NCBI GenBank assembly: GCA_964230645.1
Contig: CAXRHT010000001.1
Coordinates: 832,001-896,000 of the forward strand
Reading direction: 5' to 3'
Source: Bdellovibrionales bacterium
GTDB taxonomy: Bacteria; Bdellovibrionota; Bdellovibrionia; Bdellovibrionales; JAGQZY01
DNA: 64,000 bases
Shown here: piece by piece, positions 1 to 64,000 of the stretch
Layout of the letters: each line of letters starts with the position of its first letter
How positions within the stretch are numbered: the first letter of the stretch is position 1
The notes under the pieces: generated by a model
Told to the model about the DNA's origin: nothing
Database searches by the model: none
What the model saw: only the letters and a program-made list of their open reading frames with translations
Position numbers and translations under genes: made by a program

Positions 1-844
1 GAAGAAGAGCATTGAGAACATGTCCTTTAACCTCTTCTACTTCTTCCTCGGTTTTAACAGGACTTTTTTCAAAACTTTTCATTGGGCCAAAATCGAAGCC
101 AAACAAGATATTAACAAAAACAAAGGCCAGCATAAAAAAACAATAGAATCGAAATTCAATGGCGTTTAAAAAAATAGCGTAACCATCAAGGGTCCAATCG
201 AACTTTTTCGCCATCTCTGAAAACAAGCCCACCTCGTAGCCAATCCAGGTACTGACAAGAGCAATTCCAGCAATAGGTGCACTGGTGGCATCCACTAAAA
301 AGGCCAACTTCTCTCGACTGATATTGTAGCGATCTGTGACCTTTTTCATGGCCGAGCCGACAATCATGGTGTTGGCGTAATCATCGATAAAAATAAAACA
401 ACCAAGAAGGGCTGTCACAAATTGAGCGGAGCGCGGACCGACGATCCAGCGCTGAAGCTTAAAAACCATGGCGTGAAGACCACCGGACATTGTCATCACA
501 TGCACCATTGAAAGAATAAAAAAGACAAAGCCTAGTATTTGTAGGTTTGTGGTATCAGCCAAAGCTGAATAAAAATACTGTCCTGATTGGACACCCGCTC
601 CCAATAAAGATGGCAAAACCTCTTGAGACCGACCATAGCTGGAAATAAAACTTCCGACCAATATAGCGGAAAGAAGACTCACATGCAGGCTTCCAGTAAT
701 AAAAGAGATGAAAATGGCAATGGCTGGTGGCAAAAGGCTCCAAGCCGTACTAACACCAGAAGCCTTAAGGAAAAAACAACCGGCTAAAAAAGACAGGAAG
801 ACAAGAAAATAACCCTTGCGGGATTTTTTTCTCTGGTCCTCCAT
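1..844 (-). CDS. Na+/H+ antiporter NhaC family protein (partial, runs off the left edge; missing from the ORF track)
   Basis: Manual translation from ATG 844, just after the tpiA stop: MEDQRKKSRKGYFLVFL...SLLPPAIAIF...FIFIDDYANTMIVG...SREKLAFLVDATSAP...STWIGYEVG, which are NhaC-family motifs. Confidence 0.85.
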   Translation of the reverse strand, partial: MEDQRKKSRKGYFLVFLSFLAGCFFLKASGVSTAWSLLPPAIAIFISFITGSLHVSLLSAILVGSFISSYGRSQEVLPSLLGAGVQSGQYFYSALADTTNLQILGFVFFILSMVHVMTMSGGLHAMVFKLQRWIVGPRSAQFVTALLGCFIFIDDYANTMIVGSAMKKVTDRYNISREKLAFLVDATSAPIAGIALVSTWIGYEVGLFSEMAKKFDWTLDGYAIFLNAIEFRFYCFFMLAFVFVNILFGFDFGPMKSFEKSPVKTEEEVEEVKGHVLNALL

Positions 845-847
845 CTC

Positions 848-1588
848 CTACCTAATGGCCTTGATGATAGCGCTGAAGCTATCCACTTTTAACGAGGCCC
901 CACCAACAAGAAAGCCACCCACTTCGTCAGCTTCAGAGAGTTCGCCAGCGTTTTCAGGCTTAACCGAACCACCGTAGAGAATTTTGATGTTTGCTTGAGT
1001 CTCTGGAAATTTTTCTTTCAAAAATTTGCGAATAAACTGATGAGCTTCACTCACCTGCTCGGTCGTTGCAACTTCACCAGTACCAATAGCCCAGACCGGT
1101 TCGTAAGCGATATGAAGTCCTTTGTTGGGCTTGTAATTGGAAAGAGCTGAAACCAATTGACGATTGAGAACATCAAGAGTGGAACCCTCATTTCTTTCTT
1201 CTAAGCTCTCCCCCACACAAAGCACGGGGATCAAACCAAACTCATTGGCACTATGCAGTTTCACATTGGTCTGCTCGTCACTTTCAAAAAAGAGCTTTCT
1301 TCTCTCACTGTGACCGATCAGAACATACTGCGCTCCAAGGTCGGCCATGACTTTCGGGGAGGTTTCCCCTGTAAAGGCGCCCGATGCGGCTGGGAAAATG
1401 TTCTGAGGCCCCCAGCCATAAGCGGAGTCTTTCAAAGACTCGCTGGCGGAAACAGCGTTAACAGCAGAAACAAAAAAGAAACACTGAACATTTTCTGGAG
1501 CCGAAAACTTATTAAATTCCTCAAAAAACTCTTTTGTCTCCTGAGGGTTTTTATTCATTTTCCAATTTCCTGAAACAATAAAACTCAT
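848..1588 (-). CDS. tpiA: Triosephosphate isomerase
   Basis: GNWKMN, IGHSERR, AYEPVWAIGTG, YGGSV and LVGGASL motifs. Confidence 0.98.
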   Translation of the reverse strand: MSFIVSGNWKMNKNPQETKEFFEEFNKFSAPENVQCFFFVSAVNAVSASESLKDSAYGWGPQNIFPAASGAFTGETSPKVMADLGAQYVLIGHSERRKLFFESDEQTNVKLHSANEFGLIPVLCVGESLEERNEGSTLDVLNRQLVSALSNYKPNKGLHIAYEPVWAIGTGEVATTEQVSEAHQFIRKFLKEKFPETQANIKILYGGSVKPENAGELSEADEVGGFLVGGASLKVDSFSAIIKAIR

Positions 1589-2784
1589 TCGGGCTTCCTT
1601 ACTTTGACTGATTCTAATCCTGGCAATGTTTTTCCTTGAATGTACTCAAGGCTGGCACCACCACCGGTTGAGATATGATCCATTTTATCGGCATAACCAG
1701 AATCAATGGCTGCCGCGGCCGAGTCCCCTCCACCAATAACAGTGAAGGCTGAGGTTTCACTCAGCGCCTTTGCCATGGCAATTGAGCCTTCATCAAAAGG
1801 TTTTTGCTCATAGACCCCCATGGGTCCATTCCAAAAAACAGAACCGGCCTTTTGCAAAGCTTCCGCATAAAGCTCTCTTGTCTCAGGGCCTATGTCTACA
1901 GCTAACTTTCCTTCAGGGATTGCACTGGTTCCGACAGTTTCAAAATCTGAGTCACCAAACGAGTTCACTACAATATGATCCACTGGAAGTAGGACTCTTT
2001 TATCAGCCCCTCGCATGCGAGCAAGGAAACTTTTCGCAACACCAAGAGCCTCCTTCTCCACTCGGGATTTACCCACAGGCACACCATCGGCTTTCATAAA
2101 AGTGTAAGCCATAGCTCCGCCAATGATGACCGTATCCACTTTGTCAGCAAAAGACTCTAATAGAGGAATTTTATCACTCACCTTGCTACCACCTGTAAGA
2201 ATGGTGAAAGGTTTAGCGGGCTGATTGCGAATTTTATCGAGAGCTTCTCTTTCTTTTTCGACAAGAAAACCAAGGGCTCTTTGTGGAATCATTTTTGGTA
2301 GCGCGTCTGTACTGGCATGAGCTCTATGACTGGCCCCAAAAGCATCGTTAATATAAATATCCGTGTACCGCGCCCATTTTGCGGCAAGCTCTGTGGAGTT
2401 TTTCGTTTCCCCCTCAGCAAAGCGCAAATTTTCAAGCATGATGATTTGTTTACCACTGAGACCTTTAGTGAGTTCGTAGGGGGCTTCGGAATCGGGTGTC
2501 TCCATTAATAGAACTTCAAAGCCGCTTTCATTAAAAAATTCAGCCACTGGTTCGAGGGAGAGCTTCTTTTTATCTTCTTCTGTTTTAGGACGTCCCAAAT
2601 GACTAGTGACAATCACCTTTGCACCACTCTCCACTAAAAAGTTGAGAGTGGGAAGGGCGGCTTTGATTCGGTTGTCGTCCAGAATTTTTCCATCTTTTAA
2701 TGGCACATTAAGATCAAGACGCAAGAAAACACGCTTCCCCTTAAAGTCCATTTCATTAATATCAAGGTAACCTACTACTGCCAT
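1585..2784 (-). CDS. pgk: Phosphoglycerate kinase
   Basis: RLDLNVP, SHLGRP, ENLRF, NDAFG, WNGPMG, GGGDS and HISTGGGASLE motifs. Confidence 0.98.
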   Translation of the reverse strand: MAVVGYLDINEMDFKGKRVFLRLDLNVPLKDGKILDDNRIKAALPTLNFLVESGAKVIVTSHLGRPKTEEDKKKLSLEPVAEFFNESGFEVLLMETPDSEAPYELTKGLSGKQIIMLENLRFAEGETKNSTELAAKWARYTDIYINDAFGASHRAHASTDALPKMIPQRALGFLVEKEREALDKIRNQPAKPFTILTGGSKVSDKIPLLESFADKVDTVIIGGAMAYTFMKADGVPVGKSRVEKEALGVAKSFLARMRGADKRVLLPVDHIVVNSFGDSDFETVGTSAIPEGKLAVDIGPETRELYAEALQKAGSVFWNGPMGVYEQKPFDEGSIAMAKALSETSAFTVIGGGDSAAAAIDSGYADKMDHISTGGGASLEYIQGKTLPGLESVKVRKPE

Positions 2785-3797
2785 TACAGACCTTTACTGG
2801 CCATGAATTGAGCGAGGTCAAGCATACGACAAGAAAAGCCCACTTCATTATCGTACCAAGAGAGGACTTTAACCATCTTGTCACCAACCACAGCTGTGTT
2901 CTCAAGATCGATCAATGAACTCTCACGCAATCCCATCATATCGACACTGACAACAGGATCATTGGTCACAGCCAAGACTCCTTTAAGAGATCCTTCCGAA
3001 GCTTTTGTTAAGGCTTGATTCACATCTTCAGCAGTTACTTTTTTACCAAGGTTAGCCACTAAGTCGACAAGGCTTACATTCGGAGTAGGGACACGCACGG
3101 CCATTCCATGAATTTTTCCTGATAACTCGGGAAGAACCATTCCAACGGCAGCGGCCGCTCCAGTAGAAGTAGGAATCATGGAAACAGCAGCAGCGCGAGC
3201 TCGCCTTAAATCTTTGTGGCTTGAGTCTAATACATTTTGATCGTTGGTGTAGGAGTGAACCGTCGTCATCAAAGCTGACTCAATACCAAACTCGTCATTT
3301 AAAACTTTAGCAACCGGAGCCAAACAGTTCGTTGTACAAGAAGCGTTACTTACGACCTCATGTTTTGATGGGTCGTAGTCTTCATGATTAATACCGTAAA
3401 CAAAAGTCGCATCCACTTTAGCTGGTGCAGAAACGATCACTCTTTTTGCTCCCGCTTTTAAGTGAGCTTTGTTGGCCTCTTTATCTTTAAAAACACCTGT
3501 ACACTCGAAAACAATATCAGCGCCCCAATCTTTCCAGGAGATTTTTGAGGGATCTTTTTCAAAGGACATGGGAATCTTTTTGCCATCGACAATAAGGTTT
3601 TCCCCATCGTGATCCACCTTGTGAGCAAAGCGCCCATGGGCACTGTCATATTTCAGAAAGTGAGCCTGTGATTCAACTGTCCCTCGTCCATTATTGATTC
3701 CTACAAACTCAAACTGATCACTAGCAAAACCGGACCGGAAAAGAATTCGACCGATTCGGCCAAAGCCATTGATTCCCACGCGCAGCTTCTGGGACAT
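2784..3797 (-). CDS. gap: Glyceraldehyde-3-phosphate dehydrogenase (type I)
   Basis: GINGFGRIGR, SNASCTTNCL, RVPT and WYDNE motifs. Confidence 0.98.
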   Translation of the reverse strand: MSQKLRVGINGFGRIGRILFRSGFASDQFEFVGINNGRGTVESQAHFLKYDSAHGRFAHKVDHDGENLIVDGKKIPMSFEKDPSKISWKDWGADIVFECTGVFKDKEANKAHLKAGAKRVIVSAPAKVDATFVYGINHEDYDPSKHEVVSNASCTTNCLAPVAKVLNDEFGIESALMTTVHSYTNDQNVLDSSHKDLRRARAAAVSMIPTSTGAAAAVGMVLPELSGKIHGMAVRVPTPNVSLVDLVANLGKKVTAEDVNQALTKASEGSLKGVLAVTNDPVVSVDMMGLRESSLIDLENTAVVGDKMVKVLSWYDNEVGFSCRMLDLAQFMASKGL

Positions 3798-3827
3798 ACT
3801 TCCTCCTTCAATATGAAAATCAGGCCA

Positions 3828-3856
3828 GTCTTATCGACTGCCTCGCTGAGTGTCAA
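3828..3856 (-). promoter_or_regulatory. Putative sigma70 promoter of gap-pgk-tpiA
   Basis: TTGACA-N17-TAAGAC on the minus strand, upstream of the gap RBS (AAGGAGG). Confidence 0.55.
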
Positions 3857-3941
3857 TTGAATACCGTCTTGTCGCCCCTATCGTCGCACTACCAAGTCTG
3901 AGCTAGGCTTTCCACTCACGGCTGTTTGCGTACCTCAGGAT

Positions 3942-4754
3942 TTAGTTGAGCTTTGAAAACAGAGACTCTGCATTGCTCTTCATTTGTGCACAAAAATCAG
4001 CCAGCTCTACTGATTTAAGATCGGCGACAAATTGGGCGGTCCACAACATGAACTCGGGCCTGTTTTTCTTGCCTCGCATGGGAACGGGAGCCAAAAAAGG
4101 AGCGTCGGTTTCTACATGCATGCGATCAAGAGGAGTGTTCAAACAGACATCTCTCAAGTCCCCTGCGGACTTGAAGGTCACAATTCCTGAAAATGAAATA
4201 TTGTAACCACAATCTAGGGCTGCAGTGGCCAATTTCTGTGTGCCAGTAAAACAGTGGATCACACCTCGCACTCGGCCTTTAAATTTATTTAAGATTTCAA
4301 TGGTGTCCTCTTCCGCATCGCGAGTATGGATTTCTACGGGAAGTGAGAACTTTTCAGCTAACTCCATTTGACGCTCAAAGGCTTCAATCTGCTCTTCTCT
4401 AGGAGAATTATCGTAGTAGTAATCAAGACCAATCTCGCCAACTGCCACCACACGGGGATGCACGAGATTTTTTAACAGATAGGCTTCCACCTTGTCGTCG
4501 TAAACCTTACCCTCGTGCGGATGAATTCCTAGGGTACAAAAAACCTGGGGATTGAATTTTTCCGCAAGCTCCAACACCACCGGCAGATCATCAGGTTCTG
4601 TGCCGATCGTTATAAAACGATTCACTCCAAGATTGGAAGCTTCCTTAACCGCTTCCTCTGGGCTCACCTCAAGGAAGTTAAGATGAGTGTGAATATCGGT
4701 CCATCCCAAATTTTTAATTTCGTCTGATTCGAATTTACTGGACAGCTCTTTCAT
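3942..4754 (-). CDS. tatD: TatD family nuclease
   Basis: DIHTHL, GIHPH, VGEIGLDYY, IHTRDA, HCFTG and ETDAPFLAP motifs. Confidence 0.93.
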   Translation of the reverse strand: MKELSSKFESDEIKNLGWTDIHTHLNFLEVSPEEAVKEASNLGVNRFITIGTEPDDLPVVLELAEKFNPQVFCTLGIHPHEGKVYDDKVEAYLLKNLVHPRVVAVGEIGLDYYYDNSPREEQIEAFERQMELAEKFSLPVEIHTRDAEEDTIEILNKFKGRVRGVIHCFTGTQKLATAALDCGYNISFSGIVTFKSAGDLRDVCLNTPLDRMHVETDAPFLAPVPMRGKKNRPEFMLWTAQFVADLKSVELADFCAQMKSNAESLFSKLN

Positions 4755-5667
4755 TCAATCCTCTTCTTAGTTTGTACTGAAAATTTTCAATCGAGAGGAG
4801 TTTGTCGACATTAGCCTCCATCTCCCCTTTTAACATCTCTAGTTCCTCATAGAAAAACGTGATGGCCTGAGGTTCCTCGGGCATCCAATCCAGTTGAGCG
4901 GGCTCCTTGTAGAGTCTTTTTGAAAGGGCTTGTTTCCAGATGTTTAAACAAAACTCCCTTTTGTCTCGATCGTTGAAAAACCACGGGGCTAACTTTTTCC
5001 AGTCCCCTCCCTGCTCGTAGAGAAGATCATAGAGAAACTTGAGGCTAGCGTTAAGGTGATTGACGTTTTCCTCCTCTTTCAAATCAAGGGCCATCTCAAG
5101 ACGCCCATCTGACCACAAAAGAGGAAGCTTTCCGAACTCGTCGTAAGACTTTAAGTCTTCTTCACTGAGTTTATTAAAATGAAAAATATGAGACCGAGAA
5201 CGAATGGTTGGAAGCAGTCTTCTCAACTGGTCCGTGATTAAAATAAAATAGGTGTTAGGAGGAGGCTCTTCGAGAACTTTAAGTAGTGCGTTCGATGCCC
5301 CTGGCGACATTTGGTCGGCCGGATCGATGATTACAAAACGACCCTTATGCAAAGATTTTAATGAGAACGAGGCTTGCATTTCTCTGACCTGATCCACGCT
5401 GATCATGGTTTTTTTTTCAAGTTCCACATGATAGACGAGCTCGTTTTTCTCTTCGAAAATACGTTGGCAATTGGAGCACTCGCCACAAGCCTTATCAGAT
5501 TTTGTACAGTTGATGACCTGTAAGAGTGCATGGGCCAATGTTTTCTTGCCCACCCCGGCTGGTCCTTGGAAAATCATGGCCGAGGGAAGCTGCTCGGATT
5601 TTAGCAACTCGAAAAGAGTTTTCTTCTGATTGTCGTGTCCAACGATTTGATCAATCAATCCAGCCAT
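4735..5667 (-). CDS. holB: DNA polymerase III subunit delta'
   Basis: GPAGVGK, CxxC zinc module (ACGECSNC), NALLKVLEEPP and TIRSR; tmk-holB-tatD order. Confidence 0.92.
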   Translation of the reverse strand: MAGLIDQIVGHDNQKKTLFELLKSEQLPSAMIFQGPAGVGKKTLAHALLQVINCTKSDKACGECSNCQRIFEEKNELVYHVELEKKTMISVDQVREMQASFSLKSLHKGRFVIIDPADQMSPGASNALLKVLEEPPPNTYFILITDQLRRLLPTIRSRSHIFHFNKLSEEDLKSYDEFGKLPLLWSDGRLEMALDLKEEENVNHLNASLKFLYDLLYEQGGDWKKLAPWFFNDRDKREFCLNIWKQALSKRLYKEPAQLDWMPEEPQAITFFYEELEMLKGEMEANVDKLLSIENFQYKLRRGLNERAVQ

Positions 5668-6290
5668 TGTCTTCTCTTAAACTCCTCTAAGGTTTGCTCA
5701 TGCAGTGATTCAGGCGTGTCCGTGCCATCAAGCACCAACCAACGCTGCGGGTTTTTCTTGGCCTGATAAAGATAGCCCTCTCGCACTTTTTGCTGGAACT
5801 GCTGATTTTCTTTTTCCATACGATCTTGATCCACACCGGTTTCCTGGGATCTTTTGCCTTTTCTTTTTTGACTCTCGTCCACACTGATATCAAGGAAAAC
5901 AAAAAGATCAGGTTCGCAGTCATGGGCCACAAATCGGTTGAGATTTTCCACATCTTCTAACTTCAAAGAACGTGCGAAAGCTTGAAAGGCCACTGTACTT
6001 GAGTAAAACCGATCACATAAAATCCATTGATTGTCTTTGAGAGCTGGCTGAATTCTTTTTTCCACCATTTGCACGCGCGCGGCCTGGTAGAGCAAAATCT
6101 CAGCTCTTGGAACAGGGGCTTCTATGTCCGTGGCAAGGATCAAGTCTCTTAATTTTTCTCCAAGCTCGGTGGCCCCTGGGTCCCTTAACAAAAGTGATTT
6201 CAGGCTCTTGGAATCAAGGGAGGACTTTACTTTTTCTATCAGAGTGGATTTACCGCTGGCATCGAGGCCTTCAAAAACAACAAAAGACAT
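5655..6290 (-). CDS. tmk: Thymidylate kinase
   Basis: FEGLDASGKST P-loop, CDRF and DRME motifs. Confidence 0.96.
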   Translation of the reverse strand: MSFVVFEGLDASGKSTLIEKVKSSLDSKSLKSLLLRDPGATELGEKLRDLILATDIEAPVPRAEILLYQAARVQMVEKRIQPALKDNQWILCDRFYSSTVAFQAFARSLKLEDVENLNRFVAHDCEPDLFVFLDISVDESQKRKGKRSQETGVDQDRMEKENQQFQQKVREGYLYQAKKNPQRWLVLDGTDTPESLHEQTLEEFKRRQWLD

Positions 6291-6403
6291 GCTTTAGGTT
6301 TTGCGCTCCTTGCTCGAAGAGTCACGGAAAAACCCGGCCTTAAACAAAGCGTTAGCCGCAATTGGGCGGCCTGGTGGCTCAGGTCTTCGAACGAAGCTCG
6401 GGG

Positions 6404-6560
6404 CGCCTTCTCGTATTGGAAATGCGAAAGCTCAGAGAGCGTCTCCGACGAGGCCCAGCTCCTGCTTAGCTGGCATCGCCCTTTGGGCGAGCGCGTCCCG
6501 CTTGCCAGAGCCTCGCCGGAGACGCTCTCTGAGCTTTCGCATTTCCAACACGAGAAGGCG
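6404..6560. repeat. Long palindromic hairpin element 1 (51-bp arms, structured 55-nt loop)
   Basis: 6404-6454 is the reverse complement of 6510-6560 with 2 mismatches, both G:T wobbles on the minus strand. The loop contains the sub-stems CCAGCT/AGCTGG and TCGCCC/GGGCGA. It forms a GC-rich patch between divergent tmk and the response regulator. Confidence 0.9.
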
Positions 6561-6607
6561 GTGGATTTGATATTTCTTTAGATAAAATGTTTCATTTTGA
6601 GATTAAC

Positions 6608-6635
6608 TCAATATTTCTAGATACTTCTCCGATAA
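6608..6635 (+). promoter_or_regulatory. Putative sigma28 (FliA/SigD-type) promoter
   Basis: TCAA-N16-TCCGATAA, ending 6 nt before ATG 6642. Confidence 0.55.
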
Positions 6636-6641
6636 AACTCT

Positions 6642-7580
6642 ATGGACCAGCGAAACAATCGAGTTCTTATTGCTGATGGGGATAACAATCTTGCTAATCG
6701 CATGAGTGCGTATCTTAAGGAAAGTGGGTTTGCGCCTAAGGTGATCAGTAATAGTTATCTTTTGCAAAAGACTTTGCTTGAGTGGAGGCCTAAGTTTTTG
6801 TTTATTGATTTGCTGTTTCCTGGGGCCTATGCGCAGCAGATTTTGAAATTTTTAGGTGAGCGTCAAATGCTTGGGGAAGATGGTTGTCATGTGATTGTGA
6901 TGTCTAAGCACAATGCCGAGCTTAATGTGCGCAACTGCTTAGAATCTGGGGCTGAGGATTTTGTTGTTAAGCCTTTTAAAATGATCGATATTCTTGAGCG
7001 GTTGGCCCTTCTCAGTCAGGTGAAGCGTTATAATTTTAATGGATTGACTAATAACAACGAACGGCAGATTAAAAACTATTTTGAGATGATTCGACTTCTT
7101 GTTGAAGCCACCAATCAAGATAAAGACATCAGTCCCATGCGTTTTGAGATTTCAAAGATGATATCCATTGCTTTAAAAGCTGTAAGAACCTCTATTATTG
7201 CGACTAATCACGCTCGTGATGAGATCGAGGTGATTCGCTCAAGTGACGATGAATCTCTCACTAAACTACCGCTGGATCTTAAAAAATATCCGGAAGTGCA
7301 GTATGTGCTCAGAACAGAGAAGTCTCTTTTTATCGAAAGCCTGGAAAAAGATCTGACCATGGCTTTTGTTAAGCATGAGGTCAAAACTATCAATTTTGAC
7401 TCAATGATGGTGCTTCCCTTGATTCAGGGAGGGATTCTGCGGGGCTGTATGTCTATTAGAATGCCTAAGGATTGTAAGAAATTGACTTACTACGATATAA
7501 AAATGGCGGAAATCGCCGCTCAGTTGCTCTCCTCCACCTGGAAGTTTCAAGAAGTTGAGGCTCTAAAAAAAGCTGGATAA
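6642..7580 (+). CDS. Response regulator, REC + GAF-like domain
   Basis: N-terminal REC (VLIADGD, FIDLLFP with the phospho-Asp, VMSK, FVVKPF). C-terminal GAF-like region (LKKYPEV, SMMVLPL, GCMSIR). No DNA-binding or enzymatic output domain seen. Confidence 0.8.
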   Translation: MDQRNNRVLIADGDNNLANRMSAYLKESGFAPKVISNSYLLQKTLLEWRPKFLFIDLLFPGAYAQQILKFLGERQMLGEDGCHVIVMSKHNAELNVRNCLESGAEDFVVKPFKMIDILERLALLSQVKRYNFNGLTNNNERQIKNYFEMIRLLVEATNQDKDISPMRFEISKMISIALKAVRTSIIATNHARDEIEVIRSSDDESLTKLPLDLKKYPEVQYVLRTEKSLFIESLEKDLTMAFVKHEVKTINFDSMMVLPLIQGGILRGCMSIRMPKDCKKLTYYDIKMAEIAAQLLSSTWKFQEVEALKKAG

Positions 7581-7625
7581 GCCCCTATTTTGTCCTCCTG
7601 CAAAGGGAGCCCCCCCTATTAAATA

Positions 7626-7654
7626 TTGACGCACTCCCAGGGCCCCCTTATATT
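7626..7654 (+). promoter_or_regulatory. Putative sigma70 promoter of secG
   Basis: TTGACG-N17-TATATT, followed by an AAGGAG RBS. Confidence 0.7.
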
Positions 7655-7678
7655 GAGAGTCTTTACAAGGAGCGGCAC

Positions 7679-8032
7679 ATGGTCTCAATTTTGGCCTTCG
7701 TACATATCATTCTTTCGATTTTTCTTGTTGTTCTCGTTCTCATTCAGGACCCCAAAGGTGGTGCCGCTGGTGGAATGTTTGGCGGTGGCGGATCCAACTC
7801 TTTATTTGGAGCCACAGGAGCCCCCTCTTTTCTTTCCCGTCTGACTCGCTGGGTAGCAGCCCTTTTTGCAGCCTCTTGTATTTTAATGACCATTTCCATC
7901 AAACCCGGTGGCGACAGTGTTCTTGATAGTGTCGACGTGCCAGCGCAAACTCAGCCCACTGTGGAAGAAAAAATGGATGCGGCTCCAGAGCTTGAGCCCA
8001 CTGGTGAAGAGCCTCAAACGGAAACCGAGTAA
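7679..8032 (+). CDS. secG: Preprotein translocase subunit SecG
   Basis: Two TM helices, LVLIQDPKGG, FGGGGSNSLFG and LSRLT motifs, acidic tail. Confidence 0.95.
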   Translation: MVSILAFVHIILSIFLVVLVLIQDPKGGAAGGMFGGGGSNSLFGATGAPSFLSRLTRWVAALFAASCILMTISIKPGGDSVLDSVDVPAQTQPTVEEKMDAAPELEPTGEEPQTETE

Positions 8033-8044
8033 AAAGGTTTTTCG

Positions 8045-8821
8045 ATGAAGGTCCTTGCAAGCCTAATCTTGTTGGTATTGCTGGGACTTTTCTTTTTCAC
8101 TGACGATCTCAATTTCTTTTCTGAACACACCCCGAAAATAGTTGGCAATACCTTGGAGACTCAAGGTGTGGTCATGCAAAAAAAATCAGAAGACGACTAT
8201 TTTAAAAACCTGGAATCTTCTTCACCCATCACAACACCGACAAAAATTATGACGGGCTTTGATAGTTCCCTTCGCTTTGAAGTGGGAGCCCCCTTCCAAC
8301 TTCTAGAAGAAAGCCAGATTGAGATTTTGCAGAAAGCTTCGAAGACTGAAATTCATGTGTTATCAGGAACTTTAAAAAAGTTGGCACCGGAATCAGAGCG
8401 AGTCGAAGTTTTTGTTGATGATGTTTTACAAAAACAACCTCTTATTGAAGTGCTCCGACCAGAAAGAGCCAGAAGCCCCTCTCCCCAAAATTTATCGAAC
8501 TCTTCGAAAGACGCCAAGGAACAATCAGAGTTTCAAGCTCAATTAAAAAATACTTTTCGTCTTCATCAACGTTTTTTAGAGCGCTGTTTTATCAAATACT
8601 ACGAGCGAAAAAAGGGGAAAATCAAAAAGGGTCAGATTGTTTTAAAATTCTTTGTCAATGCCCAAGGCTTTGTCAAAAATGTTGAGATCATAAAATCAAA
8701 AATTGACGACGAAAAATACCAATCCTGTGTGAAAGAAGTGGCTTCAAGGGTTCGCATTAAATACTTTGATAAAAATCCACGCTTTGTCGAATTCCCAATT
8801 GAGACTTCACTTCCGCTATAG
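8045..8821 (+). CDS. Membrane-anchored protein with FecR-like N-region and AgmX/PglI-like (TonB-C-like) C-terminal domain
   Basis: N-terminal TM; IMTGFDSSL (FecR-like); C-terminal LERCF...GQIVLKFFVNAQGFV...CV...VEFPI. Confidence 0.6.
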   Translation: MKVLASLILLVLLGLFFFTDDLNFFSEHTPKIVGNTLETQGVVMQKKSEDDYFKNLESSSPITTPTKIMTGFDSSLRFEVGAPFQLLEESQIEILQKASKTEIHVLSGTLKKLAPESERVEVFVDDVLQKQPLIEVLRPERARSPSPQNLSNSSKDAKEQSEFQAQLKNTFRLHQRFLERCFIKYYERKKGKIKKGQIVLKFFVNAQGFVKNVEIIKSKIDDEKYQSCVKEVASRVRIKYFDKNPRFVEFPIETSLPL

Positions 8822-8829
8822 CTGAGTTT

Positions 8830-9420
8830 TTATCGGACTCCATCTTGGCAGACTTCTATATTTTTCATATGATCCATGCCGATTCGGTCTGTTCTTGAAG
8901 AGTAAAGATTTATCACTCCTCCAACCCGAGCCGAAAAAGCATTGTCCGTTGTTGGCCCAAGTGGCGCCAAAGATCCACAATTCACAGCCACTGTTGTAGG
9001 CCCTAGCTGAACCTCCGGTGTTCCCATTGGTTTTTCGGTCCAAGTTTTGAAGCTAGGACAGGGAGCGCTTCCGCCCCCCGCACAATCGCAATTAGACCAG
9101 GTCGCAATGCAGTCATCATCGAAGATACGAATTCCCGCTCTAAAGCCAGGGTTGTCGTTGGTTCGAAAGCGATAATTAATGAGCCCCTGAGGGGCGTAGC
9201 CTGTGGCCACCATGTTGCCGGGAAAAACCCCATATTCAGCACGGGCACTATGTGAAGCTGTATAATAAGCCGAAAGCATATTCATACCTTCCGCCCTACG
9301 AGCCCTAGCCTGATAACTTTTGTACCTGGGAATCGCTATAAAAGAGAGAATAGCAATGATAGCGACCACCACTAGTAATTCGACCATCGAAAAACCAGCA
9401 TTTCTTTTTAAGATTTGCAT
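8830..9420 (-). CDS. Type IV pilin (PilA-like)
   Basis: Prepilin cleavage/N-methylation motif G|FSMVELLVVVAIIAIL, IPRYKSYQARARRAE, Cys-rich C-terminus. Confidence 0.9.
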   Translation of the reverse strand: MQILKRNAGFSMVELLVVVAIIAILSFIAIPRYKSYQARARRAEGMNMLSAYYTASHSARAEYGVFPGNMVATGYAPQGLINYRFRTNDNPGFRAGIRIFDDDCIATWSNCDCAGGGSAPCPSFKTWTEKPMGTPEVQLGPTTVAVNCGSLAPLGPTTDNAFSARVGGVINLYSSRTDRIGMDHMKNIEVCQDGVR

Positions 9421-9519
9421 ATCTTAAATTTTATCAAAAACCCGGATAAATTGACAGTCTAGCCCAACCCAATGTCATGTATAGAAACACCTGTGTTTTT
9501 TGGGATTGCGATATTTGGC

Positions 9520-10218
9520 TTAGCCCTGTTCTCTACCACTGCACTGATTAAGAGGGACGGATTCTTTGATTTTCTTGGGAGGATCTAAATTGAGATTTTT
9601 CATAATTTCCACGAATTCATCCAGACTCTTCTCTAGCTTCAAACGGGGATTGAAATTCTTCTCTTCTTCAATCGTCGAGTTGGTGCGTCCTTTATAGTCG
9701 TGTCCGGGATAGACCAGAGTGGAATCAGGAAGTGCGAATAAAATATCTCTCACAGATTTAAACAGAGTTTCACTATCGCCTCCTTGAAAATCTGTGCGAC
9801 CGCAACCTCGGATGAGCAGAGTGTCTCCGGTAAATAAATAAGGATAAAGATAATAGCTCGTGCAGCCCTCGGTATGGCCGGGAGTGAGTAATGCTTCAAT
9901 TTTATATTCCCCAAAACTTATGGTTTGGCGATGACCGAGAGTCACATCAGCCGACTCAACATCGGCTGTGTTCCCAACAACCAACTGACAGTGAAAATGA
10001 TCTTTCATTTTCTGGGCTGCAGTCACATGATCGGCATGAATATGGGTTTCTAAGGCAAATTTTAATTTGAGTTTCATTTCATTGATAATTTGTACGTCTC
10101 TGTCGAAATTCTCCCTGACTGGATCTATGACTATGGCTTCCCTGGTGTAATCATCGCCGAGGATATAAGTAAACGTTGAGGATTCTTTGTCTATCAATTG
10201 TCTAAACATAATTCCCAT
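9520..10218 (-). CDS. MBL-fold persulfide dioxygenase (ETHE1-like)
   Basis: ETHIHADH, TPGHT, FTGDTLLIRGCGRTDFQGG, PGHDYKG and NPRL motifs. Confidence 0.9.
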   Translation of the reverse strand: MGIMFRQLIDKESSTFTYILGDDYTREAIVIDPVRENFDRDVQIINEMKLKLKFALETHIHADHVTAAQKMKDHFHCQLVVGNTADVESADVTLGHRQTISFGEYKIEALLTPGHTEGCTSYYLYPYLFTGDTLLIRGCGRTDFQGGDSETLFKSVRDILFALPDSTLVYPGHDYKGRTNSTIEEEKNFNPRLKLEKSLDEFVEIMKNLNLDPPKKIKESVPLNQCSGREQG

Positions 10219-10228
10219 ATATCCACCT

Positions 10229-11161
10229 TCAGTAAATTTTTAAAACGACCATGACGACCAGAACGAGAGGAAAGTTGAGCTTCAAGAGCACGCATCCAAG
10301 AATAGTCAATAATAGAGGTGCTGTCCACCCACTCAATAAGCTCAAAGATAGGCCCAATAGAGCGGCTAAAACTAACTTTAAAAAGCCCTTTTGATGGAAA
10401 ATGAGACTGTAACTAATTAACAAAATATTAAGTCCTGTGATTCTAGCGTTATCCCTTAATTTGTCGAAGTGAGAAACCCTCTCCTCACTTCTGGGATAGT
10501 AAACATCAATAGCCACCTCTTTAACAGGAAATCCTCTCCACAAATAACGAACTAAAACTTCAATTTCAAAGTCGTATCTCTTCGTAAAAAATGAAATTTT
10601 CGATAATTCCTTTAAGGGATAGACTCGGAAGCCACTTTGAGAATCAGAAACCTTTGTGGAAGCCTGATACCACACCCAAAAATTTGAAAATTTTCGTCCA
10701 AACTTTGAAAGACCAGGAACATTTTTACCAAAACGTCTGGCTCCAATAATGATAGCCTCGGGCTCTTCCCTTGCTGCCTGCAACAGTGGAGCGATATCTT
10801 TAGCTAAATGTTGTCCATCAGCATCAATCGTAATGATGTGAGTGTACTGTTGAGCAAGGTTTCCAAGCGCCCAACTGAGGGCCGCCCCTTTTCCTTGGTT
10901 CTTTTCAAAACGCTTCACCTGTACTCTCTTCTCCGCTGACCCAGGTGTTGTTACACCGGATGGGGATTGGGAGAAAGCCTCCTGGCTCGGTTTCAAATCG
11001 TGTTTCTCTACAATCCCTCTGATAGTTTCACCATCGACTTTCGGATCGGAGCCGTCGTCGATCACCCAAATAGGAAAGTCCTGATGCTTTAAAACATCCT
11101 CAACCACATCATAAACTTTGCCTTGGCTATTGTAGGCTGGAATTACCACGCAAGGATTCAT
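10229..11161 (-). CDS. Glycosyltransferase family 2 (aryl-polyene cluster type) with short hydrophobic C-tail
   Basis: VIPAYN, IDDGS, NQGKGAA, IDADGQH, DSQSGFRVYP and RVSHF motifs. Confidence 0.9.
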   Translation of the reverse strand: MNPCVVIPAYNSQGKVYDVVEDVLKHQDFPIWVIDDGSDPKVDGETIRGIVEKHDLKPSQEAFSQSPSGVTTPGSAEKRVQVKRFEKNQGKGAALSWALGNLAQQYTHIITIDADGQHLAKDIAPLLQAAREEPEAIIIGARRFGKNVPGLSKFGRKFSNFWVWYQASTKVSDSQSGFRVYPLKELSKISFFTKRYDFEIEVLVRYLWRGFPVKEVAIDVYYPRSEERVSHFDKLRDNARITGLNILLISYSLIFHQKGFLKLVLAALLGLSLSLLSGWTAPLLLTILGCVLLKLNFPLVLVVMVVLKIY

Positions 11162-11163
11162 TC

Positions 11164-11949
11164 TTAAAAACTCTCATAGGAATGGGACTGACTCAATTGC
11201 AGAATTCTTTTTTGAATCTGATCGCTTACAGATTGACTGAGCTTCTCAGCCGAAGAAAATTGAGCAGAATCCACCGCAGGCAGTGACTCGATAATCAATG
11301 GAGCCTTTTTAGCGATCGCTAATTCCTCTTTTGGCCAAAGGTAATCACTCCCCCAGATCACAACGGGGATAACCGGAGAGCGGGTCTGTATGGCTTTTTG
11401 GAACGGACCCAGAGTGAAGCGAGAAAGTTTAGTCTCTCCAAAAGCAGACCGAGTCATCTCGGGGAAAACAAGAATTCGATCCTTCATTTCTAGACCTTTT
11501 CTAATATCTTCCATGGCCTTCCAATAGGATTCACTCCGGCCACGCTTAATGTAAACCATCCGCAGAAGCCAGGCGGCTTGCCCGAGTCCCGGAATCCAAA
11601 AAATCAAATTTTTAGTGAGCACCCGAACCCCTGGAATAAGCTCCAGCAATAAAAACACATCCAAGTGGGAGCGGTGATTGGCAACAAACAAAGCGCCTGT
11701 TTCATATTGCGCAATCTCTTTAGGCAAAGTGATTTTAAACTCCCCCACCCACCAAGGCTGAAAAAACTTTAACCATTTCACTCCCATGACCGTGATTCGC
11801 CCGGAAAGTTTTCTGGCGGAGAGACTGAAACGGGCGAGGAGGCTCACCGGCAAATTGAGAATAAAAATAGAAATGAGGCCAAGAGGAGCAATACAAAAAG
11901 CCAACCACAGCAGCGGAGATTTATACCTCTTGATTTTGACATTATTCAT
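11164..11949 (-). CDS. Lysophospholipid acyltransferase (PlsC-like)
   Basis: ANHRSHLD (NHx4D) and VFPEMTRS motifs; N-terminal TM. Confidence 0.88.
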   Translation of the reverse strand: MNNVKIKRYKSPLLWLAFCIAPLGLISIFILNLPVSLLARFSLSARKLSGRITVMGVKWLKFFQPWWVGEFKITLPKEIAQYETGALFVANHRSHLDVFLLLELIPGVRVLTKNLIFWIPGLGQAAWLLRMVYIKRGRSESYWKAMEDIRKGLEMKDRILVFPEMTRSAFGETKLSRFTLGPFQKAIQTRSPVIPVVIWGSDYLWPKEELAIAKKAPLIIESLPAVDSAQFSSAEKLSQSVSDQIQKRILQLSQSHSYESF

Positions 11950-12002
11950 TACTATTTAAATAGTCGTAAACAGCAGATTTGTCTACGATCAACAGGGATT
12001 TC

Positions 12003-13535
12003 ATGGACGCTCAAAAAACCGATATTCTGATCATTGGAAGTGGTATGTCCGCTTTAACCTCCGCGATCTTACTTTTAAGGAAAGGCTATAGTGTCAGAAT
12101 CTTAGAGGCCCACTACAAAGCGGGTGGCTATATGCATTCCTTTGAAAAAATGGGACACACTTATGACAGTGGTGCCCACTATGTTGGGGCTCTTGCTCCC
12201 CATGAACCTTTCTGGGCCCTACTCAATTATCTTGATGTTTATGATGAGTCCCTCTTCACTCCATTAGATGAGGAGGCCTTTGACTCTTTTTATTTCAAAA
12301 ACCAGCAAATAAAAGAGATTCAGTATGGAAAAGGCTATGATCGAGTGATTGAGCACTTTTGTGAAAAATTCCCTCAAGAAAGCGCTGGAATAAAGACTTT
12401 TTTTAAAACAATCCAAAACACGGCTCGTAATTTCCCCACTTACCATTTTTTGGTTAACTACGATCAATCTAAACTTCTCAAATCTCTTGAGACCAGTTTG
12501 CTTGAGGAAGCAAGAAAACACACTCAAAACCCAGAACTCCTCAATGCTTTCTTCGGCTACTGTGGACTGCACGGAGTCATGCCCGCTGATGTATCCTTTG
12601 GCCTGCACTCTATAATTGTTGATTCGCTGATCCGTAGTGGAGGTTATGGTTTTCGCGGGTCCGGGGACGCCCTGGTAAAAAAACTTGTAGAGAAAATTGA
12701 GACCCTGGGCGGTGAAATCCTACTGAAACAAAAAGTTACTTCTTTTGAGATTAAAGATAAAAAAGTGCAGAGCCTAGTTACCCAGAGAGGAACGGTTTTT
12801 GAAGCTGATCATTTTATCTTTAGCGGTCATCCAAAAGATATGATTGAAATGGCCGGTCCTGAGCACTTCAGAAAACTCTACACCAAACGGATCGGCAAAA
12901 CTCCAGACTCTATTGGAATCATGGGCATTTATGGGGTGGCAAAACCGGGAACTTTTGAAAACATCAAACGAAACTACTACCAGGTCACTACCCCTCTTCC
13001 CGAACATTTTGACCCTGATGAAAAACGTCCCCTCAGCAAAGACCCCATCATTAGTTTTGTCACATTCCCTGACCGGGAACTAAACCCTAAAACAGAGGAA
13101 GTCCCATTCAGCATCCATGCCCCTCAATTGTATTCTTGGGTTGAAGACTGGAAGAGCAAAAAAGCTTACAGCCGAGACAAAGACTATTTGAATTTTAAAG
13201 AAAAATTAACAGATTCCATTTTTGATTTCGTTGAGACAAGTGGTTTGAAAATAAAAGAAAACACACTCAAGTTCGAATCATCAACCAGCCTCACCAATAG
13301 ACGCTTTAATCTATCTCCTCTGGGCTCGGCTTACGGAATTTATCATTCCATGGATTATACCGGTGTCAGGGCTCTCAGTGGTAAGACCAGTATTGAAAAT
13401 CTTTTTATCACCGGTCAAAATACGCTTTTTCCAGGAATTATGGCCGCCTCCATCGCTGGCATTCGAACCACTGGTTTTTTAATTGGTATTAAAGAGACCA
13501 TCGCTGACATTAGAAAGGTGATGGACGGACAATAA
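12003..13535 (+). CDS. FAD-dependent oxidoreductase, phytoene desaturase/retinol saturase family
   Basis: IIGSGMS, GGYMHSF, YDSGAHYVG, GSAYGI and NLFITGQ motifs. ATG 12003 preferred over TTG 11979. Confidence 0.85.
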   Translation: MDAQKTDILIIGSGMSALTSAILLLRKGYSVRILEAHYKAGGYMHSFEKMGHTYDSGAHYVGALAPHEPFWALLNYLDVYDESLFTPLDEEAFDSFYFKNQQIKEIQYGKGYDRVIEHFCEKFPQESAGIKTFFKTIQNTARNFPTYHFLVNYDQSKLLKSLETSLLEEARKHTQNPELLNAFFGYCGLHGVMPADVSFGLHSIIVDSLIRSGGYGFRGSGDALVKKLVEKIETLGGEILLKQKVTSFEIKDKKVQSLVTQRGTVFEADHFIFSGHPKDMIEMAGPEHFRKLYTKRIGKTPDSIGIMGIYGVAKPGTFENIKRNYYQVTTPLPEHFDPDEKRPLSKDPIISFVTFPDRELNPKTEEVPFSIHAPQLYSWVEDWKSKKAYSRDKDYLNFKEKLTDSIFDFVETSGLKIKENTLKFESSTSLTNRRFNLSPLGSAYGIYHSMDYTGVRALSGKTSIENLFITGQNTLFPGIMAASIAGIRTTGFLIGIKETIADIRKVMDGQ

Positions 13536-13563
13536 AAAAAGCGCACCTAGTGGATGCGCTTTT
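13536..13563. terminator. Bidirectional intrinsic terminator
   Basis: AAAAAGCGCA-CCTAGTGGA-TGCGCTTTT between convergent genes. Confidence 0.75.
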
Positions 13564-13587
13564 AAATTAAATTTACAAACTAAAATA

Positions 13588-14064
13588 TTACTGACCAACA
13601 ACAAGCTCAGAAACTAGAGCGTCCATTTCTTCTTGATTGTTAGGTAGAGGATACATATTTGCACCCAGTTTCGTGGCTTTAAAAGCATCGCCCTCAACCG
13701 CAGTACTCATGAAAAGTGGAGTGAGAATAAAAGGCCAAATTAAAAAATAACCCCAACCTTTTTTACAACGAGGCTCAGAGGAATCACTGGCGTGCCAGCG
13801 AATATTTCCAATGGCGTTAGCACCTTTGGCTTTAGCATTATAAATGAGCTCTTGCACTGACCCACGGGCTTTTTCGGTGCAGTTATCCCAAATCGCTCCG
13901 CCATCTTCTCCTTCAACCATACCTAGATTTTCACCTTCGAATTCGCCAGCCTTAAGAGCCACTCCTTCTTCGCTAAAATCATTGTAATCGATTCTAGCCC
14001 TGTGGGTAGAACATGCACTGGCAAAAAATGCCACAACCAACAAATAGGAAAGTGTCTTTTTCAT
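13588..14064 (-). CDS. Lipoprotein, YbjQ/RcsF-like fold
   Basis: Lipobox ASAC; ELIYNAKAKGANAIGNI motif; paired Cys residues. Confidence 0.55.
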   Translation of the reverse strand: MKKTLSYLLVVAFFASACSTHRARIDYNDFSEEGVALKAGEFEGENLGMVEGEDGGAIWDNCTEKARGSVQELIYNAKAKGANAIGNIRWHASDSSEPRCKKGWGYFLIWPFILTPLFMSTAVEGDAFKATKLGANMYPLPNNQEEMDALVSELVVGQ

Positions 14065-14232
14065 GAATTCCTCCTTAACTTTTCCAATAACAAATTTTTG
14101 CTATCTTCGAATGAAAAGTCAATCACACTCCAGTTGAAGATCAAGACCACCCACCCTGGCCTGTTCTTTTTAAGTCACACAGTGCGTGTGTTTTTTTACT
14201 CTTTGCTAGGGATCGAATTTTATTTAGAAAGA

Positions 14233-14691
14233 CTATTCAAAGTAGACTTGAATTTCAGTTTCGGCCAGCAGAGTCTCGTCCCCGGGCACTCGCACTTCCC
14301 CACGAACGTAAGTCACAGGTAAAAGCTCTCGGATCACGCGAAGACTGACTTCCAGTTGACTGACTTTATCAAGATCAACACTTTCGAAGTTGGCCCGGCA
14401 AAATCGCACACCTGTGAGGTAGGTTTGGCTAGGAGGATCACTGAATTTATGAATCACTTGATAGGCCGCCTTAAGATAGCCAAAGCCTTGTGCGGTAAAC
14501 TCAATGGCCGAGGATGCCCGCAACTCATGACCGTCATTCACATACAAAGAGTCCTTTTTAATATCCACAACACATACGCCAGCCAAACCCTTATAGTCTT
14601 TTCCCACTTCGGCCACACGATTGACCCAGACCATAGGAGGTCTATGGGGAAGATAAGGAATTAAGTCTTTTATGAGCATATCTTCAGACAT
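14233..14691 (-). CDS. Hotdog-fold dehydratase partner (ApeP-like)
   Basis: YLPHRPPMVWVNRV and IEFTAQ motifs; located in the PKS cluster. Confidence 0.75.
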   Translation of the reverse strand: MSEDMLIKDLIPYLPHRPPMVWVNRVAEVGKDYKGLAGVCVVDIKKDSLYVNDGHELRASSAIEFTAQGFGYLKAAYQVIHKFSDPPSQTYLTGVRFCRANFESVDLDKVSQLEVSLRVIRELLPVTYVRGEVRVPGDETLLAETEIQVYFE

Positions 14692-15295
14692 TGCTAATTC
14701 TCTCTTTGGTTATGGCCGAGAAAGTAAATCCCTTCTCTGAGCCTCGCGCCAGAAACTGTTCTAAGCCTTTTAAAAATCCTTTTTGGAAGGCCGTCTTTTG
14801 ACGGTCATGAAGAAGAACAATATCACCGGATTGAAAATTGTAAAATGATTGCGTCCAAGAAAATGGCAAATTCGTATCAAAAAAACGTTTGTTCCAGTGC
14901 ACCCACGGTAAAGACAACTCACTCATGACGCGCATCAATGGAGGTGTAACAACCCCAGCCGGTGAGCGAAAGGCTACAGGAGACTCTCCTAATAAGTGAG
15001 TTAAGGTCTTATTTCCCTCAAGGATCCACTCTTTGAGGCGATCTTGCGACCTAAAAAAATGGGAATATTGATGATTCAGAGAGTGATCTCCAATGGAATG
15101 TCCCTTTTCTCGTATCCGCTCTAGCTCGCTAGGATTTTGCTTTGCTTTCTCGGCAATCACAAAAAAGGTGGCTTTTGCATCAAAGGCAGAAAGGCAGTCC
15201 AATACCTTTGGGGTAAAATCGGAGTCGGGACCATCGTCGAAACTCAGAAAAATTTCAGTTTCTTTTGTTGGAATGTGAGAGAGTGGGCGCTTCAT
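14684..15295 (-). CDS. Polysaccharide deacetylase (NodB/CE4)
   Basis: LSFDDGP, ATFF, HSLNH, FRSPAG and IVLLHD motifs. Confidence 0.9.
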   Translation of the reverse strand: MKRPLSHIPTKETEIFLSFDDGPDSDFTPKVLDCLSAFDAKATFFVIAEKAKQNPSELERIREKGHSIGDHSLNHQYSHFFRSQDRLKEWILEGNKTLTHLLGESPVAFRSPAGVVTPPLMRVMSELSLPWVHWNKRFFDTNLPFSWTQSFYNFQSGDIVLLHDRQKTAFQKGFLKGLEQFLARGSEKGFTFSAITKERISNV

Positions 15296-15296
15296 T

Positions 15297-15923
15297 TTAG
15301 TTCACTCGAAAACCAATTTCCATATGCTGGAAATTTATTTTGAAACTCTGCTTACTATTGATAGCAGAGTAGAGTTCTTCAAAATGACCGACTCCCTTAA
15401 GTTCACTAGTCTCAGAAATTATCTCTAGAGTGCTCAGAGATTCTTCCGTCAGATAAAGAAATTCTCCTTCTGTTTTAACAGAATAATCAGAGACTTCTCC
15501 CAGTTCTTCCGGGAAGCTATCCGCATGAATCATCAAAACTGGGTTTCTATTAGCAACTGCTTGTACAAGGGCCGCGGCCATCACTTCCTTTTGGGGCTCA
15601 TCGATCGCACAAAGAGAGTAGGTGGGCCCAAGAATTTGTAACTGCTGACTGATAAAACCAGTGGTCGAATGGTGTAGACTGTTTTGAAAAAGGAAGGGAC
15701 GCCCCACGCCGTTTTGAGCCAGTCCTTTTAAGTAATTAAAAGTGGGCTCGATTTCGCCGTGCAGGGATCCGAGAAATACTTCCGTTTTGTTCGGCAGATC
15801 TTGGGGAAGAGTTTTTTCTAACCCCCCAATAAGAATGCGCATTAAAGTCGTGGCTTTGCGAAACCGGGGATCAAATGCCGCTTCTTGCTTGGGATCGTAT
15901 TTCCAGAAGAGATTGGCACTCAC
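15297..15923 (-). CDS. Beta-ketoacyl synthase chain-length-factor-like protein
   Basis: GSLHGE and PFLFQNSLHHSTTG motifs, no catalytic Cys, directly downstream of a KS. Confidence 0.75.
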   Translation of the reverse strand: MSANLFWKYDPKQEAAFDPRFRKATTLMRILIGGLEKTLPQDLPNKTEVFLGSLHGEIEPTFNYLKGLAQNGVGRPFLFQNSLHHSTTGFISQQLQILGPTYSLCAIDEPQKEVMAAALVQAVANRNPVLMIHADSFPEELGEVSDYSVKTEGEFLYLTEESLSTLEIISETSELKGVGHFEELYSAINSKQSFKINFQHMEIGFRVN

Positions 15924-15924
15924 T

Positions 15925-17091
15925 TCACGCCTCCCGCCCCAAGATTAGACTGGCGTTAATCCCACCAAAGCCTAAAGTATTTTTTAAGATATAGGATACT
16001 TTTGAGTTCTGGTTATCTCTAGCCATATTGATGGTGAAATGTTTTGGCTCGGAAAAAGCACTCCCTAAAATTTTTTGCCTTTTTAAAGCTTCACAACAAA
16101 GGAGGGTCTCCCATACTCCAGAGGCGGCCAAGCTATGACCGTGAATACCTTTTGTGGAAGAAACCGGAGCTTTTATCTCTAGCTGCTTTATAGCAGCCGC
16201 TTCCGCCCGATCATTTTGAAGAGAGCCAGTGCCGTGGGCGTGAACCCAATCAATATCTTCCGAAGTGAGTGCAGCATCTTCAAGGGCTTGCGAGATTGAA
16301 TGTAGTGGACCACTGCCATCAGGCTTTGGGGCTGTCATCGAATATCCATCACTCGCACAGCCATAACCAACAATTTTCACCGAGTGCTCCCGACGTTTTT
16401 GCCTTTCAAGAACAAAAGCTCCGACCGCCTCGCTCAGGCAAATTCCACTCCTGGTCTCGTTAAAGGGAAGGCAGTCCTCTCCATTAACCAATGATAAAGA
16501 AGAAAACCCAGTCCGAGTTAAATCACATATTTGCTCAGCTCCCAAAATCACACAGCGGTCTACCAAACCAAGGTTCAACCAGTTTCGCCCTAAACCGATG
16601 GCTTGTGTTCCTGCCGCACAGGCTGATGAAACAATTTGGATGGGACCTTGATGCTCCAATTGGTGGCGAATCTCCTGAGCAAAGCCTCCAATGGGCTGAT
16701 ACAAAATACCGTTAGTTTTTTCCCCTTGAAAATGATTGATTAATTCACTTTCCCACACTCGAGTGAGTCCTGTGGTCGTAGCGATGATAAGGCCATCGCG
16801 AGGGCCCCATTTTAATTGACTTTTTTCCTCAAGGCTCCTGAGACAAAAAAGAGACCAAGCCAGTAACTTATTCTCTGCAACCTCGTTTAGAAGAGTTTTT
16901 CTGGAAAAAAGATTTTCAGTTCCAAGGCAGTGCTTTGAATGTTCTTCAGGGATATAAAGCAGTCCGTTTTCGAAGTGTCTTTTTTTTTCTTCGCAGGCTT
17001 CCCACAAGCTCTCGATCCCTACACCATAAGGATGAATACTCGCGTGTTCGTTGATAAAAACAGGAGCTATATTTTTAATGGCTCGTTCCAC
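15925..17091 (-). CDS. Beta-ketoacyl-ACP synthase (KS1)
   Basis: SSACAAG, HAHGTG, GHSLAASG and GFGG: complete Cys-His-His triad. Confidence 0.92.
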   Translation of the reverse strand: MERAIKNIAPVFINEHASIHPYGVGIESLWEACEEKKRHFENGLLYIPEEHSKHCLGTENLFSRKTLLNEVAENKLLAWSLFCLRSLEEKSQLKWGPRDGLIIATTTGLTRVWESELINHFQGEKTNGILYQPIGGFAQEIRHQLEHQGPIQIVSSACAAGTQAIGLGRNWLNLGLVDRCVILGAEQICDLTRTGFSSLSLVNGEDCLPFNETRSGICLSEAVGAFVLERQKRREHSVKIVGYGCASDGYSMTAPKPDGSGPLHSISQALEDAALTSEDIDWVHAHGTGSLQNDRAEAAAIKQLEIKAPVSSTKGIHGHSLAASGVWETLLCCEALKRQKILGSAFSEPKHFTINMARDNQNSKVSYILKNTLGFGGINASLILGREA

Positions 17092-17359
17092 TTTTTTCGT
17101 TCATTACAAAGTCAACGATTGTCGAGATCGACTGAAAAGCCTCTTTGCCCTTTTCAGCATTAGGAACCTTAACATCGTATTTGTTTTCGATGGCCACAAT
17201 AATTTCTAGGATATCCACAGAATCAAGACCGAGTCCATCTTGGTAGAGAGAGGCATCATCCTTAATGGAGTCCACAGTAAGGTGTTGCAAATTGACAGCT
17301 TCAATAATTAAGCTTTTCACGTCTTCTGACAATTTTTCTCTATCCATAACAAACTCCAT
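17075..17359 (-). CDS. Acyl carrier protein (ACP1)
   Basis: GLGLDSVDILEI phosphopantetheine site; small and acidic. Confidence 0.92.
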   Translation of the reverse strand: MEFVMDREKLSEDVKSLIIEAVNLQHLTVDSIKDDASLYQDGLGLDSVDILEIIVAIENKYDVKVPNAEKGKEAFQSISTIVDFVMNEKSGTSH

Positions 17360-17397
17360 TCGACCTCAAAGAGCAGTCGTGATATTTACCTTGAAAT

Positions 17398-18096
17398 ATG
17401 AGACTCGTCAGCACTGGGCCCCTAATGCAGCACATTAAGCAGAGGCAATCAGGCCTATTTCCATGGAGGATAGGCTTTCAAGGTTCTATCAATTTACAAT
17501 CTCAGCTTATCAATTGCCGAACCAACAGTTTCATCCTCTCATCACTTATCTTACTGATTCAGGCTTTCAGTTTCTCGGGACATTGCGAAATAAGCCAAGC
17601 GGCCAGAGACTCCTTAAAACCCCTTCAAAATATCAATCGCCTCAAAGCTAATTTTACCCAAACTCGCCATGTCAGTAAATGGCAGACAGACGTGAAGACA
17701 AGCGGAAAATTTCAATTTAGTAGAATGCCCCATAAATCGGTTCTGTGGGAAATTCTCGATCCCAGTTATATGGCTGTGCGGATGGATGACAATGGGCTTT
17801 TCCTTAAATCCGGTAAAAACTCGACCTGGAAATCCATTAAAAGTGAGCGCATGGCAGAACAGATGAGAAACATTTTCTCTTGGCTCTCCTTTGACCTTGC
17901 TGCCATGGAAAAATCTTTTCACATAAAAAACCATAAAAACAATGAGTTTATCCTTTCTCCCAAACAAGATGACTCTCATTTTGAGCACATGCATCTTTTT
18001 CTCAATCCCGACAACCTTGTCGAAAAAATTAGACTGAACGAGAAAAACGGCGATTACATCTTGATTGAATTTAGCACCTCTCAGGTCCAGAGATGA
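17398..18096 (+). CDS. LolA-like carrier protein (start uncertain)
   Basis: ANFTQTR, TSGKFQF, VLWEILDP and EKNGDYILIEF motifs; adjacent to the MMPL gene. Confidence 0.75.
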   Translation: MRLVSTGPLMQHIKQRQSGLFPWRIGFQGSINLQSQLINCRTNSFILSSLILLIQAFSFSGHCEISQAARDSLKPLQNINRLKANFTQTRHVSKWQTDVKTSGKFQFSRMPHKSVLWEILDPSYMAVRMDDNGLFLKSGKNSTWKSIKSERMAEQMRNIFSWLSFDLAAMEKSFHIKNHKNNEFILSPKQDDSHFEHMHLFLNPDNLVEKIRLNEKNGDYILIEFSTSQVQR

Positions 18097-20246
18097 AAGA
18101 CCTCCGCTCACAATTTGAATTCTCAAGGTTCAACTGCGCACGCAGACTTTTCCCTAGACTATTTGTTTTGACCTTTCTTTTTCTCATCTTTTCACCGGCA
18201 AATGCGAAGGTAACAAGCTCCAATAAGATTTTTTTCCCTGCAAAAGAGGGACGTCCTCTTTTAGAGCTACAGAAAACTCCAGTGACCTGGTGGAACTTTC
18301 TTTTTTACGATTCATCAAAGATTCAGCGCTCTAAAGTGTGTGACCTTTTATCTGGCCTAGATAAAGAGTCCATTCTTTTCAACCCCTGCGGAAACTTACC
18401 CGTTAATCAGCAGTGGTTAAATAGATGGTCAAAAGAAAATCTCCTTCACTCCCCTCCTCCTCAAAGTCTTAGGGATGTTGAAAAAAAATTAAATCATGCC
18501 CTAGTTCAGCTGAGTCTCCCTCTTCCCACCGGGCAGCTTGAAATTTTACGCACAAATCCTTTGGCTGATTTTTCAAAATTAGAAGCTGTTTTTTCGCGTT
18601 TTTTTGAAACCTCGGAACCTTCTACTGACAAATGGAAGGCGATTCCGATCCTTTTTCACTTCCCTCCGTCAAAAGTGAGCAAAACGGAGAACCTGCTTAA
18701 ATCTTTTCCCACCGACTCTTCTCATTTTCATTGGGTCGGTCCCCATATTGGAACCTATGAGAATCAGCAAACTATCATTAAAGATGTAAAAAAAGTTTTA
18801 ACGACCGGGACTCTCCTTTTAGGACTCTTATTTCTCTTTTTAATTTTACGAGGTCGGGTCGCCTATTTACTACTAATCCCTATTCTTGGTATCTCCTGTC
18901 TTTTTGCCTACCTAGTTGTGCACTGGGCTTGGGGCTCAATTCATGGGCTCACTTTGGCTTTTGGAAGTGGACTGATAGGCATCTCCATGGACTACGCTTT
19001 TCATGGCTGGAAAACTAATCATGATCACTTTCTATGGAAGACTAATAGTATCGGTTTTACGACAACCTTTGGTGCCTTTTTGCTATTAACCTTTTTTTCC
19101 ATACCATTAATTAGGCAGATTAGTTTTTTTACCTCTACAGGTCTTGCCTGTGCCTTTATTCTCAGTTTTTCTCTGTCTCGCCTCATGAGCACACGATGGA
19201 AAATTGCTCCCCTTAATGTGCCCCGCTTTAATATCTCAAAAACAATTCGGTTGAGCCTTCTCGGCTTATTCCTACTTTTAGCTGTCTTTAAAATCCCTGG
19301 TTTTCACTATGACTTTGCATTGAAAAAAATGGATCACTCAATATCTCTAAGGCCAGAAGGGGTCAGCGATGAGGATCTCTTTAATGACTCCTCCAGGCTC
19401 GGCTTTCTCCCTGTCCAAGCCAACAGGCAAGAGGAGATCATTTCTTGGGGGCGAAATGAGAATCTATCCCTGCTTGGCTCTCATTCACTCTTTACAACAA
19501 GACACTCTGAAGATAGCTTACAAAAGTGGATTCAGTGGAGTTGCCCACCGGGCCAGGGAATCAAGGCACTTGATAATCCCACCTTCCAAAAGATTTTTCG
19601 TGAGTTTTATTCTTTTCTATCTTGCGAAAATCTTCAGACCTACCGTTTGAACGATTGGAAATCTTCTCTCAATCTATTTAAAAACCAAAATCAAGAACTT
19701 CTCATAGTAAAAGCCAACAACAAAAATCAGTATGACAAAATAAAAGATCGCTGGCCACAAAGCTTCTTCGTTTCGGATTTCACAAAAAACTTTTCTAAAA
19801 GTATGGAAAAAGACACGATTCAATATTTGATTATCATTTTTCTTTTTGTCTCATCGCTGCTCCTAATTGTTTTTCAAAAAAGATTCCCACTTGTTATCTT
19901 ACCAACTTTGGGAGCCGTCTTAGGTCTTATTCTTCTGGTAGGCTTCTCTGGCCGCCCTGCCACTTTTATGACCTTTATGGGCTTATTAATATTACTAGGA
20001 CTAACTCTTGATTACGGCATTTTTTGTACCGCTTTTTTAAAAAGACGAAAACCACTCGATGATGTTTTTGGTGCTGTCAGCCTCTCGGCACTCACCTCGA
20101 TATGTGGCTTTGCGCCTCTGGCCTTCTGCACCCATCCTGTTTTACGCGACCTAGGAGGATCAATTATCTTTGGACTTATGGGAGCCTGTTTTGTTACATT
20201 CATAGCCTACCCTCTGTTTGAAGTCTCTGGGGGTAAAAAGTCATGA
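18093..20246 (+). CDS. MMPL/RND-family lipid exporter
   Basis: Two TM bundles, each with a G-x3-DY motif (GISMDYA, GLTLDYG), separated by large loops. Confidence 0.82.
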   Translation: MKDLRSQFEFSRFNCARRLFPRLFVLTFLFLIFSPANAKVTSSNKIFFPAKEGRPLLELQKTPVTWWNFLFYDSSKIQRSKVCDLLSGLDKESILFNPCGNLPVNQQWLNRWSKENLLHSPPPQSLRDVEKKLNHALVQLSLPLPTGQLEILRTNPLADFSKLEAVFSRFFETSEPSTDKWKAIPILFHFPPSKVSKTENLLKSFPTDSSHFHWVGPHIGTYENQQTIIKDVKKVLTTGTLLLGLLFLFLILRGRVAYLLLIPILGISCLFAYLVVHWAWGSIHGLTLAFGSGLIGISMDYAFHGWKTNHDHFLWKTNSIGFTTTFGAFLLLTFFSIPLIRQISFFTSTGLACAFILSFSLSRLMSTRWKIAPLNVPRFNISKTIRLSLLGLFLLLAVFKIPGFHYDFALKKMDHSISLRPEGVSDEDLFNDSSRLGFLPVQANRQEEIISWGRNENLSLLGSHSLFTTRHSEDSLQKWIQWSCPPGQGIKALDNPTFQKIFREFYSFLSCENLQTYRLNDWKSSLNLFKNQNQELLIVKANNKNQYDKIKDRWPQSFFVSDFTKNFSKSMEKDTIQYLIIIFLFVSSLLLIVFQKRFPLVILPTLGAVLGLILLVGFSGRPATFMTFMGLLILLGLTLDYGIFCTAFLKRRKPLDDVFGAVSLSALTSICGFAPLAFCTHPVLRDLGGSIIFGLMGACFVTFIAYPLFEVSGGKKS

Positions 20247-21835
20247 TGAAAAAACTTTTTCTTTTTTCTTTTGCGTTCCTAGTCTCAGTTTTTTTTCTTT
20301 TAATCTATATTGGCAATGTCACCCCTCCCAATATTAAGGAAAAACCTCTCACCATTGAGGAGATCAAAAAGACATCTCAGTTCTTTCCTAAAAAAGACTG
20401 GCAAGTGCATAATGTTTTTTTGACAGGCAACGCTTTTGAGCGAGGGCAACAGTATGCCTATTGGACCCAAGACCTTTTATTCAAACAAGAAAGATCCCTT
20501 TTAAAAAAATTAGACGAGATCTTTCCTTGGACTCCCACTCAGTACGGTATCGCATTTTTCTCAATGGCGTGGTTTCAAGGACTCGAAAACTATTTGAAAG
20601 CCAATTGGCTCGAAGAGATGTATGGCGTTTCTCTTTTCGGTTCAAAAGAGAGAATCTTCTTTGCCACTCCTTTCACTAGACAGATTGCCTACCATGGAAT
20701 TCACGATATGGGACAAATGATGATCGATCAGGGTTTTGTCTTAGGGGCATGTAGCCAGATTGCTATTCCTCAAGACGAAGGGTGGCTTATTGGTCGCAAT
20801 TTCGATTTCGAAGCAGGGCGAGTTTTCGATGAAGATAAAGTGATGAAATGGGTTTTTCCCGATAAAGGTGAGGCCTTTGTTTCGGTGGTTTTCTCAGGAA
20901 TGGTTGGAGTAATCACAGGTATCAATCAAAAAGGGGTCTATGTAGCCATAAACGCCGCTGGAAGCAGTGACTTCACTCGAGTGGGAACACCAACAACCCT
21001 CATTGCACTTGATGCTTTACAGAACGCCCAGTCCGCTACTGAGGCCGTCGAAATTATTAAAAAAGCTCACTCATTGATCACTGAAATCTTTGTGGTGGCT
21101 GACAAAAAATCGATGGTTTACATTGTCGAAAAAACTCCGGAGAGAGTCAGAGTTCTTAAAAAGCAAACAGCTCAGGCCATCACTAACCACTTACAGCATC
21201 CCGACTTCAAAGAGGATGAAATCAATCAGCGTCGCATGAAAAATAACACCACCCTTGTTCGACAAGAGCAAATCTGGAGTGAAATAGACTCTATAAAAGA
21301 TGAGTTTTCTATGGCTCAAGCTCTTAGAACAAAGTTTAGGCTAGAAGGAGAGGAAGTCTTGGGCCACAGGAGCAGTGTTGATGCACTTATAGCCAGTCAC
21401 TCTGTGGTTTATAATTCTAAAAGGCAAAGGCTTTACGTTTCTGAAGGACCTTCCCTAAAAAACCGTTTCATTGGCTTTGATTTAAAAGAATCCTTTCAAC
21501 AAAAGAGTCCGGTACTTATCGATCCCCTCCCCCAGGATCCAGACTTAATGGGTTTTAATTATTACCAGCTTCGAGGACAAATAAGTGACCTCAACGAAAT
21601 TAGAGATGTCGCTCAAAGCGGAGACTGTGAGACCGCCGGGGATTTATTTGCTGAAATCAATCCCACTTTGTTTGCTAACCACTACTCATTTTACTGGAGC
21701 CGAGCCGAGATAGAACTCTGCCGCAAAGACAAAGCCCGAGCCCTTAGGTACTTTTTAAAGGCTAGAAAACTTGAACCCGCCTACCTGCATGAAAAGGAGC
21801 ATATCAATGAGAACATCGCAAACCTTAAGGATTAG
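20243..21835 (+). CDS. C45-family autoproteolytic acyltransferase/Ntn hydrolase with C-terminal TPR-like helix pair
   Basis: GA|CS cleavage site, GRNFDF, TGINQKG, VEKTP and TNH motifs. Confidence 0.85.
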   Translation: MMKKLFLFSFAFLVSVFFLLIYIGNVTPPNIKEKPLTIEEIKKTSQFFPKKDWQVHNVFLTGNAFERGQQYAYWTQDLLFKQERSLLKKLDEIFPWTPTQYGIAFFSMAWFQGLENYLKANWLEEMYGVSLFGSKERIFFATPFTRQIAYHGIHDMGQMMIDQGFVLGACSQIAIPQDEGWLIGRNFDFEAGRVFDEDKVMKWVFPDKGEAFVSVVFSGMVGVITGINQKGVYVAINAAGSSDFTRVGTPTTLIALDALQNAQSATEAVEIIKKAHSLITEIFVVADKKSMVYIVEKTPERVRVLKKQTAQAITNHLQHPDFKEDEINQRRMKNNTTLVRQEQIWSEIDSIKDEFSMAQALRTKFRLEGEEVLGHRSSVDALIASHSVVYNSKRQRLYVSEGPSLKNRFIGFDLKESFQQKSPVLIDPLPQDPDLMGFNYYQLRGQISDLNEIRDVAQSGDCETAGDLFAEINPTLFANHYSFYWSRAEIELCRKDKARALRYFLKARKLEPAYLHEKEHINENIANLKD

Positions 21836-22394
21836 TAGGCTCATTCTTACTATCGCTACTATGGTTGTATTAGCCAACTGTGTGAGCAAAACAAAAGCCC
21901 CAAAACCCGACAGTCATCGATTGTTCCCCAATGGTATTTATTCACAAAGTGTTTACCTGAACATTGAAAAAAGCAATGGCGAGTTGATTAACTTTCCCTT
22001 TAGAAGCCTCTCAAAAATTGAACACAAACAATTTGAAATTATAGGACTGACCCCCTTTGGAACAAAAGCTTTTGAGGCTAAAGGAGACCTTGATCAACCT
22101 GAAGCCATCACAATCGAATTTTTTATAAAAAAACCAAAATTTCTAAAGGATCAATTGATTAAAAATACTCTGACCACAATTCAAGCCATTCAAAATTTAA
22201 ACCGAAAAGAGCTTGTGAGAAATGGCCCGGCCGACCAATTTGACGGAAACGACTTTCTCTTAGAGATTTTTGACTACTCGCAAGGAGATATTCCCCAAAC
22301 CCTTCGATTAACGACCAACACCTGGAAAGCGGATATCAAACTCTTGTCCTATAAAAAATTAGAATCTGGGACGTCTGAAGACGATATTCAGTAA
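21807..22394 (+). CDS. Lipoprotein, DUF3261/LolB-like
   Basis: AGGAG RBS before ATG 21807, lipobox LANC, IIGLTPFGTKAF motif, position after the MMPL/C45 genes. Confidence 0.55.
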   Translation: MRTSQTLRISRLILTIATMVVLANCVSKTKAPKPDSHRLFPNGIYSQSVYLNIEKSNGELINFPFRSLSKIEHKQFEIIGLTPFGTKAFEAKGDLDQPEAITIEFFIKKPKFLKDQLIKNTLTTIQAIQNLNRKELVRNGPADQFDGNDFLLEIFDYSQGDIPQTLRLTTNTWKADIKLLSYKKLESGTSEDDIQ

Positions 22395-22667
22395 AAAAAT
22401 CAAAAAAATACGAAACTTCGCGTAACCGTCACCCACGTACACCAAAGCCCATGACGTTTTGATGACGCTCTTTCCACATCTTTTGAGAACCACGAAGGCT
22501 AAGAGCTTATTAAATTGAATCTCAACCTTCACCAACCCCTTTATGACGCCAGCAATGAAAGAATGAATTCCACACACAGGGATCTTAGGTGGTCCTTGGA
22601 TCAAAAATTATTTAGGTTCCCTCTCAAGCGTAAACAACAAACAAACATCTAAAACGGAGGGTTTTAA

Positions 22668-23105
22668 ATGAAAACATTAATCTTTTTAGCAACAATCTTT
22701 GCTTCTACAATCGTAATGGCTGGAAATTATGAAGTTTATGGAAGAATTCACTTTCAAAAAGCTTCAACTTGGGTTCCTGCTAACAAAGTATGCCAACAAG
22801 GCGGATACCTTTACCACAAAACTAAAGACTATGTGACTAACTACTGCACCGAGCGCGATAAAGCAGAAGGCTGTGAAGCCAATCCTGTGGCACTTGTTCA
22901 ACCAATGATGAGCTCTAAAACAGTTTGTGTTGAGAGCAACAGATCCACTTGCACGAAGTCAGCTGTACGTCCTTACAACCAAGGAACTGTCACTGTAAAA
23001 GTTTTTGCTAGCCAAGCGGCTTGGGAAAACGACCAGTATCCAGTTGATACTTACAAGTACACAGTAGATTCTTGTGGATCTGCTCCTGGTGTACCTGCCA
23101 ACTAA
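22668..23105 (+). CDS. Small secreted Cys-containing protein of unknown function
   Basis: Strong GGAGG RBS, signal peptide, 6 Cys, own terminator. Confidence 0.85.
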   Translation: MKTLIFLATIFASTIVMAGNYEVYGRIHFQKASTWVPANKVCQQGGYLYHKTKDYVTNYCTERDKAEGCEANPVALVQPMMSSKTVCVESNRSTCTKSAVRPYNQGTVTVKVFASQAAWENDQYPVDTYKYTVDSCGSAPGVPAN

Positions 23106-23161
23106 TATTGACCTTAAGACCATATGGAAAAAATTATCTTCCTAACTGGTATTGTTTTGCT

Positions 23162-23193
23162 AGCCACAGTCTCCTTGAGACTGTGGTTTTTTT
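23162..23193 (+). terminator. Intrinsic terminator
   Basis: AGCCACAGTCTC-CTT-GAGACTGTGGTT followed by a T-run. Confidence 0.85.
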
Positions 23194-23306
23194 ACGTTGA
23201 GTACTAAAAAAAGGTGATTTCGAGGTGTAAACACTTCAAAACAGGGCGAATTCGTTGAGATTCTGCAAGGGAAATCCTAGAAATTAAACCTCTCAAAGGG
23301 ACAAAC

Positions 23307-24080
23307 ATGTGGGCACTTTTTCTCATTTTAAACATTATTAATCCGGCATGGGCTTTTCCTAAAAATATTGAAGTCGTAGAAAACGTTGTTATTGGTCGTG
23401 AGATCAGTGTTCCTGGAGACCGCTTATGTCACGATGGCGTCCATATTTATTTCCGCTCACAAGAAGACTGCCAAAAAACCAATATTGAGCATAGCTGTCG
23501 GAGCCAATTCATCGCACCTATCAGGCAAGCCGAAGTGATCTCCATTGATGAGAACAAAAAGATTTATCGATTTTTCGATGTGCCGAAAAGTTACGAAGTG
23601 AGAACCTATAACCCTGACGAGCGCGGTTATTTTGATCTCGTAGCACGGCAGACCCACTCCATTCCTTTTTGCTCAGGTGCTGAGCCCCGCGAACCAGTGA
23701 TCGTCTTTGAGCAAAGAGAAGGAACTCCAGAGGAACTGCCTTTTCTACAGAGACTTTTCAACTTTGGTGTGACTGTCATCAATACGGGCTTTGGGCCATT
23801 AAAAAGTCTTCATATGTTAAATCAAGAGAGTCACGAACTGGATTTTATCGACTATCGCTATCACACCAATATTCGTAGTCCTCTTTGTGTCGACGACCCC
23901 ATTCATGAAAATTTGATCCAACAAATTTCCGGAGAGTACAGTGGCGGAGGCGTTCGCTTTTTCAATATCAATCTACTTCAAAATATCTCTGGAGAGATCA
24001 TTCTCCCTACAAATCAAGATGTTTTAGAAACAAATCCTGAAGACTACCTTCTCGATTGCCTACCCTCGGTGAGCCTATGA
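23307..24080 (+). CDS. Secreted protein; N-terminal domain similar to the 22668 protein
   Basis: Signal peptide (PAWA); VPGDRLCHDGVHIYFR aligns with VPANKVCQQGGYLYHK. Confidence 0.75.
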   Translation: MWALFLILNIINPAWAFPKNIEVVENVVIGREISVPGDRLCHDGVHIYFRSQEDCQKTNIEHSCRSQFIAPIRQAEVISIDENKKIYRFFDVPKSYEVRTYNPDERGYFDLVARQTHSIPFCSGAEPREPVIVFEQREGTPEELPFLQRLFNFGVTVINTGFGPLKSLHMLNQESHELDFIDYRYHTNIRSPLCVDDPIHENLIQQISGEYSGGGVRFFNINLLQNISGEIILPTNQDVLETNPEDYLLDCLPSVSL

Positions 24081-24889
24081 TAGACACTCAACGGGCAGGT
24101 AAAAAAATATGTGAAAACTCAGCTTTTGACTCTGTGGTTGAACATCTAAAGTTTGTCATTTCGACCTATCTGGAAGAAAAACCTCATATGAGCCTTGGAG
24201 CCATTAGCAAAAAATGCTCTGTTAGCGAGCCCACTTTGCGCAGGATCATGAAGGGACAAATAAAAACTTTCCCAACAGTCACAACAGTGCTCGACATACT
24301 CACTTATGTAACCAATGAAAAGAAAACCTCAAAAATAATCTCTCTCTACCCAGGCCCCATCGCAGATTTTCTCAAAGAGATGGCCCCTTACGTGGAAGAC
24401 ACTCAAACCGATTACAGTGTTGAAATTAACCAAGAACTCAAACAACCCGTTAAATATTTAATTTACAAACTGGCTTCAAACTCAGCGGGTGTGACCAGAC
24501 AAAAAGTCAGCGACCTTTTCGGTGCCCACGGTTTAAAAAGTTTGGATTCACTCCAAGATAAGGCTTATATCGAAGAACGCGCCGGTAAGTACTTTAGTAC
24601 CTCAAAAAGCTTCACTTCCAGTCACGAAAACTTTGTGGAAAATTTCAAAACAGTCTCAGAGTTTCTAAAACCCGACAAACTCTCCCCAAGAAGCCGCCTC
24701 AATCCCCTCTTCAGAAACTTCTCAAACTCAGTCTCCCCGGAAGCCTTCGAAGAAATCCTAAAACTCCAAAAAAAGACCATGGCCCGTATAGCCCAAATCA
24801 TGACCAACGAAGAAAACCAAGGCGAAATCCCCCTCTTCCTACTACTAGCCATAGACACCCTAGACACAAAACCCCCCTCAGAATTCTAA
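24077..24889 (+). CDS. HTH protein, TIGR02147/DUF4423-like
   Basis: N-terminal HTH (SLGAISKKCSVSEPTLRRIMKG), central winged-helix-like segment, C-terminal SVSPEAFEEI. ATGA overlap with the upstream gene. Confidence 0.6.
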   Translation: MIDTQRAGKKICENSAFDSVVEHLKFVISTYLEEKPHMSLGAISKKCSVSEPTLRRIMKGQIKTFPTVTTVLDILTYVTNEKKTSKIISLYPGPIADFLKEMAPYVEDTQTDYSVEINQELKQPVKYLIYKLASNSAGVTRQKVSDLFGAHGLKSLDSLQDKAYIEERAGKYFSTSKSFTSSHENFVENFKTVSEFLKPDKLSPRSRLNPLFRNFSNSVSPEAFEEILKLQKKTMARIAQIMTNEENQGEIPLFLLLAIDTLDTKPPSEF

Positions 24890-24921
24890 ATAAAGAGCTC
24901 TTCCCACTACAAATGTAGTCT

Positions 24922-25085
24922 CCATTGCCTGGCTTGCGAGAGCCGAGGGGCTTGTCCCAAAGGCTCGAGCCGCGAGCGTTGCGTATCTTGGGTTGCGCCC
25001 AGAAGTGGGGCAATCCCGGAGACGAAATGCACCCGTCGGCATGCCTTGGGGACAAGCCCCTCGGCTCTCGCAAGCCAGGCAATGG
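24922..25085. repeat. Long palindromic hairpin element 2 (43-bp arms, 78-nt loop)
   Basis: 24922-24964 is the reverse complement of 25043-25085 with 1 mismatch. GC-rich, between convergent genes. The arm core resembles hairpin 1. Confidence 0.9.
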
Positions 25086-25091
25086 CCCGAT

Positions 25092-27065
25092 CTACATACT
25101 ATAACGATTGGGTAAACAGAGCGAACCATCAGGCCGCGTCGGCCGACGCGAAAAAAAGTTATAATGATTGAACCACTGCTTAGGATGTTGCTCGATTGTT
25201 TTCTCAACAAAATGAATATACTCCATCATAGCCTCGTAAACACTCAAGGTTCTCATATCCAGAGTTTTGGCAGCCAGTCCGTAGTTTTGCCCCTCTTCTT
25301 TAAAACCAAGAACGAAACTTAGTTGTACTTTATAAGTCTTTGCCAAACGAAAGGGCGTGGAAGGAAAAGGAGCGAGCTTTCCCATAAAAGGAAGAAGTTC
25401 AAAGTTATTGTCAAAGGGGCGATCTCCCATCAGAGCCATGTCATGGCTGTTAGAGAGGATGTCATGAATACCCATATAAATAGGCTCACCGGGCTCGAAA
25501 TAAAGAGTTTTTAAATTTTCTGAGGGACTTTCTTTTACCACCGATTCCGTTGATATTTTACTTGAGCGGTAGCGTACTAGATAAATCGTGCGATCAAAGC
25601 CTTTGCGACTGAAGCCTTGAGCGGTTAGCCCCCAACCTCCAAAATGAGAGAAAATAAGAATTTGAGAACTATTTTCCACAATTTTTTTAAGAGGCTCTCC
25701 TTCTCTGTAAGTGAGATCAAATTTTAATTCTTTGAACATGGCTTGATAAACTTGATCGACTAAGACTTGAGCAAATCGATAAAGATGCTGAATAATGCGA
25801 ACCTGAAGGCGTGTCCATCCAATGCCCGGTTCAATGATTCGATAGTATTCCGAAAGTCCGCGACGGGCTTTGGGTGCAAAAAGATAAAAATAAGGCACGA
25901 TCATATACAAAAAGAAATAGGCCATAGGAAGTCCACCGAATTTAATAATTCGTCCCATGGTCCAATGAGCCCACTTCGAGCCTCTCATATTTCCTGACCA
26001 GTTAATTTTTGATTTTTTCTCGGTCATTTGAACTTTGTACCAAAATCCACCTAGGAGAATAGCAAGCCCTCCCCCTACAATAAGGGAGCCAAGTAACCAG
26101 GAGGTGAAATGATTTTGAGCCACCTCCATCCATTTTCCTTCAAAATTAAATTTATGCCCCGTGATTTTAAAACCCACAAAAAGCTGCAATGGGACTAGTA
26201 ATGTATAAATGGGGGGAAGAGAAACTTGTGATCCTAAAAACGCAATAGGAAAACTCAACCGAAAGATAAACGCACAAGTAATAATTAAAAATGTCTGCAA
26301 ACCATAAAAAGGGGTGCAGGCAATAAAAACACCCATCGCAAGTGACAATGACGAGTGCAGGGGCCTTGTGCTGTTATGTAAACTTGTAAGGGCTATCAAC
26401 CACCAATCATAAAATGATTTTTTCCAACCCAGAAGTTCATTTTTCGTGCGAGTCTGCTCAGGATAGTCCACCGGGAGACTGACCTCTTCACACTCACCAC
26501 TAAGGCAGTGGATAAGAAGTTTTTCATGCAAATAATGATCGTTTTTTTTAAATTTTTTATCTTGAATATAGAAAATAGGATAAATCACAATTTCTGAATT
26601 GAGGTTGCGATAATCTTTTTCTCCAAGGTCCAAGAGCCGCTGCATAAAAGCGTTGTTGCGATGAGTTTGTCTTTTCCGAGGGACTAGCGCGATACGAGCC
26701 CAGGGGTTTGCGAGAATCAATTCTTTGCTTCTTTTAAGCTCACTGATAATAGGTCCCGAGAATCGATTCACATGAATAAGATGAGTCCAACCTTTCTTGC
26801 CACAGGTTTCGACACAATGTGAAAAAGCCGAGGTCTCATGCTCTGTTTCATCGGAGATAATTTGCACTTGGTCAGGGGCAAACACCTGCAGAATCGCCTG
26901 AGGATCCTGGCAAAGTTGGAGTTCGTGAGCATCGATGAGGACTGGTATTTTTAGCTCTGAAAGGGCTTTTAACGCCTCCAGGTCTTCAAGATGCCACTCA
27001 GTAATGAAGAGTACGGGTCTCAAATCCACGGTCTTACTAATATCCTTGCGTGCGCATTGAGTCAT
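25092..27065 (-). CDS. Fusion: degenerate GT2 + DUF2062 + LpxL/HtrB-family acyltransferase
   Basis: DUF2062-like GVFIACTPFYGLQT; C-terminal ALMGDR, FMGKLAPFP and HPKQWFNHYNF; the N-terminus aligns by eye with the GT2 at 10229. Confidence 0.75.
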   Translation of the reverse strand: MTQCARKDISKTVDLRPVLFITEWHLEDLEALKALSELKIPVLIDAHELQLCQDPQAILQVFAPDQVQIISDETEHETSAFSHCVETCGKKGWTHLIHVNRFSGPIISELKRSKELILANPWARIALVPRKRQTHRNNAFMQRLLDLGEKDYRNLNSEIVIYPIFYIQDKKFKKNDHYLHEKLLIHCLSGECEEVSLPVDYPEQTRTKNELLGWKKSFYDWWLIALTSLHNSTRPLHSSLSLAMGVFIACTPFYGLQTFLIITCAFIFRLSFPIAFLGSQVSLPPIYTLLVPLQLFVGFKITGHKFNFEGKWMEVAQNHFTSWLLGSLIVGGGLAILLGGFWYKVQMTEKKSKINWSGNMRGSKWAHWTMGRIIKFGGLPMAYFFLYMIVPYFYLFAPKARRGLSEYYRIIEPGIGWTRLQVRIIQHLYRFAQVLVDQVYQAMFKELKFDLTYREGEPLKKIVENSSQILIFSHFGGWGLTAQGFSRKGFDRTIYLVRYRSSKISTESVVKESPSENLKTLYFEPGEPIYMGIHDILSNSHDMALMGDRPFDNNFELLPFMGKLAPFPSTPFRLAKTYKVQLSFVLGFKEEGQNYGLAAKTLDMRTLSVYEAMMEYIHFVEKTIEQHPKQWFNHYNFFSRRPTRPDGSLCLPNRYSM

Positions 27066-27225
27066 TCATTCTATATGATTGTCACCGGGTTGTCTCATGA
27101 TATTTTTACGGACTTCACTCTGATGCGGAAATTTTTCTGTTCAAAAAGTCGGCTGTTTTTTTGAATGGCCCTTTTTTATTCGGCAGGTTATTGCCAAATC
27201 AGAGGTAAAAAAGGATCAGAATGTA

Positions 27226-27963
27226 ATGTCTCAAAAATGGGTTTTAGTGACCGGGGCTTCAGGGGGAATTGGAAAAGCCATAGCCAAGCGCTTAGCCAGC
27301 GACGGTTTTTCATTGTTACTTCACTACAACTCAAATGAAGAGGCGGCCCAAAACGTTCTTGAAGAAATAAAAAATCAAGGCGGCCGTGGGCAATTGATCC
27401 AGTTTAATGTCTCCGACTCTTCACAAGTTGAAAAATCTCTCGACGCTTTTTTTCAAAACTTAGAAGGTGAGTTTTACGGGCTCGTCAATAATGCTGGAAT
27501 TCACATTGATACCATGGCTGGTCTGATGAGTGATGAAGACTTTGATAAAGTCATTCAAACAAATCTCTACGGCGCCTTTTATATTTTAAGATATGGTCTT
27601 AAAAAACTCATGCGCAATCGTAAGGGCTCAATTGTCAATATGGCCTCTCTTTCTGGACAAGTGGGAAATGCCGGACAGCTTAATTATGCCGCCAGTAAAG
27701 CCGGACTCGTTGCCATGACAAAAACCTTAAGTGCTGAGTTAGCGAAACGAAACATCCGCGTCAATGCCGTCTCCCCTGGCCTTATTGAAACCGACATGGT
27801 CACTGATATTCCAGGCCTAGAAAATATGGTGAAACAAATCCCTCTACAAAGAATGGGACAGCCTGAAGAAGTCGCTGGTGCCGTCTCATTTTTATTTTCT
27901 GAGGACAGCACCTATATCACTGGTCAAACGATTAGTGTAAACGGAGGACTGTTTCCGGCATGA
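27226..27963 (+). CDS. fabG: 3-oxoacyl-ACP reductase (ApeQ-like)
   Basis: [17 protein letters not shown] and NAVSPG motifs. Confidence 0.93.
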
Positions 27964-29198
27964 ATCAAAGAGTTTTTATCACAGGCACAGGCATAATCTC
28001 TTCACTCGGAAATGATGTGGAAACGGTTTTCAAAAACCTTGTCTCGGGACAATCCGGTGTTAAAGCCATGCCCGACTGGAAGCAATACAATGGTTTAAAA
28101 TCTCACCTCATGGCTCCCGCCTGGAAATATGACATCGCAAGCATCCCACGCAAAAAACGACGAAGCATGTCCCCTATGGCGGAAATGGGAGCTCTTGCGA
28201 CTTTTCAGGCCATGAAACAAGCAGGCCTTCCCGATGAAAACCCTTGGGAATCCATCGAAGCCTTGCGCTCTTTATTTATTATGGGTTCCACCTCAGGAAG
28301 TCCAGCCACTCTCGAGGCTCACTTTCAGAAACTTTTCGAAAAAGGGGGACCTGAAGGACAAACTTCCACCGCTTTTTTCAAGATCATGAATCATTCGGTC
28401 CCAGCCAATGTCGCCCTAGCAACAGACTTCAGAGGTCCTCTTCTCTCAACCGGCTCCGCCTGTAGCACAAGTTCACAAGCAATGATCCAGGCTTGGGAAA
28501 TGATCCAATCAGGACTTTATGACTTTGCCATCGTCGGTGGCGCTGATGAAGCCTTTTACACCAGTGCGGCAATCTTTGATACCGTTCAAGCCGCTTCCAC
28601 AGGATACAATGATCGGCCCGATGAATCCCCTCGCCCATTTGATAAGGCTCGCGACGGTTTGGTTATTTCTGAAGGCGCTGGAATGATGATTTTAGAATCG
28701 GAAAAATCAATAGAAAAACGTGGAGTGAAACCACTGGCCGAATTTCTCGGTGGTGCTTACTACTGCGACGGGCAACACATGAGTCAACCGAGCCCGGAAT
28801 CCATGGTGAGTACAATGAACTGGGCTCTTGAGCGCGCAAAATTAAAACCGGAAGGCATTGATTATATAAATGCTCACGCCACCTCTACAGTGCTTGGTGA
28901 CCTCCAAGAAGCGCAGGCTATTTCTGAGGTCTTTGGCGCTGAAACTCCGGTGAGTAGTTTAAAAGGCCACTTTGGTCACTCACTAGCGGCTTGTGGAACC
29001 ATTGAGGCCATTTGTAGTATCGAAATGATGAAAGCCGGCCTTGTCATTAAAAATAGAAATCTTACCGAGACCGATCCGGCCTTAGCTCCTATCAATGCCT
29101 TGTCTAAAAACCAAGAAGGCCGTTACAATAGAATACTGAGTAATAATTTTGCTTTTGGCGGGATGAACACAAGTTTCATCATCGAAAATTGTGAGTGA
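27960..29198 (+). CDS. Beta-ketoacyl-ACP synthase II-like (KS2, ApeR-like)
   Basis: [29 protein letters not shown] and NFAFGG motifs. Confidence 0.93.
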
Positions 29199-29202
29199 AT
29201 TT

Positions 29203-29463
29203 ATGGAAAAACAAGAATTAATAACCAGAGTGAATGAAGTCATGGTAGAGGGTTTCGAGCTTGATCCTCAGGATCTGAAACCAGAGGCCAAGATTGTTGA
29301 CGACCTTGAACTCGATAGCCTCGATGCCATCGATATGCTTGTGTACTTAGAGGAAAAAATTAACATCAAAGTAGATCCTGAGCGCTTTCGCCAAGTTCGA
29401 ACTCTGAGTGATGTATACGATGTGGTGGAAGAGGTTCTTCAGGAGTCAGGCAAAACCAAATGA
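29203..29463 (+). CDS. Acyl carrier protein (ACP2)
   Basis: DLELDSLDAIDM motif. Confidence 0.93.
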   Translation: MEKQELITRVNEVMVEGFELDPQDLKPEAKIVDDLELDSLDAIDMLVYLEEKINIKVDPERFRQVRTLSDVYDVVEEVLQESGKTK

Positions 29464-29804
29464 AGTTGAGCGAGTTTTTCCTGGTTACTAACACCTGTCC
29501 AAAGGAGTTTCCAGTCCTTGCCATTATCGGTTGATGCGTTGACCTCGACCGTATGATTGGGTTGAACCAAAGAAATAAACTTCGATCTTTTCATCTCAAT
29601 TTTATTGTAGGTAATACTTGGACAAATATTTTCGAGGAGATAGAAACTGATATCAATAATACTAACCGCCGGTAAAATTGGATTTCCTGGAAAATGGCCT
29701 TCGAAAGAAGGGAGATTCTCACTCACCTCAAAGTTTGCAACCAGATGGGATTCTGATTTTTCTTTGATTTCAAATTTTACTAAATCACGAATTCTTTTAT
29801 CCAC
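29439..29804 (-). CDS. FabA/FabZ-like dehydratase (ApeI-like)
   Basis: FEGHFPGNPILPAV and KFISLVQP motifs. Probable GTG start at 29804; the 3' end overlaps ACP2 by 25 bp. Confidence 0.85.
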   Translation of the reverse strand: MDKRIRDLVKFEIKEKSESHLVANFEVSENLPSFEGHFPGNPILPAVSIIDISFYLLENICPSITYNKIEMKRSKFISLVQPNHTVEVNASTDNGKDWKLLWTGVSNQEKLAQLHLVLPDS

Positions 29805-29889
29805 CTCTATGTTTGTGCCAAGCCACACTCTTGCGGTCAAGGCATTGCTTCGTGACTCTCTCTTTTCTCTCACTCAGAGGAGAGACTAA

Positions 29890-30963
29890 ATGAGCTATAT
29901 CCAAGACTTTTCTTGCGCCACATGTCACGGCCTGGGCTCTGAAAGTCTTTGGGAAAGCCTTATGAATGGCGTAATTCAGCCCTCCAAGCAAGAGGGAAAC
30001 TTTCAGCTTTTAAGTCCTAATCGCGAGCCCAACACCTCTTATCGTGAAAACTTTAAAAAAATACTGAGCCACTTAGTTAGAGATTGGAGTTTTGATCAAG
30101 AGAAAAAATTAGGCCTTATTTTTGGCTCAACAAAAGCATTAGTGGAAGACTTTGTGTGGGAGGAAAATTTTCAAGAAGACTGTGATCCTTTCAGCCCTAT
30201 TTTAGATGATCTAGAAGATGGACTTGGAGTTGTCTTTTCTCAAAGAGCCATCATCAGCAATGCTTGCACCTCAAGCCACGGCGCCCTTGAACTGGCGCAG
30301 AGGTGGCTAAAACGTGAAATTTGTGATGAAGTTCTTGTGGTGGCTGGTGATTTGATTGGGCCCTTTACCCTTGAGGGATTTAAAACATTGAGAGCCTTGA
30401 GTCCCAGTGGGATTGCCCGTCCTTTTGATATCAATCGCGACGGTTTAATTCTTGGGGATGGGATGGGGGCTGTCCGCTTGAGCCGTGAAAAACATGACTC
30501 CCTCTTCAAACTTCAATCTGTTTACAGTCTCTGTGAGGGGGTCTCAGCCACAAGACCTGATACAAGCGGTAAAAATTTGGCCACTTGTTACAAAAAAGTT
30601 TTGAGTAAAACACCTGAGCTAGTCATCACCCATGGCACAGGCACCCAATACAATGACCAAACCGAAGCTCAGGCCCTCTGCCAAACAATGAAAAAAGAAA
30701 AGTTTCCTAAAATCACCGGCAGCAAGTGGAGTGTTGGTCACAGCTTAGGAGCCAGTGGCTTGATTGATCTTTGCTTAGCTCTTGAGTGCCTTAAAAGACA
30801 ATCCACACCTGGAATTAATAGCCTCGAACGCTGCGACCTTGAAATTGCGCCCTTTCTTCTTAATAAAACTCAAGAGATGACTATTGAGTCTGTCCTCATC
30901 TCTTCTTTAGGTTTTGGAGGAATGTGCTCAGCCCTTGAATTGGTAAGGGAAACCGGACGATGA
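29890..30963 (+). CDS. Beta-ketoacyl-ACP synthase (KS3)
   Basis: ISNACTSS, PFDINRDG, THGTGT, GHSLGASG and GFGG motifs. Confidence 0.9.
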   Translation: MSYIQDFSCATCHGLGSESLWESLMNGVIQPSKQEGNFQLLSPNREPNTSYRENFKKILSHLVRDWSFDQEKKLGLIFGSTKALVEDFVWEENFQEDCDPFSPILDDLEDGLGVVFSQRAIISNACTSSHGALELAQRWLKREICDEVLVVAGDLIGPFTLEGFKTLRALSPSGIARPFDINRDGLILGDGMGAVRLSREKHDSLFKLQSVYSLCEGVSATRPDTSGKNLATCYKKVLSKTPELVITHGTGTQYNDQTEAQALCQTMKKEKFPKITGSKWSVGHSLGASGLIDLCLALECLKRQSTPGINSLERCDLEIAPFLLNKTQEMTIESVLISSLGFGGMCSALELVRETGR

Positions 30964-31409
30964 GAATTTCATTTCACAAATCACAATTTAAAATGAGTCA
31001 GCCTCTTGAGGAGCCAGCCTGGAGCTCACAGGTCAATCGCTGGTATCAGCTTGATGGCCCTGCTCTTGCCCTTTGCCAACTTTTTTTCGAGCACGATTTG
31101 GATTTTGACCATCTGGTTCTAGCCTCTCCGGAGGGCTCCAATGAGACCGACCGAGACTTTGCGCAAACAGGGGCTCAGAGGGCTCAAAAGTTCGTTCACA
31201 CTCTACCCAATATTCGAGCCTCTATGGCTCTTCAGCTACGAGAGGAGCCCTGCCCCTTTATTTGCTTTATGGAAGGTGCAAAAACCCTGGAAAAAGCCCT
31301 CAAGGAGTTTTATGCTCTAGCCCTTGAGAATCAAAGACCGGCCCTGGTGAGTGTCTACAAGCTTGGCCCGAACGAATATGAGGCTTGGGCGGCCATCGCC
31401 CGGAATTAG
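30960..31409 (+). CDS. Short chain-length-factor-like partner of KS3
   Basis: SNETD...FVHTLPNI motif of KS N-terminal-like partners; ATGA-coupled to KS3. Confidence 0.65.
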   Translation: MRISFHKSQFKMSQPLEEPAWSSQVNRWYQLDGPALALCQLFFEHDLDFDHLVLASPEGSNETDRDFAQTGAQRAQKFVHTLPNIRASMALQLREEPCPFICFMEGAKTLEKALKEFYALALENQRPALVSVYKLGPNEYEAWAAIARN

Positions 31410-31427
31410 AATTGGAGTGAGTGCGGA

Positions 31428-33002
31428 ATGGAAAAAATGGTCCCTGTAAATTTAAATGGAGAAGGATTGGATTTTTCCCAATTAACGCCCCTGATCTTTG
31501 ATTCCAAATTCAAGGCTCAGGTGAGTCTTCCAGACTCAAAAAAAATTAATGCAAACCACAAAAAGTTACTTGAGGCGATTGATCGCAATGAAACCATTTA
31601 CGGCGTTACCACAGGATTTGGTGACAGCTCCAGACGTGTGCTCACTCCCGCCAAAGCAGAGGATTTGCAAGCTCATCTCATTACCTATCTTACCTGTGGA
31701 GTGGGCTCTCTTTTGCCAGAGCCGGTATGCCGAGCCGTTACGATTTTTAGACTTCACTCTCTTTCCCAAGGAATTTCGGCGGTCAGCTTTGAGCTGCTTG
31801 AAAGAATGAAATGGCTGGTTGAAGAAGATATTGTTCCTCAAATTCCTTCGCAAGGATCTCTGGGTGCTAGTGGTGACCTTGTTCCTCTGGCCTATCTTGC
31901 GCAAGTGGTGCAAGGAAAGGGGCGTATTTGGCACAAGGGTGTCAGTAAAGACATGGCTTCTCTATGTAGGGAAATGCACGTTCCTGAGTACAAGCTAAAA
32001 GCCAAAGAAGGTTTAGCACTTGTTAACGGCACAAGCGTTATGGCGGCCTACAGTTTTTACTGTAACAAAATTATCAAATCCCTCATTGAGCTAACAACAA
32101 AAACCACCGCGCTTTGCGTGTTAGGGCTTGAGGGGCGCAAAGACGCTTTTAATGCCTTAATAAACTCGAAAGCCAAAAGGTTTCACGGTCAATCTAAAAT
32201 TGCCGAAGATATTTTTTCTCTTCTCAGCCAAGAAGATCATCAAACCCAAAAGCCAGAGAAGGCTCTCAACAATGAAGAGCGTGCTCACACTGTGCAAGAC
32301 AAATACTCCATTCGCTGCGCTCCTCAGATTTTAGGCCCCATCTATGACACCCTTAAAATGAGTGAAGAGTGGACTCAATTAGAGGCAGAAGGTGTTTCGG
32401 ATAATCCTGTCATCGATGAGGGTGACCAATTTTCAATGGGTGGAAACTTCTACGGTGGATACATATCTCATGCCATGGACTATCTAAAAATCTCCATGGC
32501 TCACCTTGCGGATATGGTGGACCGTCAGTTTATGTGCTTGATAGATGAGTCCACCAATCGAGGTTTACCTCCTAATCTTGCCGACTGGCCGAATATTACC
32601 GAGGAGGAACGCTTTCTGAATCACGGGTTGAAGGGATTAAACCAAGCCATGTCAGCCCTCACATCCGAAGTTATGGCTCAGTCCAATCCTGGAGGCATTC
32701 ACTCTCGCTCCTCGGAATCACACAACCAGGACAAAGTGAGCTTAGGTTTAAGTGCCTGCATTCAGATGAATAATATGTTTGATAACCTCTACACTCTTTT
32801 ATCCATCCACTTGATCGGCTGCGCTCAGGCCATAGACCTCAGAGAGCGCACATTAAAAAGTAGAGAGCTTAAAGAACTCTATGATCTCGTCCGTAAGGTC
32901 AGCCCTAAGGTCACAGAAGATCGCGCCATGGATTTTGAAATTGCTGCGCTGAAATCAGAGCTTAAATTAAGGTCCGGAGTTTTTAATGACAAATCACTTT
33001 GA
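31428..33002 (+). CDS. Aromatic amino acid ammonia-lyase (PAL/TAL/HAL family)
   Basis: YGVTTGFG, GSLGASGDL (MIO-forming ASG), KEGLALVNGT, QDKYSIRC and HNQDKVS motifs. Confidence 0.93.
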   Translation: MEKMVPVNLNGEGLDFSQLTPLIFDSKFKAQVSLPDSKKINANHKKLLEAIDRNETIYGVTTGFGDSSRRVLTPAKAEDLQAHLITYLTCGVGSLLPEPVCRAVTIFRLHSLSQGISAVSFELLERMKWLVEEDIVPQIPSQGSLGASGDLVPLAYLAQVVQGKGRIWHKGVSKDMASLCREMHVPEYKLKAKEGLALVNGTSVMAAYSFYCNKIIKSLIELTTKTTALCVLGLEGRKDAFNALINSKAKRFHGQSKIAEDIFSLLSQEDHQTQKPEKALNNEERAHTVQDKYSIRCAPQILGPIYDTLKMSEEWTQLEAEGVSDNPVIDEGDQFSMGGNFYGGYISHAMDYLKISMAHLADMVDRQFMCLIDESTNRGLPPNLADWPNITEEERFLNHGLKGLNQAMSALTSEVMAQSNPGGIHSRSSESHNQDKVSLGLSACIQMNNMFDNLYTLLSIHLIGCAQAIDLRERTLKSRELKELYDLVRKVSPKVTEDRAMDFEIAALKSELKLRSGVFNDKSL

Positions 33003-34215
33003 TGTGATTGTTGCCGGTGCTGGCCCAGGAGGAAGTACTGTCGCCACATTACTGGCTCAAAAAGGTTTACATGTCGCTCTCTTTGAAAAGGAAGAGTTTC
33101 CTCGATTTAAAATTGGTGAGTCTCTTCTCCCTCATTCCATGGATATTTTAAAAGAGTCAGGAGTTTTTGAAAAAATTAATTCCGGCCAATACATTAAAAA
33201 ATACGGCGCTTCCTTTATTTCTTGGGATCACCCAGAGTCTGCCCTTTATTTTGAGTTTGCCAACGGCCTTGATCAAGACCATGCCTTTGCCTTTGAAGTC
33301 CCAAGAGCCCCGTTTGATCTTGATTTACTCACCCACGCCAAAGAAAACGGAGTGGAAGTGTTTCAACCGATTAAAATTGAGCAAGTGAATTTCGAAAAAG
33401 AAAAAGTCTCTGTCCACACGACCAAGGAAAGCTTTAGCAGCTCTTATTTTGTCGATGCCTCGGGGCGAAGTGCTCTATTGGGAACCCAATTTAAAAGTCG
33501 AGAAAAAAATCCTCACTTCATCAATAACATCGCTGTCTATAATCATTATAAGGGTGTCTCCAGAGATATTCAAAAAAGTGAAGGAGATATTATTATTGGG
33601 ATTCTGCCAGAGCAGTCCTGGTCCTGGCATATTCCTTTTAAAGGAGAAACCACTTCCGTTGGAATTGTTTTTTCTAAGGAGAGTTTTAAAAAGTTTAAAA
33701 ATGAAGATGATAAAATCCTTGCCTGTATGAACGAACATCCCAACTTCAAAGACATCATGAAAAATGCCACAGCCCTAAATAAAGAAGGGCAGGCGGCCAA
33801 TTATTCCTACAGCAGTGGGCGAAAAATTTCGGATCGCTGGATTATGCTAGGAGATGCAGCAACCTTTCTAGACCCCGTATTTTCTTCTGGAGTGCATATT
33901 TCACTTATTTCCTCTCGCATGGTAAAAGACGTGGTGTTGGAAGCTTACCAGAAGCAGAGCTTACTCAGTGAAACAGTCGCAGGAAAAAACTACGAGCAAG
34001 ACTTGCAAAAAGGAGTGGATCGCTTTCAGTCTCTCCTTCTTATTTTTTACAAGACAGCATTTTTCCAACATATGAAAAAGGTGATACAGACGGAAGCGGT
34101 TTACAAAGCCTTCACCTCAGCTTTTAGTGGCGATATGTGGAATGACCAAAACTTCCTCTTTAGGATGGGAGTTTTAAAAGACGGGAAACTACCAAATGAA
34201 GACTATTCTTTATAA
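32986..34215 (+). CDS. Flavin-dependent halogenase-family oxidoreductase
   Basis: GAGPGG, PRFKIGESL, IKKYG, DASGR, WSWHIP (WxWxIP) and GDAATFLDPVFSSG motifs. Confidence 0.8.
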   Translation: MTNHFDVIVAGAGPGGSTVATLLAQKGLHVALFEKEEFPRFKIGESLLPHSMDILKESGVFEKINSGQYIKKYGASFISWDHPESALYFEFANGLDQDHAFAFEVPRAPFDLDLLTHAKENGVEVFQPIKIEQVNFEKEKVSVHTTKESFSSSYFVDASGRSALLGTQFKSREKNPHFINNIAVYNHYKGVSRDIQKSEGDIIIGILPEQSWSWHIPFKGETTSVGIVFSKESFKKFKNEDDKILACMNEHPNFKDIMKNATALNKEGQAANYSYSSGRKISDRWIMLGDAATFLDPVFSSGVHISLISSRMVKDVVLEAYQKQSLLSETVAGKNYEQDLQKGVDRFQSLLLIFYKTAFFQHMKKVIQTEAVYKAFTSAFSGDMWNDQNFLFRMGVLKDGKLPNEDYSL

Positions 34216-35458
34216 AGGCTATCACAGCCAACGCGCCTTTGACCTCTTTTGTGAGGCACAAGAAAAAGGGGATCTTATGATCTTCCTCCCTCCCTTAATG
34301 AATCGCTACGAGTTTGTCCCCTTTCTTCCCGAATCAGAGATTCTGATTGAGGGAGACTTATGGCAAACACGTCCGAAAGGCTTGAAAGGCGAGTCTCAAG
34401 AGTATCAAAAAAAGCCTGTGGCCGGAGTTTTCTCCTCCGGAACCACCAATAACTCTCGCCTCATCCTATACACCAATGAAAATATTAGCTCCTCCGTGAA
34501 AGGTATTTTCGCACTATTTGAAGACGAGAGCTTTGATAATCTTTTTTGCTACCCACAGCCCTATCACACCTTTGGCCTGACCTTGGGATATGGCGCTTGC
34601 TATTTTTTAAAAAAGAATTTGATCTTTGCTGAGGGAAAGTACAGCTCCGATTATCATAAAAAGTGGCTTGAGTCAGAACCCAATACCATCACCCTTGGAA
34701 CCCCCACCCACTTTCACGATCTACTCGCTTGGGTCGAAGAGCAAGGAGAAATTCCACCGCACACTTATAGCTGTATCATTGGCGGCGCTCAGGTTCCGAT
34801 GAGCCTTTGGCAAAGTGTCAGAAGTGAGCTGCAAATTGAAAAACCTAGCATTGGCTATGGCTCCTCGGAAGCTTCCCCTGGAATTTCCCATTTACCTCCA
34901 GGTCTTGCACCGATTGAGGACGGCGAAATCGGGGAAATCTTACCTCATGTGGAAATGAGCCTGACCGACAGTGGAATACAATTTAGTGGCCCCAATCTTT
35001 GTCATGCGATCATCGAAGATGAGAAAATTGAATTTCCATCACGCCACGTGATTCCCGACCTGATTGAAAAAAGAGAAGCCGACGGAAAGCTCGTCTACCG
35101 CTCACGCCTGGACTGGATTCTCAATCGGGGTGGCGAAAAATTTCCCATTGAAAAACTAGAAAAACAGGTTTTTGAAAAAGTCGGTATTGATATTTTAGGC
35201 TTTGGACTTCCCGATCCTAGGCTTGGTGAAGAACTTGGTCTACTTATCAAACGCAGAAGAGAAGCCCCACAAATTACCATGGAAAATGTTTACGACACTC
35301 TAAAAGAGCTCACTGATCGAGATTTTGCTCAAAAAGCTATTGTTGTTGATGATTTTCCACTCAGCCAAACCCATAAAGTGGATCGCAAAAAGGCTCGCAT
35401 CGTCTATTTAAATGAAACTAAAGATAAAGAAGAATCTGATAATGAAGAGGACTCCTAG
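34196..35458 (+). CDS. AMP-binding acyl/aryl-CoA (or ACP) ligase, short form
   Basis: FSSGTT, GYGSSE, RGGEK, DPRLGE and KVDRK motifs. Confidence 0.85.
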   Translation: MKTILYKGYHSQRAFDLFCEAQEKGDLMIFLPPLMNRYEFVPFLPESEILIEGDLWQTRPKGLKGESQEYQKKPVAGVFSSGTTNNSRLILYTNENISSSVKGIFALFEDESFDNLFCYPQPYHTFGLTLGYGACYFLKKNLIFAEGKYSSDYHKKWLESEPNTITLGTPTHFHDLLAWVEEQGEIPPHTYSCIIGGAQVPMSLWQSVRSELQIEKPSIGYGSSEASPGISHLPPGLAPIEDGEIGEILPHVEMSLTDSGIQFSGPNLCHAIIEDEKIEFPSRHVIPDLIEKREADGKLVYRSRLDWILNRGGEKFPIEKLEKQVFEKVGIDILGFGLPDPRLGEELGLLIKRRREAPQITMENVYDTLKELTDRDFAQKAIVVDDFPLSQTHKVDRKKARIVYLNETKDKEESDNEEDS

Positions 35459-35476
35459 AAAAGGAGCCCCGCTTGT

Positions 35477-36256
35477 TTAGAATATTCCGTCAAACCAGTC
35501 TTCGAGAAGATCTTGGCCTTGTTCTACAAGCTCGTCTCTAATGATTTCTTTACCACGATCGATCAATCGATCCGTGAGACTGTCACTACTGTTTCCGCTT
35601 CTAATACGACAAGAATTCTCGGCTTCAAACTCACCCACGTGATCAAACTCAAAGTCTCCGAAGTAGGCCGTTCTAGTAATATTTCTTGGAACATAAACGA
35701 TTTGACCATCGGCTGTCCCTCCCACACCTAAGGGGATCAGTAATACTCCGCGATTGCTTCCGCCCACCTTTCTCACAGCCACCATCATTTCATCGCAACG
35801 TTGCGTGGTGCACTGACTTTCAAGTTCAAAGTCACCTTGACGACCGTACTCAATAATCAGTCCCGGTTGCATGTTCACATTTTCAACCGTTCTCTGAAAA
35901 CTTCCAGCGTTGTCACAAGAAAGGACAAGCCTTGCTGTTAAACGAATTCGGTTATTCTCAGCGGGTGAAGCGATCAGATCAAAAGCTTCGATCATATTAT
36001 TGATGGCTTCACTACGGTTTTGGTTCCCTTGGATTTCGTCCCAATATTGACTGATAGCCGCTTGATCACTGTTAACTTCGGTATCATTGGTACGACGGTT
36101 TCCATTTTCATCAAACCAACGGGAGCCACCTTGGCTTTCTCCGATGAGATCATTTCCTGTAGAAAGGGTCGCACGAAAAGGTTCACCACAAGCACTCAAC
36201 ATAAGGGAGAGAACAACAACTTTTAAAATTTTATCAATCACAGTTTTTAGTTTCAT
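35477..36256 (-). CDS. Lipoprotein of unknown function (paralog of 49611..50435)
   Basis: Lipobox LSAC; CTTQRCDEMM motif. Confidence 0.85.
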   Translation of the reverse strand: MKLKTVIDKILKVVVLSLMLSACGEPFRATLSTGNDLIGESQGGSRWFDENGNRRTNDTEVNSDQAAISQYWDEIQGNQNRSEAINNMIEAFDLIASPAENNRIRLTARLVLSCDNAGSFQRTVENVNMQPGLIIEYGRQGDFELESQCTTQRCDEMMVAVRKVGGSNRGVLLIPLGVGGTADGQIVYVPRNITRTAYFGDFEFDHVGEFEAENSCRIRSGNSSDSLTDRLIDRGKEIIRDELVEQGQDLLEDWFDGIF

Positions 36257-36271
36257 AACACTCTTATAAAG

Positions 36272-36287
36272 AGCAAAGAGTGTTCCA
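36272..36287 (-). promoter_or_regulatory. sigma54 (-24/-12) promoter
   Basis: TGGAACACTCTTTGCT = GG-N10-GC. Confidence 0.7.
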
Positions 36288-36395
36288 ATATAGAACGAAT
36301 TCTCGTAAGTAAATTCAACCAGTTAGAAGGGCCCTTTCTCTAATATCAGGGACTTAGCCGTTTCTTGTCACCTGTCTGATTTATTACCAAACAGC

Positions 36396-36412
36396 TGTCT
36401 CATCTTGAGACA
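36396..36412. promoter_or_regulatory. Perfect palindrome; candidate enhancer/TF site
   Basis: TGTCTCA-TCT-TGAGACA, about 110 bp upstream of the sigma54 site. Confidence 0.5.
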
Positions 36413-36420
36413 CCTTCCCT

Positions 36421-36782
36421 CTGTCATCCTTAGGCTACACTGTCATTCTGAGGCTACACTGTCATTCTGAGGCTACACTGTCATTCTGAGCGAAGCGAAG
36501 AATCTGCCCGGTGTCTTTTCTCCGCTCAAGATCCTTCGGCTACGCCTCAGGATGACAATGCAAGAGAAGACACCACTCATTCACGTTTTGTCATTCTGAG
36601 CCTACGCTGTCATTCAGATCCTACACTGTCACTCTGAGCCCACACTGTCACTCTGAGCCCACACTGTCATTCTGAGCGAAGCGAAGAATCTGCCCGGTGT
36701 CTTTTCTCCGCACAAGATCCTTCGGCTACGCCTCAGGATGACAGTGTAGACTCAGGATGACAGTGCAGCCTCAGGATGACAA
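36421..36782. repeat. REP-like cluster: two ~81-bp cores plus nine 19-bp satellite units
   Basis: Cores TGTCATTCTGAGCGAAGCGAAGAATCT...AGATCCTTCGGCTACGCCTCAGGATGACA at 36478-36558 and 36664-36744; tandem CTGTCATTCTGAGGCTACA-type units. Confidence 0.92.
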
Positions 36783-36854
36783 TTTTATAAGCCACAGATA
36801 TGCACCATTTAAATGAGGCTCTCTAAAGAGTCAGCGAGCCTCTTTTCAAGATAC

Positions 36855-37316
36855 TCAGTACTGAACCTTGTCGACTTTATTTTTCCACGCTTCAAAAACT
36901 TTAAAAGCTTCGTGACGCATGATTTGCTCGGTGGGAATTTTGCGTTTTTCAAAGGGCTGACCGATTTCGGTATAAAGAAACTCATCATCAAATTCGATGG
37001 CTGCAGCGTCCTCTCTTCCATTGCCAAAATAAACCTTATCAAGCCTTGCCCAGTAAATGGCGGAAAGACACATAGGACAGGGCTCACAACTCGTATAAAT
37101 CTCACAGCCCTGTAAAGAAAAGTCGTCCAACTTTTCACAAGCCTTGCGAATGGCCTGCACCTCGGCGTGAGCTGTTGGATCATTGGTGGATGTGACTTGA
37201 TTCCAGCCCTCAGAAATTATTTTACCCTCTTTGACGATAACCGCTCCAAAAGGGCCTCCCTCATTATTTTTCATTTTCTCCATTGATAATTCAATGGCGC
37301 GCTCCATTGGCTTCAC
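36855..37316 (-). CDS. guaD: Guanine deaminase (cytidine-deaminase fold)
   Basis: GGPFGAVIV, DPTAHAEV, SCEPCPMC and FDDEFLY motifs. Confidence 0.88.
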   Translation of the reverse strand: MKPMERAIELSMEKMKNNEGGPFGAVIVKEGKIISEGWNQVTSTNDPTAHAEVQAIRKACEKLDDFSLQGCEIYTSCEPCPMCLSAIYWARLDKVYFGNGREDAAAIEFDDEFLYTEIGQPFEKRKIPTEQIMRHEAFKVFEAWKNKVDKVQY

Positions 37317-37330
37317 TGTCTTCTCCTTAT

Positions 37331-38404
37331 TTAACGATAATCGTGGAGGTAATCCACTTGATCAGGAATCCAGGGTTCCATCTCCCCTTGCACTCCAAAC
37401 ACCCGGTCCCCTACCTGAGACTCCACTTTTCCGGGAGCCACTGAGGGCGTGTAGTCGGGCGTAATAATGTCCCCTTCCTGTAAAATGGGAAGGACTCTTT
37501 CGAGAGTTTCTTTGGCTAGAATACGACGTCGAACCAAATCATCCAGTGATTTCTGTAGTTCGTCGCGACTAAATCCGTAGTTAAGATTAAGATCTTGCGC
37601 CACCTTAAGAACCTGCACATCTTTAAGTCGGCTATCTTGAAATAGATCAAGACTTGTTTGAAAGGAATTGTAAGTAGGAACAATTCGGCGTCCAAACTTA
37701 AGGTAGTACTCAGGATCTGTGTCGACGGCCAAATTAATATAAACTTTTTCCACAGGATCGTTTTCGATGCACATATCCTGAAGATCTAAAATGGTATCAA
37801 TCTGCATTCGCGACACACCAAAATGCTTTAAGAGTTTGATCAACTTTTTTTCCGACCAGCGCCTGGAGCAGATGTCAGAGTAAAGGGAGTAAATAACAGC
37901 ATCCGACTCGCTGTCATCGCCCCAAAGCACCTGGGAGATCTCTTTTTCAAATTTTGAACGAAGCTGCATCAGAGCCTGGATCTTATAGCCCACCTGCTGA
38001 CTCAACCGGCGCCAGCGTCCCGGATGAACATTCTTCAGGTTATCTTTAAAGAAAATCCCCTCAGGTAAGATCTGGTCGATCTGCAGTTTTTCACGGATTT
38101 TGACCTCCATTTGAGGTGGAGAGGCTGTAATAAAAAATAAGGGGAAATGACCCTCACTTCGGCTGTCGTTCCAGTTTTCTTTGACACTGGAAACCAGGGT
38201 GGACGTGCCGGGGACATTGCGTTTTTGGAAAGATTTTTCAAAAACTGTGCGCCAGAGGTCCGAGACCGTATGCCAGCTCGTATCCAGGTAGGTCTTATCC
38301 AAATCCCAAACATAAACCTCTTCTAAGTCATTAAAAACGGTTTGGTTATAGGAAAAAAAGACCACATCCCCTAGAATTTCGGATCGCAATTTCCAATGCG
38401 CCAT
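37331..38404 (-). CDS. HAD-like/App1-type phosphatase-domain protein
   Basis: WDLDKT (DxDxT), ITASP, GYK and GDDSESD motifs. Confidence 0.65.
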   Translation of the reverse strand: MAHWKLRSEILGDVVFFSYNQTVFNDLEEVYVWDLDKTYLDTSWHTVSDLWRTVFEKSFQKRNVPGTSTLVSSVKENWNDSRSEGHFPLFFITASPPQMEVKIREKLQIDQILPEGIFFKDNLKNVHPGRWRRLSQQVGYKIQALMQLRSKFEKEISQVLWGDDSESDAVIYSLYSDICSRRWSEKKLIKLLKHFGVSRMQIDTILDLQDMCIENDPVEKVYINLAVDTDPEYYLKFGRRIVPTYNSFQTSLDLFQDSRLKDVQVLKVAQDLNLNYGFSRDELQKSLDDLVRRRILAKETLERVLPILQEGDIITPDYTPSVAPGKVESQVGDRVFGVQGEMEPWIPDQVDYLHDYR

Positions 38405-38479
38405 ACACCCCTCGTGCTAAGACTCTATATTAGCTCTGACTGGGGGGAAAGGCCATTGCCGCTCGATCTTTGACATGGT

Positions 38480-39259
38480 ATGCCCTTCGCTGTGTCAGAT
38501 CATGCGAAGAACCCCTTATTTTTCAAGCCCTCACGCCCCGTTCCCCAAATGGTCGCTTTCTACTGGAATGATGTCTTGCTTAATCCAGAGGCTTTAGACG
38601 AGGCAAAAAAAGTGGAGCTTGGAGATCAGCCCTTGAGCGATGTGCTCTGGGATCTTTTCGGTGAGCTCAGCCTCATGGAGATCTTCTTTCTTTACCAAGA
38701 GATCGAAAACCATCAAGATCTAAGGGGCCAGATCTCCTGGGCCAAATACTTCCAAAAGCAAAAGCGCTTTTTCAACGATAAAGTGGCTAAGCTTTTTAAA
38801 GCGCTAAGCATAGGCTCTTCTGCTTTCCTCACCTGGTGTGACTCTAAAAAAATGGAAAACAAAGACCTCTACCCATTGTGCTCTTTAAAAGAAAAAGAGC
38901 ACCAGGAATTGTTCACTCAACTTTCCTCTTTTTTCCCAGAACAAAATATGAGCCGCAGTGAAGGAAGAGAAGCTCTTGATCTATTAGTGGATCTGATCTT
39001 GATGAATAAAATTTTTGAGGAACTTAAACCAAATTCCACAACTCACTGGGTGAGTCGTTTGAGACAGTTAAGAAACCCTAATACGACTCTAAAAGATCAG
39101 ACTAGTACGACGATCAATCAAGCCTGGCCCCAGTTTGTAAAAGTTAAAAAACAAAGACAAGGCGACCGCTTGATTCATCAGATGGAAATTCAGTTTCTCA
39201 ATCAAGAAGACCTTGAGAGTAAGCTCTCCCGCCTTAAACCCCAGGGGCCAAAACAATGA
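38480..39259 (+). CDS. Hypothetical protein coupled to the SplB-like gene (possibly degenerate ParB-like)
   Basis: 259 aa with ATGA overlap to the radical SAM gene; helical core, LRQLRNP motif and a C-terminal beta-helix segment reminiscent of the ParB C-terminus. Confidence 0.5.
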   Translation: MPFAVSDHAKNPLFFKPSRPVPQMVAFYWNDVLLNPEALDEAKKVELGDQPLSDVLWDLFGELSLMEIFFLYQEIENHQDLRGQISWAKYFQKQKRFFNDKVAKLFKALSIGSSAFLTWCDSKKMENKDLYPLCSLKEKEHQELFTQLSSFFPEQNMSRSEGREALDLLVDLILMNKIFEELKPNSTTHWVSRLRQLRNPNTTLKDQTSTTINQAWPQFVKVKKQRQGDRLIHQMEIQFLNQEDLESKLSRLKPQGPKQ

Positions 39260-40371
39260 TTTCTTTTTGGCAGAATAAATTTGAAAAGATTTTAATCGAC
39301 AAGAAAGTGGCCGACTCTAAAACCTCTTTACGTTTTATGGAGGTTTTTGGCGACAAGGCGCAGATCATTGACGGAAACCCTGAGGACTTCACCAAGGGTG
39401 AATTGTCCTCAGACGAGTTCGCTCAAAGTAAAAAACAAATCTATCTCACAGAATTTAAAGGACAGTTTTTTAAAAAGTGCCCCGGTTTTCATAAAGGCAT
39501 GGCCTGTTGTAACTACTTTGTTCTCAACCTTGGGTTTCAGTGCGATATGGACTGTTCCTACTGCTATTTGCAGTCCTTCCTTAACTCCAACTACCTCACC
39601 GTCTATACGAATATCGATGAGGCTTTAAAAGAGCTCGCGAGCTTCGAAGAGCTCAAAAAAAGTCCGGTGCGAGTGGGAACAGGGGAAGTCATCGATAGCC
39701 TAAGCCTTGATCCAATCACTCTTTACTCAAGAGACCTCATCGAGTTCTTCCGCGATTACCCGATGTGGAAGTTGGAGTTTAAAACAAAATCAAAGTTTGT
39801 TGATCAGTTTCTCGACTGTGATCATGCCGGAAACGTCATCGTGAGCTGGTCCATCAACCCTCCGGCTGTCATTGAGAGTGAAGAGCATGGCACGGCCTCT
39901 TTTGAAGAGCGCTTGCAAGCAGCCTTAAAATGTAAAGAGGCCGGTTATCAAATCTCCTTTCACATCGACCCCATGATTTGGCACCCCGAGTGGAAGGAAA
40001 GTTACGCCTATTTGGTGGATAAGATCATAGAAAATTTCACCCCAGATATTATTCCCTACTTGTCGGTTGGAGCCTTGAGATTTCAGCCCGAACAAAAGAA
40101 TATGATGCGTGAGCGCTTTGGTATGAACTCCTTTGTCACTCAAGCCGAAACCTTTAAAAGCCAAGACGGCAAACTCCGTTACGATCTGGATTTAAGAAAA
40201 GAGATGTTCAACTTTATTCTGGGTCGCTTCCGAGAAAAAAGCTCCCGTTGGAAGATCTTCATGTGCATGGAAACGCCTGAGACCTGGGTGGACACATTTG
40301 GACACAGCCCTCACAAAGAAGAGCCACTCAAAGATCTCTTCCAACCGATCAAGATGCCAAAAAATTCCTAA
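39256..40371 (+). CDS. Spore photoproduct lyase (SplB)-family radical SAM protein
   Basis: CDMDCSYC (CxxxCxxC), YLQ, EFKTKS, SWSINP, ERLQAA and YDLDLR motifs. Confidence 0.85.
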   Translation: MISFWQNKFEKILIDKKVADSKTSLRFMEVFGDKAQIIDGNPEDFTKGELSSDEFAQSKKQIYLTEFKGQFFKKCPGFHKGMACCNYFVLNLGFQCDMDCSYCYLQSFLNSNYLTVYTNIDEALKELASFEELKKSPVRVGTGEVIDSLSLDPITLYSRDLIEFFRDYPMWKLEFKTKSKFVDQFLDCDHAGNVIVSWSINPPAVIESEEHGTASFEERLQAALKCKEAGYQISFHIDPMIWHPEWKESYAYLVDKIIENFTPDIIPYLSVGALRFQPEQKNMMRERFGMNSFVTQAETFKSQDGKLRYDLDLRKEMFNFILGRFREKSSRWKIFMCMETPETWVDTFGHSPHKEEPLKDLFQPIKMPKNS

Positions 40372-40455
40372 CTTTTTTCATTGCTGGTATGCAGTGAATA
40401 TTATTTTCATGGCCGTTTCTCTGTAGACTTTTTGAAAAAGCTTAAAGGAGTTTCC

Positions 40456-40908
40456 ATGAAAAATATCATTTTCCTTACCCTCGTTGCCTTAGTTTTTGGT
40501 TGTGCCCACAAGAAGAAACTGGATCCGAACGTGGCGAAGGTCAGTCGCAAAGGAATCATTAGTGTCACGGCACGCTGGGTGAAAGATAAGGGAGATAAAT
40601 TCGATCTCAATCTTATGGTGGAAAATTTAAGAGACGAAGGAATCATCGTTTATCTCAAAGACATTCGTTGCCAAAGAGGTAATCAAGGTGGCCGTCTCAA
40701 GCATACCTTTTTCAACACCGGCGAGCGCACCATAGACTTCGCAAGTGGAGAAATAAAAGACTTCAACATGGTCTGCGATCATTACCAGAAAGCCTCTGGC
40801 CCCTTTAAAATTAATATCACTAAAGTTTACGCAAACCCTGAAAACGACGGCGAAACGCGCGGTAAAATGATTGCTGAAGACGTGGAATGGGAAACGGCGG
40901 AGTTCTAA
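40456..40908 (+). CDS. Lipoprotein of unknown function
   Basis: AAGGAG RBS before ATG 40456; lipobox VFGC. Confidence 0.8.
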   Translation: MKNIIFLTLVALVFGCAHKKKLDPNVAKVSRKGIISVTARWVKDKGDKFDLNLMVENLRDEGIIVYLKDIRCQRGNQGGRLKHTFFNTGERTIDFASGEIKDFNMVCDHYQKASGPFKINITKVYANPENDGETRGKMIAEDVEWETAEF

Positions 40909-41008
40909 TTTTGATAGAACAAAGCCCCGTGATTACTCGCCTCATCTATAGCCTAGGCCGATAAAGGTCGAGAATTCCTCCCTAGTCCTGGGACAATAGC
41001 AGTAAAAA

Positions 41009-41036
41009 TAAACCATTACACTCCCCATACCGATAA
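41009..41036 (+). promoter_or_regulatory. Putative sigma28 promoter
   Basis: TAAA-N16-ACCGATAA; a second GCCGATAA lies near 40957. Confidence 0.6.
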
Positions 41037-41071
41037 GAATAGGTAGAATAAAGGTCTGGGGAGAATCAGAT

Positions 41072-42328
41072 ATGAAGAAAAAGATATTCGGATTTGTGGT
41101 CGTCTTTATCGCTGGCTTAGCAGCCAGTATGGTTTATCAAAATTGCGGAGGAAGCTCGCTTCGAGCCAATAGCTCTGACAATGATGGTTTAAGAGTGGAT
41201 GTTTCTCCCATGGATCAAGATGGGGATGGTGTTGATGACGATAGTGACCCGACTGGTGGTGGCGGCGGTGGTGGCTCCACCGGGAATCCCGATTTCCGCT
41301 TCAATCTTAATAATGGCGACAATTTCTTTTTTGTCACTGAAAACCCAACAACAGAAGTTCTCTCAACCTCACGAGTGAGTATCAAAAGCTACTACACGAT
41401 TATGGCTTCTCAAATTTTTGAAGCTCCCTCGGTGAGTTTTCAAAGAGACCTTCCCATTCAAAGATATTGTGAAAACTCAGCCCTACCCCACTGTGCTCAC
41501 TTGCAACCTTTTGTTTGCTCAGAGCCCGGATGTTTCGAAGGTCCAACCCCTGTGCGCTGTCACTGGCAGAGACGTATGAGTACAGCAGACATCAACAATA
41601 CTTTTCAAGCCCTTAATGAATTGCGCTTTTTAAATCGAACAGTGGATTCTCAAAACCCGATGATTGAAGGTTGTAATGATCCTATTCTTTCTTTTCATAG
41701 AGCTGAAAGTGACCTTGTGGTTTCACTAGCGGATCGAGGCTGCGTTCCTGATGGTTCTTACTATGCCAATGGGGGATCGGGTGCAGGAATTACAACGATT
41801 TTTGATGCCGATATTCAGCGAGTGGCATCATCCATGGAAAATGACGTCTCTGATCCTGAGTACTGTAACAACTATAGTGTCTACGCTTGGGATACAACCA
41901 AGTGGACCTATCAATCCCGTAGCGGTTTTGTTCCACAAGATCAGTCCTACTTTTACAATGTGGAGTATGAAAACCAAAGAGTGACCATGCGCTATAAAAA
42001 GCCAGGGGATGACACAATTTTCTGTGCCTCAGGAGTTCCAGTACAACCCGCTGAAGTCGATGTCTTTTTCCCTGCTGGAGGAATCCCCTACCAGGTCTTC
42101 AGAACACAATCGGCCATTGCCGATGTTCCCACCACAGAAATCACTTATGAGGATCCTGTGGACGGTGGTGCCGTTTGGAGATTTTTCTTTGACCGCGGTT
42201 CGGCGATGACAAATACCGGAGGAGCTATCATGCATCCTAACCGTGCGGAAGCCATTCGCGATATGATCGAGGATGTTCTCGTCACGGAAGCCGAGAGAAT
42301 CGGAGCCTCGGCCGAGTGTCCTGAATAA
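41072..42328 (+). CDS. Cys-rich exported lipoprotein with YQNC signal
   Basis: Signal peptide ending YQNCGG; DQDGDGVDD Ca-binding-like motif; Gly linker; multiple Cys. Confidence 0.8.
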   Translation: MKKKIFGFVVVFIAGLAASMVYQNCGGSSLRANSSDNDGLRVDVSPMDQDGDGVDDDSDPTGGGGGGGSTGNPDFRFNLNNGDNFFFVTENPTTEVLSTSRVSIKSYYTIMASQIFEAPSVSFQRDLPIQRYCENSALPHCAHLQPFVCSEPGCFEGPTPVRCHWQRRMSTADINNTFQALNELRFLNRTVDSQNPMIEGCNDPILSFHRAESDLVVSLADRGCVPDGSYYANGGSGAGITTIFDADIQRVASSMENDVSDPEYCNNYSVYAWDTTKWTYQSRSGFVPQDQSYFYNVEYENQRVTMRYKKPGDDTIFCASGVPVQPAEVDVFFPAGGIPYQVFRTQSAIADVPTTEITYEDPVDGGAVWRFFFDRGSAMTNTGGAIMHPNRAEAIRDMIEDVLVTEAERIGASAECPE

Positions 42329-42330
42329 TT

Positions 42331-43155
42331 TTACTTAGGAATGGCGATCCAAGCTTCGGATTTTGGAAATCCCTTGGGTCGCTTCTCACAGAGTCCCTTA
42401 GATTTCAGAAAAGCCGTATAGGCTGCAATAAAAGATTCAAAAGCAAAAGCGTCTTTCACCATCATCTTAAAATCTCGATGGTAAATAAAACTCAAATCCC
42501 CTTCTGTCCAACGGTCTAAAAAAATCTGTCGAATCTCAGGTCCATGGGTCACAGTTTTGTATTTCAAAAGTTTCGCTTTCGAAACACCCATCTCTTGTCC
42601 CAGACGCCACAGACTCACTTTTGGCACCACTTCAATGACCTGTGGGTCCTTAATTCTTCGTTTAAGATACATGGCTCTAGCCGCCAAGGGCGCTCGGTTG
42701 CTGCCTAAAGCGTGATCGGTGGCAAGATCGGGTTGAATTTCGGTAGAAATATACTGCTCCACACATCTTTCGGTGTAGGGAGTAAAAATTTTGTTCGGTC
42801 TTTTACTGGGCTCACGACTCTTATGCCACTTCCACATCCACTTGATCTCTGGCTCTTGGCATTTTTCATGTCCTGGACATTTCAATCGACAACGCATGCA
42901 TTTTGGCATCTTCAAAGGAGCATCAATAGCGACACTATGAAGTTCTTTTTTATGTTTCTCAAGAATCTGAATAATTTTAGAGTCGGCAGAGAGCTTTTCG
43001 CTCTCTTCAATTTTATCGTAGAGATGGGAGAGAAAAAGCTTCTTTTCTTTGACGTAATACTCAATGATCGCCAAACAAGTTTTACGGCCTTTACCCCCTC
43101 CGAGAGTGAGTCCGGCAAACTTGATCACTTTAAATTTCTTTTTCTTCGAACTCAT
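42331..43155 (-). CDS. DUF429-like RNase H-fold protein with Cys cluster
   Basis: VAIDAPL, CMRCRLKCPGHEKC, YTER and IEVVPK motifs. Confidence 0.65.
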   Translation of the reverse strand: MSSKKKKFKVIKFAGLTLGGGKGRKTCLAIIEYYVKEKKLFLSHLYDKIEESEKLSADSKIIQILEKHKKELHSVAIDAPLKMPKCMRCRLKCPGHEKCQEPEIKWMWKWHKSREPSKRPNKIFTPYTERCVEQYISTEIQPDLATDHALGSNRAPLAARAMYLKRRIKDPQVIEVVPKVSLWRLGQEMGVSKAKLLKYKTVTHGPEIRQIFLDRWTEGDLSFIYHRDFKMMVKDAFAFESFIAAYTAFLKSKGLCEKRPKGFPKSEAWIAIPK

Positions 43156-43195
43156 AGTTTAAACTTTAGATAGAGGTTTAATGAAATTCCTTATT

Positions 43196-44182
43196 TTAAA
43201 CAAGCTTGGCATCAAGATGACGAAAGCCCTCTTTCTCACAGGCCTTTATCACTTGCTCTCTCTTCTCGGGCGTAGACCAAATAAAAACGCAGCCACCACC
43301 GCCCGCTCCACAGATCTTAATGGCCTCGCCACCATTACTCAAAGCAATCTCTGCTAATTTTTCGATCTCAGGAGAGGAAAAGCTCTCGGCCAAATCCATA
43401 CGCGCTTCATACTCCTCTTTAAAAAGAGTCGGAATTTCTTCCCAGTTTTCTTCCGAGATCAGTTTTTTCATTTTACTGGAAACTTGAGCGATTCCTTTTA
43501 GAGCGAGTACGGTTTTCTTATCACCATCGATAAACTTTTTTAAAACCTGCCAGTTGTTAATGCCACTATGATGAGATTTTCCTGTGTAAAAAATTGAAAT
43601 GCGGTCATTAAGATTAAGCTTCTCTACGGAAACTCTCTCAACTCTTGGCCAACCAAACTCATAGTCAATAATATTGATTCCTCCCTCAATGGGAGGGAAA
43701 TAATCTTGTGTCCCTGTGGGAGTTTTTAAAATTTTTGCTTCAATCCCTGAGCAAGCTCGAACGATTTCATACTCATCCACTTTTTTTTGGGTGGCTTTCA
43801 TAAAAGCTTTGAAAATGGAAATTGATAGACTGGAACTTCCACCCAGGCCTCCTCCAACGGGAGAATCACTTTGGGTGTACATATCAAATCCAAATTCAGG
43901 CTTCCAGTACTCAATATGATTTCTAAAAAGAGAGAATTCACTCTCCTCACATTCTAAGCAGTCTTTTAAGCTATTAAACTCGAATGTTTTACCAAGCTCT
44001 CTTGATTCAATGCTAATTTTCTTGTCATCCCTCAGTGCCAAATCACATTGGGTCATAATACTAATGCCCACATTGATTGTGGTGACAGGTGAAAGAAGGG
44101 CGTTTATGGGCCAGCAGTCCAAAGTCCCTCCAGAGAGATCAATACGAGTGGGTGATTTTATTGAAATTTTATTGTTCGACAC
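43196..44182 (-). CDS. GHMP kinase (HddA-like sugar-phosphate kinase)
   Basis: PTRIDLSGG, PVGGGLGGSSS, GTQD and KICGAGGGG motifs. Confidence 0.88.
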   Translation of the reverse strand: MSNNKISIKSPTRIDLSGGTLDCWPINALLSPVTTINVGISIMTQCDLALRDDKKISIESRELGKTFEFNSLKDCLECEESEFSLFRNHIEYWKPEFGFDMYTQSDSPVGGGLGGSSSLSISIFKAFMKATQKKVDEYEIVRACSGIEAKILKTPTGTQDYFPPIEGGINIIDYEFGWPRVERVSVEKLNLNDRISIFYTGKSHHSGINNWQVLKKFIDGDKKTVLALKGIAQVSSKMKKLISEENWEEIPTLFKEEYEARMDLAESFSSPEIEKLAEIALSNGGEAIKICGAGGGGCVFIWSTPEKREQVIKACEKEGFRHLDAKLV

Positions 44183-45062
44183 TATTTACAACCCTTTCAA
44201 TTTCTTCATGAAGTGATTGTATCGAACGATCCGCTAGATCGGCAAAAACATTAATGCTGGGTATATAGATCTTGTCACTGTTGTCAGAAAAAACAAATAT
44301 TATGTTACCCTTTTCAGTCTCAACTCGAAGCTCTTTTGTTCCCTGCATTGGGTTTTTCTTGTTAAAACTGTGGTTGGAAAGGGTGACCTCGCGGATCTTT
44401 TTAAAAAACCAAATCCACTGCTCTTTAGGAGAATCAAAATTTTCCCCTTTATAAAAAAGAGTCATCATCTTTTTTGATTTCGAACTAAGCCCCCAAACTT
44501 TCACTCCTGACTCAAAGTACTCCACTTTTTTGACCGCCTCCCCGGGAATGGGAAGATAAGGCGTGTAGAATTTTTCAATGCCATTAAAAAGAAACTGCGA
44601 CCAGATATTATGAACAACGTATATATATTCGGAGTCTTTGTTTAAAACATAGATATTACTCCCCGGCGCTTCCACATCTCCGACCACCAAACGCTTTTCG
44701 CCGTGATCCTTGTACTGAAAACGAAACAAAGCCTCCCCAGGATCTACGCCATAATGATCCTCCGTAAGTCTAAAGCGCTCAATAGGAGGCGTTTCCGACA
44801 TGATTTGTAGGTTTCTCTCAATAAACCTCTGATTGGCTAAATACCTATGCGGCTCACTCACCCACCAAAAGTCTTCTTCTTTGACAAGCTTAACCTCAAG
44901 GGTGGCTGTGGTGATGGTAAAACTCTGAATGTCAGCAACATTTTCCAGTAGAGTATCTTCTATTTTTGCAAGGGGGTCCTTTTCTTTATTAGCTTTGACC
45001 ACGTAGTAAGCAATACCCACAAGAAAAAGAAAAACGGAAAAAAGTAGGCCGACTTTCTTCAA
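44169..45062 (-). CDS. DUF4340-like membrane-anchored protein
   Basis: N-terminal TM; WWVSEP, YGVDP and LVVGD motifs; follows the GldG-like gene. Confidence 0.7.
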   Translation of the reverse strand: MKKVGLLFSVFLFLVGIAYYVVKANKEKDPLAKIEDTLLENVADIQSFTITTATLEVKLVKEEDFWWVSEPHRYLANQRFIERNLQIMSETPPIERFRLTEDHYGVDPGEALFRFQYKDHGEKRLVVGDVEAPGSNIYVLNKDSEYIYVVHNIWSQFLFNGIEKFYTPYLPIPGEAVKKVEYFESGVKVWGLSSKSKKMMTLFYKGENFDSPKEQWIWFFKKIREVTLSNHSFNKKNPMQGTKELRVETEKGNIIFVFSDNSDKIYIPSINVFADLADRSIQSLHEEIERVVNSVEQ

Positions 45063-46582
45063 AAAAGTCTCCGTAGTTTAAAGAAGACAGCAATCACAAA
45101 AAAGATCAGACAAAAAGGCAAAACAAAGAAAAGAAAGTAAAGATTCATTTGAGTCTGACTGAGAATCAAGTAGGTGGTCTCGGCACTGGGAATTTTAAGA
45201 CGCAAAAGATCTTCATCTTTTGAAAGAAAAGCCACAAGACTAATAAGAAAATCAAAATTCCCTGGCCTTGAATAAAATTGATTGGTCACAAAATCACTGT
45301 CACCCACTACTGCCAAGCGAAAAAGAGGATCGGTTAATCCCTCAGCCACCACCGCAGCCAATTGCTTACCTTCATCGATCACCTCACTTTTCGGATCGAT
45401 ATCTTCTCTGGCTACAGAGTTTGGCAGATGCTCTAAAACCGGACGAATCATAAAGTCTTCTTTAAAGTCCTCTATAATCTCAACACTTGAGGATATAAAA
45501 AAAGCCGGATTTTGCCCAGGAACCAAAGACTGAGCCACCTCATGACTGGCCTCCCCTTTATGAGTCAATACTAATAGATCCGACTGGGTGGCCTGAGCTT
45601 GTTGTGAGAAAATAAAGTTTTTAGGGAGGTGAACACCGAACTCGTTCAAGAGTACATTCACTTGATGGTCTTCTCCAGGATCAGCCGCCACAAGAAGATG
45701 TCCTCCATTTCTTAGATAGGCATCAAGAATCGAGCGATCTTTTTCCCCGAGAGGCTTTCTGGGACCAACCATCACGAGCATCGCTGCATCCTCGGGGATC
45801 ACATCCAAAGAATCTAAAGAAGCCGTTTCGTAGTGAAGCCTTTCAAGCTGATCATTCACTCCTTTAAGACCAAAGGTCGACTCATCTTCAATCTTTCTCT
45901 CGTCATGAGCCTGAACAAAGTATATTTTCTTTGGAGGCTTAGTGAGCTTTAACAAAGTATTAGTAATGGCTCTGGTATCAAGACCCGTGACTCTTTGGAT
46001 TCGCCCTTTGTATTCAGCAAAAAGAGTGGACTCCTCATCGCCCACTTTAAATTTTTTCGCTAGATCGGGGCGTTGAAAAACAGAGTAGCTTTGTAGATGA
46101 ATGTTCCTATTGAGTTCTTGATAGGGCTCAAGAGCAGTTTGTACTTGAGCCTCAAAGCCTCTGACTTTCTCGTTGCCTGTATGAAAATAGTAAAAGTTAA
46201 GATCCTCTGGTAGAGCTTTAACAATAGCCTGAGTCAATTTCGGGAGACTATGAATCTTGTTGGCAGTAATATCCACTTTTTGATCAACCTGCTGAAAAAT
46301 CACATTCACAGTAACGGCAATGGCTAAAACTAAAACACTAATAAGGGCAGATTTGGCAAGAAAGTGTAGAGACTCTGATTTTAAGACGGCTTTTAAAAAG
46401 CGAAAGTTGATAATCAAGGCAAAGAATAAAAAGAAGAGCCCAAACCCCACTCCCGCACTCACATAGGGCATCCAACCGGAAAACGCCAGCTTCAAACCAA
46501 AAGTGATAAGAAAACAAAATAAAGAAAGAATCAGGGAGACTTTGCCTAATGTATTCAAACTACCTCCACCTATTGTATTCAA
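45059..46582 (-). CDS. GldG-like ABC auxiliary component
   Basis: DITANKIHSL, KIYFVQAHDE, YLRNGG and VVGDSDF motifs; C-terminal TM. Confidence 0.85.
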   Translation of the reverse strand: MNTIGGGSLNTLGKVSLILSLFCFLITFGLKLAFSGWMPYVSAGVGFGLFFLFFALIINFRFLKAVLKSESLHFLAKSALISVLVLAIAVTVNVIFQQVDQKVDITANKIHSLPKLTQAIVKALPEDLNFYYFHTGNEKVRGFEAQVQTALEPYQELNRNIHLQSYSVFQRPDLAKKFKVGDEESTLFAEYKGRIQRVTGLDTRAITNTLLKLTKPPKKIYFVQAHDERKIEDESTFGLKGVNDQLERLHYETASLDSLDVIPEDAAMLVMVGPRKPLGEKDRSILDAYLRNGGHLLVAADPGEDHQVNVLLNEFGVHLPKNFIFSQQAQATQSDLLVLTHKGEASHEVAQSLVPGQNPAFFISSSVEIIEDFKEDFMIRPVLEHLPNSVAREDIDPKSEVIDEGKQLAAVVAEGLTDPLFRLAVVGDSDFVTNQFYSRPGNFDFLISLVAFLSKDEDLLRLKIPSAETTYLILSQTQMNLYFLFFVLPFCLIFFVIAVFFKLRRLF

Positions 46583-47330
46583 CCACTCGCTCGGTCAAAA
46601 GACTTAAGAAAAAAGACCAACTTAAAAAATAAAAGATCGATGAGAGGCTCACGATTCCTTTTCGAAAATTGAGGAAATGGTAATCAAAAGACATATAATG
46701 AAAAACCTGCTGTAAAAAAAGCGAGTCAGTGAGACCCCTGCCCACTCCAAGTAGAAGAAGGAAGATACTGGTCACAAGAGTCAAAACGACACAGACAATC
46801 AAAGACTCGGTGAGGCTTGAGGCCAACATCGCCACACTCATATAGACACAGAGAACAATAAACACTCCGATATAACTAAGGAAGAAAAGTCCCAAGGGGA
46901 TTTCAACGAAAAAAAGTAGGGAGAGCGGGTAAATGGCTGAAACTAAAAGAAGAAAGAAGATATAAAAAGCCCCGACCAGCCACTTTGAAAGCACAATCTG
47001 CCAAGAGGTCATGGGACTCGTTAATAAAATAGGAAAAGTTCTCATCTTTTTTTCTTCTGCAAAAAAGCGAATACTTAAAGAGGCAATAACAAAAACCAAA
47101 ACATAGTGAACGATGACGACATAAGAAGAAATCAAATTTTGATGAATGTTAAGACCGGAATCTTTCACTTGTGTTGAGAGTTGGTAAGACCTCTGTACGA
47201 AAGCAAAAACCTCAAAGGCAAAAAAGAGCCCCCACAGAGAGGCACAAAGGCCTGTAAGGAAGTAAAACATGGGACTCGTTAAAAGAGACTTAATATCTTT
47301 TCTTAGAATGGCAAATACGGGAGCCATCAT
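46560..47330 (-). CDS. GldF-like ABC-2 permease
   Basis: FAEEKK, LLTSP and IVLSKW motifs; about six TM helices. Confidence 0.88.
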   Translation of the reverse strand: MMAPVFAILRKDIKSLLTSPMFYFLTGLCASLWGLFFAFEVFAFVQRSYQLSTQVKDSGLNIHQNLISSYVVIVHYVLVFVIASLSIRFFAEEKKMRTFPILLTSPMTSWQIVLSKWLVGAFYIFFLLLVSAIYPLSLLFFVEIPLGLFFLSYIGVFIVLCVYMSVAMLASSLTESLIVCVVLTLVTSIFLLLLGVGRGLTDSLFLQQVFHYMSFDYHFLNFRKGIVSLSSIFYFLSWSFFLSLLTERVVEYNRWR

Positions 47331-48241
47331 CTTGTCACCTCGATAAAGACATCCTCAAGTTGCTGATGTTTTTGAGTCACGGACTGCACCCCACACTTGT
47401 GTTTGATAATTTCACTCAAATAAAGGTCTAAATTGTTGACTCCCTCTTCAAGCAGATGAAGCTGAAGAGTGGACTGATTGAGTTGCACTTGATTGACAGC
47501 GGGTAGCTTTTCAAGGTTTTTCAAAAGCTCGTCCGTACTTTTCTGCACTTGTATTTCTACCAAGTGAGTGGCCTGCCGGGCTTTTAAAAGTTCATTTAAG
47601 CTCCCTTTTGCTTTCACCACACCTTTATCAAGAATGACGACATCATCGCAGATCTGCTGCACCTCTGAGAGAATATGAGTGGAGAGCACAATGATATGGT
47701 TCTTTTTTAAGGACTTGATGATTTCACGCAGCTCATAAACCTGATGGGGATCCAATCCCACAGAAGGCTCATCAAGTATTAGAATTTTAGGTTCCCCGAT
47801 GAGAGTTTGGGAAATACCCACTCTTTGTCGAAAACCTTTTGAAAGAACACGGATAGGACGATAAGCCACCTCATTTAAAGTCATTTTCGCAATGGCTTGA
47901 TCGATCTGTTCTTCCCACTGGTTTTTGGGAACGGATTTCAGTCCACAAATAAAACGAAGATAGTCCACCACTTTGAGCTCTTCATAAAGGGGCGGAGTTT
48001 CTGGCAGATAACCAATTCTTTTTTTCGCTTCTACGGGCTCTTTTAAAATATCAAAGCCGTCAATTTTGACATGCCCCTCTGTGGAACAGAGAAGTCCCGT
48101 CATAATTTTCATAGTGGTGGATTTTCCAGCCCCGTTGGGACCAAGAAGACCGAGAGAGCGCCCCTCCTTGACGGACCAGGTGTTTTCTCTGAGCGCCCAT
48201 TGATCGGCGAACTTTTTACTTAAAGATTGAACTTCAATCAT
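47327..48241 (-). CDS. GldA-like ABC ATPase
   Basis: GPNGAGKST, LSKGFRQR, LDEP and STHIL motifs. Confidence 0.92.
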   Translation of the reverse strand: MIEVQSLSKKFADQWALRENTWSVKEGRSLGLLGPNGAGKSTTMKIMTGLLCSTEGHVKIDGFDILKEPVEAKKRIGYLPETPPLYEELKVVDYLRFICGLKSVPKNQWEEQIDQAIAKMTLNEVAYRPIRVLSKGFRQRVGISQTLIGEPKILILDEPSVGLDPHQVYELREIIKSLKKNHIIVLSTHILSEVQQICDDVVILDKGVVKAKGSLNELLKARQATHLVEIQVQKSTDELLKNLEKLPAVNQVQLNQSTLQLHLLEEGVNNLDLYLSEIIKHKCGVQSVTQKHQQLEDVFIEVTR

Positions 48242-48258
48242 TTCCCCACCTCAAGAGT

Positions 48259-49485
48259 CTAAACCCTTACACCCACTACTTTTTCATGGGAATAGGTGAC
48301 TTGTCCAGATTTTGCCCCCTTTATGGGCCGCACATAACGGCATTCGGCATAGAGACATTCAAACTTTCCTTGAGCCCCCTTAGGAAGGGACTGAGCGATC
48401 ACCTTTTGAGCCGCTTCCATCACAATTTGTGGCTTTGGCTCGCCCGATTTTTTATCTCTCTCTAAAATACCATGGGCTCCAGGATAATCTTTAATATGAA
48501 GCCATAGGTACCAAGGCTTAGCCTTTCTAAGAAGCTTTAAATTGTCGGCTCCTGAACGCCCAATAAAGAGGCGATGACCATCGATTTCGTAAGTCTTCCC
48601 TTTAAGCTCTGCTTTTTTGAGAAGGCTTGGTGGCACTTCTTTTTTCTTAGCCCCTTTGCCCCGTTCAAGCTCTGAAATTTCTTTTTTAAGAATATCGATT
48701 CTTTCTTTGGTGCCCTCAAGCTTTCCCTTATTTTTTTTAGCTTGGGAAAATATATTTTCAATATTCCATGAAAGGCTTTTTGAGGAGTCGATAAAAGTGC
48801 CAAATTCTTCGGGCACCTGGGTTAAACTCTGCTGCTGCTTGATCCACTCCCCGGCTTTTTCCAATAAGTTTTCAGACAGCTCTTCTAATTTCTCTTCCAT
48901 TTTCTTAAGGCCTTTTTTCTTTTTCTTAAGATCTTTTTTTATTTCCCCACTCTCAGCATTACTTTTGTCTTTTTGGGTTTTGTTTTCTTTCTGCCAAAGG
49001 TCTTTAAAAAAACTGGGCTCTCGTAGTTTGGAGTCCTCATAAGTATCATTCGGAGCGGGCTCAATATCTTTTGGTTTGAAAGCAGAGATTTGCTTACTCC
49101 CCTTATAAAGGGTGACATTCACCTTCCCTGGGATTAGGCTTATTTCCATAAAGTTTTCCTGGTCAGCAGAAAAGTAAAAACGGACAAGCCGTCCAAGCGC
49201 TTCAACCCTTTCGACTTTTACTAAATCAAGACCCTTAAAATGACTTTTGAAGAATAACTGAATGGGCTTTTTTTTATCTTTGATAAGAAAAATTCGCTCT
49301 TTTGAGAAAAAGAAGTAAGGCTTGCCACCCTTCAACCGAAAACTCATCCACAGCCAGTCATTAGGACCTGAGATCTGAATCTGAAGGACTTTTTCGTCAA
49401 ATAAAAGGTTACTCCACTGCCAACCGTAAAAAGAGGAAATGTTTTTTAAAATCAGATCCATTTCTTTTTCTGTTTGAGCCTGCAT
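48259..49485 (-). CDS. NFACT RNA-binding domain protein (RqcH/FbpA-like, shortened)
   Basis: C-terminal NFACT-R (IGRSGADN, WLHIKDYPGAH, GQVTY) and central coiled coils. Start moved to ATG 49485, since the ORF-track start lies within the terminator. Confidence 0.8.
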   Translation of the reverse strand: MQAQTEKEMDLILKNISSFYGWQWSNLLFDEKVLQIQISGPNDWLWMSFRLKGGKPYFFFSKERIFLIKDKKKPIQLFFKSHFKGLDLVKVERVEALGRLVRFYFSADQENFMEISLIPGKVNVTLYKGSKQISAFKPKDIEPAPNDTYEDSKLREPSFFKDLWQKENKTQKDKSNAESGEIKKDLKKKKKGLKKMEEKLEELSENLLEKAGEWIKQQQSLTQVPEEFGTFIDSSKSLSWNIENIFSQAKKNKGKLEGTKERIDILKKEISELERGKGAKKKEVPPSLLKKAELKGKTYEIDGHRLFIGRSGADNLKLLRKAKPWYLWLHIKDYPGAHGILERDKKSGEPKPQIVMEAAQKVIAQSLPKGAQGKFECLYAECRYVRPIKGAKSGQVTYSHEKVVGVRV

Positions 49486-49550
49486 AAAAGAAATCATCCC
49501 ACAAGGGTTTTGAGAATGCAAAGCACTCTCCCACACAGGCATTAAAAAAT

Positions 49551-49586
49551 AAAAAAAGCCCACGCTTTAAACGGGGGCTTTTTTTT
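49551..49586. terminator. Intrinsic terminator after the lipoprotein gene
   Basis: AAAAAAGCCC...GGGCTTTTTTT hairpin with A/T runs on both sides. Confidence 0.75.
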
Positions 49587-49610
49587 AATTCTATTACTAT
49601 TTTTTTCAAA

Positions 49611-50435
49611 TTATAGACTGTCTCCAGGTCCTACAGGTTCTGGCCAACGAAACTCTGTTTCAGGCTCAATGAAAGTTCCCGTCTGTCCTCCAAAAGGATC
49701 AACAACCGTACCATCTTCATCATTGTCGTTTTCGGTTCCGAAGTTGTTATCGACACAATGGTTCTGCAGATAAGACATAGGCTCAAGAGCCGCTCTTGTT
49801 TCCTCAGCATTAATTTGTACCTGACGAGAGATATAGTTACGAGTGATGGAACGTGAACCTCGCACGTCATTACCATCTTTTTCAAGTCCAATAAAAGCGA
49901 TAGCATCCGTGGTATCGTCACCTTGGCGGCGAATAATAGCCATCATTTCATCACAGTTTTCAATGGTGCACTCAAGTAAGACTTCATAGAGACCATTGTT
50001 TCCTGCAACGATACGCTCACCACTTGTGAGACGATTGTAATCAACATTACTGTCAAAAATCTCTGTGCGTTCGTTGTTTTCACAACCTGTCAGTAAAAGC
50101 GATCTTGCTGATGTGTTTTCAGAAGCTCCACCAGGGTGCTCTGTGGTTCTTAGTTCTAATCCGAAAGCTTTAATATCAAGTACAAAGCGCAGAACTGTGG
50201 CTAGATCTAATCCACCTAGCTCGTTACTGAAAGAATCATAAATACTTTGATCCACTTCAGGAGCTGTTTGACCAGGGGGCGTGCGCTCAATGTCCTCTTC
50301 GACAGCGGCATTATCAGCAGTCACACCTTCTAAATTCCTTGCCTCAAAACCTTCTCCGCAAGCTGTTAGTAATCCAAAACAAGTCGCCATTAGAAAAACC
50401 ATAAGGCTAGACAATGTTTTATTTAGGGTTTTCAT
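49611..50435 (-). CDS. Lipoprotein of unknown function (paralog of 35477..36256)
   Basis: Lipobox LTAC; CTIENCDEMM motif. Confidence 0.85.
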   Translation of the reverse strand: MKTLNKTLSSLMVFLMATCFGLLTACGEGFEARNLEGVTADNAAVEEDIERTPPGQTAPEVDQSIYDSFSNELGGLDLATVLRFVLDIKAFGLELRTTEHPGGASENTSARSLLLTGCENNERTEIFDSNVDYNRLTSGERIVAGNNGLYEVLLECTIENCDEMMAIIRRQGDDTTDAIAFIGLEKDGNDVRGSRSITRNYISRQVQINAEETRAALEPMSYLQNHCVDNNFGTENDNDEDGTVVDPFGGQTGTFIEPETEFRWPEPVGPGDSL

Positions 50436-50466
50436 TTATTTCTCCTTGATTAACACCCTTTATATG

Positions 50467-50482
50467 TGCAAAGGCAGTACCA
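50467..50482 (-). promoter_or_regulatory. sigma54 promoter
   Basis: TGGTACTGCCTTTGCA = GG-N10-GC. Confidence 0.7.
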
Positions 50483-50781
50483 AAAAGAGACAGCAAAAAC
50501 TCAATATTTTTAGCTATTTATACTTTTAGCAACGATAACTCTTTAACTTAATCGCAAAATTGTCACCTCATCTGCAAAAAGTTTTTTCACTCAAAAATGG
50601 AAGCGATATAAGAAAGGACTGTTATAAAAATTCATTGATTCAACTTTGAATCACTTAAAAGTTCTGATTAAATTTGAAGTCAGAACATTAAAAAGTGATT
50701 GAAAATTATATTAGCCAGTTGAACTGGCAGGAGGTTCACTCAACTGCCAGCAAAATGTTTTAGATGAATGAATTCCGGGTT

Positions 50782-51708
50782 CTAGTAGACAAATTCAGTT
50801 AGATAGCTTTGTAGCCCCTCACTGATTTCTCGATCGGACTGGAAGTGAGACAAGGACGGGAAGGTACGAATTCGAGTCGTATCCCCTTCAAAATGATAGT
50901 CACTAAAACGGTAGCGGTAATTATTCCCCGATGGGCGAAAGGGGTTGAGGTGATCGTTGATTGATCCAGTAGAAAGTTCGGAAACTAAGGCACTGATGAT
51001 ATTTTGCTGTCCCGTCGAATTAATCGGATAGCGACTGAGAATTTCAGACCTAAAAAGTGAGCCCAGCAAGTTTGTTAGCTGATCTTCATCAGCAAACGTT
51101 GCCCCAGAGATCAGACCTTGAAAATATCTATCGGCCAAGATTTGCATTAGGTCTTCTTTGACCAATCCAATAATTCTCTCGGCCAACTCTCGAGGCTGTT
51201 GGATACCCAGCAATGGGCCGGTGTGAGTGTATTCAGTCATGCCAGAAATATGATAGGGCCCCAAATACTTCAGGACAGGATCATCATGGAAACACCCACC
51301 GTTTTCAACCTCGTCTAAAGTAATTGAGCCTTCTTGTAGTCCCTGGGCGTAGCGATTATATATTCTTTCCATGGCCTGGTTTGCCGGCAAAGCTCTTCGA
51401 GCCTCGGCCTCAAGAAGACTGTATTGACGAGCGGTTTCACTTGGGTTTGTTGCCGGAGGACAGAAATTGGGGTCATTGGTTCTCTGCAAAAGCTCCTGAG
51501 GAATAAAATGACACTTCCGAGAGCCTAAATATATATAGTACACATCATTTTCGAGTCGGCAGGAAATTTCACCCGAGCTCTGAACTTCATCGGCCCATTC
51601 ATGGGGGTTTTCAGTGGGCGCCAAACTATCGGCCGAGTCCGTTACTTCGGCATAGGCTGGATTGAGTAAACAACTTAAACCCAAGACCGTTATATATTTC
51701 GAGATCAT
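50782..51708 (-). CDS. Secreted protein of unknown function
   Basis: AAGGA RBS before ATG 51708; signal peptide ending AYA. Confidence 0.75.
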   Translation of the reverse strand: MISKYITVLGLSCLLNPAYAEVTDSADSLAPTENPHEWADEVQSSGEISCRLENDVYYIYLGSRKCHFIPQELLQRTNDPNFCPPATNPSETARQYSLLEAEARRALPANQAMERIYNRYAQGLQEGSITLDEVENGGCFHDDPVLKYLGPYHISGMTEYTHTGPLLGIQQPRELAERIIGLVKEDLMQILADRYFQGLISGATFADEDQLTNLLGSLFRSEILSRYPINSTGQQNIISALVSELSTGSINDHLNPFRPSGNNYRYRFSDYHFEGDTTRIRTFPSLSHFQSDREISEGLQSYLTEFVY

Positions 51709-51748
51709 AAAATTATCCTTTGCAAAAAATGACGATACCAATAGGTAG

Positions 51749-51764
51749 AGCAAGGCCCATGCCG
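51749..51764 (-). promoter_or_regulatory. sigma54 promoter
   Basis: CGGCATGGGCCTTGCT = GG-N10-GC. Confidence 0.65.
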
Positions 51765-51915
51765 ACTAAACACAATAAATTTTATTAATAAGGCTATGAA
51801 ATGAGGGAAGCTGACCTATAACGGCAGCAAGGTGTCGATAATTTGAGCCAACTTATCAATTTGAGACAGTTTTAAAATCACCGACTCAATCAATGGTAAA
51901 ACGGCGTTATTAGTA

Positions 51916-53592
51916 CTATTGATAGGATAAAACAGAAAATTCTCTGTTTAAAATCGAATCCGACTCCAAACGTGAGAACGCTGGCATAAAGCTTTGCTCA
52001 AATAACTCTTGATTTAAAACCGCCGGAACTGACACATAACCGGCCAGGTTAGAATTGGGAACGCCTCCCTCTTCTAAGTGGGCTTTAACATTTTGAGCCG
52101 TCACCGGGAGATCTTTTGCCAATGCCTCAACGATCATTCGTGTGGTTTCAGCGGTAGCCATAGAACTTGCCCCGGATTCATTGTTTAGGGCTTCACTTCC
52201 AAAGGGATGAAAAGTTGTAAGGTTATCAGCATAAGAGGCGACCGTAATAGTCTCTCCGTAGTTCACGGAAATATCGTTATACTGAGCCAATTCATCATTG
52301 CCACCGACAGCAGTCACTGAAATAACCTGGGCGTAGTCCCTAGAATATCGTGCCGGACAGTAAGCCACCTCATCCACATTGACTCCATCATTACCTGCAG
52401 CAGTCACCACAATAATATTTGAGTACTGGCTGAAAACTTCACGCCACTGCTCTTCAAAGGGATCATTGTCACCGCACTCATAGGCGTAACTCATATTAAC
52501 AACCTTCACGCCGAGTCTATCAAAATTCTCAAAGATTTCAGAAAGGTCTTCATCGGGAGCATAGCCGTAAGCTTTCCTTACTGAGACCAAACCAATACTT
52601 CCTTGATTCACCAAAATTCGACCAGCCATGGTGGTTTCATGACGAGGGTCACGGTTGGGCATTCTTGGAATGACTTGATCAAAAGGACGACGCGTTCCTA
52701 ATGCTTGATCCATCCACTCAGGAAAACCCACTTGATCTTTCCCTTCTTCAAGTCTTGCAATATCTGCAACAAGTTCATCAAAACGAATGTAGGGAAAGGT
52801 TGTGACTTTTTCTTTAAGCTCAATAAGCTCAACCACATCGTCTTCAAAACTCTCTCTCCCCAAAAGGTGCCTGGCTACTTTTGGGTGATTATAATCCACC
52901 CCAGAACCAATCACCCCCACCACAACTTTAGGATCCCTAACAAGGGAATCAAGATAGTTCTCCCCGTAAATGTCTGAAAGCGACTCATAATCTTGAGAAT
53001 TAATATTTAAATTAATGGCTTGCTGGCGCACAATTTCATCACCCTGGGGTGAGTAGAGTAAATAATATCTTTGGTTTGAATGTTCATCACCAATTCTTCC
53101 GAGCAAGCGATGTGAAAAATAGCTATGTAGCTGTTTGCGGCTATGCATGAAGGTGACATACTGAGAAGTATTGGGAAAGTACTGTTGATAAATATAATGA
53201 GTATTTACGCCTTCATCTTCCATAACAATTTGATGAGATTTATTAAAAAGCTCAAACCGAAGGGCACCTTCTATTTGTTCGTAACCTGCGAAAGAATCGA
53301 TATCGTAAAAGCGCTGAGAGTCTTCCCCACACACCTCAAGGGTTTCATCCATGGCCTCAGACAGAAGGTTTTGAAATTCAGTGGCACTCATGGCGGAGCT
53401 TGCAAGCTTTGGGAAAAGTTTTTCTAAAATATTAAACCAGACATAGTCGGCCTTATAACTGGAATACACCTGTTGAAACCGACACTCACTGGAAGCCGCA
53501 AATTCGGGTGTGGCCTGTGAGAACGGACTCGCCCACAAAGACTGAGTAGTAAGTAATAATATTGAAAGAAGAAGTGTCCCAACTTTTCCCAT
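51916..53592 (-). CDS. Secreted S8 subtilase-like protein with degenerate active site
   Basis: VIGSGVDYNHP, HETTMAG, VVNMS, AAGNDG and SSMATA motifs; signal peptide from ATG 53592. Confidence 0.78.
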   Translation of the reverse strand: MGKVGTLLLSILLLTTQSLWASPFSQATPEFAASSECRFQQVYSSYKADYVWFNILEKLFPKLASSAMSATEFQNLLSEAMDETLEVCGEDSQRFYDIDSFAGYEQIEGALRFELFNKSHQIVMEDEGVNTHYIYQQYFPNTSQYVTFMHSRKQLHSYFSHRLLGRIGDEHSNQRYYLLYSPQGDEIVRQQAINLNINSQDYESLSDIYGENYLDSLVRDPKVVVGVIGSGVDYNHPKVARHLLGRESFEDDVVELIELKEKVTTFPYIRFDELVADIARLEEGKDQVGFPEWMDQALGTRRPFDQVIPRMPNRDPRHETTMAGRILVNQGSIGLVSVRKAYGYAPDEDLSEIFENFDRLGVKVVNMSYAYECGDNDPFEEQWREVFSQYSNIIVVTAAGNDGVNVDEVAYCPARYSRDYAQVISVTAVGGNDELAQYNDISVNYGETITVASYADNLTTFHPFGSEALNNESGASSMATAETTRMIVEALAKDLPVTAQNVKAHLEEGGVPNSNLAGYVSVPAVLNQELFEQSFMPAFSRLESDSILNREFSVLSYQ

Positions 53593-53842
53593 AAGAATGT
53601 CCCCTTGTTTACCCTGGCTATCAAAGTCATGTCCCAATAAACCCTGAAAGCCACGCCCAGTTTATCAAAGTCTTTTCAATAACTTAGAAAAAAGACGAAC
53701 AAGTGAAAACTCTACATTTTGAAAGTGTATTTATTATTCTGTTTTTACGAGAGAGGATCTAATGGATATCAGATGGAAGACAAAGGACCTTCCATCACAA
53801 TTGTCTACTTATTCCACAGGCAAAAAGAAGCTCTAGAGTCTC

Positions 53843-54139
53843 TCAATCGCAGAGAAAGGCTGTTCCACGAACAGCCGTACCCATAGCTCCGGACTTTTTG
53901 ATCTGAACGTAATTGGCCCCTTTAAAGGCAGCATCTTTTTTAAGGTCCTCAAGGGCCTCCTCAAAGTTGCCTTGAGTGCTCATTGTGCGTCCCTCAACGG
54001 GTCCAAGCTCTTTACAGTCCTCATCGGCGGCATCCCGGCTGACTTCAACATTTTCGGCTTCGGGTTTCACTGGAGGACGATTGGAGCAAGCGCTCATTAA
54101 TAAAGAAATAGTAAAAAAGCACAGGGTCCATAATTTCAT
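53843..54139 (-). CDS. Small lipoprotein, DUF4156-like
   Basis: Lipobox MSAC; CKELGPVEG, LKKDAAFKGANYV and terminal AFLC motifs. Confidence 0.75.
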   Translation of the reverse strand: MKLWTLCFFTISLLMSACSNRPPVKPEAENVEVSRDAADEDCKELGPVEGRTMSTQGNFEEALEDLKKDAAFKGANYVQIKKSGAMGTAVRGTAFLCD

Positions 54140-54264
54140 AAAAACTCCTCAGTAAAGGAAATTGAAATCTAAATCATCGTTAAGATTATTTTGCAGGAAG
54201 CTTCAAGGGATGACAATTAAAACCATCCCTGAAGAGGCCAGAATCCCTCTTGGCCGGTAGGATA

Positions 54265-54753
54265 TTATTTTTTTAGAGCCAGGAGCTCTTCTTTAATCGG
54301 ATCGGAATCACTAATTCCAAGATTCTTTAAAATATAGAGAACGGATTTCTCACTGCCATTATTTTCAAGCATATCAACAGTTCCTGCAAATCGGGCGGTG
54401 GTGAGTTTACTCGGAGAAAATACAAAGAACTTTTCTCCATTAAACAGTCTGTAAGCGTCCACTATTTTTGCATCCGTACGCGCGTTCGGCTCGGACATAT
54501 CTAACTTATGGCAATTCAATTGATACTTATGACAAAGTCCATCGATTTCTTTTTGTCGTTCTTTGTCTTTTTTGCTCTCTTCGTTATTGATCACCAAAAA
54601 GTTTTTGTTACCAAAGCGTTTAAAATGATCCACTTCAAAATCAGAAACCGAAGTTGATGTGTAAGCTTGTGATTTATAAATATAAACATCCGGGTGGGTT
54701 TCAGAACAGGCTGTTAATGAAAAAACAAAAAGAATCATTAAAAAATACTTCAT
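54265..54753 (-). CDS. Lipoprotein of unknown function
   Basis: AGGAG RBS; lipobox LTAC. Confidence 0.75.
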   Translation of the reverse strand: MKYFLMILFVFSLTACSETHPDVYIYKSQAYTSTSVSDFEVDHFKRFGNKNFLVINNEESKKDKERQKEIDGLCHKYQLNCHKLDMSEPNARTDAKIVDAYRLFNGEKFFVFSPSKLTTARFAGTVDMLENNGSEKSVLYILKNLGISDSDPIKEELLALKK

Positions 54754-54913
54754 AAGCTCTCCTGGATGAAGACCTTATTGTAGACCAAAAGAGAAAAGCA
54801 CCCAAGCTTTCACCCAGACCACAAAATCAAATTTTTGTTCCAATTATCCTAGGAGCCTAGGTTTTATAACGAAACAATCTTTCCCCGTTAATGACTCCAA
54901 CTAGACCAAAGAC

Positions 54914-55130
54914 ATGCCGCCCTGAACTCCATTGGTCGCCCTGAACTCCAAATGTCGTCCTGTACTCCAAATGTCGTCCTGAGCGTAGCGAAGGACCTTT
55001 ACCGAGGACTGTGATTGATAACGCGAACTCAGTGGAGATAGATTCTTCGCTACGCTCAGAATGACAGTGTGTTCATTCAGAGTAACAATGCGTACGCCCA
55101 GAAAGACAATGCGTACGCGAAGAATGACTA
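54914..55130. repeat. REP-like element with 19-bp (left) and 21-bp (right) tandem satellites
   Basis: Core TGTCGTCCTGAGCGTAGCGAAGGACCT...AGATTCTTCGCTACGCTCAGAATGACA (54971-55067); same family as the 36.4 kb cluster, opposite orientation. Confidence 0.88.
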
Positions 55131-55139
55131 TGTGTAAGA

Positions 55140-56270
55140 TCAAGTCTTTTTAATTTTGTAATGAATCCAGCGACAGTCAACCCCACCGTTATCAATAGGA
55201 TGACGTTTCTCAGCTTTAAGCTTCAGAAATTGAGTCCACTTCGGGTCTCCCGAAAGCATCCAAACATCCCAACCAGAAAAGTTTTGCTTAAGATTGTAGG
55301 ATAAGTTTTTATAAAGCTCTTCTAGGAAAAACTCATCTCCCATTCGTACACCGTAGGGAGGGTTTGTCACGATCATGCCATTTTCAACGGGAGGCTCTAA
55401 AGTGGTGGCATCGCCTTTTTCAAATTCGATCAGGTCATCCACACCGGCTTCCTCGGCATTTCTGCGCGCTGCTTGCACGTTGGCAAACTTTTTATCAAAT
55501 CCGTAGAGTTTAAAATCCGGACCTTCATTTTCCATAGCCATAACTTCGTTGATTTCTTTATCAAAAAGATCCTCTGGCACATGCTCAAAATACTGGAAAG
55601 AAAACTTCTTATGAAAAGTTCCAGGACTTATGGATTTTAATTTCAAAGCAGCTTCAATTAAAAGTGTTCCGGAGCCACACATAGGATCCACCAAAGGTGT
55701 TTCCATATCCCAGTTTGAAAGTTGCAAAAGGCCGGCTGCTACATGCTCTCGCATAGGGGCTTCTACCGAGTGCTCCCTGTAACCACGCTGACTCAAAGAG
55801 TGCCCTGAAGTGTCTACAGACAAACGGTATTCGTTTTTTGAACCAAAGATAAAAAAGCGCACATTGGGTAATTTTTTGTCAATACTTGGACGCTCGCCAA
55901 ACTTCTCATTGAACTGATCGGCAATGACGTCTTTCACTTTCATGGCCAAAATTCTTTGATCATTGATCGAACACTGATTCAATTTGGCCTTGATGGAGAA
56001 GGTCATCTTGGGAGTCAGATAACGGGTGAAATCGTGTTTTTGAACGTTGTTATAAAGCTCATCGACTTTATAAGCCGGGAAATCGAGAATCGGTAAAGCA
56101 ATCCTTGTGGCAATTCGAGATCTTAAATTGGCTTTGGCACAATCCGACCAGGGGCCCTCAAAAGAGCACCCTTGTTTATCCACTTTTCCGACTTTGAGTC
56201 CAAAACTTCTTAGCTCTTCTGCAAGAGCCTCGCTCAACCCACGAGAGGTTGAAGCATAAAACTGGGGCAT
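55140..56270 (-). CDS. THUMP-domain rRNA m2G methyltransferase (RlmL-like)
   Basis: DTSGHSLSQRGYR, APMRE, DPMCGSGT and NPPYG motifs. Confidence 0.9.
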   Translation of the reverse strand: MPQFYASTSRGLSEALAEELRSFGLKVGKVDKQGCSFEGPWSDCAKANLRSRIATRIALPILDFPAYKVDELYNNVQKHDFTRYLTPKMTFSIKAKLNQCSINDQRILAMKVKDVIADQFNEKFGERPSIDKKLPNVRFFIFGSKNEYRLSVDTSGHSLSQRGYREHSVEAPMREHVAAGLLQLSNWDMETPLVDPMCGSGTLLIEAALKLKSISPGTFHKKFSFQYFEHVPEDLFDKEINEVMAMENEGPDFKLYGFDKKFANVQAARRNAEEAGVDDLIEFEKGDATTLEPPVENGMIVTNPPYGVRMGDEFFLEELYKNLSYNLKQNFSGWDVWMLSGDPKWTQFLKLKAEKRHPIDNGGVDCRWIHYKIKKT

Positions 56271-56276
56271 AAAAAC

Positions 56277-57977
56277 CTACATGATTTGATAATTGGGGCC
56301 TCCACCGGCCTCCGGTAAAGTCCAATCAATGTTATTAAACGGACATTTTATATCACAGGTCTGGCAGTGAATGCAGTTGGTAAAGTTTATTTGTAGCTTT
56401 TTCTTTCCCTCACCGGCTTCCTCATCATCAATCATCTCGTACACATTGGCAGGACAGAAGTGATGGCAAGGCGACTTGTACTTAGGATAGCAGGTATCCT
56501 GACATATGTTTCCATTTTGAAGCTTCAGGTGGTTAGGAGAGTCCTCATCGTGCATGGTGCCTGTCATATAAACACTACTGAGTTTATCAAAAAAGAGCTT
56601 ATTATCAGGCTCGGGGAGCTGGTTTTGCTTATGCTCAGTTCCCGCTGCTCCCCACACATCAAGAACTGTAAGAGTGGTCTCATAGTCTTTATGTTTAATG
56701 GGTAGCTCATCAAAAAGCCCTCGGCCATTGGTGATCTCTTGAAGCATCAGTTCCGGGGCTGAGAGAAAAACACCTTTAGAGATCGTTTGGTGAAAGTTTC
56801 TGGTTTGCCAGAGCTCTTCTTTTACAAAAGAGGCCTGAATTTTCTTATCATAAGCGGATAGAAATTCCTCAGAGAAATCGCCCGCTTTAAGGGCGTCGAA
56901 AGCTGTTTCACCAGCTAACATCCCTGACTTCATAGCTAAGTGGATTCCTTTGAGTTTTTTCACATCCACCATGCTCGCAGCATCCCCACTGACTAAGAGG
57001 CCGTGGTGATAAAGCTTCGGCATAGAGTACCATCCACCAGCAGGAAGAGTTTTACCTCCATAGGCAATAACCTCTCCCCCTTTAAGCTTTTCCTGGAAGA
57101 AGGGGTGAGTTTTAAGTTTTTGCAGTTCACGATGGGGATTCAACAAAGGATCTTCGGTATCAAGGTAGGCACAAAGTCCCACAACAATTTGATCATCAGG
57201 AAGGCCATAAATAAAAGTTCCACCCACCCCTTTTGTTAAAGGGTATCCAAGGGTGTGAATGACTTCACCTGTGACTCCTTGACCTTTTGGAAGCTGAATA
57301 ATTTCTTTTACACCCAGCTCAAAAACCTCAGGATTCTTACCTTCTCGAAGATTTAATTTCTCAGAAACTCTTTTAAAAAGTGGACTTCTTGTACCGTCAG
57401 CAAAAATCGTAACACCTGATTTAATCAGCATTCCAGGCTCAAAGTTCTCTTTGGGGTTACCGTCTTTATCAAGACCACGATCGCCCGTTTGAACACCAAC
57501 AACTTTGTCACCTTCGTAAAGAGCTTCAACGGCCGAGAAGCCTGCAAAAACGTTAATGCCCATGGCCTCAGCCTGCTCACCGAGCCAACGGTTGAACTGA
57601 GCAATAGAAATAATTTTGTTGCCATGATTTTTAAAAGGAGGCGGCAGCATGGGAGACTTCATTTTAAAATCCTCTCCCAGGTAATAAACAGCCTCTTTAG
57701 TAACATCACTTAAAATGGGACAGCCTCTTTCCTCGTAGTCAGGAAAAAGTTCATAAAGGGCCGAAGGGTTCATCACGGCGCCAGAGAGAGAATGAGCCCC
57801 CACTTCCGCGGCTTTTTCAAGAACAACCACCATGGGATCGATCGTGTTATCAGGATTGGCTTCGTTGTGCTCATTCACTTTTTTCTGAAACTGAATGGCG
57901 GCTGCAAGGCCTGCTGAGCCTCCTCCGATGATCAGAACATCCACTTCCATTTCTTCTCGTTGTATTTCGTTTTCCAT
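56277..57977 (-). CDS. Electron transfer flavoprotein-ubiquinone oxidoreductase
   Basis: GGGSAG, HSLSGA, KGIHLAMKSG, CPANVYE and NCIHCQTCDIKCP motifs. Confidence 0.95.
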   Translation of the reverse strand: MENEIQREEMEVDVLIIGGGSAGLAAAIQFQKKVNEHNEANPDNTIDPMVVVLEKAAEVGAHSLSGAVMNPSALYELFPDYEERGCPILSDVTKEAVYYLGEDFKMKSPMLPPPFKNHGNKIISIAQFNRWLGEQAEAMGINVFAGFSAVEALYEGDKVVGVQTGDRGLDKDGNPKENFEPGMLIKSGVTIFADGTRSPLFKRVSEKLNLREGKNPEVFELGVKEIIQLPKGQGVTGEVIHTLGYPLTKGVGGTFIYGLPDDQIVVGLCAYLDTEDPLLNPHRELQKLKTHPFFQEKLKGGEVIAYGGKTLPAGGWYSMPKLYHHGLLVSGDAASMVDVKKLKGIHLAMKSGMLAGETAFDALKAGDFSEEFLSAYDKKIQASFVKEELWQTRNFHQTISKGVFLSAPELMLQEITNGRGLFDELPIKHKDYETTLTVLDVWGAAGTEHKQNQLPEPDNKLFFDKLSSVYMTGTMHDEDSPNHLKLQNGNICQDTCYPKYKSPCHHFCPANVYEMIDDEEAGEGKKKLQINFTNCIHCQTCDIKCPFNNIDWTLPEAGGGPNYQIM

Positions 57978-58125
57978 GGGTTCCCCACTCCTTTTGAAAT
58001 GGCCCTCAACATATTGAAAACTAAAAGAAAATTCAAGACTTCCAGGCGTTAACCCTCTAGGTCGTCGGACTATTGAAAACCTTTATCAAAAGAAGCTTTA
58101 AATGGGATTTAAAAGCGATAAGAAA

Positions 58126-59004
58126 CTATCTGCCGTGATATTGATCAATCAATTGATTCACTTCTTCATGAATTGACTGGGCTTTGAGCGCTTGCAGTCT
58201 TTGATCTTTTGTTCCTGACCAAAATTTAGGCTCATAGAGAATCTCACAGGCTCTCTGTCTTTGATTCTCACTAATTGAGTCATGCTGAAAGCAGCACAAT
58301 TGCGACAAATAAACCAGGTCCGGGTACTCATCAGGATGATGAGAAAGTCCCGTCCAGTGCATCATCTCATGAAACAACAAAGACGATGAGTTCTCCGTTT
58401 TGTGATAAAGCGGGTTTCTCTTTCCAGATTCCACCACCACATCTTTTAAAGAGTCCCCGTAGAAATTGTAAAAGCCATCAATATCATCCTCATCCATATT
58501 GAGTGGAAAGTTACCCGCCATGCGATTGGTGTCCATGTAAATGGAAGGAGGCTCGGGCATATCAAGAAAAACGCCCCCCGGACCAATATCGTCGGGATTC
58601 AATCCCGAATTCGAGACAGCAAAAAAACTATGATACTCACCAAAGGTGCAAGCCACCGTTTTTTTCTTTGGTGAAAGTAAAAGCTTAAAGAGTTCTTTTA
58701 ATTTTTGCTGAGCAAATTTCGGAGCCTCGCGCCCCTCAAATTTACGACTTAAACATAAAGAGCTTTTTTGCACCAAAAACTGGAAATCCTCATGGACGTT
58801 ACTAAGGCCATTCACCGAGTAATTATGATAGGGATAAGATTGGCAATTCTCTACCCCCATATTCAAATCGGGGTAGAGGCCCTGACTCTCATCCATTGTT
58901 TCAAAGTTTGTGGCTTTTTCTAAAACTTGAGAATGACTCGGGCCCAAGGAGTCTTGGGCCTGAGTTGAAAAACTGAAAAATAATAAACTAAGAAAAAGAA
59001 AAAT
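58126..59004 (-). CDS. Secreted HExxH metallopeptidase-like protein (start unresolved)
   Basis: LFHEMMHWTG motif. The frame stays open upstream of the TTG at 58947 through a signal-like IFLFLSLLFFSFSTQA, beginning at ATT 59004. Confidence 0.6.
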   Translation of the reverse strand: MFLFLSLLFFSFSTQAQDSLGPSHSQVLEKATNFETMDESQGLYPDLNMGVENCQSYPYHNYSVNGLSNVHEDFQFLVQKSSLCLSRKFEGREAPKFAQQKLKELFKLLLSPKKKTVACTFGEYHSFFAVSNSGLNPDDIGPGGVFLDMPEPPSIYMDTNRMAGNFPLNMDEDDIDGFYNFYGDSLKDVVVESGKRNPLYHKTENSSSLLFHEMMHWTGLSHHPDEYPDLVYLSQLCCFQHDSISENQRQRACEILYEPKFWSGTKDQRLQALKAQSIHEEVNQLIDQYHGR

Positions 59005-59294
59005 GATTCCCCCCGGATCAGTACTGACAACCTAGGGTCATTCTTATCCTGTGGGTATTTCATTTTTGTTTGTGGCCCTATAAATATTGTTAATAGAAGA
59101 CTGAGAACTAATTAAAGCAGCAAACAAAACTTAATTCTTTTTGATGCAAATCCCCATTCTCTCTTTCCTGAAAAATTAACAATAAAACCCCAAGTAAAAT
59201 TTCTCTGCTCCCCATCTATAAGAGAAATTTTTAGAAAAAGTTTGCATTGCGCACAGCTCAAATACTATGAGCAGAGAGGAATCCGGGGGGAATC

Positions 59295-59912
59295 ATGGGG
59301 AATCATCTCAAACTTTTTCTTATAACCTTCTTTATCTATACAACAGCGCAAGGCTCACTTGTTGAGTCCTATCTTGGCGACGATTGCAAAAATTATGGCC
59401 GCATCTACTTTTGTGGCGAAGATCAACATTTTGAAAATTTTCAAAAGTGGATGATCGAAGTTTTAGACTCGAATGTCGGTAGCCTCACCATGGAGTTGAT
59501 CGAAAAATCCCCCAATCGCCTCCTGATCCGACACTCAAGTTTTGCTGTAAGCTCAGGGGGTAAAACCCTAGCCCCACTCAGCTCAAAATTAACTAACGGT
59601 ATTGGTGATGACATAGTCATAGAAATGAACTTTGAAATGCCGGACTCGGGCTCTCACCTTGTCCCCGAGAAGGGAAGTGATGAACTTATTGCTTTCACTG
59701 CCGCTCAAAATTTAATGCACGAACTCTCTCACGCTCAACATAAAATGAATGGAACATGGGCTATGATGGATTCCGAAGGACAAGCCATCGTTGATGAAAA
59801 CCAGTTCCGAGTGGAAACCACTCCCGAAGGTGTTGAGCCTCGATTACGAAACGCCAGAGAGTACGGCGAAGGAATTCAAATTTGGCCTGAGGAAGAAAAG
59901 AAGAGCTCTTAA
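59295..59912 (+). CDS. Secreted HExxH metallopeptidase-like protein (M91-like)
   Basis: Signal peptide; LMHELSHA...E...ENQFR pattern. Confidence 0.65.
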   Translation: MGNHLKLFLITFFIYTTAQGSLVESYLGDDCKNYGRIYFCGEDQHFENFQKWMIEVLDSNVGSLTMELIEKSPNRLLIRHSSFAVSSGGKTLAPLSSKLTNGIGDDIVIEMNFEMPDSGSHLVPEKGSDELIAFTAAQNLMHELSHAQHKMNGTWAMMDSEGQAIVDENQFRVETTPEGVEPRLRNAREYGEGIQIWPEEEKKSS

Positions 59913-59915
59913 AGA

Positions 59916-60242
59916 TTACTTTTTATTTTTTTTCTTTAAATCTTCAACAACGCGGGACTGAATCCAATTGCGCGAAAGTTGCGGTTCACTGTAGGGAATC
60001 TCATCGACAACGGAGAGTTGTCCAGACCACTCATAGTTGGAATCATCACTAGAAGCCTCGTGCAGACTAGAAATAGTTCTTTGGGAAGCTTGATTAGAAA
60101 ATAAGGGCTCTTCTAACTCTTCTGTTTTTAAAAAGGACTCTTCGATCACTGTTTCATTTTCATCGATCGTAATTCCCCCATCAAGCTGAGCAAAACTGGC
60201 GTGAGAAAAAAGACCGATTAAAAGCAGTAAGAAGAATTTCAT
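59916..60242 (-). CDS. Small secreted protein
   Basis: Signal peptide ending SFA; directly downstream of the Nit gene. Confidence 0.65.
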   Translation of the reverse strand: MKFFLLLLIGLFSHASFAQLDGGITIDENETVIEESFLKTEELEEPLFSNQASQRTISSLHEASSDDSNYEWSGQLSVVDEIPYSEPQLSRNWIQSRVVEDLKKKNKK

Positions 60243-60244
60243 AT

Positions 60245-61111
60245 TTATTTAAACTCCAATTTAAAGTGGCGATGGTTTCTAACCGGAACCGACTGTCTAT
60301 AGTCTACCAGTTTTTTACGTTCCAACACCACACTCATCGGCTCATGCTCGGACAAAGTAGAGTCTAAAAAATCTCTGTAGTTACCAGATTCACTTAAGAT
60401 CCGCCCCCAAGGGCTAATGGCCAGACTTTGGCCCCAAGTCTTTCGTATTTTTTCAAGCTTTAGGTCGCGGTGAGTGCCCACTTGCGCTGGGGCTAAAACA
60501 TAGGATTGGCACTCAATGGCTCGCGCCTGCAAAAGAGGTTTCCAATGCACCTCTCCGGTTTTTGTTGTGAAAGCTGAGGGGACTAAAAACACATCCACGT
60601 CTTCTGTTTGCATATAATGCAAATAAAGCTCAGGAAATCTTAAGTCATAGCAAATTGTCGTGGCAAACTTCCATCCTTCGATTTCAAAAACAGAGGTGCG
60701 CTTTCCTTTTTTATAAGACCTTGATTCTTCAACCGCGACCCCTGGCCCCAAATTCACATCAAAAAGGTGGAGCTTTTCATAGGTCTCCTGCATTTCTCCC
60801 TTATCATTGATCAAAAGGGCTTCGTTATAGACCTCTCCATCAATGAGCCAAGGGATCCCACCAAGGTGAATCCATAATTTGTTTTCTTTTGCCAGCTGCT
60901 GGAGAGTGACAATTTCTTTGGAATCTTTTGTAAAGGCCGCTTTTTTAGGAATGGGCTCATTGCCAAGATTTAGATAAAGGCTATTTTCCGGAAGACAGAG
61001 AAGTTTTGTGTCCTTCTCCAATTTTTTAAGGGCCAATTTAATAAATTGCAGATTGGTTGTGGAGTCATCAATTGAGGTCATTGGTAGCATTGCTACTTTT
61101 AAAGAATCCAT
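60245..61111 (-). CDS. Carbon-nitrogen hydrolase (Nit1/deaminated glutathione amidase-like)
   Basis: LPEN, YEKLHLFDV and ICYDLRFPE (E-K-C triad); ARAIE. Confidence 0.9.
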   Translation of the reverse strand: MDSLKVAMLPMTSIDDSTTNLQFIKLALKKLEKDTKLLCLPENSLYLNLGNEPIPKKAAFTKDSKEIVTLQQLAKENKLWIHLGGIPWLIDGEVYNEALLINDKGEMQETYEKLHLFDVNLGPGVAVEESRSYKKGKRTSVFEIEGWKFATTICYDLRFPELYLHYMQTEDVDVFLVPSAFTTKTGEVHWKPLLQARAIECQSYVLAPAQVGTHRDLKLEKIRKTWGQSLAISPWGRILSESGNYRDFLDSTLSEHEPMSVVLERKKLVDYRQSVPVRNHRHFKLEFK

Positions 61112-61210
61112 GACGTTCCCCCTTCATGTGTATAGGTAAAAACTAGAATCCCCTAGTTCTTCAACTAAGGGACACTGTAACACATATAATTTAGAATTAA
61201 GAGCTAAGAC

Positions 61211-61504
61211 TTAAGCGCTTGCTGAGGCTTTTTTCGTCGTCTTTTTCTTGGTTTTCTTTTTGGTCGACTTTTTCTTAGTCTTTTTCTTGGGAGCGTTGGC
61301 TAGTTTGATATTGGAATAATCAAGCCATCCCTCTTCTTTGAAAAGTGTGCGCTCACGCTTATTTAATTTTGTGTTGATGCGAACACCAGAAACCTGAACT
61401 TTCATAGCTGCAGGATCGATATTTAAAACCGTACCGGTTTTTCCTTTGTCGTCCCCTGTGATCACTTCAACATTGTCACCGTTTTTGATCTTAAGCTTTT
61501 TCAT
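61211..61504 (-). CDS. rplX: 50S ribosomal protein L24 with Lys-rich tail
   Basis: KOW motif IKNGDNVEVITGDDKGKTG; EGWLDYSNI. Confidence 0.85.
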   Translation of the reverse strand: MKKLKIKNGDNVEVITGDDKGKTGTVLNIDPAAMKVQVSGVRINTKLNKRERTLFKEEGWLDYSNIKLANAPKKKTKKKSTKKKTKKKTTKKASASA

Positions 61505-61507
61505 GAC

Positions 61508-61810
61508 TTAGGCCTCTTTCTGAGTTTTGGATTTTGTAATTTTTCTGTGAATTCGGCTTCTTACAGCTCTGGCTCTTTTAGACATATTGTCAGCAGGCTG
61601 AGTAAGAATATAGCGGTCAAAACCACCAGAATGCTCCATAGACTTGATGGCTGTGGTGGCCACTTTCAAGGTCACGGATTGATCCAGAACCGAGCTATAT
61701 AGCCGTTTTTTCTGAACATTTGGCATTGCTACCGATTTTGTCTTAATGTTTGAGTGGCTCACCAAATTTTTTACTACAGGTGATTTTCCAGTTATTTCAC
61801 AACGAGCCAT
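61508..61810 (-). CDS. rpmB: 50S ribosomal protein L28
   Basis: GGAGG RBS before ATG 61810; MARCEITGK, VSHSNIKTK, PNVQ and GGFDRYI motifs. Confidence 0.93.
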   Translation of the reverse strand: MARCEITGKSPVVKNLVSHSNIKTKSVAMPNVQKKRLYSSVLDQSVTLKVATTAIKSMEHSGGFDRYILTQPADNMSKRARAVRSRIHRKITKSKTQKEA

Positions 61811-61913
61811 AAATCCTCCGTTACGCAAGAAATCCTGGTTATAGTGAAAAAGACACTTGATGGCAACCCCATTTTGCAGTAAAAAGCACCTCTTAACAAT
61901 TAAGAGGTTTGTA

Positions 61914-62195
61914 ATGGCATTATTCAAAAAAGGGCGTCGCTCTAAATATCGTCCCGAGTTCAGTGGTGATCACTTCTTCGATTATAAAGATCCTGTGACT
62001 CTTTCCCGTTTCATTTCTGAGGGTGGAAAAATCACTCCGGCTCGTATCTCTAAATTGAGCCTGAATCAGCAAAAGAAATTGGCTAAAGCCATTAAAAAGG
62101 CAAGAAATCTAAGCCTTTTACCTGTCGGGGGCGTGGCTTATGACAACCACGGACATCCTGACCTTATTTCTCCACAGCCTTTCACTGTCGACTAA
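61914..62195 (+). CDS. rpsR: 30S ribosomal protein S18 (Cys-free form)
   Basis: [16 protein letters not shown] and [12 protein letters not shown] motifs; ATG 61914. Confidence 0.93.
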
Positions 62196-62226
62196 GCTAA
62201 AGTTGGCCCACTAGGCTTTTAAAAAG

Positions 62227-62264
62227 AAAAAACTCCGGACCTATTGAGGTCACGGAGTTTTTTT
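62227..62264. terminator. Bidirectional intrinsic terminator
   Basis: AAAAAACTCCGGACCT...AGGTCACGGAGTTTTTT between convergent genes. Confidence 0.8.
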
Positions 62265-62331
62265 ATGCCCAATTTCGATCTAAGAATATTTTCTCCACTC
62301 ACCCTTAGATTCTAAGCCTCCCTCAACTCTA

Positions 62332-63324
62332 CTAAAAATTATCTGGTTTACCTGGCTCCTCCGGTTCGGGTTCGGGCTCAGGTTCTTGTTCGTGATCATC
62401 TTTTGAATCACAGTCCTTTTCTGGTTCGGGTTCCGGCTCAGGCTCCGGTTGAGGCTCTGGCTCTGGTTCGGGCTCAGGACTTGGCTGACTGGGGCAATAG
62501 TTGCTCTCCCCTAACACCTGTCCTCTTCCTGAAATATGAATGGACTCTCCTCCAGCGGAAACGCCCCCTGTAATCACCGAGCGCCCTGACATATGCACGT
62601 CACCATTAAGAGTTAAAACGGAGGCAAACACTTCGCTGTTTCCAGAAAGATGAATGCGAGAGTTTTCACCACTCAAGTGAATCAAAACTTTTTTCGGATC
62701 CACACCGTCTAACAAAAGGGAACTTTTCCCAGAAAGTTTCACATCTCCCAGAACATCAATAATAAAAACATCAGACGCACTCCCTGAAAGGGTTAAAACA
62801 TCCCGCCCTGAAAGATGAACATCATCGATATGGATAACATTCACTCCCCCACTTCCAAGGATCTCAAGAGAGTCGTTCACTCTTTTAAAACTTTGAGTGG
62901 GTGTCATGGCTGAAATTTGAGCCGAAGTTTGCTCAGCACTTAAAAGCAAAGACGAGTAATCGCCCAGCACCTCTGCCCCGGCCACACCCGCCTTTCCAGA
63001 AAACTTAGTTTTTGACTCTTGGGCTCGCACAAGGTTGCCATCAATAAGAGCTCTTCCCGAAGCCTTTAAAGAGGCTTCTCCAGTAGAAAGAGTTAAACTG
63101 CCCTCAATATAAGAGTTTCCACTTAGATGAACATGAGTGCGATCAAGTGCCACCACACTGGTTGCAGAACTTGAGCACTCCCCTCCCTGTTCGCCTTCCA
63201 GACTTTGAAGGACGTTTAAAGAGGCTTGGTCAGGCCCTGGCGACGAAGCCTTCTGGGCCTGACCACAACCAATGATTAAGAAAGGAATGACAAAAGATAA
63301 GTAAGTGACTTTTAAGTTTTTCAT
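62332..63324 (-). CDS. Lipoprotein with ice-binding-like/choice-of-anchor A beta-helix and (PE)n tail
   Basis: Lipobox IIGC; LTLSGSASDVFIIDV and GVDPKKVL motifs; repeated xHLSG turns; Pro-Glu repeats. Confidence 0.65.
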   Translation of the reverse strand: MKNLKVTYLSFVIPFLIIGCGQAQKASSPGPDQASLNVLQSLEGEQGGECSSSATSVVALDRTHVHLSGNSYIEGSLTLSTGEASLKASGRALIDGNLVRAQESKTKFSGKAGVAGAEVLGDYSSLLLSAEQTSAQISAMTPTQSFKRVNDSLEILGSGGVNVIHIDDVHLSGRDVLTLSGSASDVFIIDVLGDVKLSGKSSLLLDGVDPKKVLIHLSGENSRIHLSGNSEVFASVLTLNGDVHMSGRSVITGGVSAGGESIHISGRGQVLGESNYCPSQPSPEPEPEPEPQPEPEPEPEPEKDCDSKDDHEQEPEPEPEPEEPGKPDNF

Positions 63325-63336
63325 AACCCTTAATAA

Positions 63337-63352
63337 TGCAATCTCAAGTCCA
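63337..63352 (-). promoter_or_regulatory. sigma54 promoter
   Basis: TGGACTTGAGATTGCA = GG-N10-GC. Confidence 0.65.
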
Positions 63353-63636
63353 CAGTTTTTCTGTTTTAAGACGAAACAACCCCTGCCTTTAATTTCTCAG
63401 GCAGCCAAAAAGCTCCTCAAAATTTCAACACTCTTTAACCTAAAGTTTCGACACTGCCTAAAATTTTTAGAAAAATACAAACAATACTTAAAAGCCTTTA
63501 GATAGGCTCTTTATTGCGTTCTAGTTAAAAAAAACTGACCTGGTTGCCAAAAGAACAGCCAGAAAGTTAAAAACCCATCTCATTTTGACCGCCTGTGAAT
63601 TTACAAAGCCTCAAGGCTCTGTGTACTCTTAACTCT

Positions 63637-63843
63637 ATGGAAAAACCAAACATCAATCCACGCCAAAAACCACCTAAACCTGTCGGAGACGAAGAGATCC
63701 CCGAGCAAGAGGATCCCAGCAAAGACGACATCGGTGATCCCATGCCCGGAAAAAAGATCGAAGATCCTCGCCGCGACGATGATAAAAAAATAAAATTACC
63801 CCCTGATCCCGACCAAAATCCGGAAAAACCCAACACAGATTAA
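63637..63843 (+). CDS. Small Pro/Asp/Lys-rich, probably disordered protein
   Basis: ATG 63637 lies 7 nt after a TTTACA-N18-TACTCT promoter; internal KKIEDP/KKIKLP echo. Confidence 0.55.
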   Translation: MEKPNINPRQKPPKPVGDEEIPEQEDPSKDDIGDPMPGKKIEDPRRDDDKKIKLPPDPDQNPEKPNTD

Positions 63844-63948
63844 ACTTCCTAACAAGTCATAAGATATCTACACAATATCCATAAACTAGGAAGATCTAAA
63901 AATAAGAGGCCTCTGCTAACTTTATAAGTTCTAAAGGAAGGAGGCCCT

Positions 63949-64000
63949 ATGCAACCCCAACAAATGCACCTAGAGTCAACAGAAGAAAAAATGTCTGGTT
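63949..64000 (+). CDS. Partial CDS running off the right edge
   Basis: AAGGAGG RBS followed by ATG: MQPQQMHLESTEEKMSG. Confidence 0.6.
   Translation, partial: MQPQQMHLESTEEKMSG

Follow-up and report, generated by a model that had tools for sequence, protein, structure and literature searches.

Small hairpin repeats in the genome of a predatory-type bacterium of the Bdellovibrionales are followed, on one side and on one strand, by genes whose silent sites are enriched in G and T. Two copies lie in the window, the 64,000-nucleotide stretch of DNA analysed here (Table 1), and the observation is real and general beyond the copy at which it was made: behind 43 copies, 72% of third codon positions are G/T when read on the element's strand. 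None of three comparisons shows a rise in silent divergence in the affected zone, and the repeat probably leads the cell to retain one of its two DNA strands while the other is corrected or replaced. We found neither the element family nor its polar recoding of one strand described in the literature searched (titles and abstract openings), and no account of any repeat-anchored polar skew.

The gene to the right of the family B hairpin (REC gene) carries the bias from which the analysis started. In codons 8–68 (6663–6845) the last letter is T in 32, G in 23, C in 4 and A in 2 codons; our recount thus reproduced exactly the 55 of 61 G/T-ending codons of the original prediction, and codon positions 1 and 2 are unremarkable. 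As also predicted, the bias fades further into the gene (61/82 for codons 69–150, then 97/162 for codons 151–312) and is lacking in tmk, where 7–14 of every 20 codons end in G/T. The value of 55/61 has a binomial p = 1e-9 even against the leading-strand mean of 0.54. Among 3226 genes delimited with a hexamer gene caller, 61-codon windows contain on average 33.1 G/T endings on the leading and 30.5 on the lagging strand, and 55 is the highest value, common to three genes. Because the GC skew of the + strand of contig C1 is negative at the window, we read the REC gene as a lagging-strand gene, and the second-ranked gene on that strand reaches 49/61. Across contigs C1–C3 the + strands seem to keep one sign of GC skew over about 2.9 Mb, the switches lying near C2:200 kb and C3:100 kb. 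The name REC-GAF, given beforehand, holds for its first half: the receiver domain lies above the Pfam cut-off (E 1.5e-10), the GAF match is weak and below it (E 0.0015), and a PDB search with the C-terminal domain gave no meaningful match.

Table 1. Features of the window discussed in the text (positions of the 64,000-nucleotide stretch).
Feature	Position	Strand	Remarks
tmk (thymidylate kinase)	5655..6290	-	Upstream side of family B hairpin; no skew
G-rich left boundary (GAAG.CTCGGGG-like)	6393..6403	+	Unpaired
Left arm of long stem	6404..6454	+	Sequence copy-specific
Family B conserved loop	6455..6509	-	Nested helices, compensatory changes; minus strand folds better
Right arm	6510..6560	+	96% complementary to left arm; differs from the sister taxon's sequence there
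Polar zone, family B copy	6561..7580	+	Plus-strand silent sites G/T-enriched, fading with distance
REC(-GAF) host gene	6642..7580	+	312 aa; vertically conserved, divergent from tmk
Host gene in the zone of the family A copy	24077..24889	+	5/61 codons near the 3′ end G/T-ending
Family A copy, second element of the window	24922..25085	-	78-nt loop 24965–25042, 43-bp arms
TGTC-type REP cluster	36421..36782	.	Unrelated repeat class, negative control; no skew

The hairpin beside the REC gene (51-bp arms, 55-nt loop, folding z = -10.8) matched ten further copies when used as a query, in the loop part only. A genome scan yielded 104 hairpins with arms of at least 22 bp, and profile searches sorted those with conserved loops into families A (n = 28), B (n = 11), C (n = 4) and D (n = 9) and one singleton. 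Together they form a repeat superfamily with one plan, a conserved multi-hairpin loop within a 30–60-bp stem whose sequence differs per copy, in a non-coding element of roughly 160 bp. Arm conservation is partial near the loop, and the distal arm of family A is close to random between copies; pairing is nevertheless kept, with 22–27 of 27 family A copies paired at each position from -46 to -12. Mean left-arm identity is 0.33–0.40 in families A–C versus 0.80 in family D, whose copies adjoin TGTC-type REPs and, judged by their arms, appear to be young. Positions -3 and -2 before the stem are G in 86% of copies in this genome, and the G-rich left boundary was not seen in other genomes. Loops of the B, C and D type form nested helices in which 95.6% of cells are paired (44 sequences) and 11 of 14 pairs have two-sided changes (slid controls, 34–49%), figures to be read with the structure having been derived from the same alignment and with relatedness inflating the shuffle test. 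Rfam shows no known structured RNA family matching A or B: the family B loop has no match at E ≤ 1 and family A a single chance match (E 5.1). The zone of the second element in the window extends toward lower coordinates, and the gene lying in it has, near its 3′ end, G/T at 56/61 third positions when read on the element's strand.

Several irregular copies were recorded. A family A copy at C1:641009-641092 lies in frame inside an open reading frame and has a downstream skew of 0.67. Loops of different families contain an extra hairpin of about 40 nt (C3:486936, C1:142854, C1:733457, C3:591773, L235 and L295), possibly a nested mini-element. At L042, L047, L012 and L211, arm ends or entire units of loop and arm are duplicated in tandem, mostly on the downstream side, which hints at repeated re-synthesis or slippage there. 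Between orthologous copies (L260 and L266; window 6367-6587 and X6-X9), loop-proximal mismatches are shared and the distal sequence of both arms is replaced wholesale. At shared intergenic sites (L206/L207 in genomes G008 and G002; L037/C3:675747; L012), the element family, arm sequence or orientation differs between genomes, which suggests that such sites are used repeatedly. Two singleton hairpins with other conserved-looking loops, C3:702274 and C3:715930, have downstream G/T fractions of 0.61 and 0.45, and one of them also stands upstream of the REC orthologue in G004.

The original prediction tied the bias to the hairpin, held it to be polar and proposed collecting all such hairpins, orienting them and plotting the skew against distance. 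With loops oriented alike and third positions scored 55–450 nt downstream on the element strand, the G/T fraction was 3168/4402 = 0.72 for the 43 copies of families A–C and 0.505 ± 0.061, at most 0.714, in 1865 control windows beside other intergenic regions. The polar skew thus recurs across the genome: 33 of the 42 copies that could be tested lie above the 99th percentile of the control, and G/T is higher downstream than upstream at 37 of 39. The excess decays exponentially, with a constant of 553 ± 46 nt and an amplitude of 0.36. It is the same for copies on the leading (0.723, 24 copies) and lagging strand (0.718, 18 copies), and element orientation is itself unbiased (25/43 leading, p = 0.36). 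Downstream genes are sense in 22 and antisense in 21 cases, and both are skewed. The predicted enrichment of C>T and A>G on one strand is borne out, both transitions shifting alike (odds ratios 2.6–4.6 in antisense and 1.7–3.6 in sense genes) with no clear effect of neighbouring bases. Non-coding DNA downstream is shifted too (0.60 vs 0.50), and amino acid use follows: in sense genes G, V, F, C and W are up and P, T, K, N, Q and H down, and in antisense genes the reverse. A weak leak of the same sign is seen upstream (0.539 vs 0.497, p = 0.002). In the reverse scan, 22 of the 29 strongest G/T patches of the genome, including all of the top 15, lie behind a correctly oriented copy of families A–C. 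Family D copies, with few sites, show no downstream skew, and a few copies have none or have a skew of opposite sign upstream. Two such copies, C2:1820782 and C3:726658, combine weak downstream skew with strong opposite-sign upstream skew (0.25 and 0.30), as if an element of the other orientation had formerly been there.

Relatives provide comparisons between sites with and without the element. In 19 REC orthologues with tmk-type sequence upstream and without this hairpin (one has a different small hairpin), 26–38 of 61 codons end in G/T, compared with 55/61 where the hairpin is present; orthologues free of it do not share the bias, the outcome on which the original prediction had staked itself. 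Relative to the same-genus majority, the changes in codons 8–68 of the window gene run in one direction: C>T at 8/11 sites and A>G at 4/6, against 0/13 for T>C and 0/3 for G>A. In a genus of another family (g35), one copy stands before the same peptidase-like gene in 6 of 14 genomes and is absent in 8; within the first 750 nt of this gene, 148–177 of about 220 codons end in G/T with the copy and 103–131 without it (p = 0.0007, which overstates the contrast because the genomes are related). Such patchy presence at orthologous sites (19 REC orthologues without; g35, 6 with and 8 without) is what a mobile element would leave. In a further genus (g4), the fraction is 0.63–0.65 downstream versus 0.45–0.50 upstream.

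The loop was found with a covariance model in 39 of 151 genomes of the order, and 29 of the best 30 loci have long stems on either side of it. When species genomes, some of them overlapping genomes counted elsewhere, were scanned with a pattern, at least 119 stretches matched, of which 80 were examined: 49 came from records labelled other than Bdellovibrionales and had neither stems nor skew (0.49), and those labelled Bdellovibrionales had 0.55–0.82 downstream. The skew is not universal among carriers of the repeat. Copies in G075 (0.503, 14 of 42 copies), G139 (0.505, 7 of 8) and G011 (near 0.5) lack it, and other carriers have downstream G/T fractions of 0.536 (G142, 15 of 20 copies), 0.58 (G007, 6 of 6) and 0.648 (G092, 3 of 4). 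Arm similarity, a rough proxy of age, appears to fit the division in part: it is 0.78, 0.65 and 0.56 in unskewed family D, G011 and G142 and 0.41–0.44 in skewed families A and B, but the values of unskewed G075 (0.50) and G139 (0.47) do not suit a reading by age.

The zone is not hypermutable: silent divergence is equal or lower there in three comparisons, each a weak test, and none shows a rise. At the one locus compared with a sister taxon, represented by contigs from vent metagenomes, the neighbouring genes differ by about 10% (105/1016 and 106/992), and the REC gene has 7 differences in its first 359 nt versus 40 in 464 nt further on (p = 3e-5), a divergence ratio of about 0.3–0.4 for the zone. 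The five differences in codons 8–68 all have G/T in the window and A/C in the sister taxon, whose count is 51/61. The hairpin arm region does not align between the two, and tmk, too, has few differences at its 5′ end (6/234). In g35, the total rate of exchange between G/T and A/C in the zone was estimated at 0.84–1.18 of that in the rest of the gene, with wide intervals (5–95%, about 0.4–2.0), pairs that share history and values of 0.62–1.12 for pairs without the element; extra forward mutation alone would give 1.4–1.9, a lowered back-rate 0.76–0.80 and redistribution 1.0. Singleton changes from G/T to A/C make up 23/95 in the zone versus 34/82 outside it (p = 0.016), and those from A/C to G/T 6/27 versus 17/48. 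At one g4 locus, divergence is 0.19–0.21 in the zone versus 0.22–0.32.

Folding predictions set the two strands of the element apart. In 42 of the 43 copies the better fold is that of the bottom strand, the partner of the G/T-rich one, by a mean of 6.4 kcal/mol with DNA parameters. Of the 28 family A copies, 26 have a GNA triloop as their inner loop on this strand; GNA triloops are stable in DNA. Over 108 stems, top-strand mismatches are C.A in 70 versus G.T in 21 cases, with 67 pyrimidine against 17 purine pairs; on the bottom strand the mismatches are therefore mostly the tolerated G.T or purine–purine. The folded strand is accordingly modelled as the A/C-rich one, and with the bottom strand folded the zone would lie 5′ of the structure on that strand.

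We tentatively explain these observations, at rather less than even confidence, by a break of the folded strand at the repeat, after which this strand would be corrected or re-made from its partner and silent sites would shift to G/T. The stem of about 50 bp would extrude and the loop fold as single-stranded DNA; the folded, A/C-rich strand would be nicked or gapped there repeatedly, leaving a free 3′ end on the side of the zone. Nick-directed mismatch repair, or 3′→5′ resection and refilling, would then resolve G:T and G:U mispairs to match the base on the unbroken strand, so that on the kept strand C>T and A>G would go up and T>C and G>A down with the total rate about unchanged. The stem arms might stay complementary through template switching or repair inside the hairpin. 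Polarity, decay, action on both gene orientations, equal replichores, dependence on the repeat, the better-folding strand and unraised divergence are observed; the break, its maker and the repair route are what we infer. The weak same-sign leak upstream fits repair that runs both ways from a nick. The genome encodes MutS and a MutL with the endonuclease motif DQHA(X)2E(X)4E, and a search for MutH gave no match; in bacteria without MutH, the strand to be repaired is believed to be distinguished by nicks and by the clamp (PMC8744996). HUH enzymes cut a folded strand, leaving a 5′ phosphotyrosine and a free 3′-OH, and TnpA-REP, directed by a hairpin, cuts the folded strand in vitro at sites >400 nt away (PMC3333891); an HUH-type cut would therefore give the geometry that a broken folded strand needs. 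The explanation has a cost, as a several-fold cut in the back-rate requires an event in most cell cycles. Absence of MutL as the cause of unskewed genomes was ruled out, MutL being present in 5 of 5 tested; MutL thus does not explain the difference between skewed and unskewed genomes.

An alternative close to the original prediction, which we think unlikely though it deserves weight, makes the folded bottom strand the template: a primer or nick at the repeat would start top-strand synthesis that fades over 0.5–1 kb, with G/T arising from wobble errors of a Pol I-type polymerase or from deamination of the displaced old top strand. The geometry fits, with the zone 5′ of the structure on the folded strand, and priming on folded-strand DNA as at a single-strand origin or primosome assembly site would be compatible with it. 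Sign and scale resemble error-prone Pol I extending a ColE1 primer, for which the portion of PMC3167613 at hand counts on the new strand 32 A>G against 9 T>C changes and 140 C>T against 29 G>A, falling off exponentially across 1.3 kb or more. Such synthesis predicts a higher total rate than the 0.84–1.18 (g35) and about 0.3–0.4 (sister taxon) observed, and does not predict a same-sign upstream leak. These rates, together with the upstream leak and the like shift of the two transitions, make us prefer the reading in which the partner of a broken strand is kept. Deamination alone should favour C>T over A>G, and here both shift alike. Of the original prediction, a polar effect on one strand is thus supported, and extra mutagenesis is not, silent divergence being unraised. 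Plain deamination of single-stranded DNA, which it invoked, gains no support from equal shifts lacking a clear context or from a folded strand that is A/C-rich, and a sequence-specific deaminase was set aside for want of a clear context effect.

Selection, in which the repeat would work best beside DNA or RNA that pairs poorly with itself (helicase or Rho loading, extrusion), seems improbable to us. It would lower divergence as well, and the effect is stronger where a gene ends at the repeat (antisense 2.6–4.6 vs sense 1.7–3.6), but it would need hundreds of selected sites at each of 43 unrelated intergenic sites with either gene direction; it also faces the shift of non-coding DNA (0.60 vs 0.50), amino acid use pushed in both orientations and many-copy genomes without skew. 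Fork stalling, named in the original prediction, is not supported in its lagging-strand form, the skew of both replichores being equal (0.723 vs 0.718). This equality also makes a replication-coupled gap like that at the RRS of Escherichia coli, where a structure blocks the polymerase and a single-stranded gap remains, quite improbable: the hairpin is stable and RRS gaps reach a similar size, up to 2 kb, but RRS need the lagging-strand template (both in the available text of PMC11194060). In such a gap the exposed strand would moreover be the folded one, giving the opposite sign unless gap filling makes errors. At about the same low level, or a shade below it, we place the reading of the repeat as a promoter or non-coding RNA, the top strand being exposed by its transcription or by an R-loop. 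Damage to the non-template strand has the sign seen here, and on the top strand a UNCG tetraloop can be read in some family B loops; against this, the decay is no different in sense genes, into which transcription would continue, family A loops are in triloop register, the element holds no promoter-like site (one ordinary site precedes the REC gene) and Rfam gave no match. That the bias of the REC gene is chance, the gene's own codon preference or the result of inversion from the leading strand has next to no credibility. Nothing was found in its support: synteny with tmk is kept at orthologous loci with 26–38/61, leading and lagging strands differ merely by 0.54 vs 0.50, and 22 of the 29 strongest patches lie behind a correctly oriented copy; the anchored skew, the orthologues, the patch scan and presence or absence in g35 refute it.

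A trans-acting HUH or GIY-YIG enzyme, as originally proposed, found no support in this genome or its relatives. Genes beside all 53 copies include no nuclease or transposase recognisable by eye, and between opposed copies in relatives there are ordinary host genes or none. No stand-alone GIY-YIG gene was found in the genome, the sole match being a 635-aa UvrC-type frame, and at 0 of 30 Y1 loci examined, of many more, is the Y1 gene flanked by these loops. Y1 genes occur in 33/39 genomes with and 84/112 without the loop (p = 0.27, no association). G092 is skewed (0.65) with no PF01797 match, and G075 (14 matches) and G139 (10) are unskewed (0.50) with them, so the skew does not track Y1/RAYT presence. 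Searches with the family A and B patterns gave 0 matches in viral contigs, and the family A pattern 0 in metagenome contigs. A likeness of the loop to RAYT-type repeats was set aside, as ACGCGT is palindromic and the likeness appears by eye in both orientations.

Other repeats of the genome behave differently. TGTC-type REPs, in two variants (43 and 94 matches genome-wide), have G/T fractions of 0.48–0.50, and a cognate enzyme for them was not found; their clusters in the window, at 36421-36782 and 54972-55071, contain tandem half-copies. RAYT-type GGTACC repeats have a weak outward G/T skew of 0.56–0.58 (solo copies 841/1454 = 0.578). About 37 non-coding GGTACC copies carry this weak skew, and one pair explains a strong patch at C1:681993. 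The two RAYT/TIRYT-like Y1 genes (C2:1838144-1838794 and C2:1598732-1599394) are flanked by GGTACC repeats.

A non-coding element of about 160 bp, present in dozens of copies per genome, would set the direction of silent and some amino acid change in the gene behind it. Local codon bias would have a new source in it, and tests of selection and phylogenies based on affected genes would be distorted. With a fixed start, a known strand and a 550-nt decay, it would make the origin of keto strand skew testable at a defined site, and likewise the means of strand discrimination in bacteria that lack MutH; complete g35 genomes, with their single conserved copy, would offer a simple target if the strains can be cultured. 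Should it prove portable, the element might serve as a natural means to steer the mutation spectrum. More speculatively, and we consider this rather doubtful, the repeats might be a widespread class of small mobile DNA structures serving as fixed strand-discrimination marks that tell repair which strand to trust, one-sidedly over about a kilobase. Neighbouring genes, essential ones included, would then be recoded to G/T without a raised mutation rate by a cis-acting, programmable local bias in mismatch resolution.

Among known systems, the elements resemble REP, BIME, REPIN and TIR repeats as dispersed intergenic palindromes, often in opposed pairs, of which one strand folds (available parts of PMC3733652 and PMC3333891), but here the loop is conserved and the stem variable, the reverse of REPs, and the conserved palindrome with a GTAG or CGTC tag is lacking (PMC3733652, in the same parts). 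Nor is there a cognate Y1 gene flanked by the repeat, the genome's two being flanked by GGTACC, and those parts of PMC3733652 and PMC3333891 mention no flanking skew. As regards MITEs or non-autonomous IS, the inverted arms are not conserved between copies, and empty orthologous sites have diverged beyond the point at which a target-site duplication would be legible. GRINS share correlated GC and TA skew, strongest at third positions, with effects on amino acid use; in the sections of PMC8256042 at hand their mechanism is unknown, and they are duplicated coding regions of >500 bp (>80% identity) spread by gene conversion, with abrupt sign changes. Here, in contrast, the skewed DNA consists of single-copy, unrelated host genes beside a short non-coding anchor, the skew has one sign and decays smoothly, and no long direct repeat covers the REC gene within the window. 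RRS, too, are structured elements whose action, reaching up to 2 kb, is confined to a single side and strand, but they are two fixed G-quadruplex copies on the lagging template only (accessible text of PMC11194060), and here dozens of lineage-specific copies are active in both orientations (0.723 vs 0.718). The ColE1 Pol I footprint likewise combines a one-strand excess of C>T and A>G with exponential decay from a fixed point, in an engineered plasmid-origin mutator with a raised rate (PMC3167613, in the portion cited above). The present element is chromosomal and natural, and divergence beside it is unraised. A one-strand G+T excess from asymmetric replication or repair also underlies the leading/lagging keto skew and the heavy-strand gradient of vertebrate mtDNA. 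Compared with the chromosome-wide keto skew, the skew described here is local (0.5–1 kb), about nine times larger (0.36 vs 0.04) and independent of the replichore.

Follow-up and report, generated by a model that had tools for sequence, protein, structure and literature searches.

Aryl-polyene clusters are among the most common families of bacterial biosynthetic gene clusters, and the surprise at meeting another is therefore limited. Flexirubin clusters of the Bacteroidota have been described in Chitinophaga pinensis (flxA-Y and darAB) and Flavobacterium johnsoniae. In C. pinensis darAB is unlinked from flx, and FlxW has been proposed to be the ligase joining polyene and resorcinol (PMC3992019). 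The aryl-polyene lipids (APELs) of E. coli and Xenorhabdus are known to have an acceptor other than a resorcinol, and ApeD and ApeJ are the proposed builders of the lipid anchor (10.1101/2020.12.19.423268). PMC3949708 describes aryl-polyene clusters both with and without darAB; its xanthomonadin and arcuflavin clusters (Xanthomonas, Azoarcus), compared with ours by description only, have a halogenase-family gene, a deacetylase, LolA and an exporter beside the aryl-polyene genes, as here. Xanthomonadins are given there as halogenated and resorcinol-free, whereas the starter of these pathways is a chorismate-derived hydroxybenzoate, and arcuflavin has darAB. Expressed aryl-polyene clusters in Bdellovibrionota have also been published. 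We found no publication on the architecture or product described below; supplementary flx annotation may hold an earlier mention. Our flexirubin sequence reference was the Persicobacter psychrovividus pPP6 cluster, which passes the FlxA, LolA2 and LolB2 cut-offs, and the flx letters follow a table legend of PMC12968099.

The window analysed, 64,000 nucleotides of a Bdellovibrionales genome, contains at 10229-35458 (~25 kb) a cluster of the flexirubin/aryl-polyene pigment family in which the pathway ORFs are all intact and have their catalytic motifs. With a probability of about 0.6, we consider that this intact type II polyketide/fatty-acid cluster makes an APEL-type aryl-polyene glycophospholipid, probably halogenated, without a dialkylresorcinol, likely exported to the outer membrane and serving as a protective pigment. 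Synteny is kept across dozens of genomes, which excludes a chance origin. Each gene class listed in the preliminary description was recovered within this span as an intact ORF with family matches. Identities to reference proteins were only 20-49%, which counts against the proposed product. The genes are as follows (G and L numbers denote sampled genomes and loci, G000 being this genome).

10229-11161, minus strand: stand-alone GT2 glycosyltransferase (PF00535; intact DADGQH; 35% to the N-terminal half of E. coli ApeJ)
11164-11949, minus strand: PlsC/ApeD-type acyltransferase with NHRSHLD (PF01553; identity 31% with ApeD and 34% with the PlsC domain fused to MMPL in Bacteroidota)
11979-13535, plus strand: CrtI/phytoene-desaturase-family flavoprotein, FlxV counterpart (identity with the Persicobacter gene 26% across 510 aa)
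13588-14064, minus strand: accessory lipoprotein, sporadic (present in G008, G167 and L071, absent from the cluster regions of G003, G004 and G005)
14233-14691, minus strand: ApeP-like hotdog dehydratase (PF22817 below cut-off; profile E 7e-11 to ApeP)
14684-15295, minus strand: polysaccharide deacetylase, FlxP counterpart (PF01522; FDDGP and H-x3-H motifs)
15297-15923, minus strand: CLF1, ApeC/FlxO-like chain-length factor (PF13723; profile E 2e-10 and 3e-9)
15925-17091, minus strand: ketosynthase KS1, ApeO/FlxN group by tree (best NCBIfam PRK09185)
17075-17359, minus strand: ACP1, ApeE-like, with LDSVD (identity 37% with ApeE and 45% with the Bacteroidota ACP)
17398-18096, plus strand: LolA-like carrier (PF03548; LolA2_flexi 62 bits against a cut-off of 125; true start probably downstream)
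18093-20246, plus strand: MMPL/ApeM-type exporter with ~10 hydrophobic segments (profile E 1e-45 to Bacteroidota, 1e-26 to the E. coli exporter)
20243-21835, plus strand: C45 autoproteolytic Ntn acyltransferase/hydrolase, FlxW counterpart (NF040521 over cut-off; Cys170; N-terminal anchor)
21771-22394, plus strand: LolB-fold lipoprotein, ApeN/LolB2 counterpart (codon 21879 for the Cys of the lipobox)
22668-24889, plus strand: three-gene insert outside the pathway (absent from four of the five other congeneric clusters)
25092-27065, minus strand: fusion of degenerate GT2, DUF2062 and LpxL-type acyltransferase, counterpart of ApeJ and of FlxE plus FlxT (PF09835, PF03279)
27226-27963, plus strand: FabG/ApeQ/FlxB-type ketoreductase (family and reference-protein matches)
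27960-29198, plus strand: KS2, ApeR-type (best NCBIfam PRK09116; groups with ApeR at 100/99)
29191-29463, plus strand: ACP2, ApeF-like, with LDSLD (NF003757 over cut-off; 49% to ApeF)
29439-29873, minus strand: ApeI-like hotdog dehydratase (profile E 4e-17 to ApeI)
29890-30963, plus strand: KS3
30960-31409, plus strand: CLF2, short FVHTLPNI partner of KS3 (profile comparisons)
31428-33002, plus strand: MIO aromatic amino-acid ammonia-lyase (PF00221; ASG and NQD motifs; YL at the substrate-switch site)
32986-34215, plus strand: flavin-dependent halogenase-family protein (GAGPGG, KKYGA, WSWHIP; best PDB matches include 5buk, ChlB4 and PltA)
34196-35458, plus strand: short adenylate-forming acyl-CoA/ACP ligase (PF00501; SSGTT, YGSSE)

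The ApeI-like gene is antisense within a plus-strand operon, an orientation kept in relatives that corrects the preliminary description. The insert genes were rejected as pathway members; they have paralogues elsewhere in the genome (C2 and C3), and of six congeneric clusters only those of G000 and G004 contain them. A promoter and terminator scan of the cluster gave chance-level results, its divergent intergenic regions had no motif in common, and there were no tRNA or Rfam matches.

A flexirubin-like architecture, as first proposed, is borne out by counterparts to 20 of the 22 genes of a Bacteroidota flx cluster, the two unmatched genes being those for the methyltransferase and the thioesterase. 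In common are the lyase, ketoreductase, two ACPs, two dehydratases, LpxL, GT2-DUF2062, PlsC, MMPL, LolA/LolB-like proteins, deacetylase, CrtI-like enzyme, C45 and an adenylation enzyme, together with three ketosynthases and two CLF partners, among which is the flx-specific pair. Flexirubin marks are present in the flx-specific third ketosynthase with its FVxTLPNI partner, the C45 enzyme (FlxW), the CrtI-like enzyme (FlxV) and the deacetylase (FlxP). In contrast to flx, the genes here form several divergent operons with MMPL and PlsC on separate genes, neither lyase nor ligase is an orthologue of its Bacteroidota counterpart, KS2 groups with ApeR and not with the Bacteroidota ketosynthase, the cluster has no thioesterase, the FlxJ methyltransferase is absent, and the genome has no darA, darG, darH or canonical darB.

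The likeness to the APEL clusters of E. coli CFT073 and Xenorhabdus doucetiae lies in the chain-building, lipid-anchoring and export genes and in the lack of resorcinol genes. In the E. coli CFT073 cluster, the genes with a counterpart here are ApeC, D, E, F, I, J, L, M, N, O, P, Q and R. These include the aryl-polyene core named in the Fig. 1 legend of the APEL preprint (10.1101/2020.12.19.423268), that is a CLF (ApeC), two ACPs (ApeE/F), two dehydratases (ApeI/P), a ketoreductase (ApeQ) and a transporter (ApeM), and also an ApeO/ApeR-type ketosynthase pair with intact catalytic triads. The APEL subtype is matched in its ApeD acyltransferase, ApeJ GT2/acyltransferase and LolA/LolB-like ApeL/N, with the GT2 activity predicted to reside on a separate gene here. 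However, ApeA, the ApeB methyltransferase, ApeG and ApeK have no counterpart in the cluster, ApeH has a weak one, and there are three ketosynthases instead of two. Relative to APEL clusters, the additions are a further KS-CLF pair, an ammonia-lyase for the starter, a halogenase, a CrtI-like enzyme, C45 and a deacetylase. Since C45, the CrtI-like enzyme, the deacetylase and the third KS pair are missing from APEL clusters, the end product may exceed an APEL.

The intact C-H-H triads reported for all three ketosynthases were confirmed at residue level: VSSAC, HAHGT and GIHGH in KS1, GSAC, NAHAT and HFGH in KS2, and ISNAC, ITHGT and SVGH in KS3, where C126, H248, K279 and H284 are invariant (30/30 homologues). 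In the ketosynthase phylogeny KS3 is sister to the flexirubin-specific extra ketosynthase of Bacteroidota flx clusters (support 98/98). The FVHTLPNI gene noticed after KS3 aligns with the FVYTLPNI gene of the Bacteroidota flx cluster (hhalign probability 93%), while the profiles of CLF2 and of KS3 itself did not match significantly; adjacency and homology suggest a KS3-CLF2 pair. Neither MMPL nor CLF2 has a Pfam match at cut-off, and both assignments rest on profile comparisons. Recent transfer from Bacteroidota was not supported, as each ketosynthase forms a single Bdellovibrionota clade (support 98-100) and GC and GC3 are like those of the flanks; we claim no donor and no order of events from these trees.

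The lyase carries the PAL/TAL-type NQD motif. It is not FlxA, scoring 320 bits against a cut-off of 700 and falling in a separate clade (support 100/99). In ammonia-lyases, H at the switch site denotes tyrosine and F phenylalanine as substrate. All cluster-type lyases covering the site have Y, three Bacillota relatives have F, and the YL pair matches no aligned enzyme, the related Bacillota enzymes having FL. A second, separate HutH-like lyase is encoded on C2. The ligase and the AMP-binding gene of Bacteroidota are not orthologues; the Persicobacter ligase was unmatched and ApeH weakly matched.

Flavin-dependent halogenases are recognized by GxGxxG, a catalytic lysine and WxWxIP. The predicted halogenase has all three, including the conserved lysine, and these motifs are conserved. 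Both flavoproteins also match reductase-type families (the geranylgeranyl-reductase superfamily and the CrtI family), and the product could instead be a reduced or non-aromatic unusual acyl lipid with these two enzymes acting as reductases, or the cluster could be silent or decaying here, given its patchiness within the genus (5 of 12 congeners), the insert and one dead domain. We regard this as very unlikely in view of the intact pathway ORFs, the W-x-W-x-I-P motif with its lysine, and the adjacency or near-adjacency of lyase and ligase in nearly all cluster copies.

The LpxL fusion starts with a degenerate GT2 domain, which amends the preliminary description. The GT2 motif is missing in all six fusions of this genus and matched in 20 of 22 others. 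The stand-alone GT2 matches the profile of the relatives' fused GT2 (E 1e-97) and likely substitutes for the dead domain. Retention of an intact stand-alone GT2 when the fused domain decayed suggests that glycosylation has been under selection. The suggested outer-membrane export kit is supported, with MMPL, LolA-like and LolB-fold counterparts. The modelled structure of the lipoprotein (pLDDT 90, against 36 for a single-sequence fold) has LolB as its top Foldseek matches (E 1.6e-6). The LolB2 model NF053540 is unmatched in this genome despite that predicted fold and is therefore too narrow here; of the other NCBIfam probes, NF053538 proved unrelated and NF053545, which matched in no control, is uninformative.

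As first described, the window has no darAB, methyltransferase, thioesterase or PPTase; elsewhere the genome encodes one PPTase, one thioesterase-like protein and, unlinked to the cluster, a DarB-like fusion. The absence of darA now extends to the whole genome (99.59% complete), where six-frame HMM and tblastn searches gave no DarA, DarG or DarH match (best DarA match, E 0.61). FlxJ methyltransferase was not found, its positive control in G310 being detected, and plasmid DarB matches had no adjoining DarA. A flexirubin cluster would have darA and darB anywhere in the genome, and an FlxA-type tyrosine ammonia-lyase with FlxJ; neither combination occurs here. The sole DarB-like candidate, overlooked before, is a fusion of a ketosynthase and a heme-oxygenase-like (diiron-oxidase) domain at G000:C1:511552-513417, ~330 kb from the cluster. 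Perhaps this fusion supplies a resorcinol or cyclohexanedione in trans, with its oxidase in DarA's place, for an ordinary flexirubin-like ester. It is StlD/DarB-like (E 1e-66 to StlD), darAB is unlinked in C. pinensis too, and its long form occurs in 4 of the 31 cluster genomes against ~1.4 expected from its frequency (18/401). However, it scores below both curated cut-offs (362 against 450, and 313 bits to the DarB model against 550) and belongs to a KAS III-oxidase-DUF6999 operon, and a similar arrangement of KAS III and redox enzyme on a Pseudoalteromonas replicon is without aryl-polyene genes over the 17 kb viewed. Moreover, the congeners G003 and G004 (lyases 68-75% identical) are without the fusion, and 14 of the 18 long-form genomes are without a cluster-type lyase; we would place this explanation last in probability.

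The cluster is present in 31 of 401 sampled genomes of the phylum (~8%). The flexirubin-like layout, the absence of darA and the export kit of the original reading stand, and we too favour a non-resorcinol aryl-polyene glycolipid, but the rarity it implied is not supported; this is a phylum-wide family, and APELs already provide a non-resorcinol acceptor. A full-length DarA match is missing from 27 of the 31 and a DarB-like gene of any kind from 23, while four, previously missed, carry a darA-darB-darG-darH operon elsewhere. Six genomes of the phylum have such an operon, the DarA profile having been built from six Bdellovibrionota proteins chosen by position in darB-darG-darH operons, which match by construction; we take these to be DarA from their context, as no NCBIfam DarA model matched them. 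All six also have aryl-polyene genes, which suggests that a resorcinol is compatible with the pathway. Layouts vary, with or without darAB, and with C45, CrtI and halogenase or with a methyltransferase instead.

The C45 enzyme suggests a different end point, in which the glycolipid is a mere carrier and the anchored C45 moves the polyene, outside the cytoplasm, to another acceptor, so that the product would be an ester or amide of a new class. It occurs in 23 of 401 genomes, every one with the cluster lyase and 19 without darA; its nucleophile Cys is retained in 12 of the 13 homologues aligned; all 11 fully viewed C45 clusters have the CrtI-like gene as well, and the four fully viewed C45-less ones have neither gene; and the role proposed for FlxW is of this kind. 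Yet no acceptor-making gene conserved beside the cluster was found, G029 has darAB beside its cluster without C45, the enzyme could be a hydrolase or editing enzyme, and 9 of the 31 cluster genomes do without it, so that C45 is not core. We therefore hold such a transfer to be rather unlikely. Its broader form, that Bdellovibrionota have their own old flx-type subfamily with C45 transfer from the glycolipid carrier to a non-resorcinol acceptor and darAB as an optional add-on, is equally doubtful. If true, predatory bacteria would have a new class of halogenated pigment, the YL-type ammonia-lyases would be a new clade, and FlxW would not be dedicated to polyene-resorcinol ligation.

For the preferred APEL-type glycophospholipid, we propose that the lyase would convert tyrosine (or phenylalanine) to coumarate (or cinnamate), which the ligase would load onto ACP1. 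KS1-CLF1, KS3-CLF2 and KS2 would then extend the starter together with FabG and both hotdog dehydratases, and since no enoyl reductase is encoded the chain would be a polyene. The halogenase may modify the ring while it is carrier-bound. PlsC would acylate a lysophospholipid with an acyl group from ACP2, the stand-alone GT2 would add an amino sugar, and the LpxL domain would esterify the polyene to that sugar, with trimming by the deacetylase. The lipid could move outwards via MMPL, LolA and the LolB-fold lipoprotein, and late remodelling may involve the anchored C45 and the CrtI-like enzyme.

With no darA in the genome, the product is likely a membrane pigment-lipid chemically undescribed in these predators. 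If this reading holds, the predatory Bdellovibrionota produce a still uncharacterised aryl-polyene lipid of the outer membrane. The variants within the phylum are natural comparisons that could test what purpose a complete set of glycolipid-assembly genes serves in flx clusters and which role FlxW has, and a named Bdellovibrio strain with a complete genome (locus L076; C45-less layout within the stretch viewed) opens the way to laboratory work.

Every gene listed in the preliminary description of the aryl-polyene (APE) cluster proved to be an intact open reading frame within window positions 10229-35458, with Pfam and NCBIfam support for its family, and the C-H-H triads claimed for the ketosynthases (KS) are kept in KS1, KS2 and KS3. 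Of the two hotdog genes, one is encoded on the minus strand. The window covers positions 832001-896000 of contig C1. The genome is 3.78 Mb in three contigs and 99.59% complete, and the GC content of the cluster (0.433, versus 0.443 and 0.431 in the flanks) is like that of its surroundings. The lipoprotein 3' of C45, the FlxW counterpart, has a predicted LolB fold (model pLDDT 90). Among solved structures the flavoprotein is closest to halogenases, ChlB4 and PltA for example, a type that acts on carrier-bound substrates. Further features lie in and beside the cluster:

9520-10218: metallo-beta-lactamase-fold gene of glyoxalase II/sulfur-dioxygenase type, 10 bp downstream of GT2; adjoins the cluster in the Bdellovibrionota genomes G003 and G005, not in G004
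22668-24889: three-gene cassette with no Pfam or NCBIfam match; similar trio at C3:647737-651214 and pair at C3:613586-615216 on the third contig; rejected as a cluster part, an unrelated insert
24922-25085: intergenic 164-bp palindrome between convergent genes, one long predicted hairpin without an Rfam match; its inner 60-97 bp recur at 26 further sites in the genome, 23 of the 27 sites being outside long ORFs; REP/MITE-like in appearance
39256-40371: radical SAM gene resembling spore photoproduct lyase, 4 kb off the cluster and adjoining it in G004 too; possibly a second UV-protection function

Two reference clusters were compared, that of E. coli CFT073 (ape) and the flexirubin (flx)-type cluster of Persicobacter plasmid pPP6, whose lyase, LolA and LolB score above the flexirubin NCBIfam cut-offs; the flx gene letters come from the accessible part of PMC12968099, and LolA2/LolB2 are linked to flexirubin loci in that of PMC11885536. 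By BLAST and profiles, 20 of the 22 Persicobacter genes have a counterpart in the window cluster, that of the adenylation enzyme being merely functional, and the two unmatched genes are the methyltransferase and thioesterase already reported as missing. The E. coli cluster has 13 of 18 genes matched. In an IQ-TREE phylogeny of 36 KS selected from 88 in a FastTree run, an analysis that the preliminary description had proposed, KS1, KS2 and KS3 each form a single Bdellovibrionota clade, KS2 clustering with ApeR (support 100/99) and KS3 being sister to an extra Bacteroidota KS (98/98). The ammonia-lyase forms its own clade separate from FlxA (100/99; tree of 22 rows). Its sequence shares the NQD motif of PAL/TAL enzymes, and the substrate-switch position reads YL.

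The reported lack of DarA and DarB, the dialkylresorcinol (DAR) enzymes, called for a genome-wide search, because darAB are not linked to flx in Chitinophaga pinensis (available text of PMC3992019) and absence from the window is thus insufficient. Profiles for DarA, DarG and DarH, built from six Bdellovibrionota darA-darB-darG-darH operons, found none of the three in this genome (best E 0.61 for DarA, 0.089 for DarG, none for DarH). For DarB the claim needs qualifying. A KAS III search gave four candidates, including an unlinked StlD/DarB-like gene (C1:511552-513417) that scores under both cut-offs. Its product is a fusion with a heme-oxygenase-like domain, and DUF6999 comes next. The locus, C1:511552-516451 (L031:11552-16451), also holds a gene of RND/MMPL type, and an ORF resembling cytochrome P450 is near. 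That this locus supplies a resorcinol-like acceptor is, in our estimate, very unlikely. The DarB model matched 24 of 401 sampled phylum genomes, none above cut-off: six stand-alone genes in the darA operons (L117-L122; G030, G352, G338, G163, G167, G029) and longer forms in 18 of the 401. Near most of the six operons are ABC-transporter-like ORFs, an ACP and a KS. All six genomes have aryl-polyene genes, and therefore their products may be true flexirubin-like esters.

The lyase has matches in 35 of the 401 genomes (E 1e-82 or better). Counted as cluster-bearing were 31 (E 3e-130 or better), leaving out G175, cut at a contig end and handled separately, and three lyases of 35-40% identity; synteny was viewed directly in part of the 31. 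Four of these have a darA operon, four a long DarB-like form and 23 neither; G184 gave only a weak, partial DarA match. DarA was not found in any of five close cluster-bearing relatives in a search without a positive control; the count over cluster genomes had one. Outside the 31, the darA operon adjoins a lyase-less copy of the cluster in G029 and an E. coli-type aryl-polyene cluster in G338. Five of 12 congeners carry the cluster. These figures are counts and not tests, since related genomes are non-independent and many are fragmented. Among 80 lyase loci kept of 337, the nearest relatives are Bdellovibrionales or Pseudobdellovibrionaceae; 49 show 44-75% lyase identity, with other cluster genes nearby in 47. 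No DarB-like gene occurred in the flanks (up to 10 kb) of any of the 80. Loci L082-L112 (Desulfobacterota, Spirochaetota and others) are a different type with an FH-motif lyase, GT2, a large MMPL and LpxL.

C45 was found in 23 of the 401 genomes. Each of the 23 carries the cluster lyase, and 19 have no darA. Cluster copies lacking C45 lack the CrtI-like gene (FlxV counterpart) too, and an FlxJ-like methyltransferase occurs in G310 and G029. Transfer of the polyene by C45 to some other acceptor is a minority possibility. In most relatives GT2, DUF2062 and LpxL form a single protein with the GT2 motif intact (pattern in 20 of 22). In the organism's own genus the motif is lost from the fusion in six of six, and GT2 occurs intact as a gene of its own, which argues that glycosylation is still required.

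The aryl polyene lipid (APEL) of E. coli CFT073 and Xenorhabdus consists of an aryl polyene on GalNAc-phosphate-glycerol, with ApeD and ApeJ proposed to build the anchor and ApeM, L and N to export it (10.1101/2020.12.19.423268). Because the window has anchor and export parts and no resorcinol source, an APEL-type lipid would be the most economical product (probability about 0.6). A non-aromatic or silent outcome seems improbable to us. The KS division of labour and a protective role are presumably as in known APE systems.

In the accessible portions of the sources, polyene clusters, both those that include DAR genes and those that lack them, are widespread (PMC3949708), darAB are regarded as separable from flavobacterial APE genes (PMC5932025), DarB makes a cyclohexanedione that DarA aromatises (PMC13748660), and Bdellovibrionota are among the phyla expressing APE clusters (PMC13635244); those of PMC11834409 and PMC8692599 held nothing specific. 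Two Bacteroidota plasmids with flx-type clusters gave no darB match within the plasmid sequence. A search of literature outside subscription journals found no paper on the architecture or product of the cluster.

As darA was not found, this is not a flexirubin cluster. It belongs to the aryl-polyene family and would work like an APEL cluster, with additional genes of flx type. As a variant it is specific to the phylum, and its product has not been described.

What the first reader, a model, noticed from the sequence alone, without database searches (positions are those of the whole stretch)
24665..25085. Mirror-image bias beside hairpin 2, a diverged relative of hairpin 1
Seen (hand count): 68 of the last 74 codons of the HTH gene left of the hairpin end in C/A, so the minus strand leaving the hairpin is G/T-rich. 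The start of that gene and the gene on the other side are unbiased. Both affected genes are on the + strand yet biased in opposite directions, so codon preference or replichore skew cannot explain it. The arm cores are similar (TGCGAAAGCTCAGAGAGCGTCTCC vs TGCGAGAGCCGAGGGGCTTGTCC), and each hairpin keeps near-perfect pairing. Inference: one structure-conserved family of non-autonomous elements or structured RNAs with a directional effect on the flank.
Basis: partly seen in the sequence, partly recalled or inferred. Interest (0 to 1): 0.72.

Follow-up and report, generated by a model that had tools for sequence, protein, structure and literature searches.

The report
Polar hairpin repeats rewriting neighbouring genes
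This hairpin is one of 43 oriented copies in the genome that keep a conserved centre between paired arms whose sequence differs from copy to copy, and silent codon positions on one side of each testable copy are skewed toward C/A for about 500 bases, likely because nicking at the hairpin repeatedly exposes or re-copies one DNA strand.

Summary
The skew is real (68 of 74 codons) and genome-wide. Hairpin 2 is one of 28 copies defined by a conserved 84-nt loop. Hairpin 1 belongs to a second type (24 copies). Each core sits inside 35-55-bp arms that are 97% paired but only about 35% alike between copies. Upstream of all 42 testable variable-arm copies, third positions are C/A-rich on the folding strand (0.73 vs 0.51 permuted). 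The skew decays over about 500 nt, ignores gene strand and replichore, and is essentially transitions. 19 of the genome's 20 most skewed windows lie there. Orthologues without the element are unbiased, and the pattern recurs in other Bdellovibrionales. Corrections: the two hairpins do not align beyond chance, and the gene right of hairpin 2 is also skewed, on the same strand. Best mechanism (inferred, 0.45): a REP/RAYT-type nick at the folded strand, then single-strand exposure or re-copying. I found no description in print (10 searches). This scan noted REP-flanking skews before on other DNA (e1-5225512, e1-1204660, others) and one copy of this element here (e1-2224726).

The parts
24056..24889 (+).
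   Evidence: Syntenic 74%-identical orthologue in G004 has no element and 0.46 C/A in its last 74 codons
24400..24921 (+). Upstream bias zone of hairpin 2 (strongest 24665-24889): folding strand C/A-rich, opposite strand G/T-rich
24922..24961 (+). 5' arm of hairpin 2 (copy-specific sequence)
24962..25045 (+). Conserved 84-nt type-A core: long irregular stem with conserved mismatches and a GAA apical loop; 28 copies in the genome
25046..25085 (+). 3' arm of hairpin 2 (inverted copy of the 5' arm)
25086..25095 (+). C-run tail just outside the 3' arm (found in 32 of 39 A/B copies; 4-9 of 39 in control positions)
25092..25268 (-). Last 58 codons of the convergent DUF2062/acyltransferase-like gene: G/T-rich on the minus strand, same strand polarity as the left flank
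6513..6560 (-). 5' arm of hairpin 1 (element reads on the minus strand)
6452..6512 (-). Conserved 61-nt type-B core: multi-branched fold shared with types C and D; 11+4+9 copies in the genome
6404..6451 (-). 3' arm of hairpin 1
6380..6403 (-). Tail of hairpin 1: C-run plus what looks like a remnant of the longer 3' end kept by types C and D
6642..7580 (+). Response regulator gene upstream of hairpin 1; first 150 codons 119 G/T-ending, i.e. C/A on the folding strand

Best explanation
Hairpins 1 and 2 are oriented copies of REP-like DNA elements with a conserved core inside copy-specific paired arms, and the DNA upstream of each is skewed toward C/A on the folding strand, likely because a structure-specific HUH nuclease of the RAYT type nicks that strand at or near the hairpin and the gap is repaired by one-directional exposure and re-copying. 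SHOWN: the architecture, the orientation, a gradient of about 500 nt, a shift that is essentially T>C and G>A on the folding strand (A>G and C>T on the partner strand), its dependence on the element rather than the gene, and in-place turnover of the arms around a nearly fixed core. INFERRED: (1) the top strand folds as single-stranded DNA; (2) a nick leaves a protein-blocked 5' end and a free 3'-OH; (3) the 3' end is chewed back and/or folds onto the 5' arm and primes copying of the top strand in the upstream direction; (4) this rewrites the 3' arm as a perfect complement and leaves the partner strand displaced (C and A deamination) or freshly made at low fidelity. A rough equilibrium estimate, assuming neutrality, gives only a few-fold rise in both transitions, accumulated over long residence. 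The enzyme is not identified.
For: Gradient: third-position C/A on the folding strand is 0.74-0.83 at 50-150 nt, 0.64 at 400-600 nt, and background by 1.5-2 kb, for genes on either strand (type A). Pooled A/B/C 0.728 vs 0.506+/-0.009, maximum 0.530 in 500 random intergenic draws; fitted decay 501 nt. Same on both replichore orientations: 0.734 (18 copies) vs 0.724 (25 copies). Spectrum: two-fold C 0.37>0.72, two-fold A 0.64>0.87, four-fold purine share 0.38>0.34, no neighbour-base preference, amino-acid use shifted the same way. Follows the element: at identical residues 0-300 nt out, 0.67-0.68 with the element vs 0.50-0.52 in G000 orthologues without it (18 gene pairs). Other genomes, fetched subsets: type A upstream 0.628 vs downstream 0.495 vs far 0.501 (47 of 60 testable, p=7e-8); type B/C/D 0.59 vs 0.51 vs 0.51 (29 of 39, p=5e-5). 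Arm copying: at the orthologous dapB site of G006 and G010 the core is 80/84 identical, the arms 21/50, and nearby silent sites 54-55%; in G010 the 5' arm takes in the last 20 nt of dapB and the 3' arm is its inverted copy. RAYT link: 5 of 20 fetched G090 copies end in the roughly 35-nt repeat that flanks a G090 RAYT gene. GGTACC-type repeats in G000 (29 sites; this class flanks both of its RAYT-like genes) show the same-sense bias at short range, 0.75 at 5-55 nt and 0.66 at 55-105 nt, while 118 CGTC-type clusters show none (0.50). TnpA-REP cuts single-stranded DNA at many sites over >400 nt on both sides of a BIME (PMC3333891, passages) and leaves a 5'-phosphotyrosine and a free 3'-OH (PMC3479197, passages). 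Endonuclease V not found in 0 of 5 genomes, uracil glycosylase present in 5 of 5, which would let A>G keep pace with C>T.
Against: No A or B core lies beside any of 16 RAYT loci examined, including both in G000, and G000's A/B copies have no RAYT-type ends. RAYT-like genes are not specific: 107 of 151 order genomes have one, while G040 has 20 A copies and no match with this query. The two G000 proteins score below the NCBIfam RAYT cut-off (65 and 71 vs 80 bits). E. coli K-12 REP clusters (27 in 300 kb) show no such bias although E. coli has a RAYT. The bias is weak or absent beside many copies elsewhere (G125, G066, G002, G041, G069, G127), and arm divergence does not predict it overall (Spearman 0.01, n=116; only the 11 most alike copies are low, 0.04 vs 0.15-0.22). 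5' arms are T/G-rich, unlike the flank, and in G017 the 3' arm abuts terminator-like T-tracts, so copying need not always run 5' arm to 3' arm. No nick, single-stranded state or mutation rate was measured.
Confidence: 0.45

Rival explanations
1. No nuclease. The folded top strand is a polar obstacle when it is the replication template. The polymerase stalls, template-switches (perfecting the arms) and restarts with a lower-fidelity enzyme or leaves a gap, so the partner strand made just past the element, which always runs upstream, collects A>G and C>T.
For: Explains one-sidedness on both replichores with no dedicated enzyme. The top strand folds better in 50 of 52 copies. A Y-family polymerase is present in 5 of 5 genomes. 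Template switching creates and perfects stems (PMC8794818, abstract). Uncorrected replication errors give paired A:T and G:C transitions with this strand pattern (10.1101/346874, passages; which strand carries the error is unresolved there).
Against: Long CGTC hairpin arrays and type D copies fold as well but show no bias. Short RAYT-type repeats do show it. MutL is present. Does not by itself explain why the core sequence is held.
Confidence: 0.25
2. RNA-level cause: the element drives or traps transcription (promoter or R-loop) on the bottom strand outward, and the non-template strand deaminates.
For: The core covaries as a stem (17 of 37 pairs with two-sided changes) and RNA folding also favours the top strand. 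At hairpin 2 and at type C copies the same strand is biased on the tail side too.
Against: Highly expressed groEL and rpsA show no G/T excess on their coding strand (0.53 and 0.51). No sigma-70-type promoter or terminator pattern at 24500-25500. No Rfam match. The strand that folds is opposite to the one that would be transcribed outward.
Confidence: 0.12
3. Selection or target choice, not mutation: elements insert beside C/A-rich DNA, or neighbours are selected to be unstructured (A/C-rich) or Rho-loading so that the element can work.
For: The core is strongly conserved and some sites are shared across genera (5 same-side matches among 50 neighbour genes), so a host function is plausible.
Against: Orthologous genes without the element are unbiased. 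Type D copies, which have conserved arms, sit in unbiased DNA. The shift is essentially transitions, reaches 1 kb, applies to antisense strands and alters amino-acid use. T is depleted, unlike pyrimidine-rich Rho sites (own knowledge).
Confidence: 0.1
4. An error-prone reverse transcriptase uses the core as a priming structure, copies RNA upstream, and the cDNA recombines back (self-targeting, DGR-like).
For: A cDNA would be the G/T-rich strand, would start at the element and would fall off with distance.
Against: No RVT_1 match in G000, G010 or G137, all strongly biased. The bias is as strong where the RNA would have to be antisense. It is not adenine-specific.
Confidence: 0.05

Closest known systems
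REP/BIME and REPIN elements with RAYT (TnpA-REP, Y1 HUH) (PMC3116915, PMC3333891, PMC3479197, PMC8266576, PMC5581495: passages; 10.1101/2021.07.10.451892: passages)
   Same: Dispersed, mostly extragenic, strand-specific irregular hairpins that persist for long periods. RAYT-like genes occur in the same genomes, and some G090 copies carry RAYT-flanking repeats as outer ends.
   Different: Inside-out conservation: REPINs keep the ends and vary the spacer, whereas these keep the loop and vary the paired arms. No GTAG tag. No cognate RAYT flanked by the core. A flanking mutation gradient is not mentioned in the passages read and is absent at E. coli REPs.
CGTC-tagged REPs and TIRtrons/TIRYTs (PMC3733652, passages)
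   Same: Palindromic repeats with no dedicated transposase. Type D copies are fused to a CGTC-type repeat, and the local RAYT-like genes are flanked by non-GTAG inverted repeats.
   Different: CGTC-type clusters in this genome have conserved arms and no flank bias.
Quasi-palindrome template switching (PMC8794818 abstract; PMC5941160 and PMC7202029 search listings)
   Same: Accounts for arms that change yet stay perfectly paired, and for an arm extending over host DNA.
   Different: Acts inside the repeat. It does not give a 500-nt one-sided transition gradient.
EvolvR (nickase plus error-prone Pol I; PMC12009436, passages)
   Same: A nick-anchored, directionally asymmetric mutation window.
   Different: Engineered and protein-guided, with windows of tens of bases and all substitution types. 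Here the effect is natural, cis-anchored, transition-limited and estimated at only a few-fold.
Rickettsia palindromic elements (recalled; named in earlier finding e1-2224726)
   Same: One type A copy lies in frame in a gene (G000 C1:641092).
   Different: Most copies are intergenic. RPEs are not known to me to have variable arms or a flank gradient.
Mitochondrial heavy-strand deamination gradient (recalled)
   Same: C>T plus A>G on one strand, graded with distance.
   Different: Set by replication origins across a whole replicon, not by dozens of dispersed 200-bp elements.

Membership tests
REPIN / REP-RAYT | Multi-copy, mainly extragenic hairpin | tested here: met
   52 copies; nearly all between genes
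REPIN / REP-RAYT | Conserved REP ends in inverted orientation around a less conserved spacer | tested here: not met
   Arms 32-35% alike, cores 83-90% (A, B). Exception: 5 of 20 G090 copies have REP-like ends
REPIN / REP-RAYT | GTAG tetranucleotide at the hairpin foot | tested here: not met
   No conserved GTAG in end-anchored alignments of 37 A/B copies; GTAG...CTAC near hairpin 2 only
REPIN / REP-RAYT | Cognate RAYT gene flanked by the same repeat | tested here: inconclusive
   No core at 16 RAYT loci, but the repeat flanking a G090 RAYT forms the ends of 5 copies
REPIN / REP-RAYT | Strand-specific irregular stem with conserved mismatches | tested here: met
   Covariation 0 of 500 shuffles, slid controls 33-49% vs 96% paired (structure came from the same alignment); top strand favoured in 50 of 52
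REPIN / REP-RAYT | Cleavage of the folded strand by the RAYT | not testable with these tools
   Needs an in vitro cleavage assay
MITE | Conserved terminal inverted repeats | tested here: not met
   Outer arm positions carry near-zero information
MITE | Target-site duplication and a parent transposase | not tested
   No close empty site available; G004 is too distant
Known structured RNA | Match to an Rfam model | tested here: not met
   0 matches at gathering score in the window
DGR / retron | Reverse transcriptase in the genome | tested here: not met
   No RVT_1 in G000 (99.6% complete), G010 or G137; present in G017 and G090
DGR | Adenine-specific changes and a separate template repeat | tested here: not met
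   Both transitions shift about equally; no flank repeat in the window

The most novel reading that the evidence does not exclude
These are natural cis-acting directional mutators: a host-maintained folded-DNA landing site whose own 3' arm primes repeated low-fidelity copying of the chromosome upstream. It regenerates its arms and rewrites hundreds of bases of the neighbouring gene, including its amino acids, at dozens of loci in predatory bacteria. The one-sided elements then give the polarity of a process that also leaves mirror skews around REP doublets in many other bacteria.
Probability: 0.3. Interest if true: 0.92.

Novelty: new variant of a known kind. Interest (0 to 1): 0.78.

Why it matters
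What RAYT/REP systems do inside cells is a long-standing open question, and the evidence is almost all in vitro. A strand-resolved footprint with a measurable length (about 500 nt) and polarity would be an in vivo record of where DNA is nicked, exposed or re-made. Because these elements fold on one strand only, they fix the direction of the process, which symmetric REP doublets cannot. The effect is large enough to produce 19 of the 20 most skewed coding windows in the genome and to shift amino-acid use, so it confounds codon-bias, horizontal-transfer and dN/dS inferences near such repeats. Type B cores also occur in single-contig genomes of another family in the order (G085, G100), so if any is cultured the claim is directly testable.

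Tried and rejected
Rfam: no match. Exact G000 type A pattern in genome contigs: 0. A relaxed pattern gave 22 loci, all titled Bdellovibrionales, Bdellovibrionaceae or Pseudobdellovibrionaceae, and 0 in viral contigs. No match in phage or plasmid collections. Search for an autonomous copy failed: no nuclease or transposase recognised by eye among the neighbours of 52 copies (not profile-scanned); no RAYT-like ORF between 14 multi-copy loci; the only GIY-YIG in G000 is a UvrC-sized protein. The regex 'core' near one G017 RAYT was a false hit. Cleavage-site depletion (loss of CT) rejected: no context effect. Arm captured from the target at insertion rejected as a general rule: arms keep a weak shared pattern (0.35 vs 0.26 shuffled). 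Transition excess among arms is slight. Age versus bias: no overall trend. Sequencing runs: 5 DNA holders, contigs only, no RNA holder listed; laying them showed no usable variation near the elements. Ten literature searches listed nothing describing this element or a repeat-anchored transition gradient in bacteria; the library lacks most subscription papers and no supplements were read. Caveats: gene calls are longest-ORF calls, not a gene finder. Foreign loci are a fetched subset, mostly top-scoring hits, and kin are not independent.

Full report
OBSERVATION. The window is G000:C1:832001-896000. Records sharing the element's core are titled Bdellovibrionales. The hand count is exact: 68 of the last 74 codons of 24056-24889 end in C or A, including all of codons 251-278. 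No background gene of 2614 exceeds 59. Both hairpins fold far better than shuffles. Two statements fail. The convergent gene on the right is skewed on the same (minus) strand, 45 of its last 58 codons, a level 0 of 2614 genes reach; and the start of the left gene is mildly skewed, 56 of 92. The proposed arm homology is borderline (p=0.047; 11% of 308 cross-type pairs score as high), the loops do not align, and each covariance model finds only its own hairpin.

WHAT THE ELEMENT IS. Searching the genome with each hairpin returns copies of the loop, not of the arms. The catalogue is type A, 28 copies (hairpin 2), and types B 11 (hairpin 1), C 4 and D 9, which share a multi-branched core. In A, B and C the core sits inside 35-55-bp arms with 55 mismatches in 1918 positions. 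Arms are 35%, 32% and 46% alike between copies, while cores are 83%, 90% and 94% alike; D has conserved arms, 81%. The A core covaries as a stem (17 of 37 pairs with two-sided changes, 0 of 500 shuffles, slid controls far lower; the structure was derived from the same alignment). One strand, here called top, folds better in 50 of 52 copies as DNA and 48 of 52 as RNA, and the A apical loop is GNA in 24 of 28. That GNA loops are unusually stable in single-stranded DNA is my own knowledge. A C-run lies just outside the 3' arm in 32 of 39 A/B copies, against 4, 9 and 7 at control positions. It resembles a remnant of the longer end kept in C and D.

THE FLANK EFFECT. With copies oriented by the core, third positions upstream of type A are 0.74-0.83 C/A on the top strand at 50-150 nt, 0.64 at 400-600 nt and background by 1.5-2 kb, whether the gene runs with or against the element. 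B and C behave alike; D shows little or nothing. All 42 A/B/C copies with coding DNA upstream are at 0.54-0.85. Pooled, 0.728 against 0.506+/-0.009 in 500 random intergenic draws, with a fitted decay of 501 nt. Replichore orientation does not matter (0.734 vs 0.724). Of 20 genome-wide peaks at >=60/74, 19 are 32-325 nt upstream of an element in the predicted sense; at >=56/74, 30 of 57 are. Downstream the A/B effect is slight (0.54-0.58 vs 0.52 expected), but it is clear at hairpin 2 and at type C (0.82 within 100 nt, n=45), always on the same strand. The shift is essentially transitions, T>C and G>A on top, similar in size, without context preference, and it moves amino-acid use (K, N, I, T, H, P up on the C/A strand). 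Gene calls are longest-ORF calls.

IT FOLLOWS THE ELEMENT. The syntenic orthologue of the left gene in G004 (74% identical) has no element there and 0.46 C/A in its last 74 codons. For 18 genes upstream of elements in other genomes, identical residues within 300 nt are 0.67-0.68 C/A against 0.50-0.52 in the element-free G000 orthologue; 2 further pairs were dropped because G000 has an element nearby. Type A was found in 7 of 26 family genomes, 14 of 151 order genomes and 3 of 151 phylum genomes, the last all in this order. The B/C/D core was found in 40 of 151 order genomes. In the fetched subsets, upstream exceeds far flank in 47 of 60 A and 29 of 39 B/C/D copies; downstream does so in 26 of 58 and 19 of 41. 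Strength varies: 0.80-0.87 in G017, G010 and G137, near background in G125, G066, G002, G041 and others. Arm divergence does not predict it overall (Spearman 0.01, n=116), though the 11 most alike copies are lowest.

PERSISTENCE AND ARM COPYING. At the orthologous dapB site of G006 and G010 the core is 80/84 identical, the arms 21/50, and neighbouring silent sites 54-55%. So the arms turn over in place around a constrained core. In G010 the 5' arm includes the last 20 nt of dapB and the 3' arm is its complement, which is best read as templated copying. Five of 50 foreign neighbour genes match a G000 element neighbour on the same side and strand (4 sites, including the groEL and rpsA 3' ends), indicating inheritance or repeated targeting. 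Residual arm mismatches favour G.T over A.C on top (19 vs 6 of 41 in G000; 21 vs 11 of 58 elsewhere).

MECHANISM. Both transitions on one strand fit either deamination of an exposed bottom strand or errors in re-made DNA; the data do not separate these. Endonuclease V was not found and uracil glycosylase was; MutL and a Y-family polymerase are present; no reverse transcriptase was found in G000. For a RAYT-type nick: 5 of 20 fetched G090 copies end in the repeat that flanks a G090 RAYT gene; 29 GGTACC-type repeats in G000 show the same-sense skew over about 100 nt; flanks of 13 RAYT loci with a detectable repeat are 0.56 and 0.61 within 300 nt vs 0.47-0.50 beyond; CGTC clusters, reported to lack a transposase (PMC3733652 passages), show none; TnpA-REP cuts one strand at many sites over >400 nt on both sides (PMC3333891 passages; PMC8266576 passages), leaving a free 3'-OH upstream of a blocked 5' end (PMC3479197 passages). 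Top-strand nicks followed by 3' chew-back or fold-back priming would expose the bottom strand mostly upstream and weakly on the tail side, as seen, and would rewrite the 3' arm. Against it: no core beside 16 RAYT loci; RAYT-like genes in 107 of 151 genomes and none found in G040 with its 20 copies; sub-threshold family scores; no skew at 27 E. coli REP clusters. I put this mechanism at 0.45, polar replication stalling at 0.25, transcription or R-loop at 0.12, selection or targeting at 0.10 and reverse transcription at 0.05.

COMPARISON AND NOVELTY. It works like a REP/REPIN-type folded-DNA element but fails the REPIN definition, which is conserved ends and a variable spacer (PMC3116915 passages; 10.1101/2021.07.10.451892 passages; PMC5581495 passages). 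It has no GTAG tag and is not a MITE, an Rfam RNA or a DGR. Template switching (PMC8794818 abstract) can explain the arms but not the gradient. EvolvR (PMC12009436 passages) is the nearest functional analogue. Ten searches listed no description of the element or of such a gradient; subscription papers and supplements were not seen. Unchecked notes of this scan report two-sided skews around REP-like repeats in other bacteria and the in-frame gspJ copy of type A in this genome. They are leads, not support; I tested only the copy in this genome. What this case adds is the inside-out architecture, the one-strand polarity, the orthologue control and a negative E. coli control.

VERDICT. Real, far beyond chance, and general within this order. 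The anatomy and the footprint are shown; the enzyme is not. New variant of a known kind; interest 0.78.

Noticed in passing
G000:C2:675622-675966(-) (L213): Four-helix-bundle gene (TIGR02436) beside a tRNA gene and short tandem repeats. It is the only one of 20 extreme third-position windows not next to a catalogued element (62 of 74), so it may reflect a second source of the same skew.
   Followed up: partly
window 36421-36782 and 55040-55071: CGTC-type REP arrays, part of 118 clusters in the genome; no flank bias.
   Followed up: yes
G000:C2:1838144-1838794 and C2:1598732-1599394 (L001, L002): Two RAYT-like genes flanked by GGTACC-type inverted repeats. Repeats of this class show a short-range C/A bias 5' of the repeat.
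   Followed up: yes
G000:C3:487062, C1:142853, C1:733456, C3:591841: A roughly 40-nt hairpin module is inserted inside one type A core and three type D cores, suggesting a second mobile unit.
   Followed up: no
L135 (G137) and L064 (G015): After what looks like the same upstream gene end, one genome has a RAYT gene with its repeats and the other a type A element (matched by eye).
   Followed up: no
window 25136-25151: Perfect 16-bp palindrome inside the last codons of the convergent gene.
   Followed up: no
L244, L246, L247, L248 (G010, G006, G008): Type B/C copies often occur back to back, 100-700 nt apart, around non-coding and sometimes very low-complexity DNA.
   Followed up: partly
G000:C3:715930-716053 and C3:702274-702377: Long-armed hairpins with other cores; possibly further types of the same architecture.
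   Followed up: no
L034, L035, L036, L038 (G017): The 3' arm ends in an A-tract directly beside a terminator-like hairpin of the convergent gene.
   Followed up: partly
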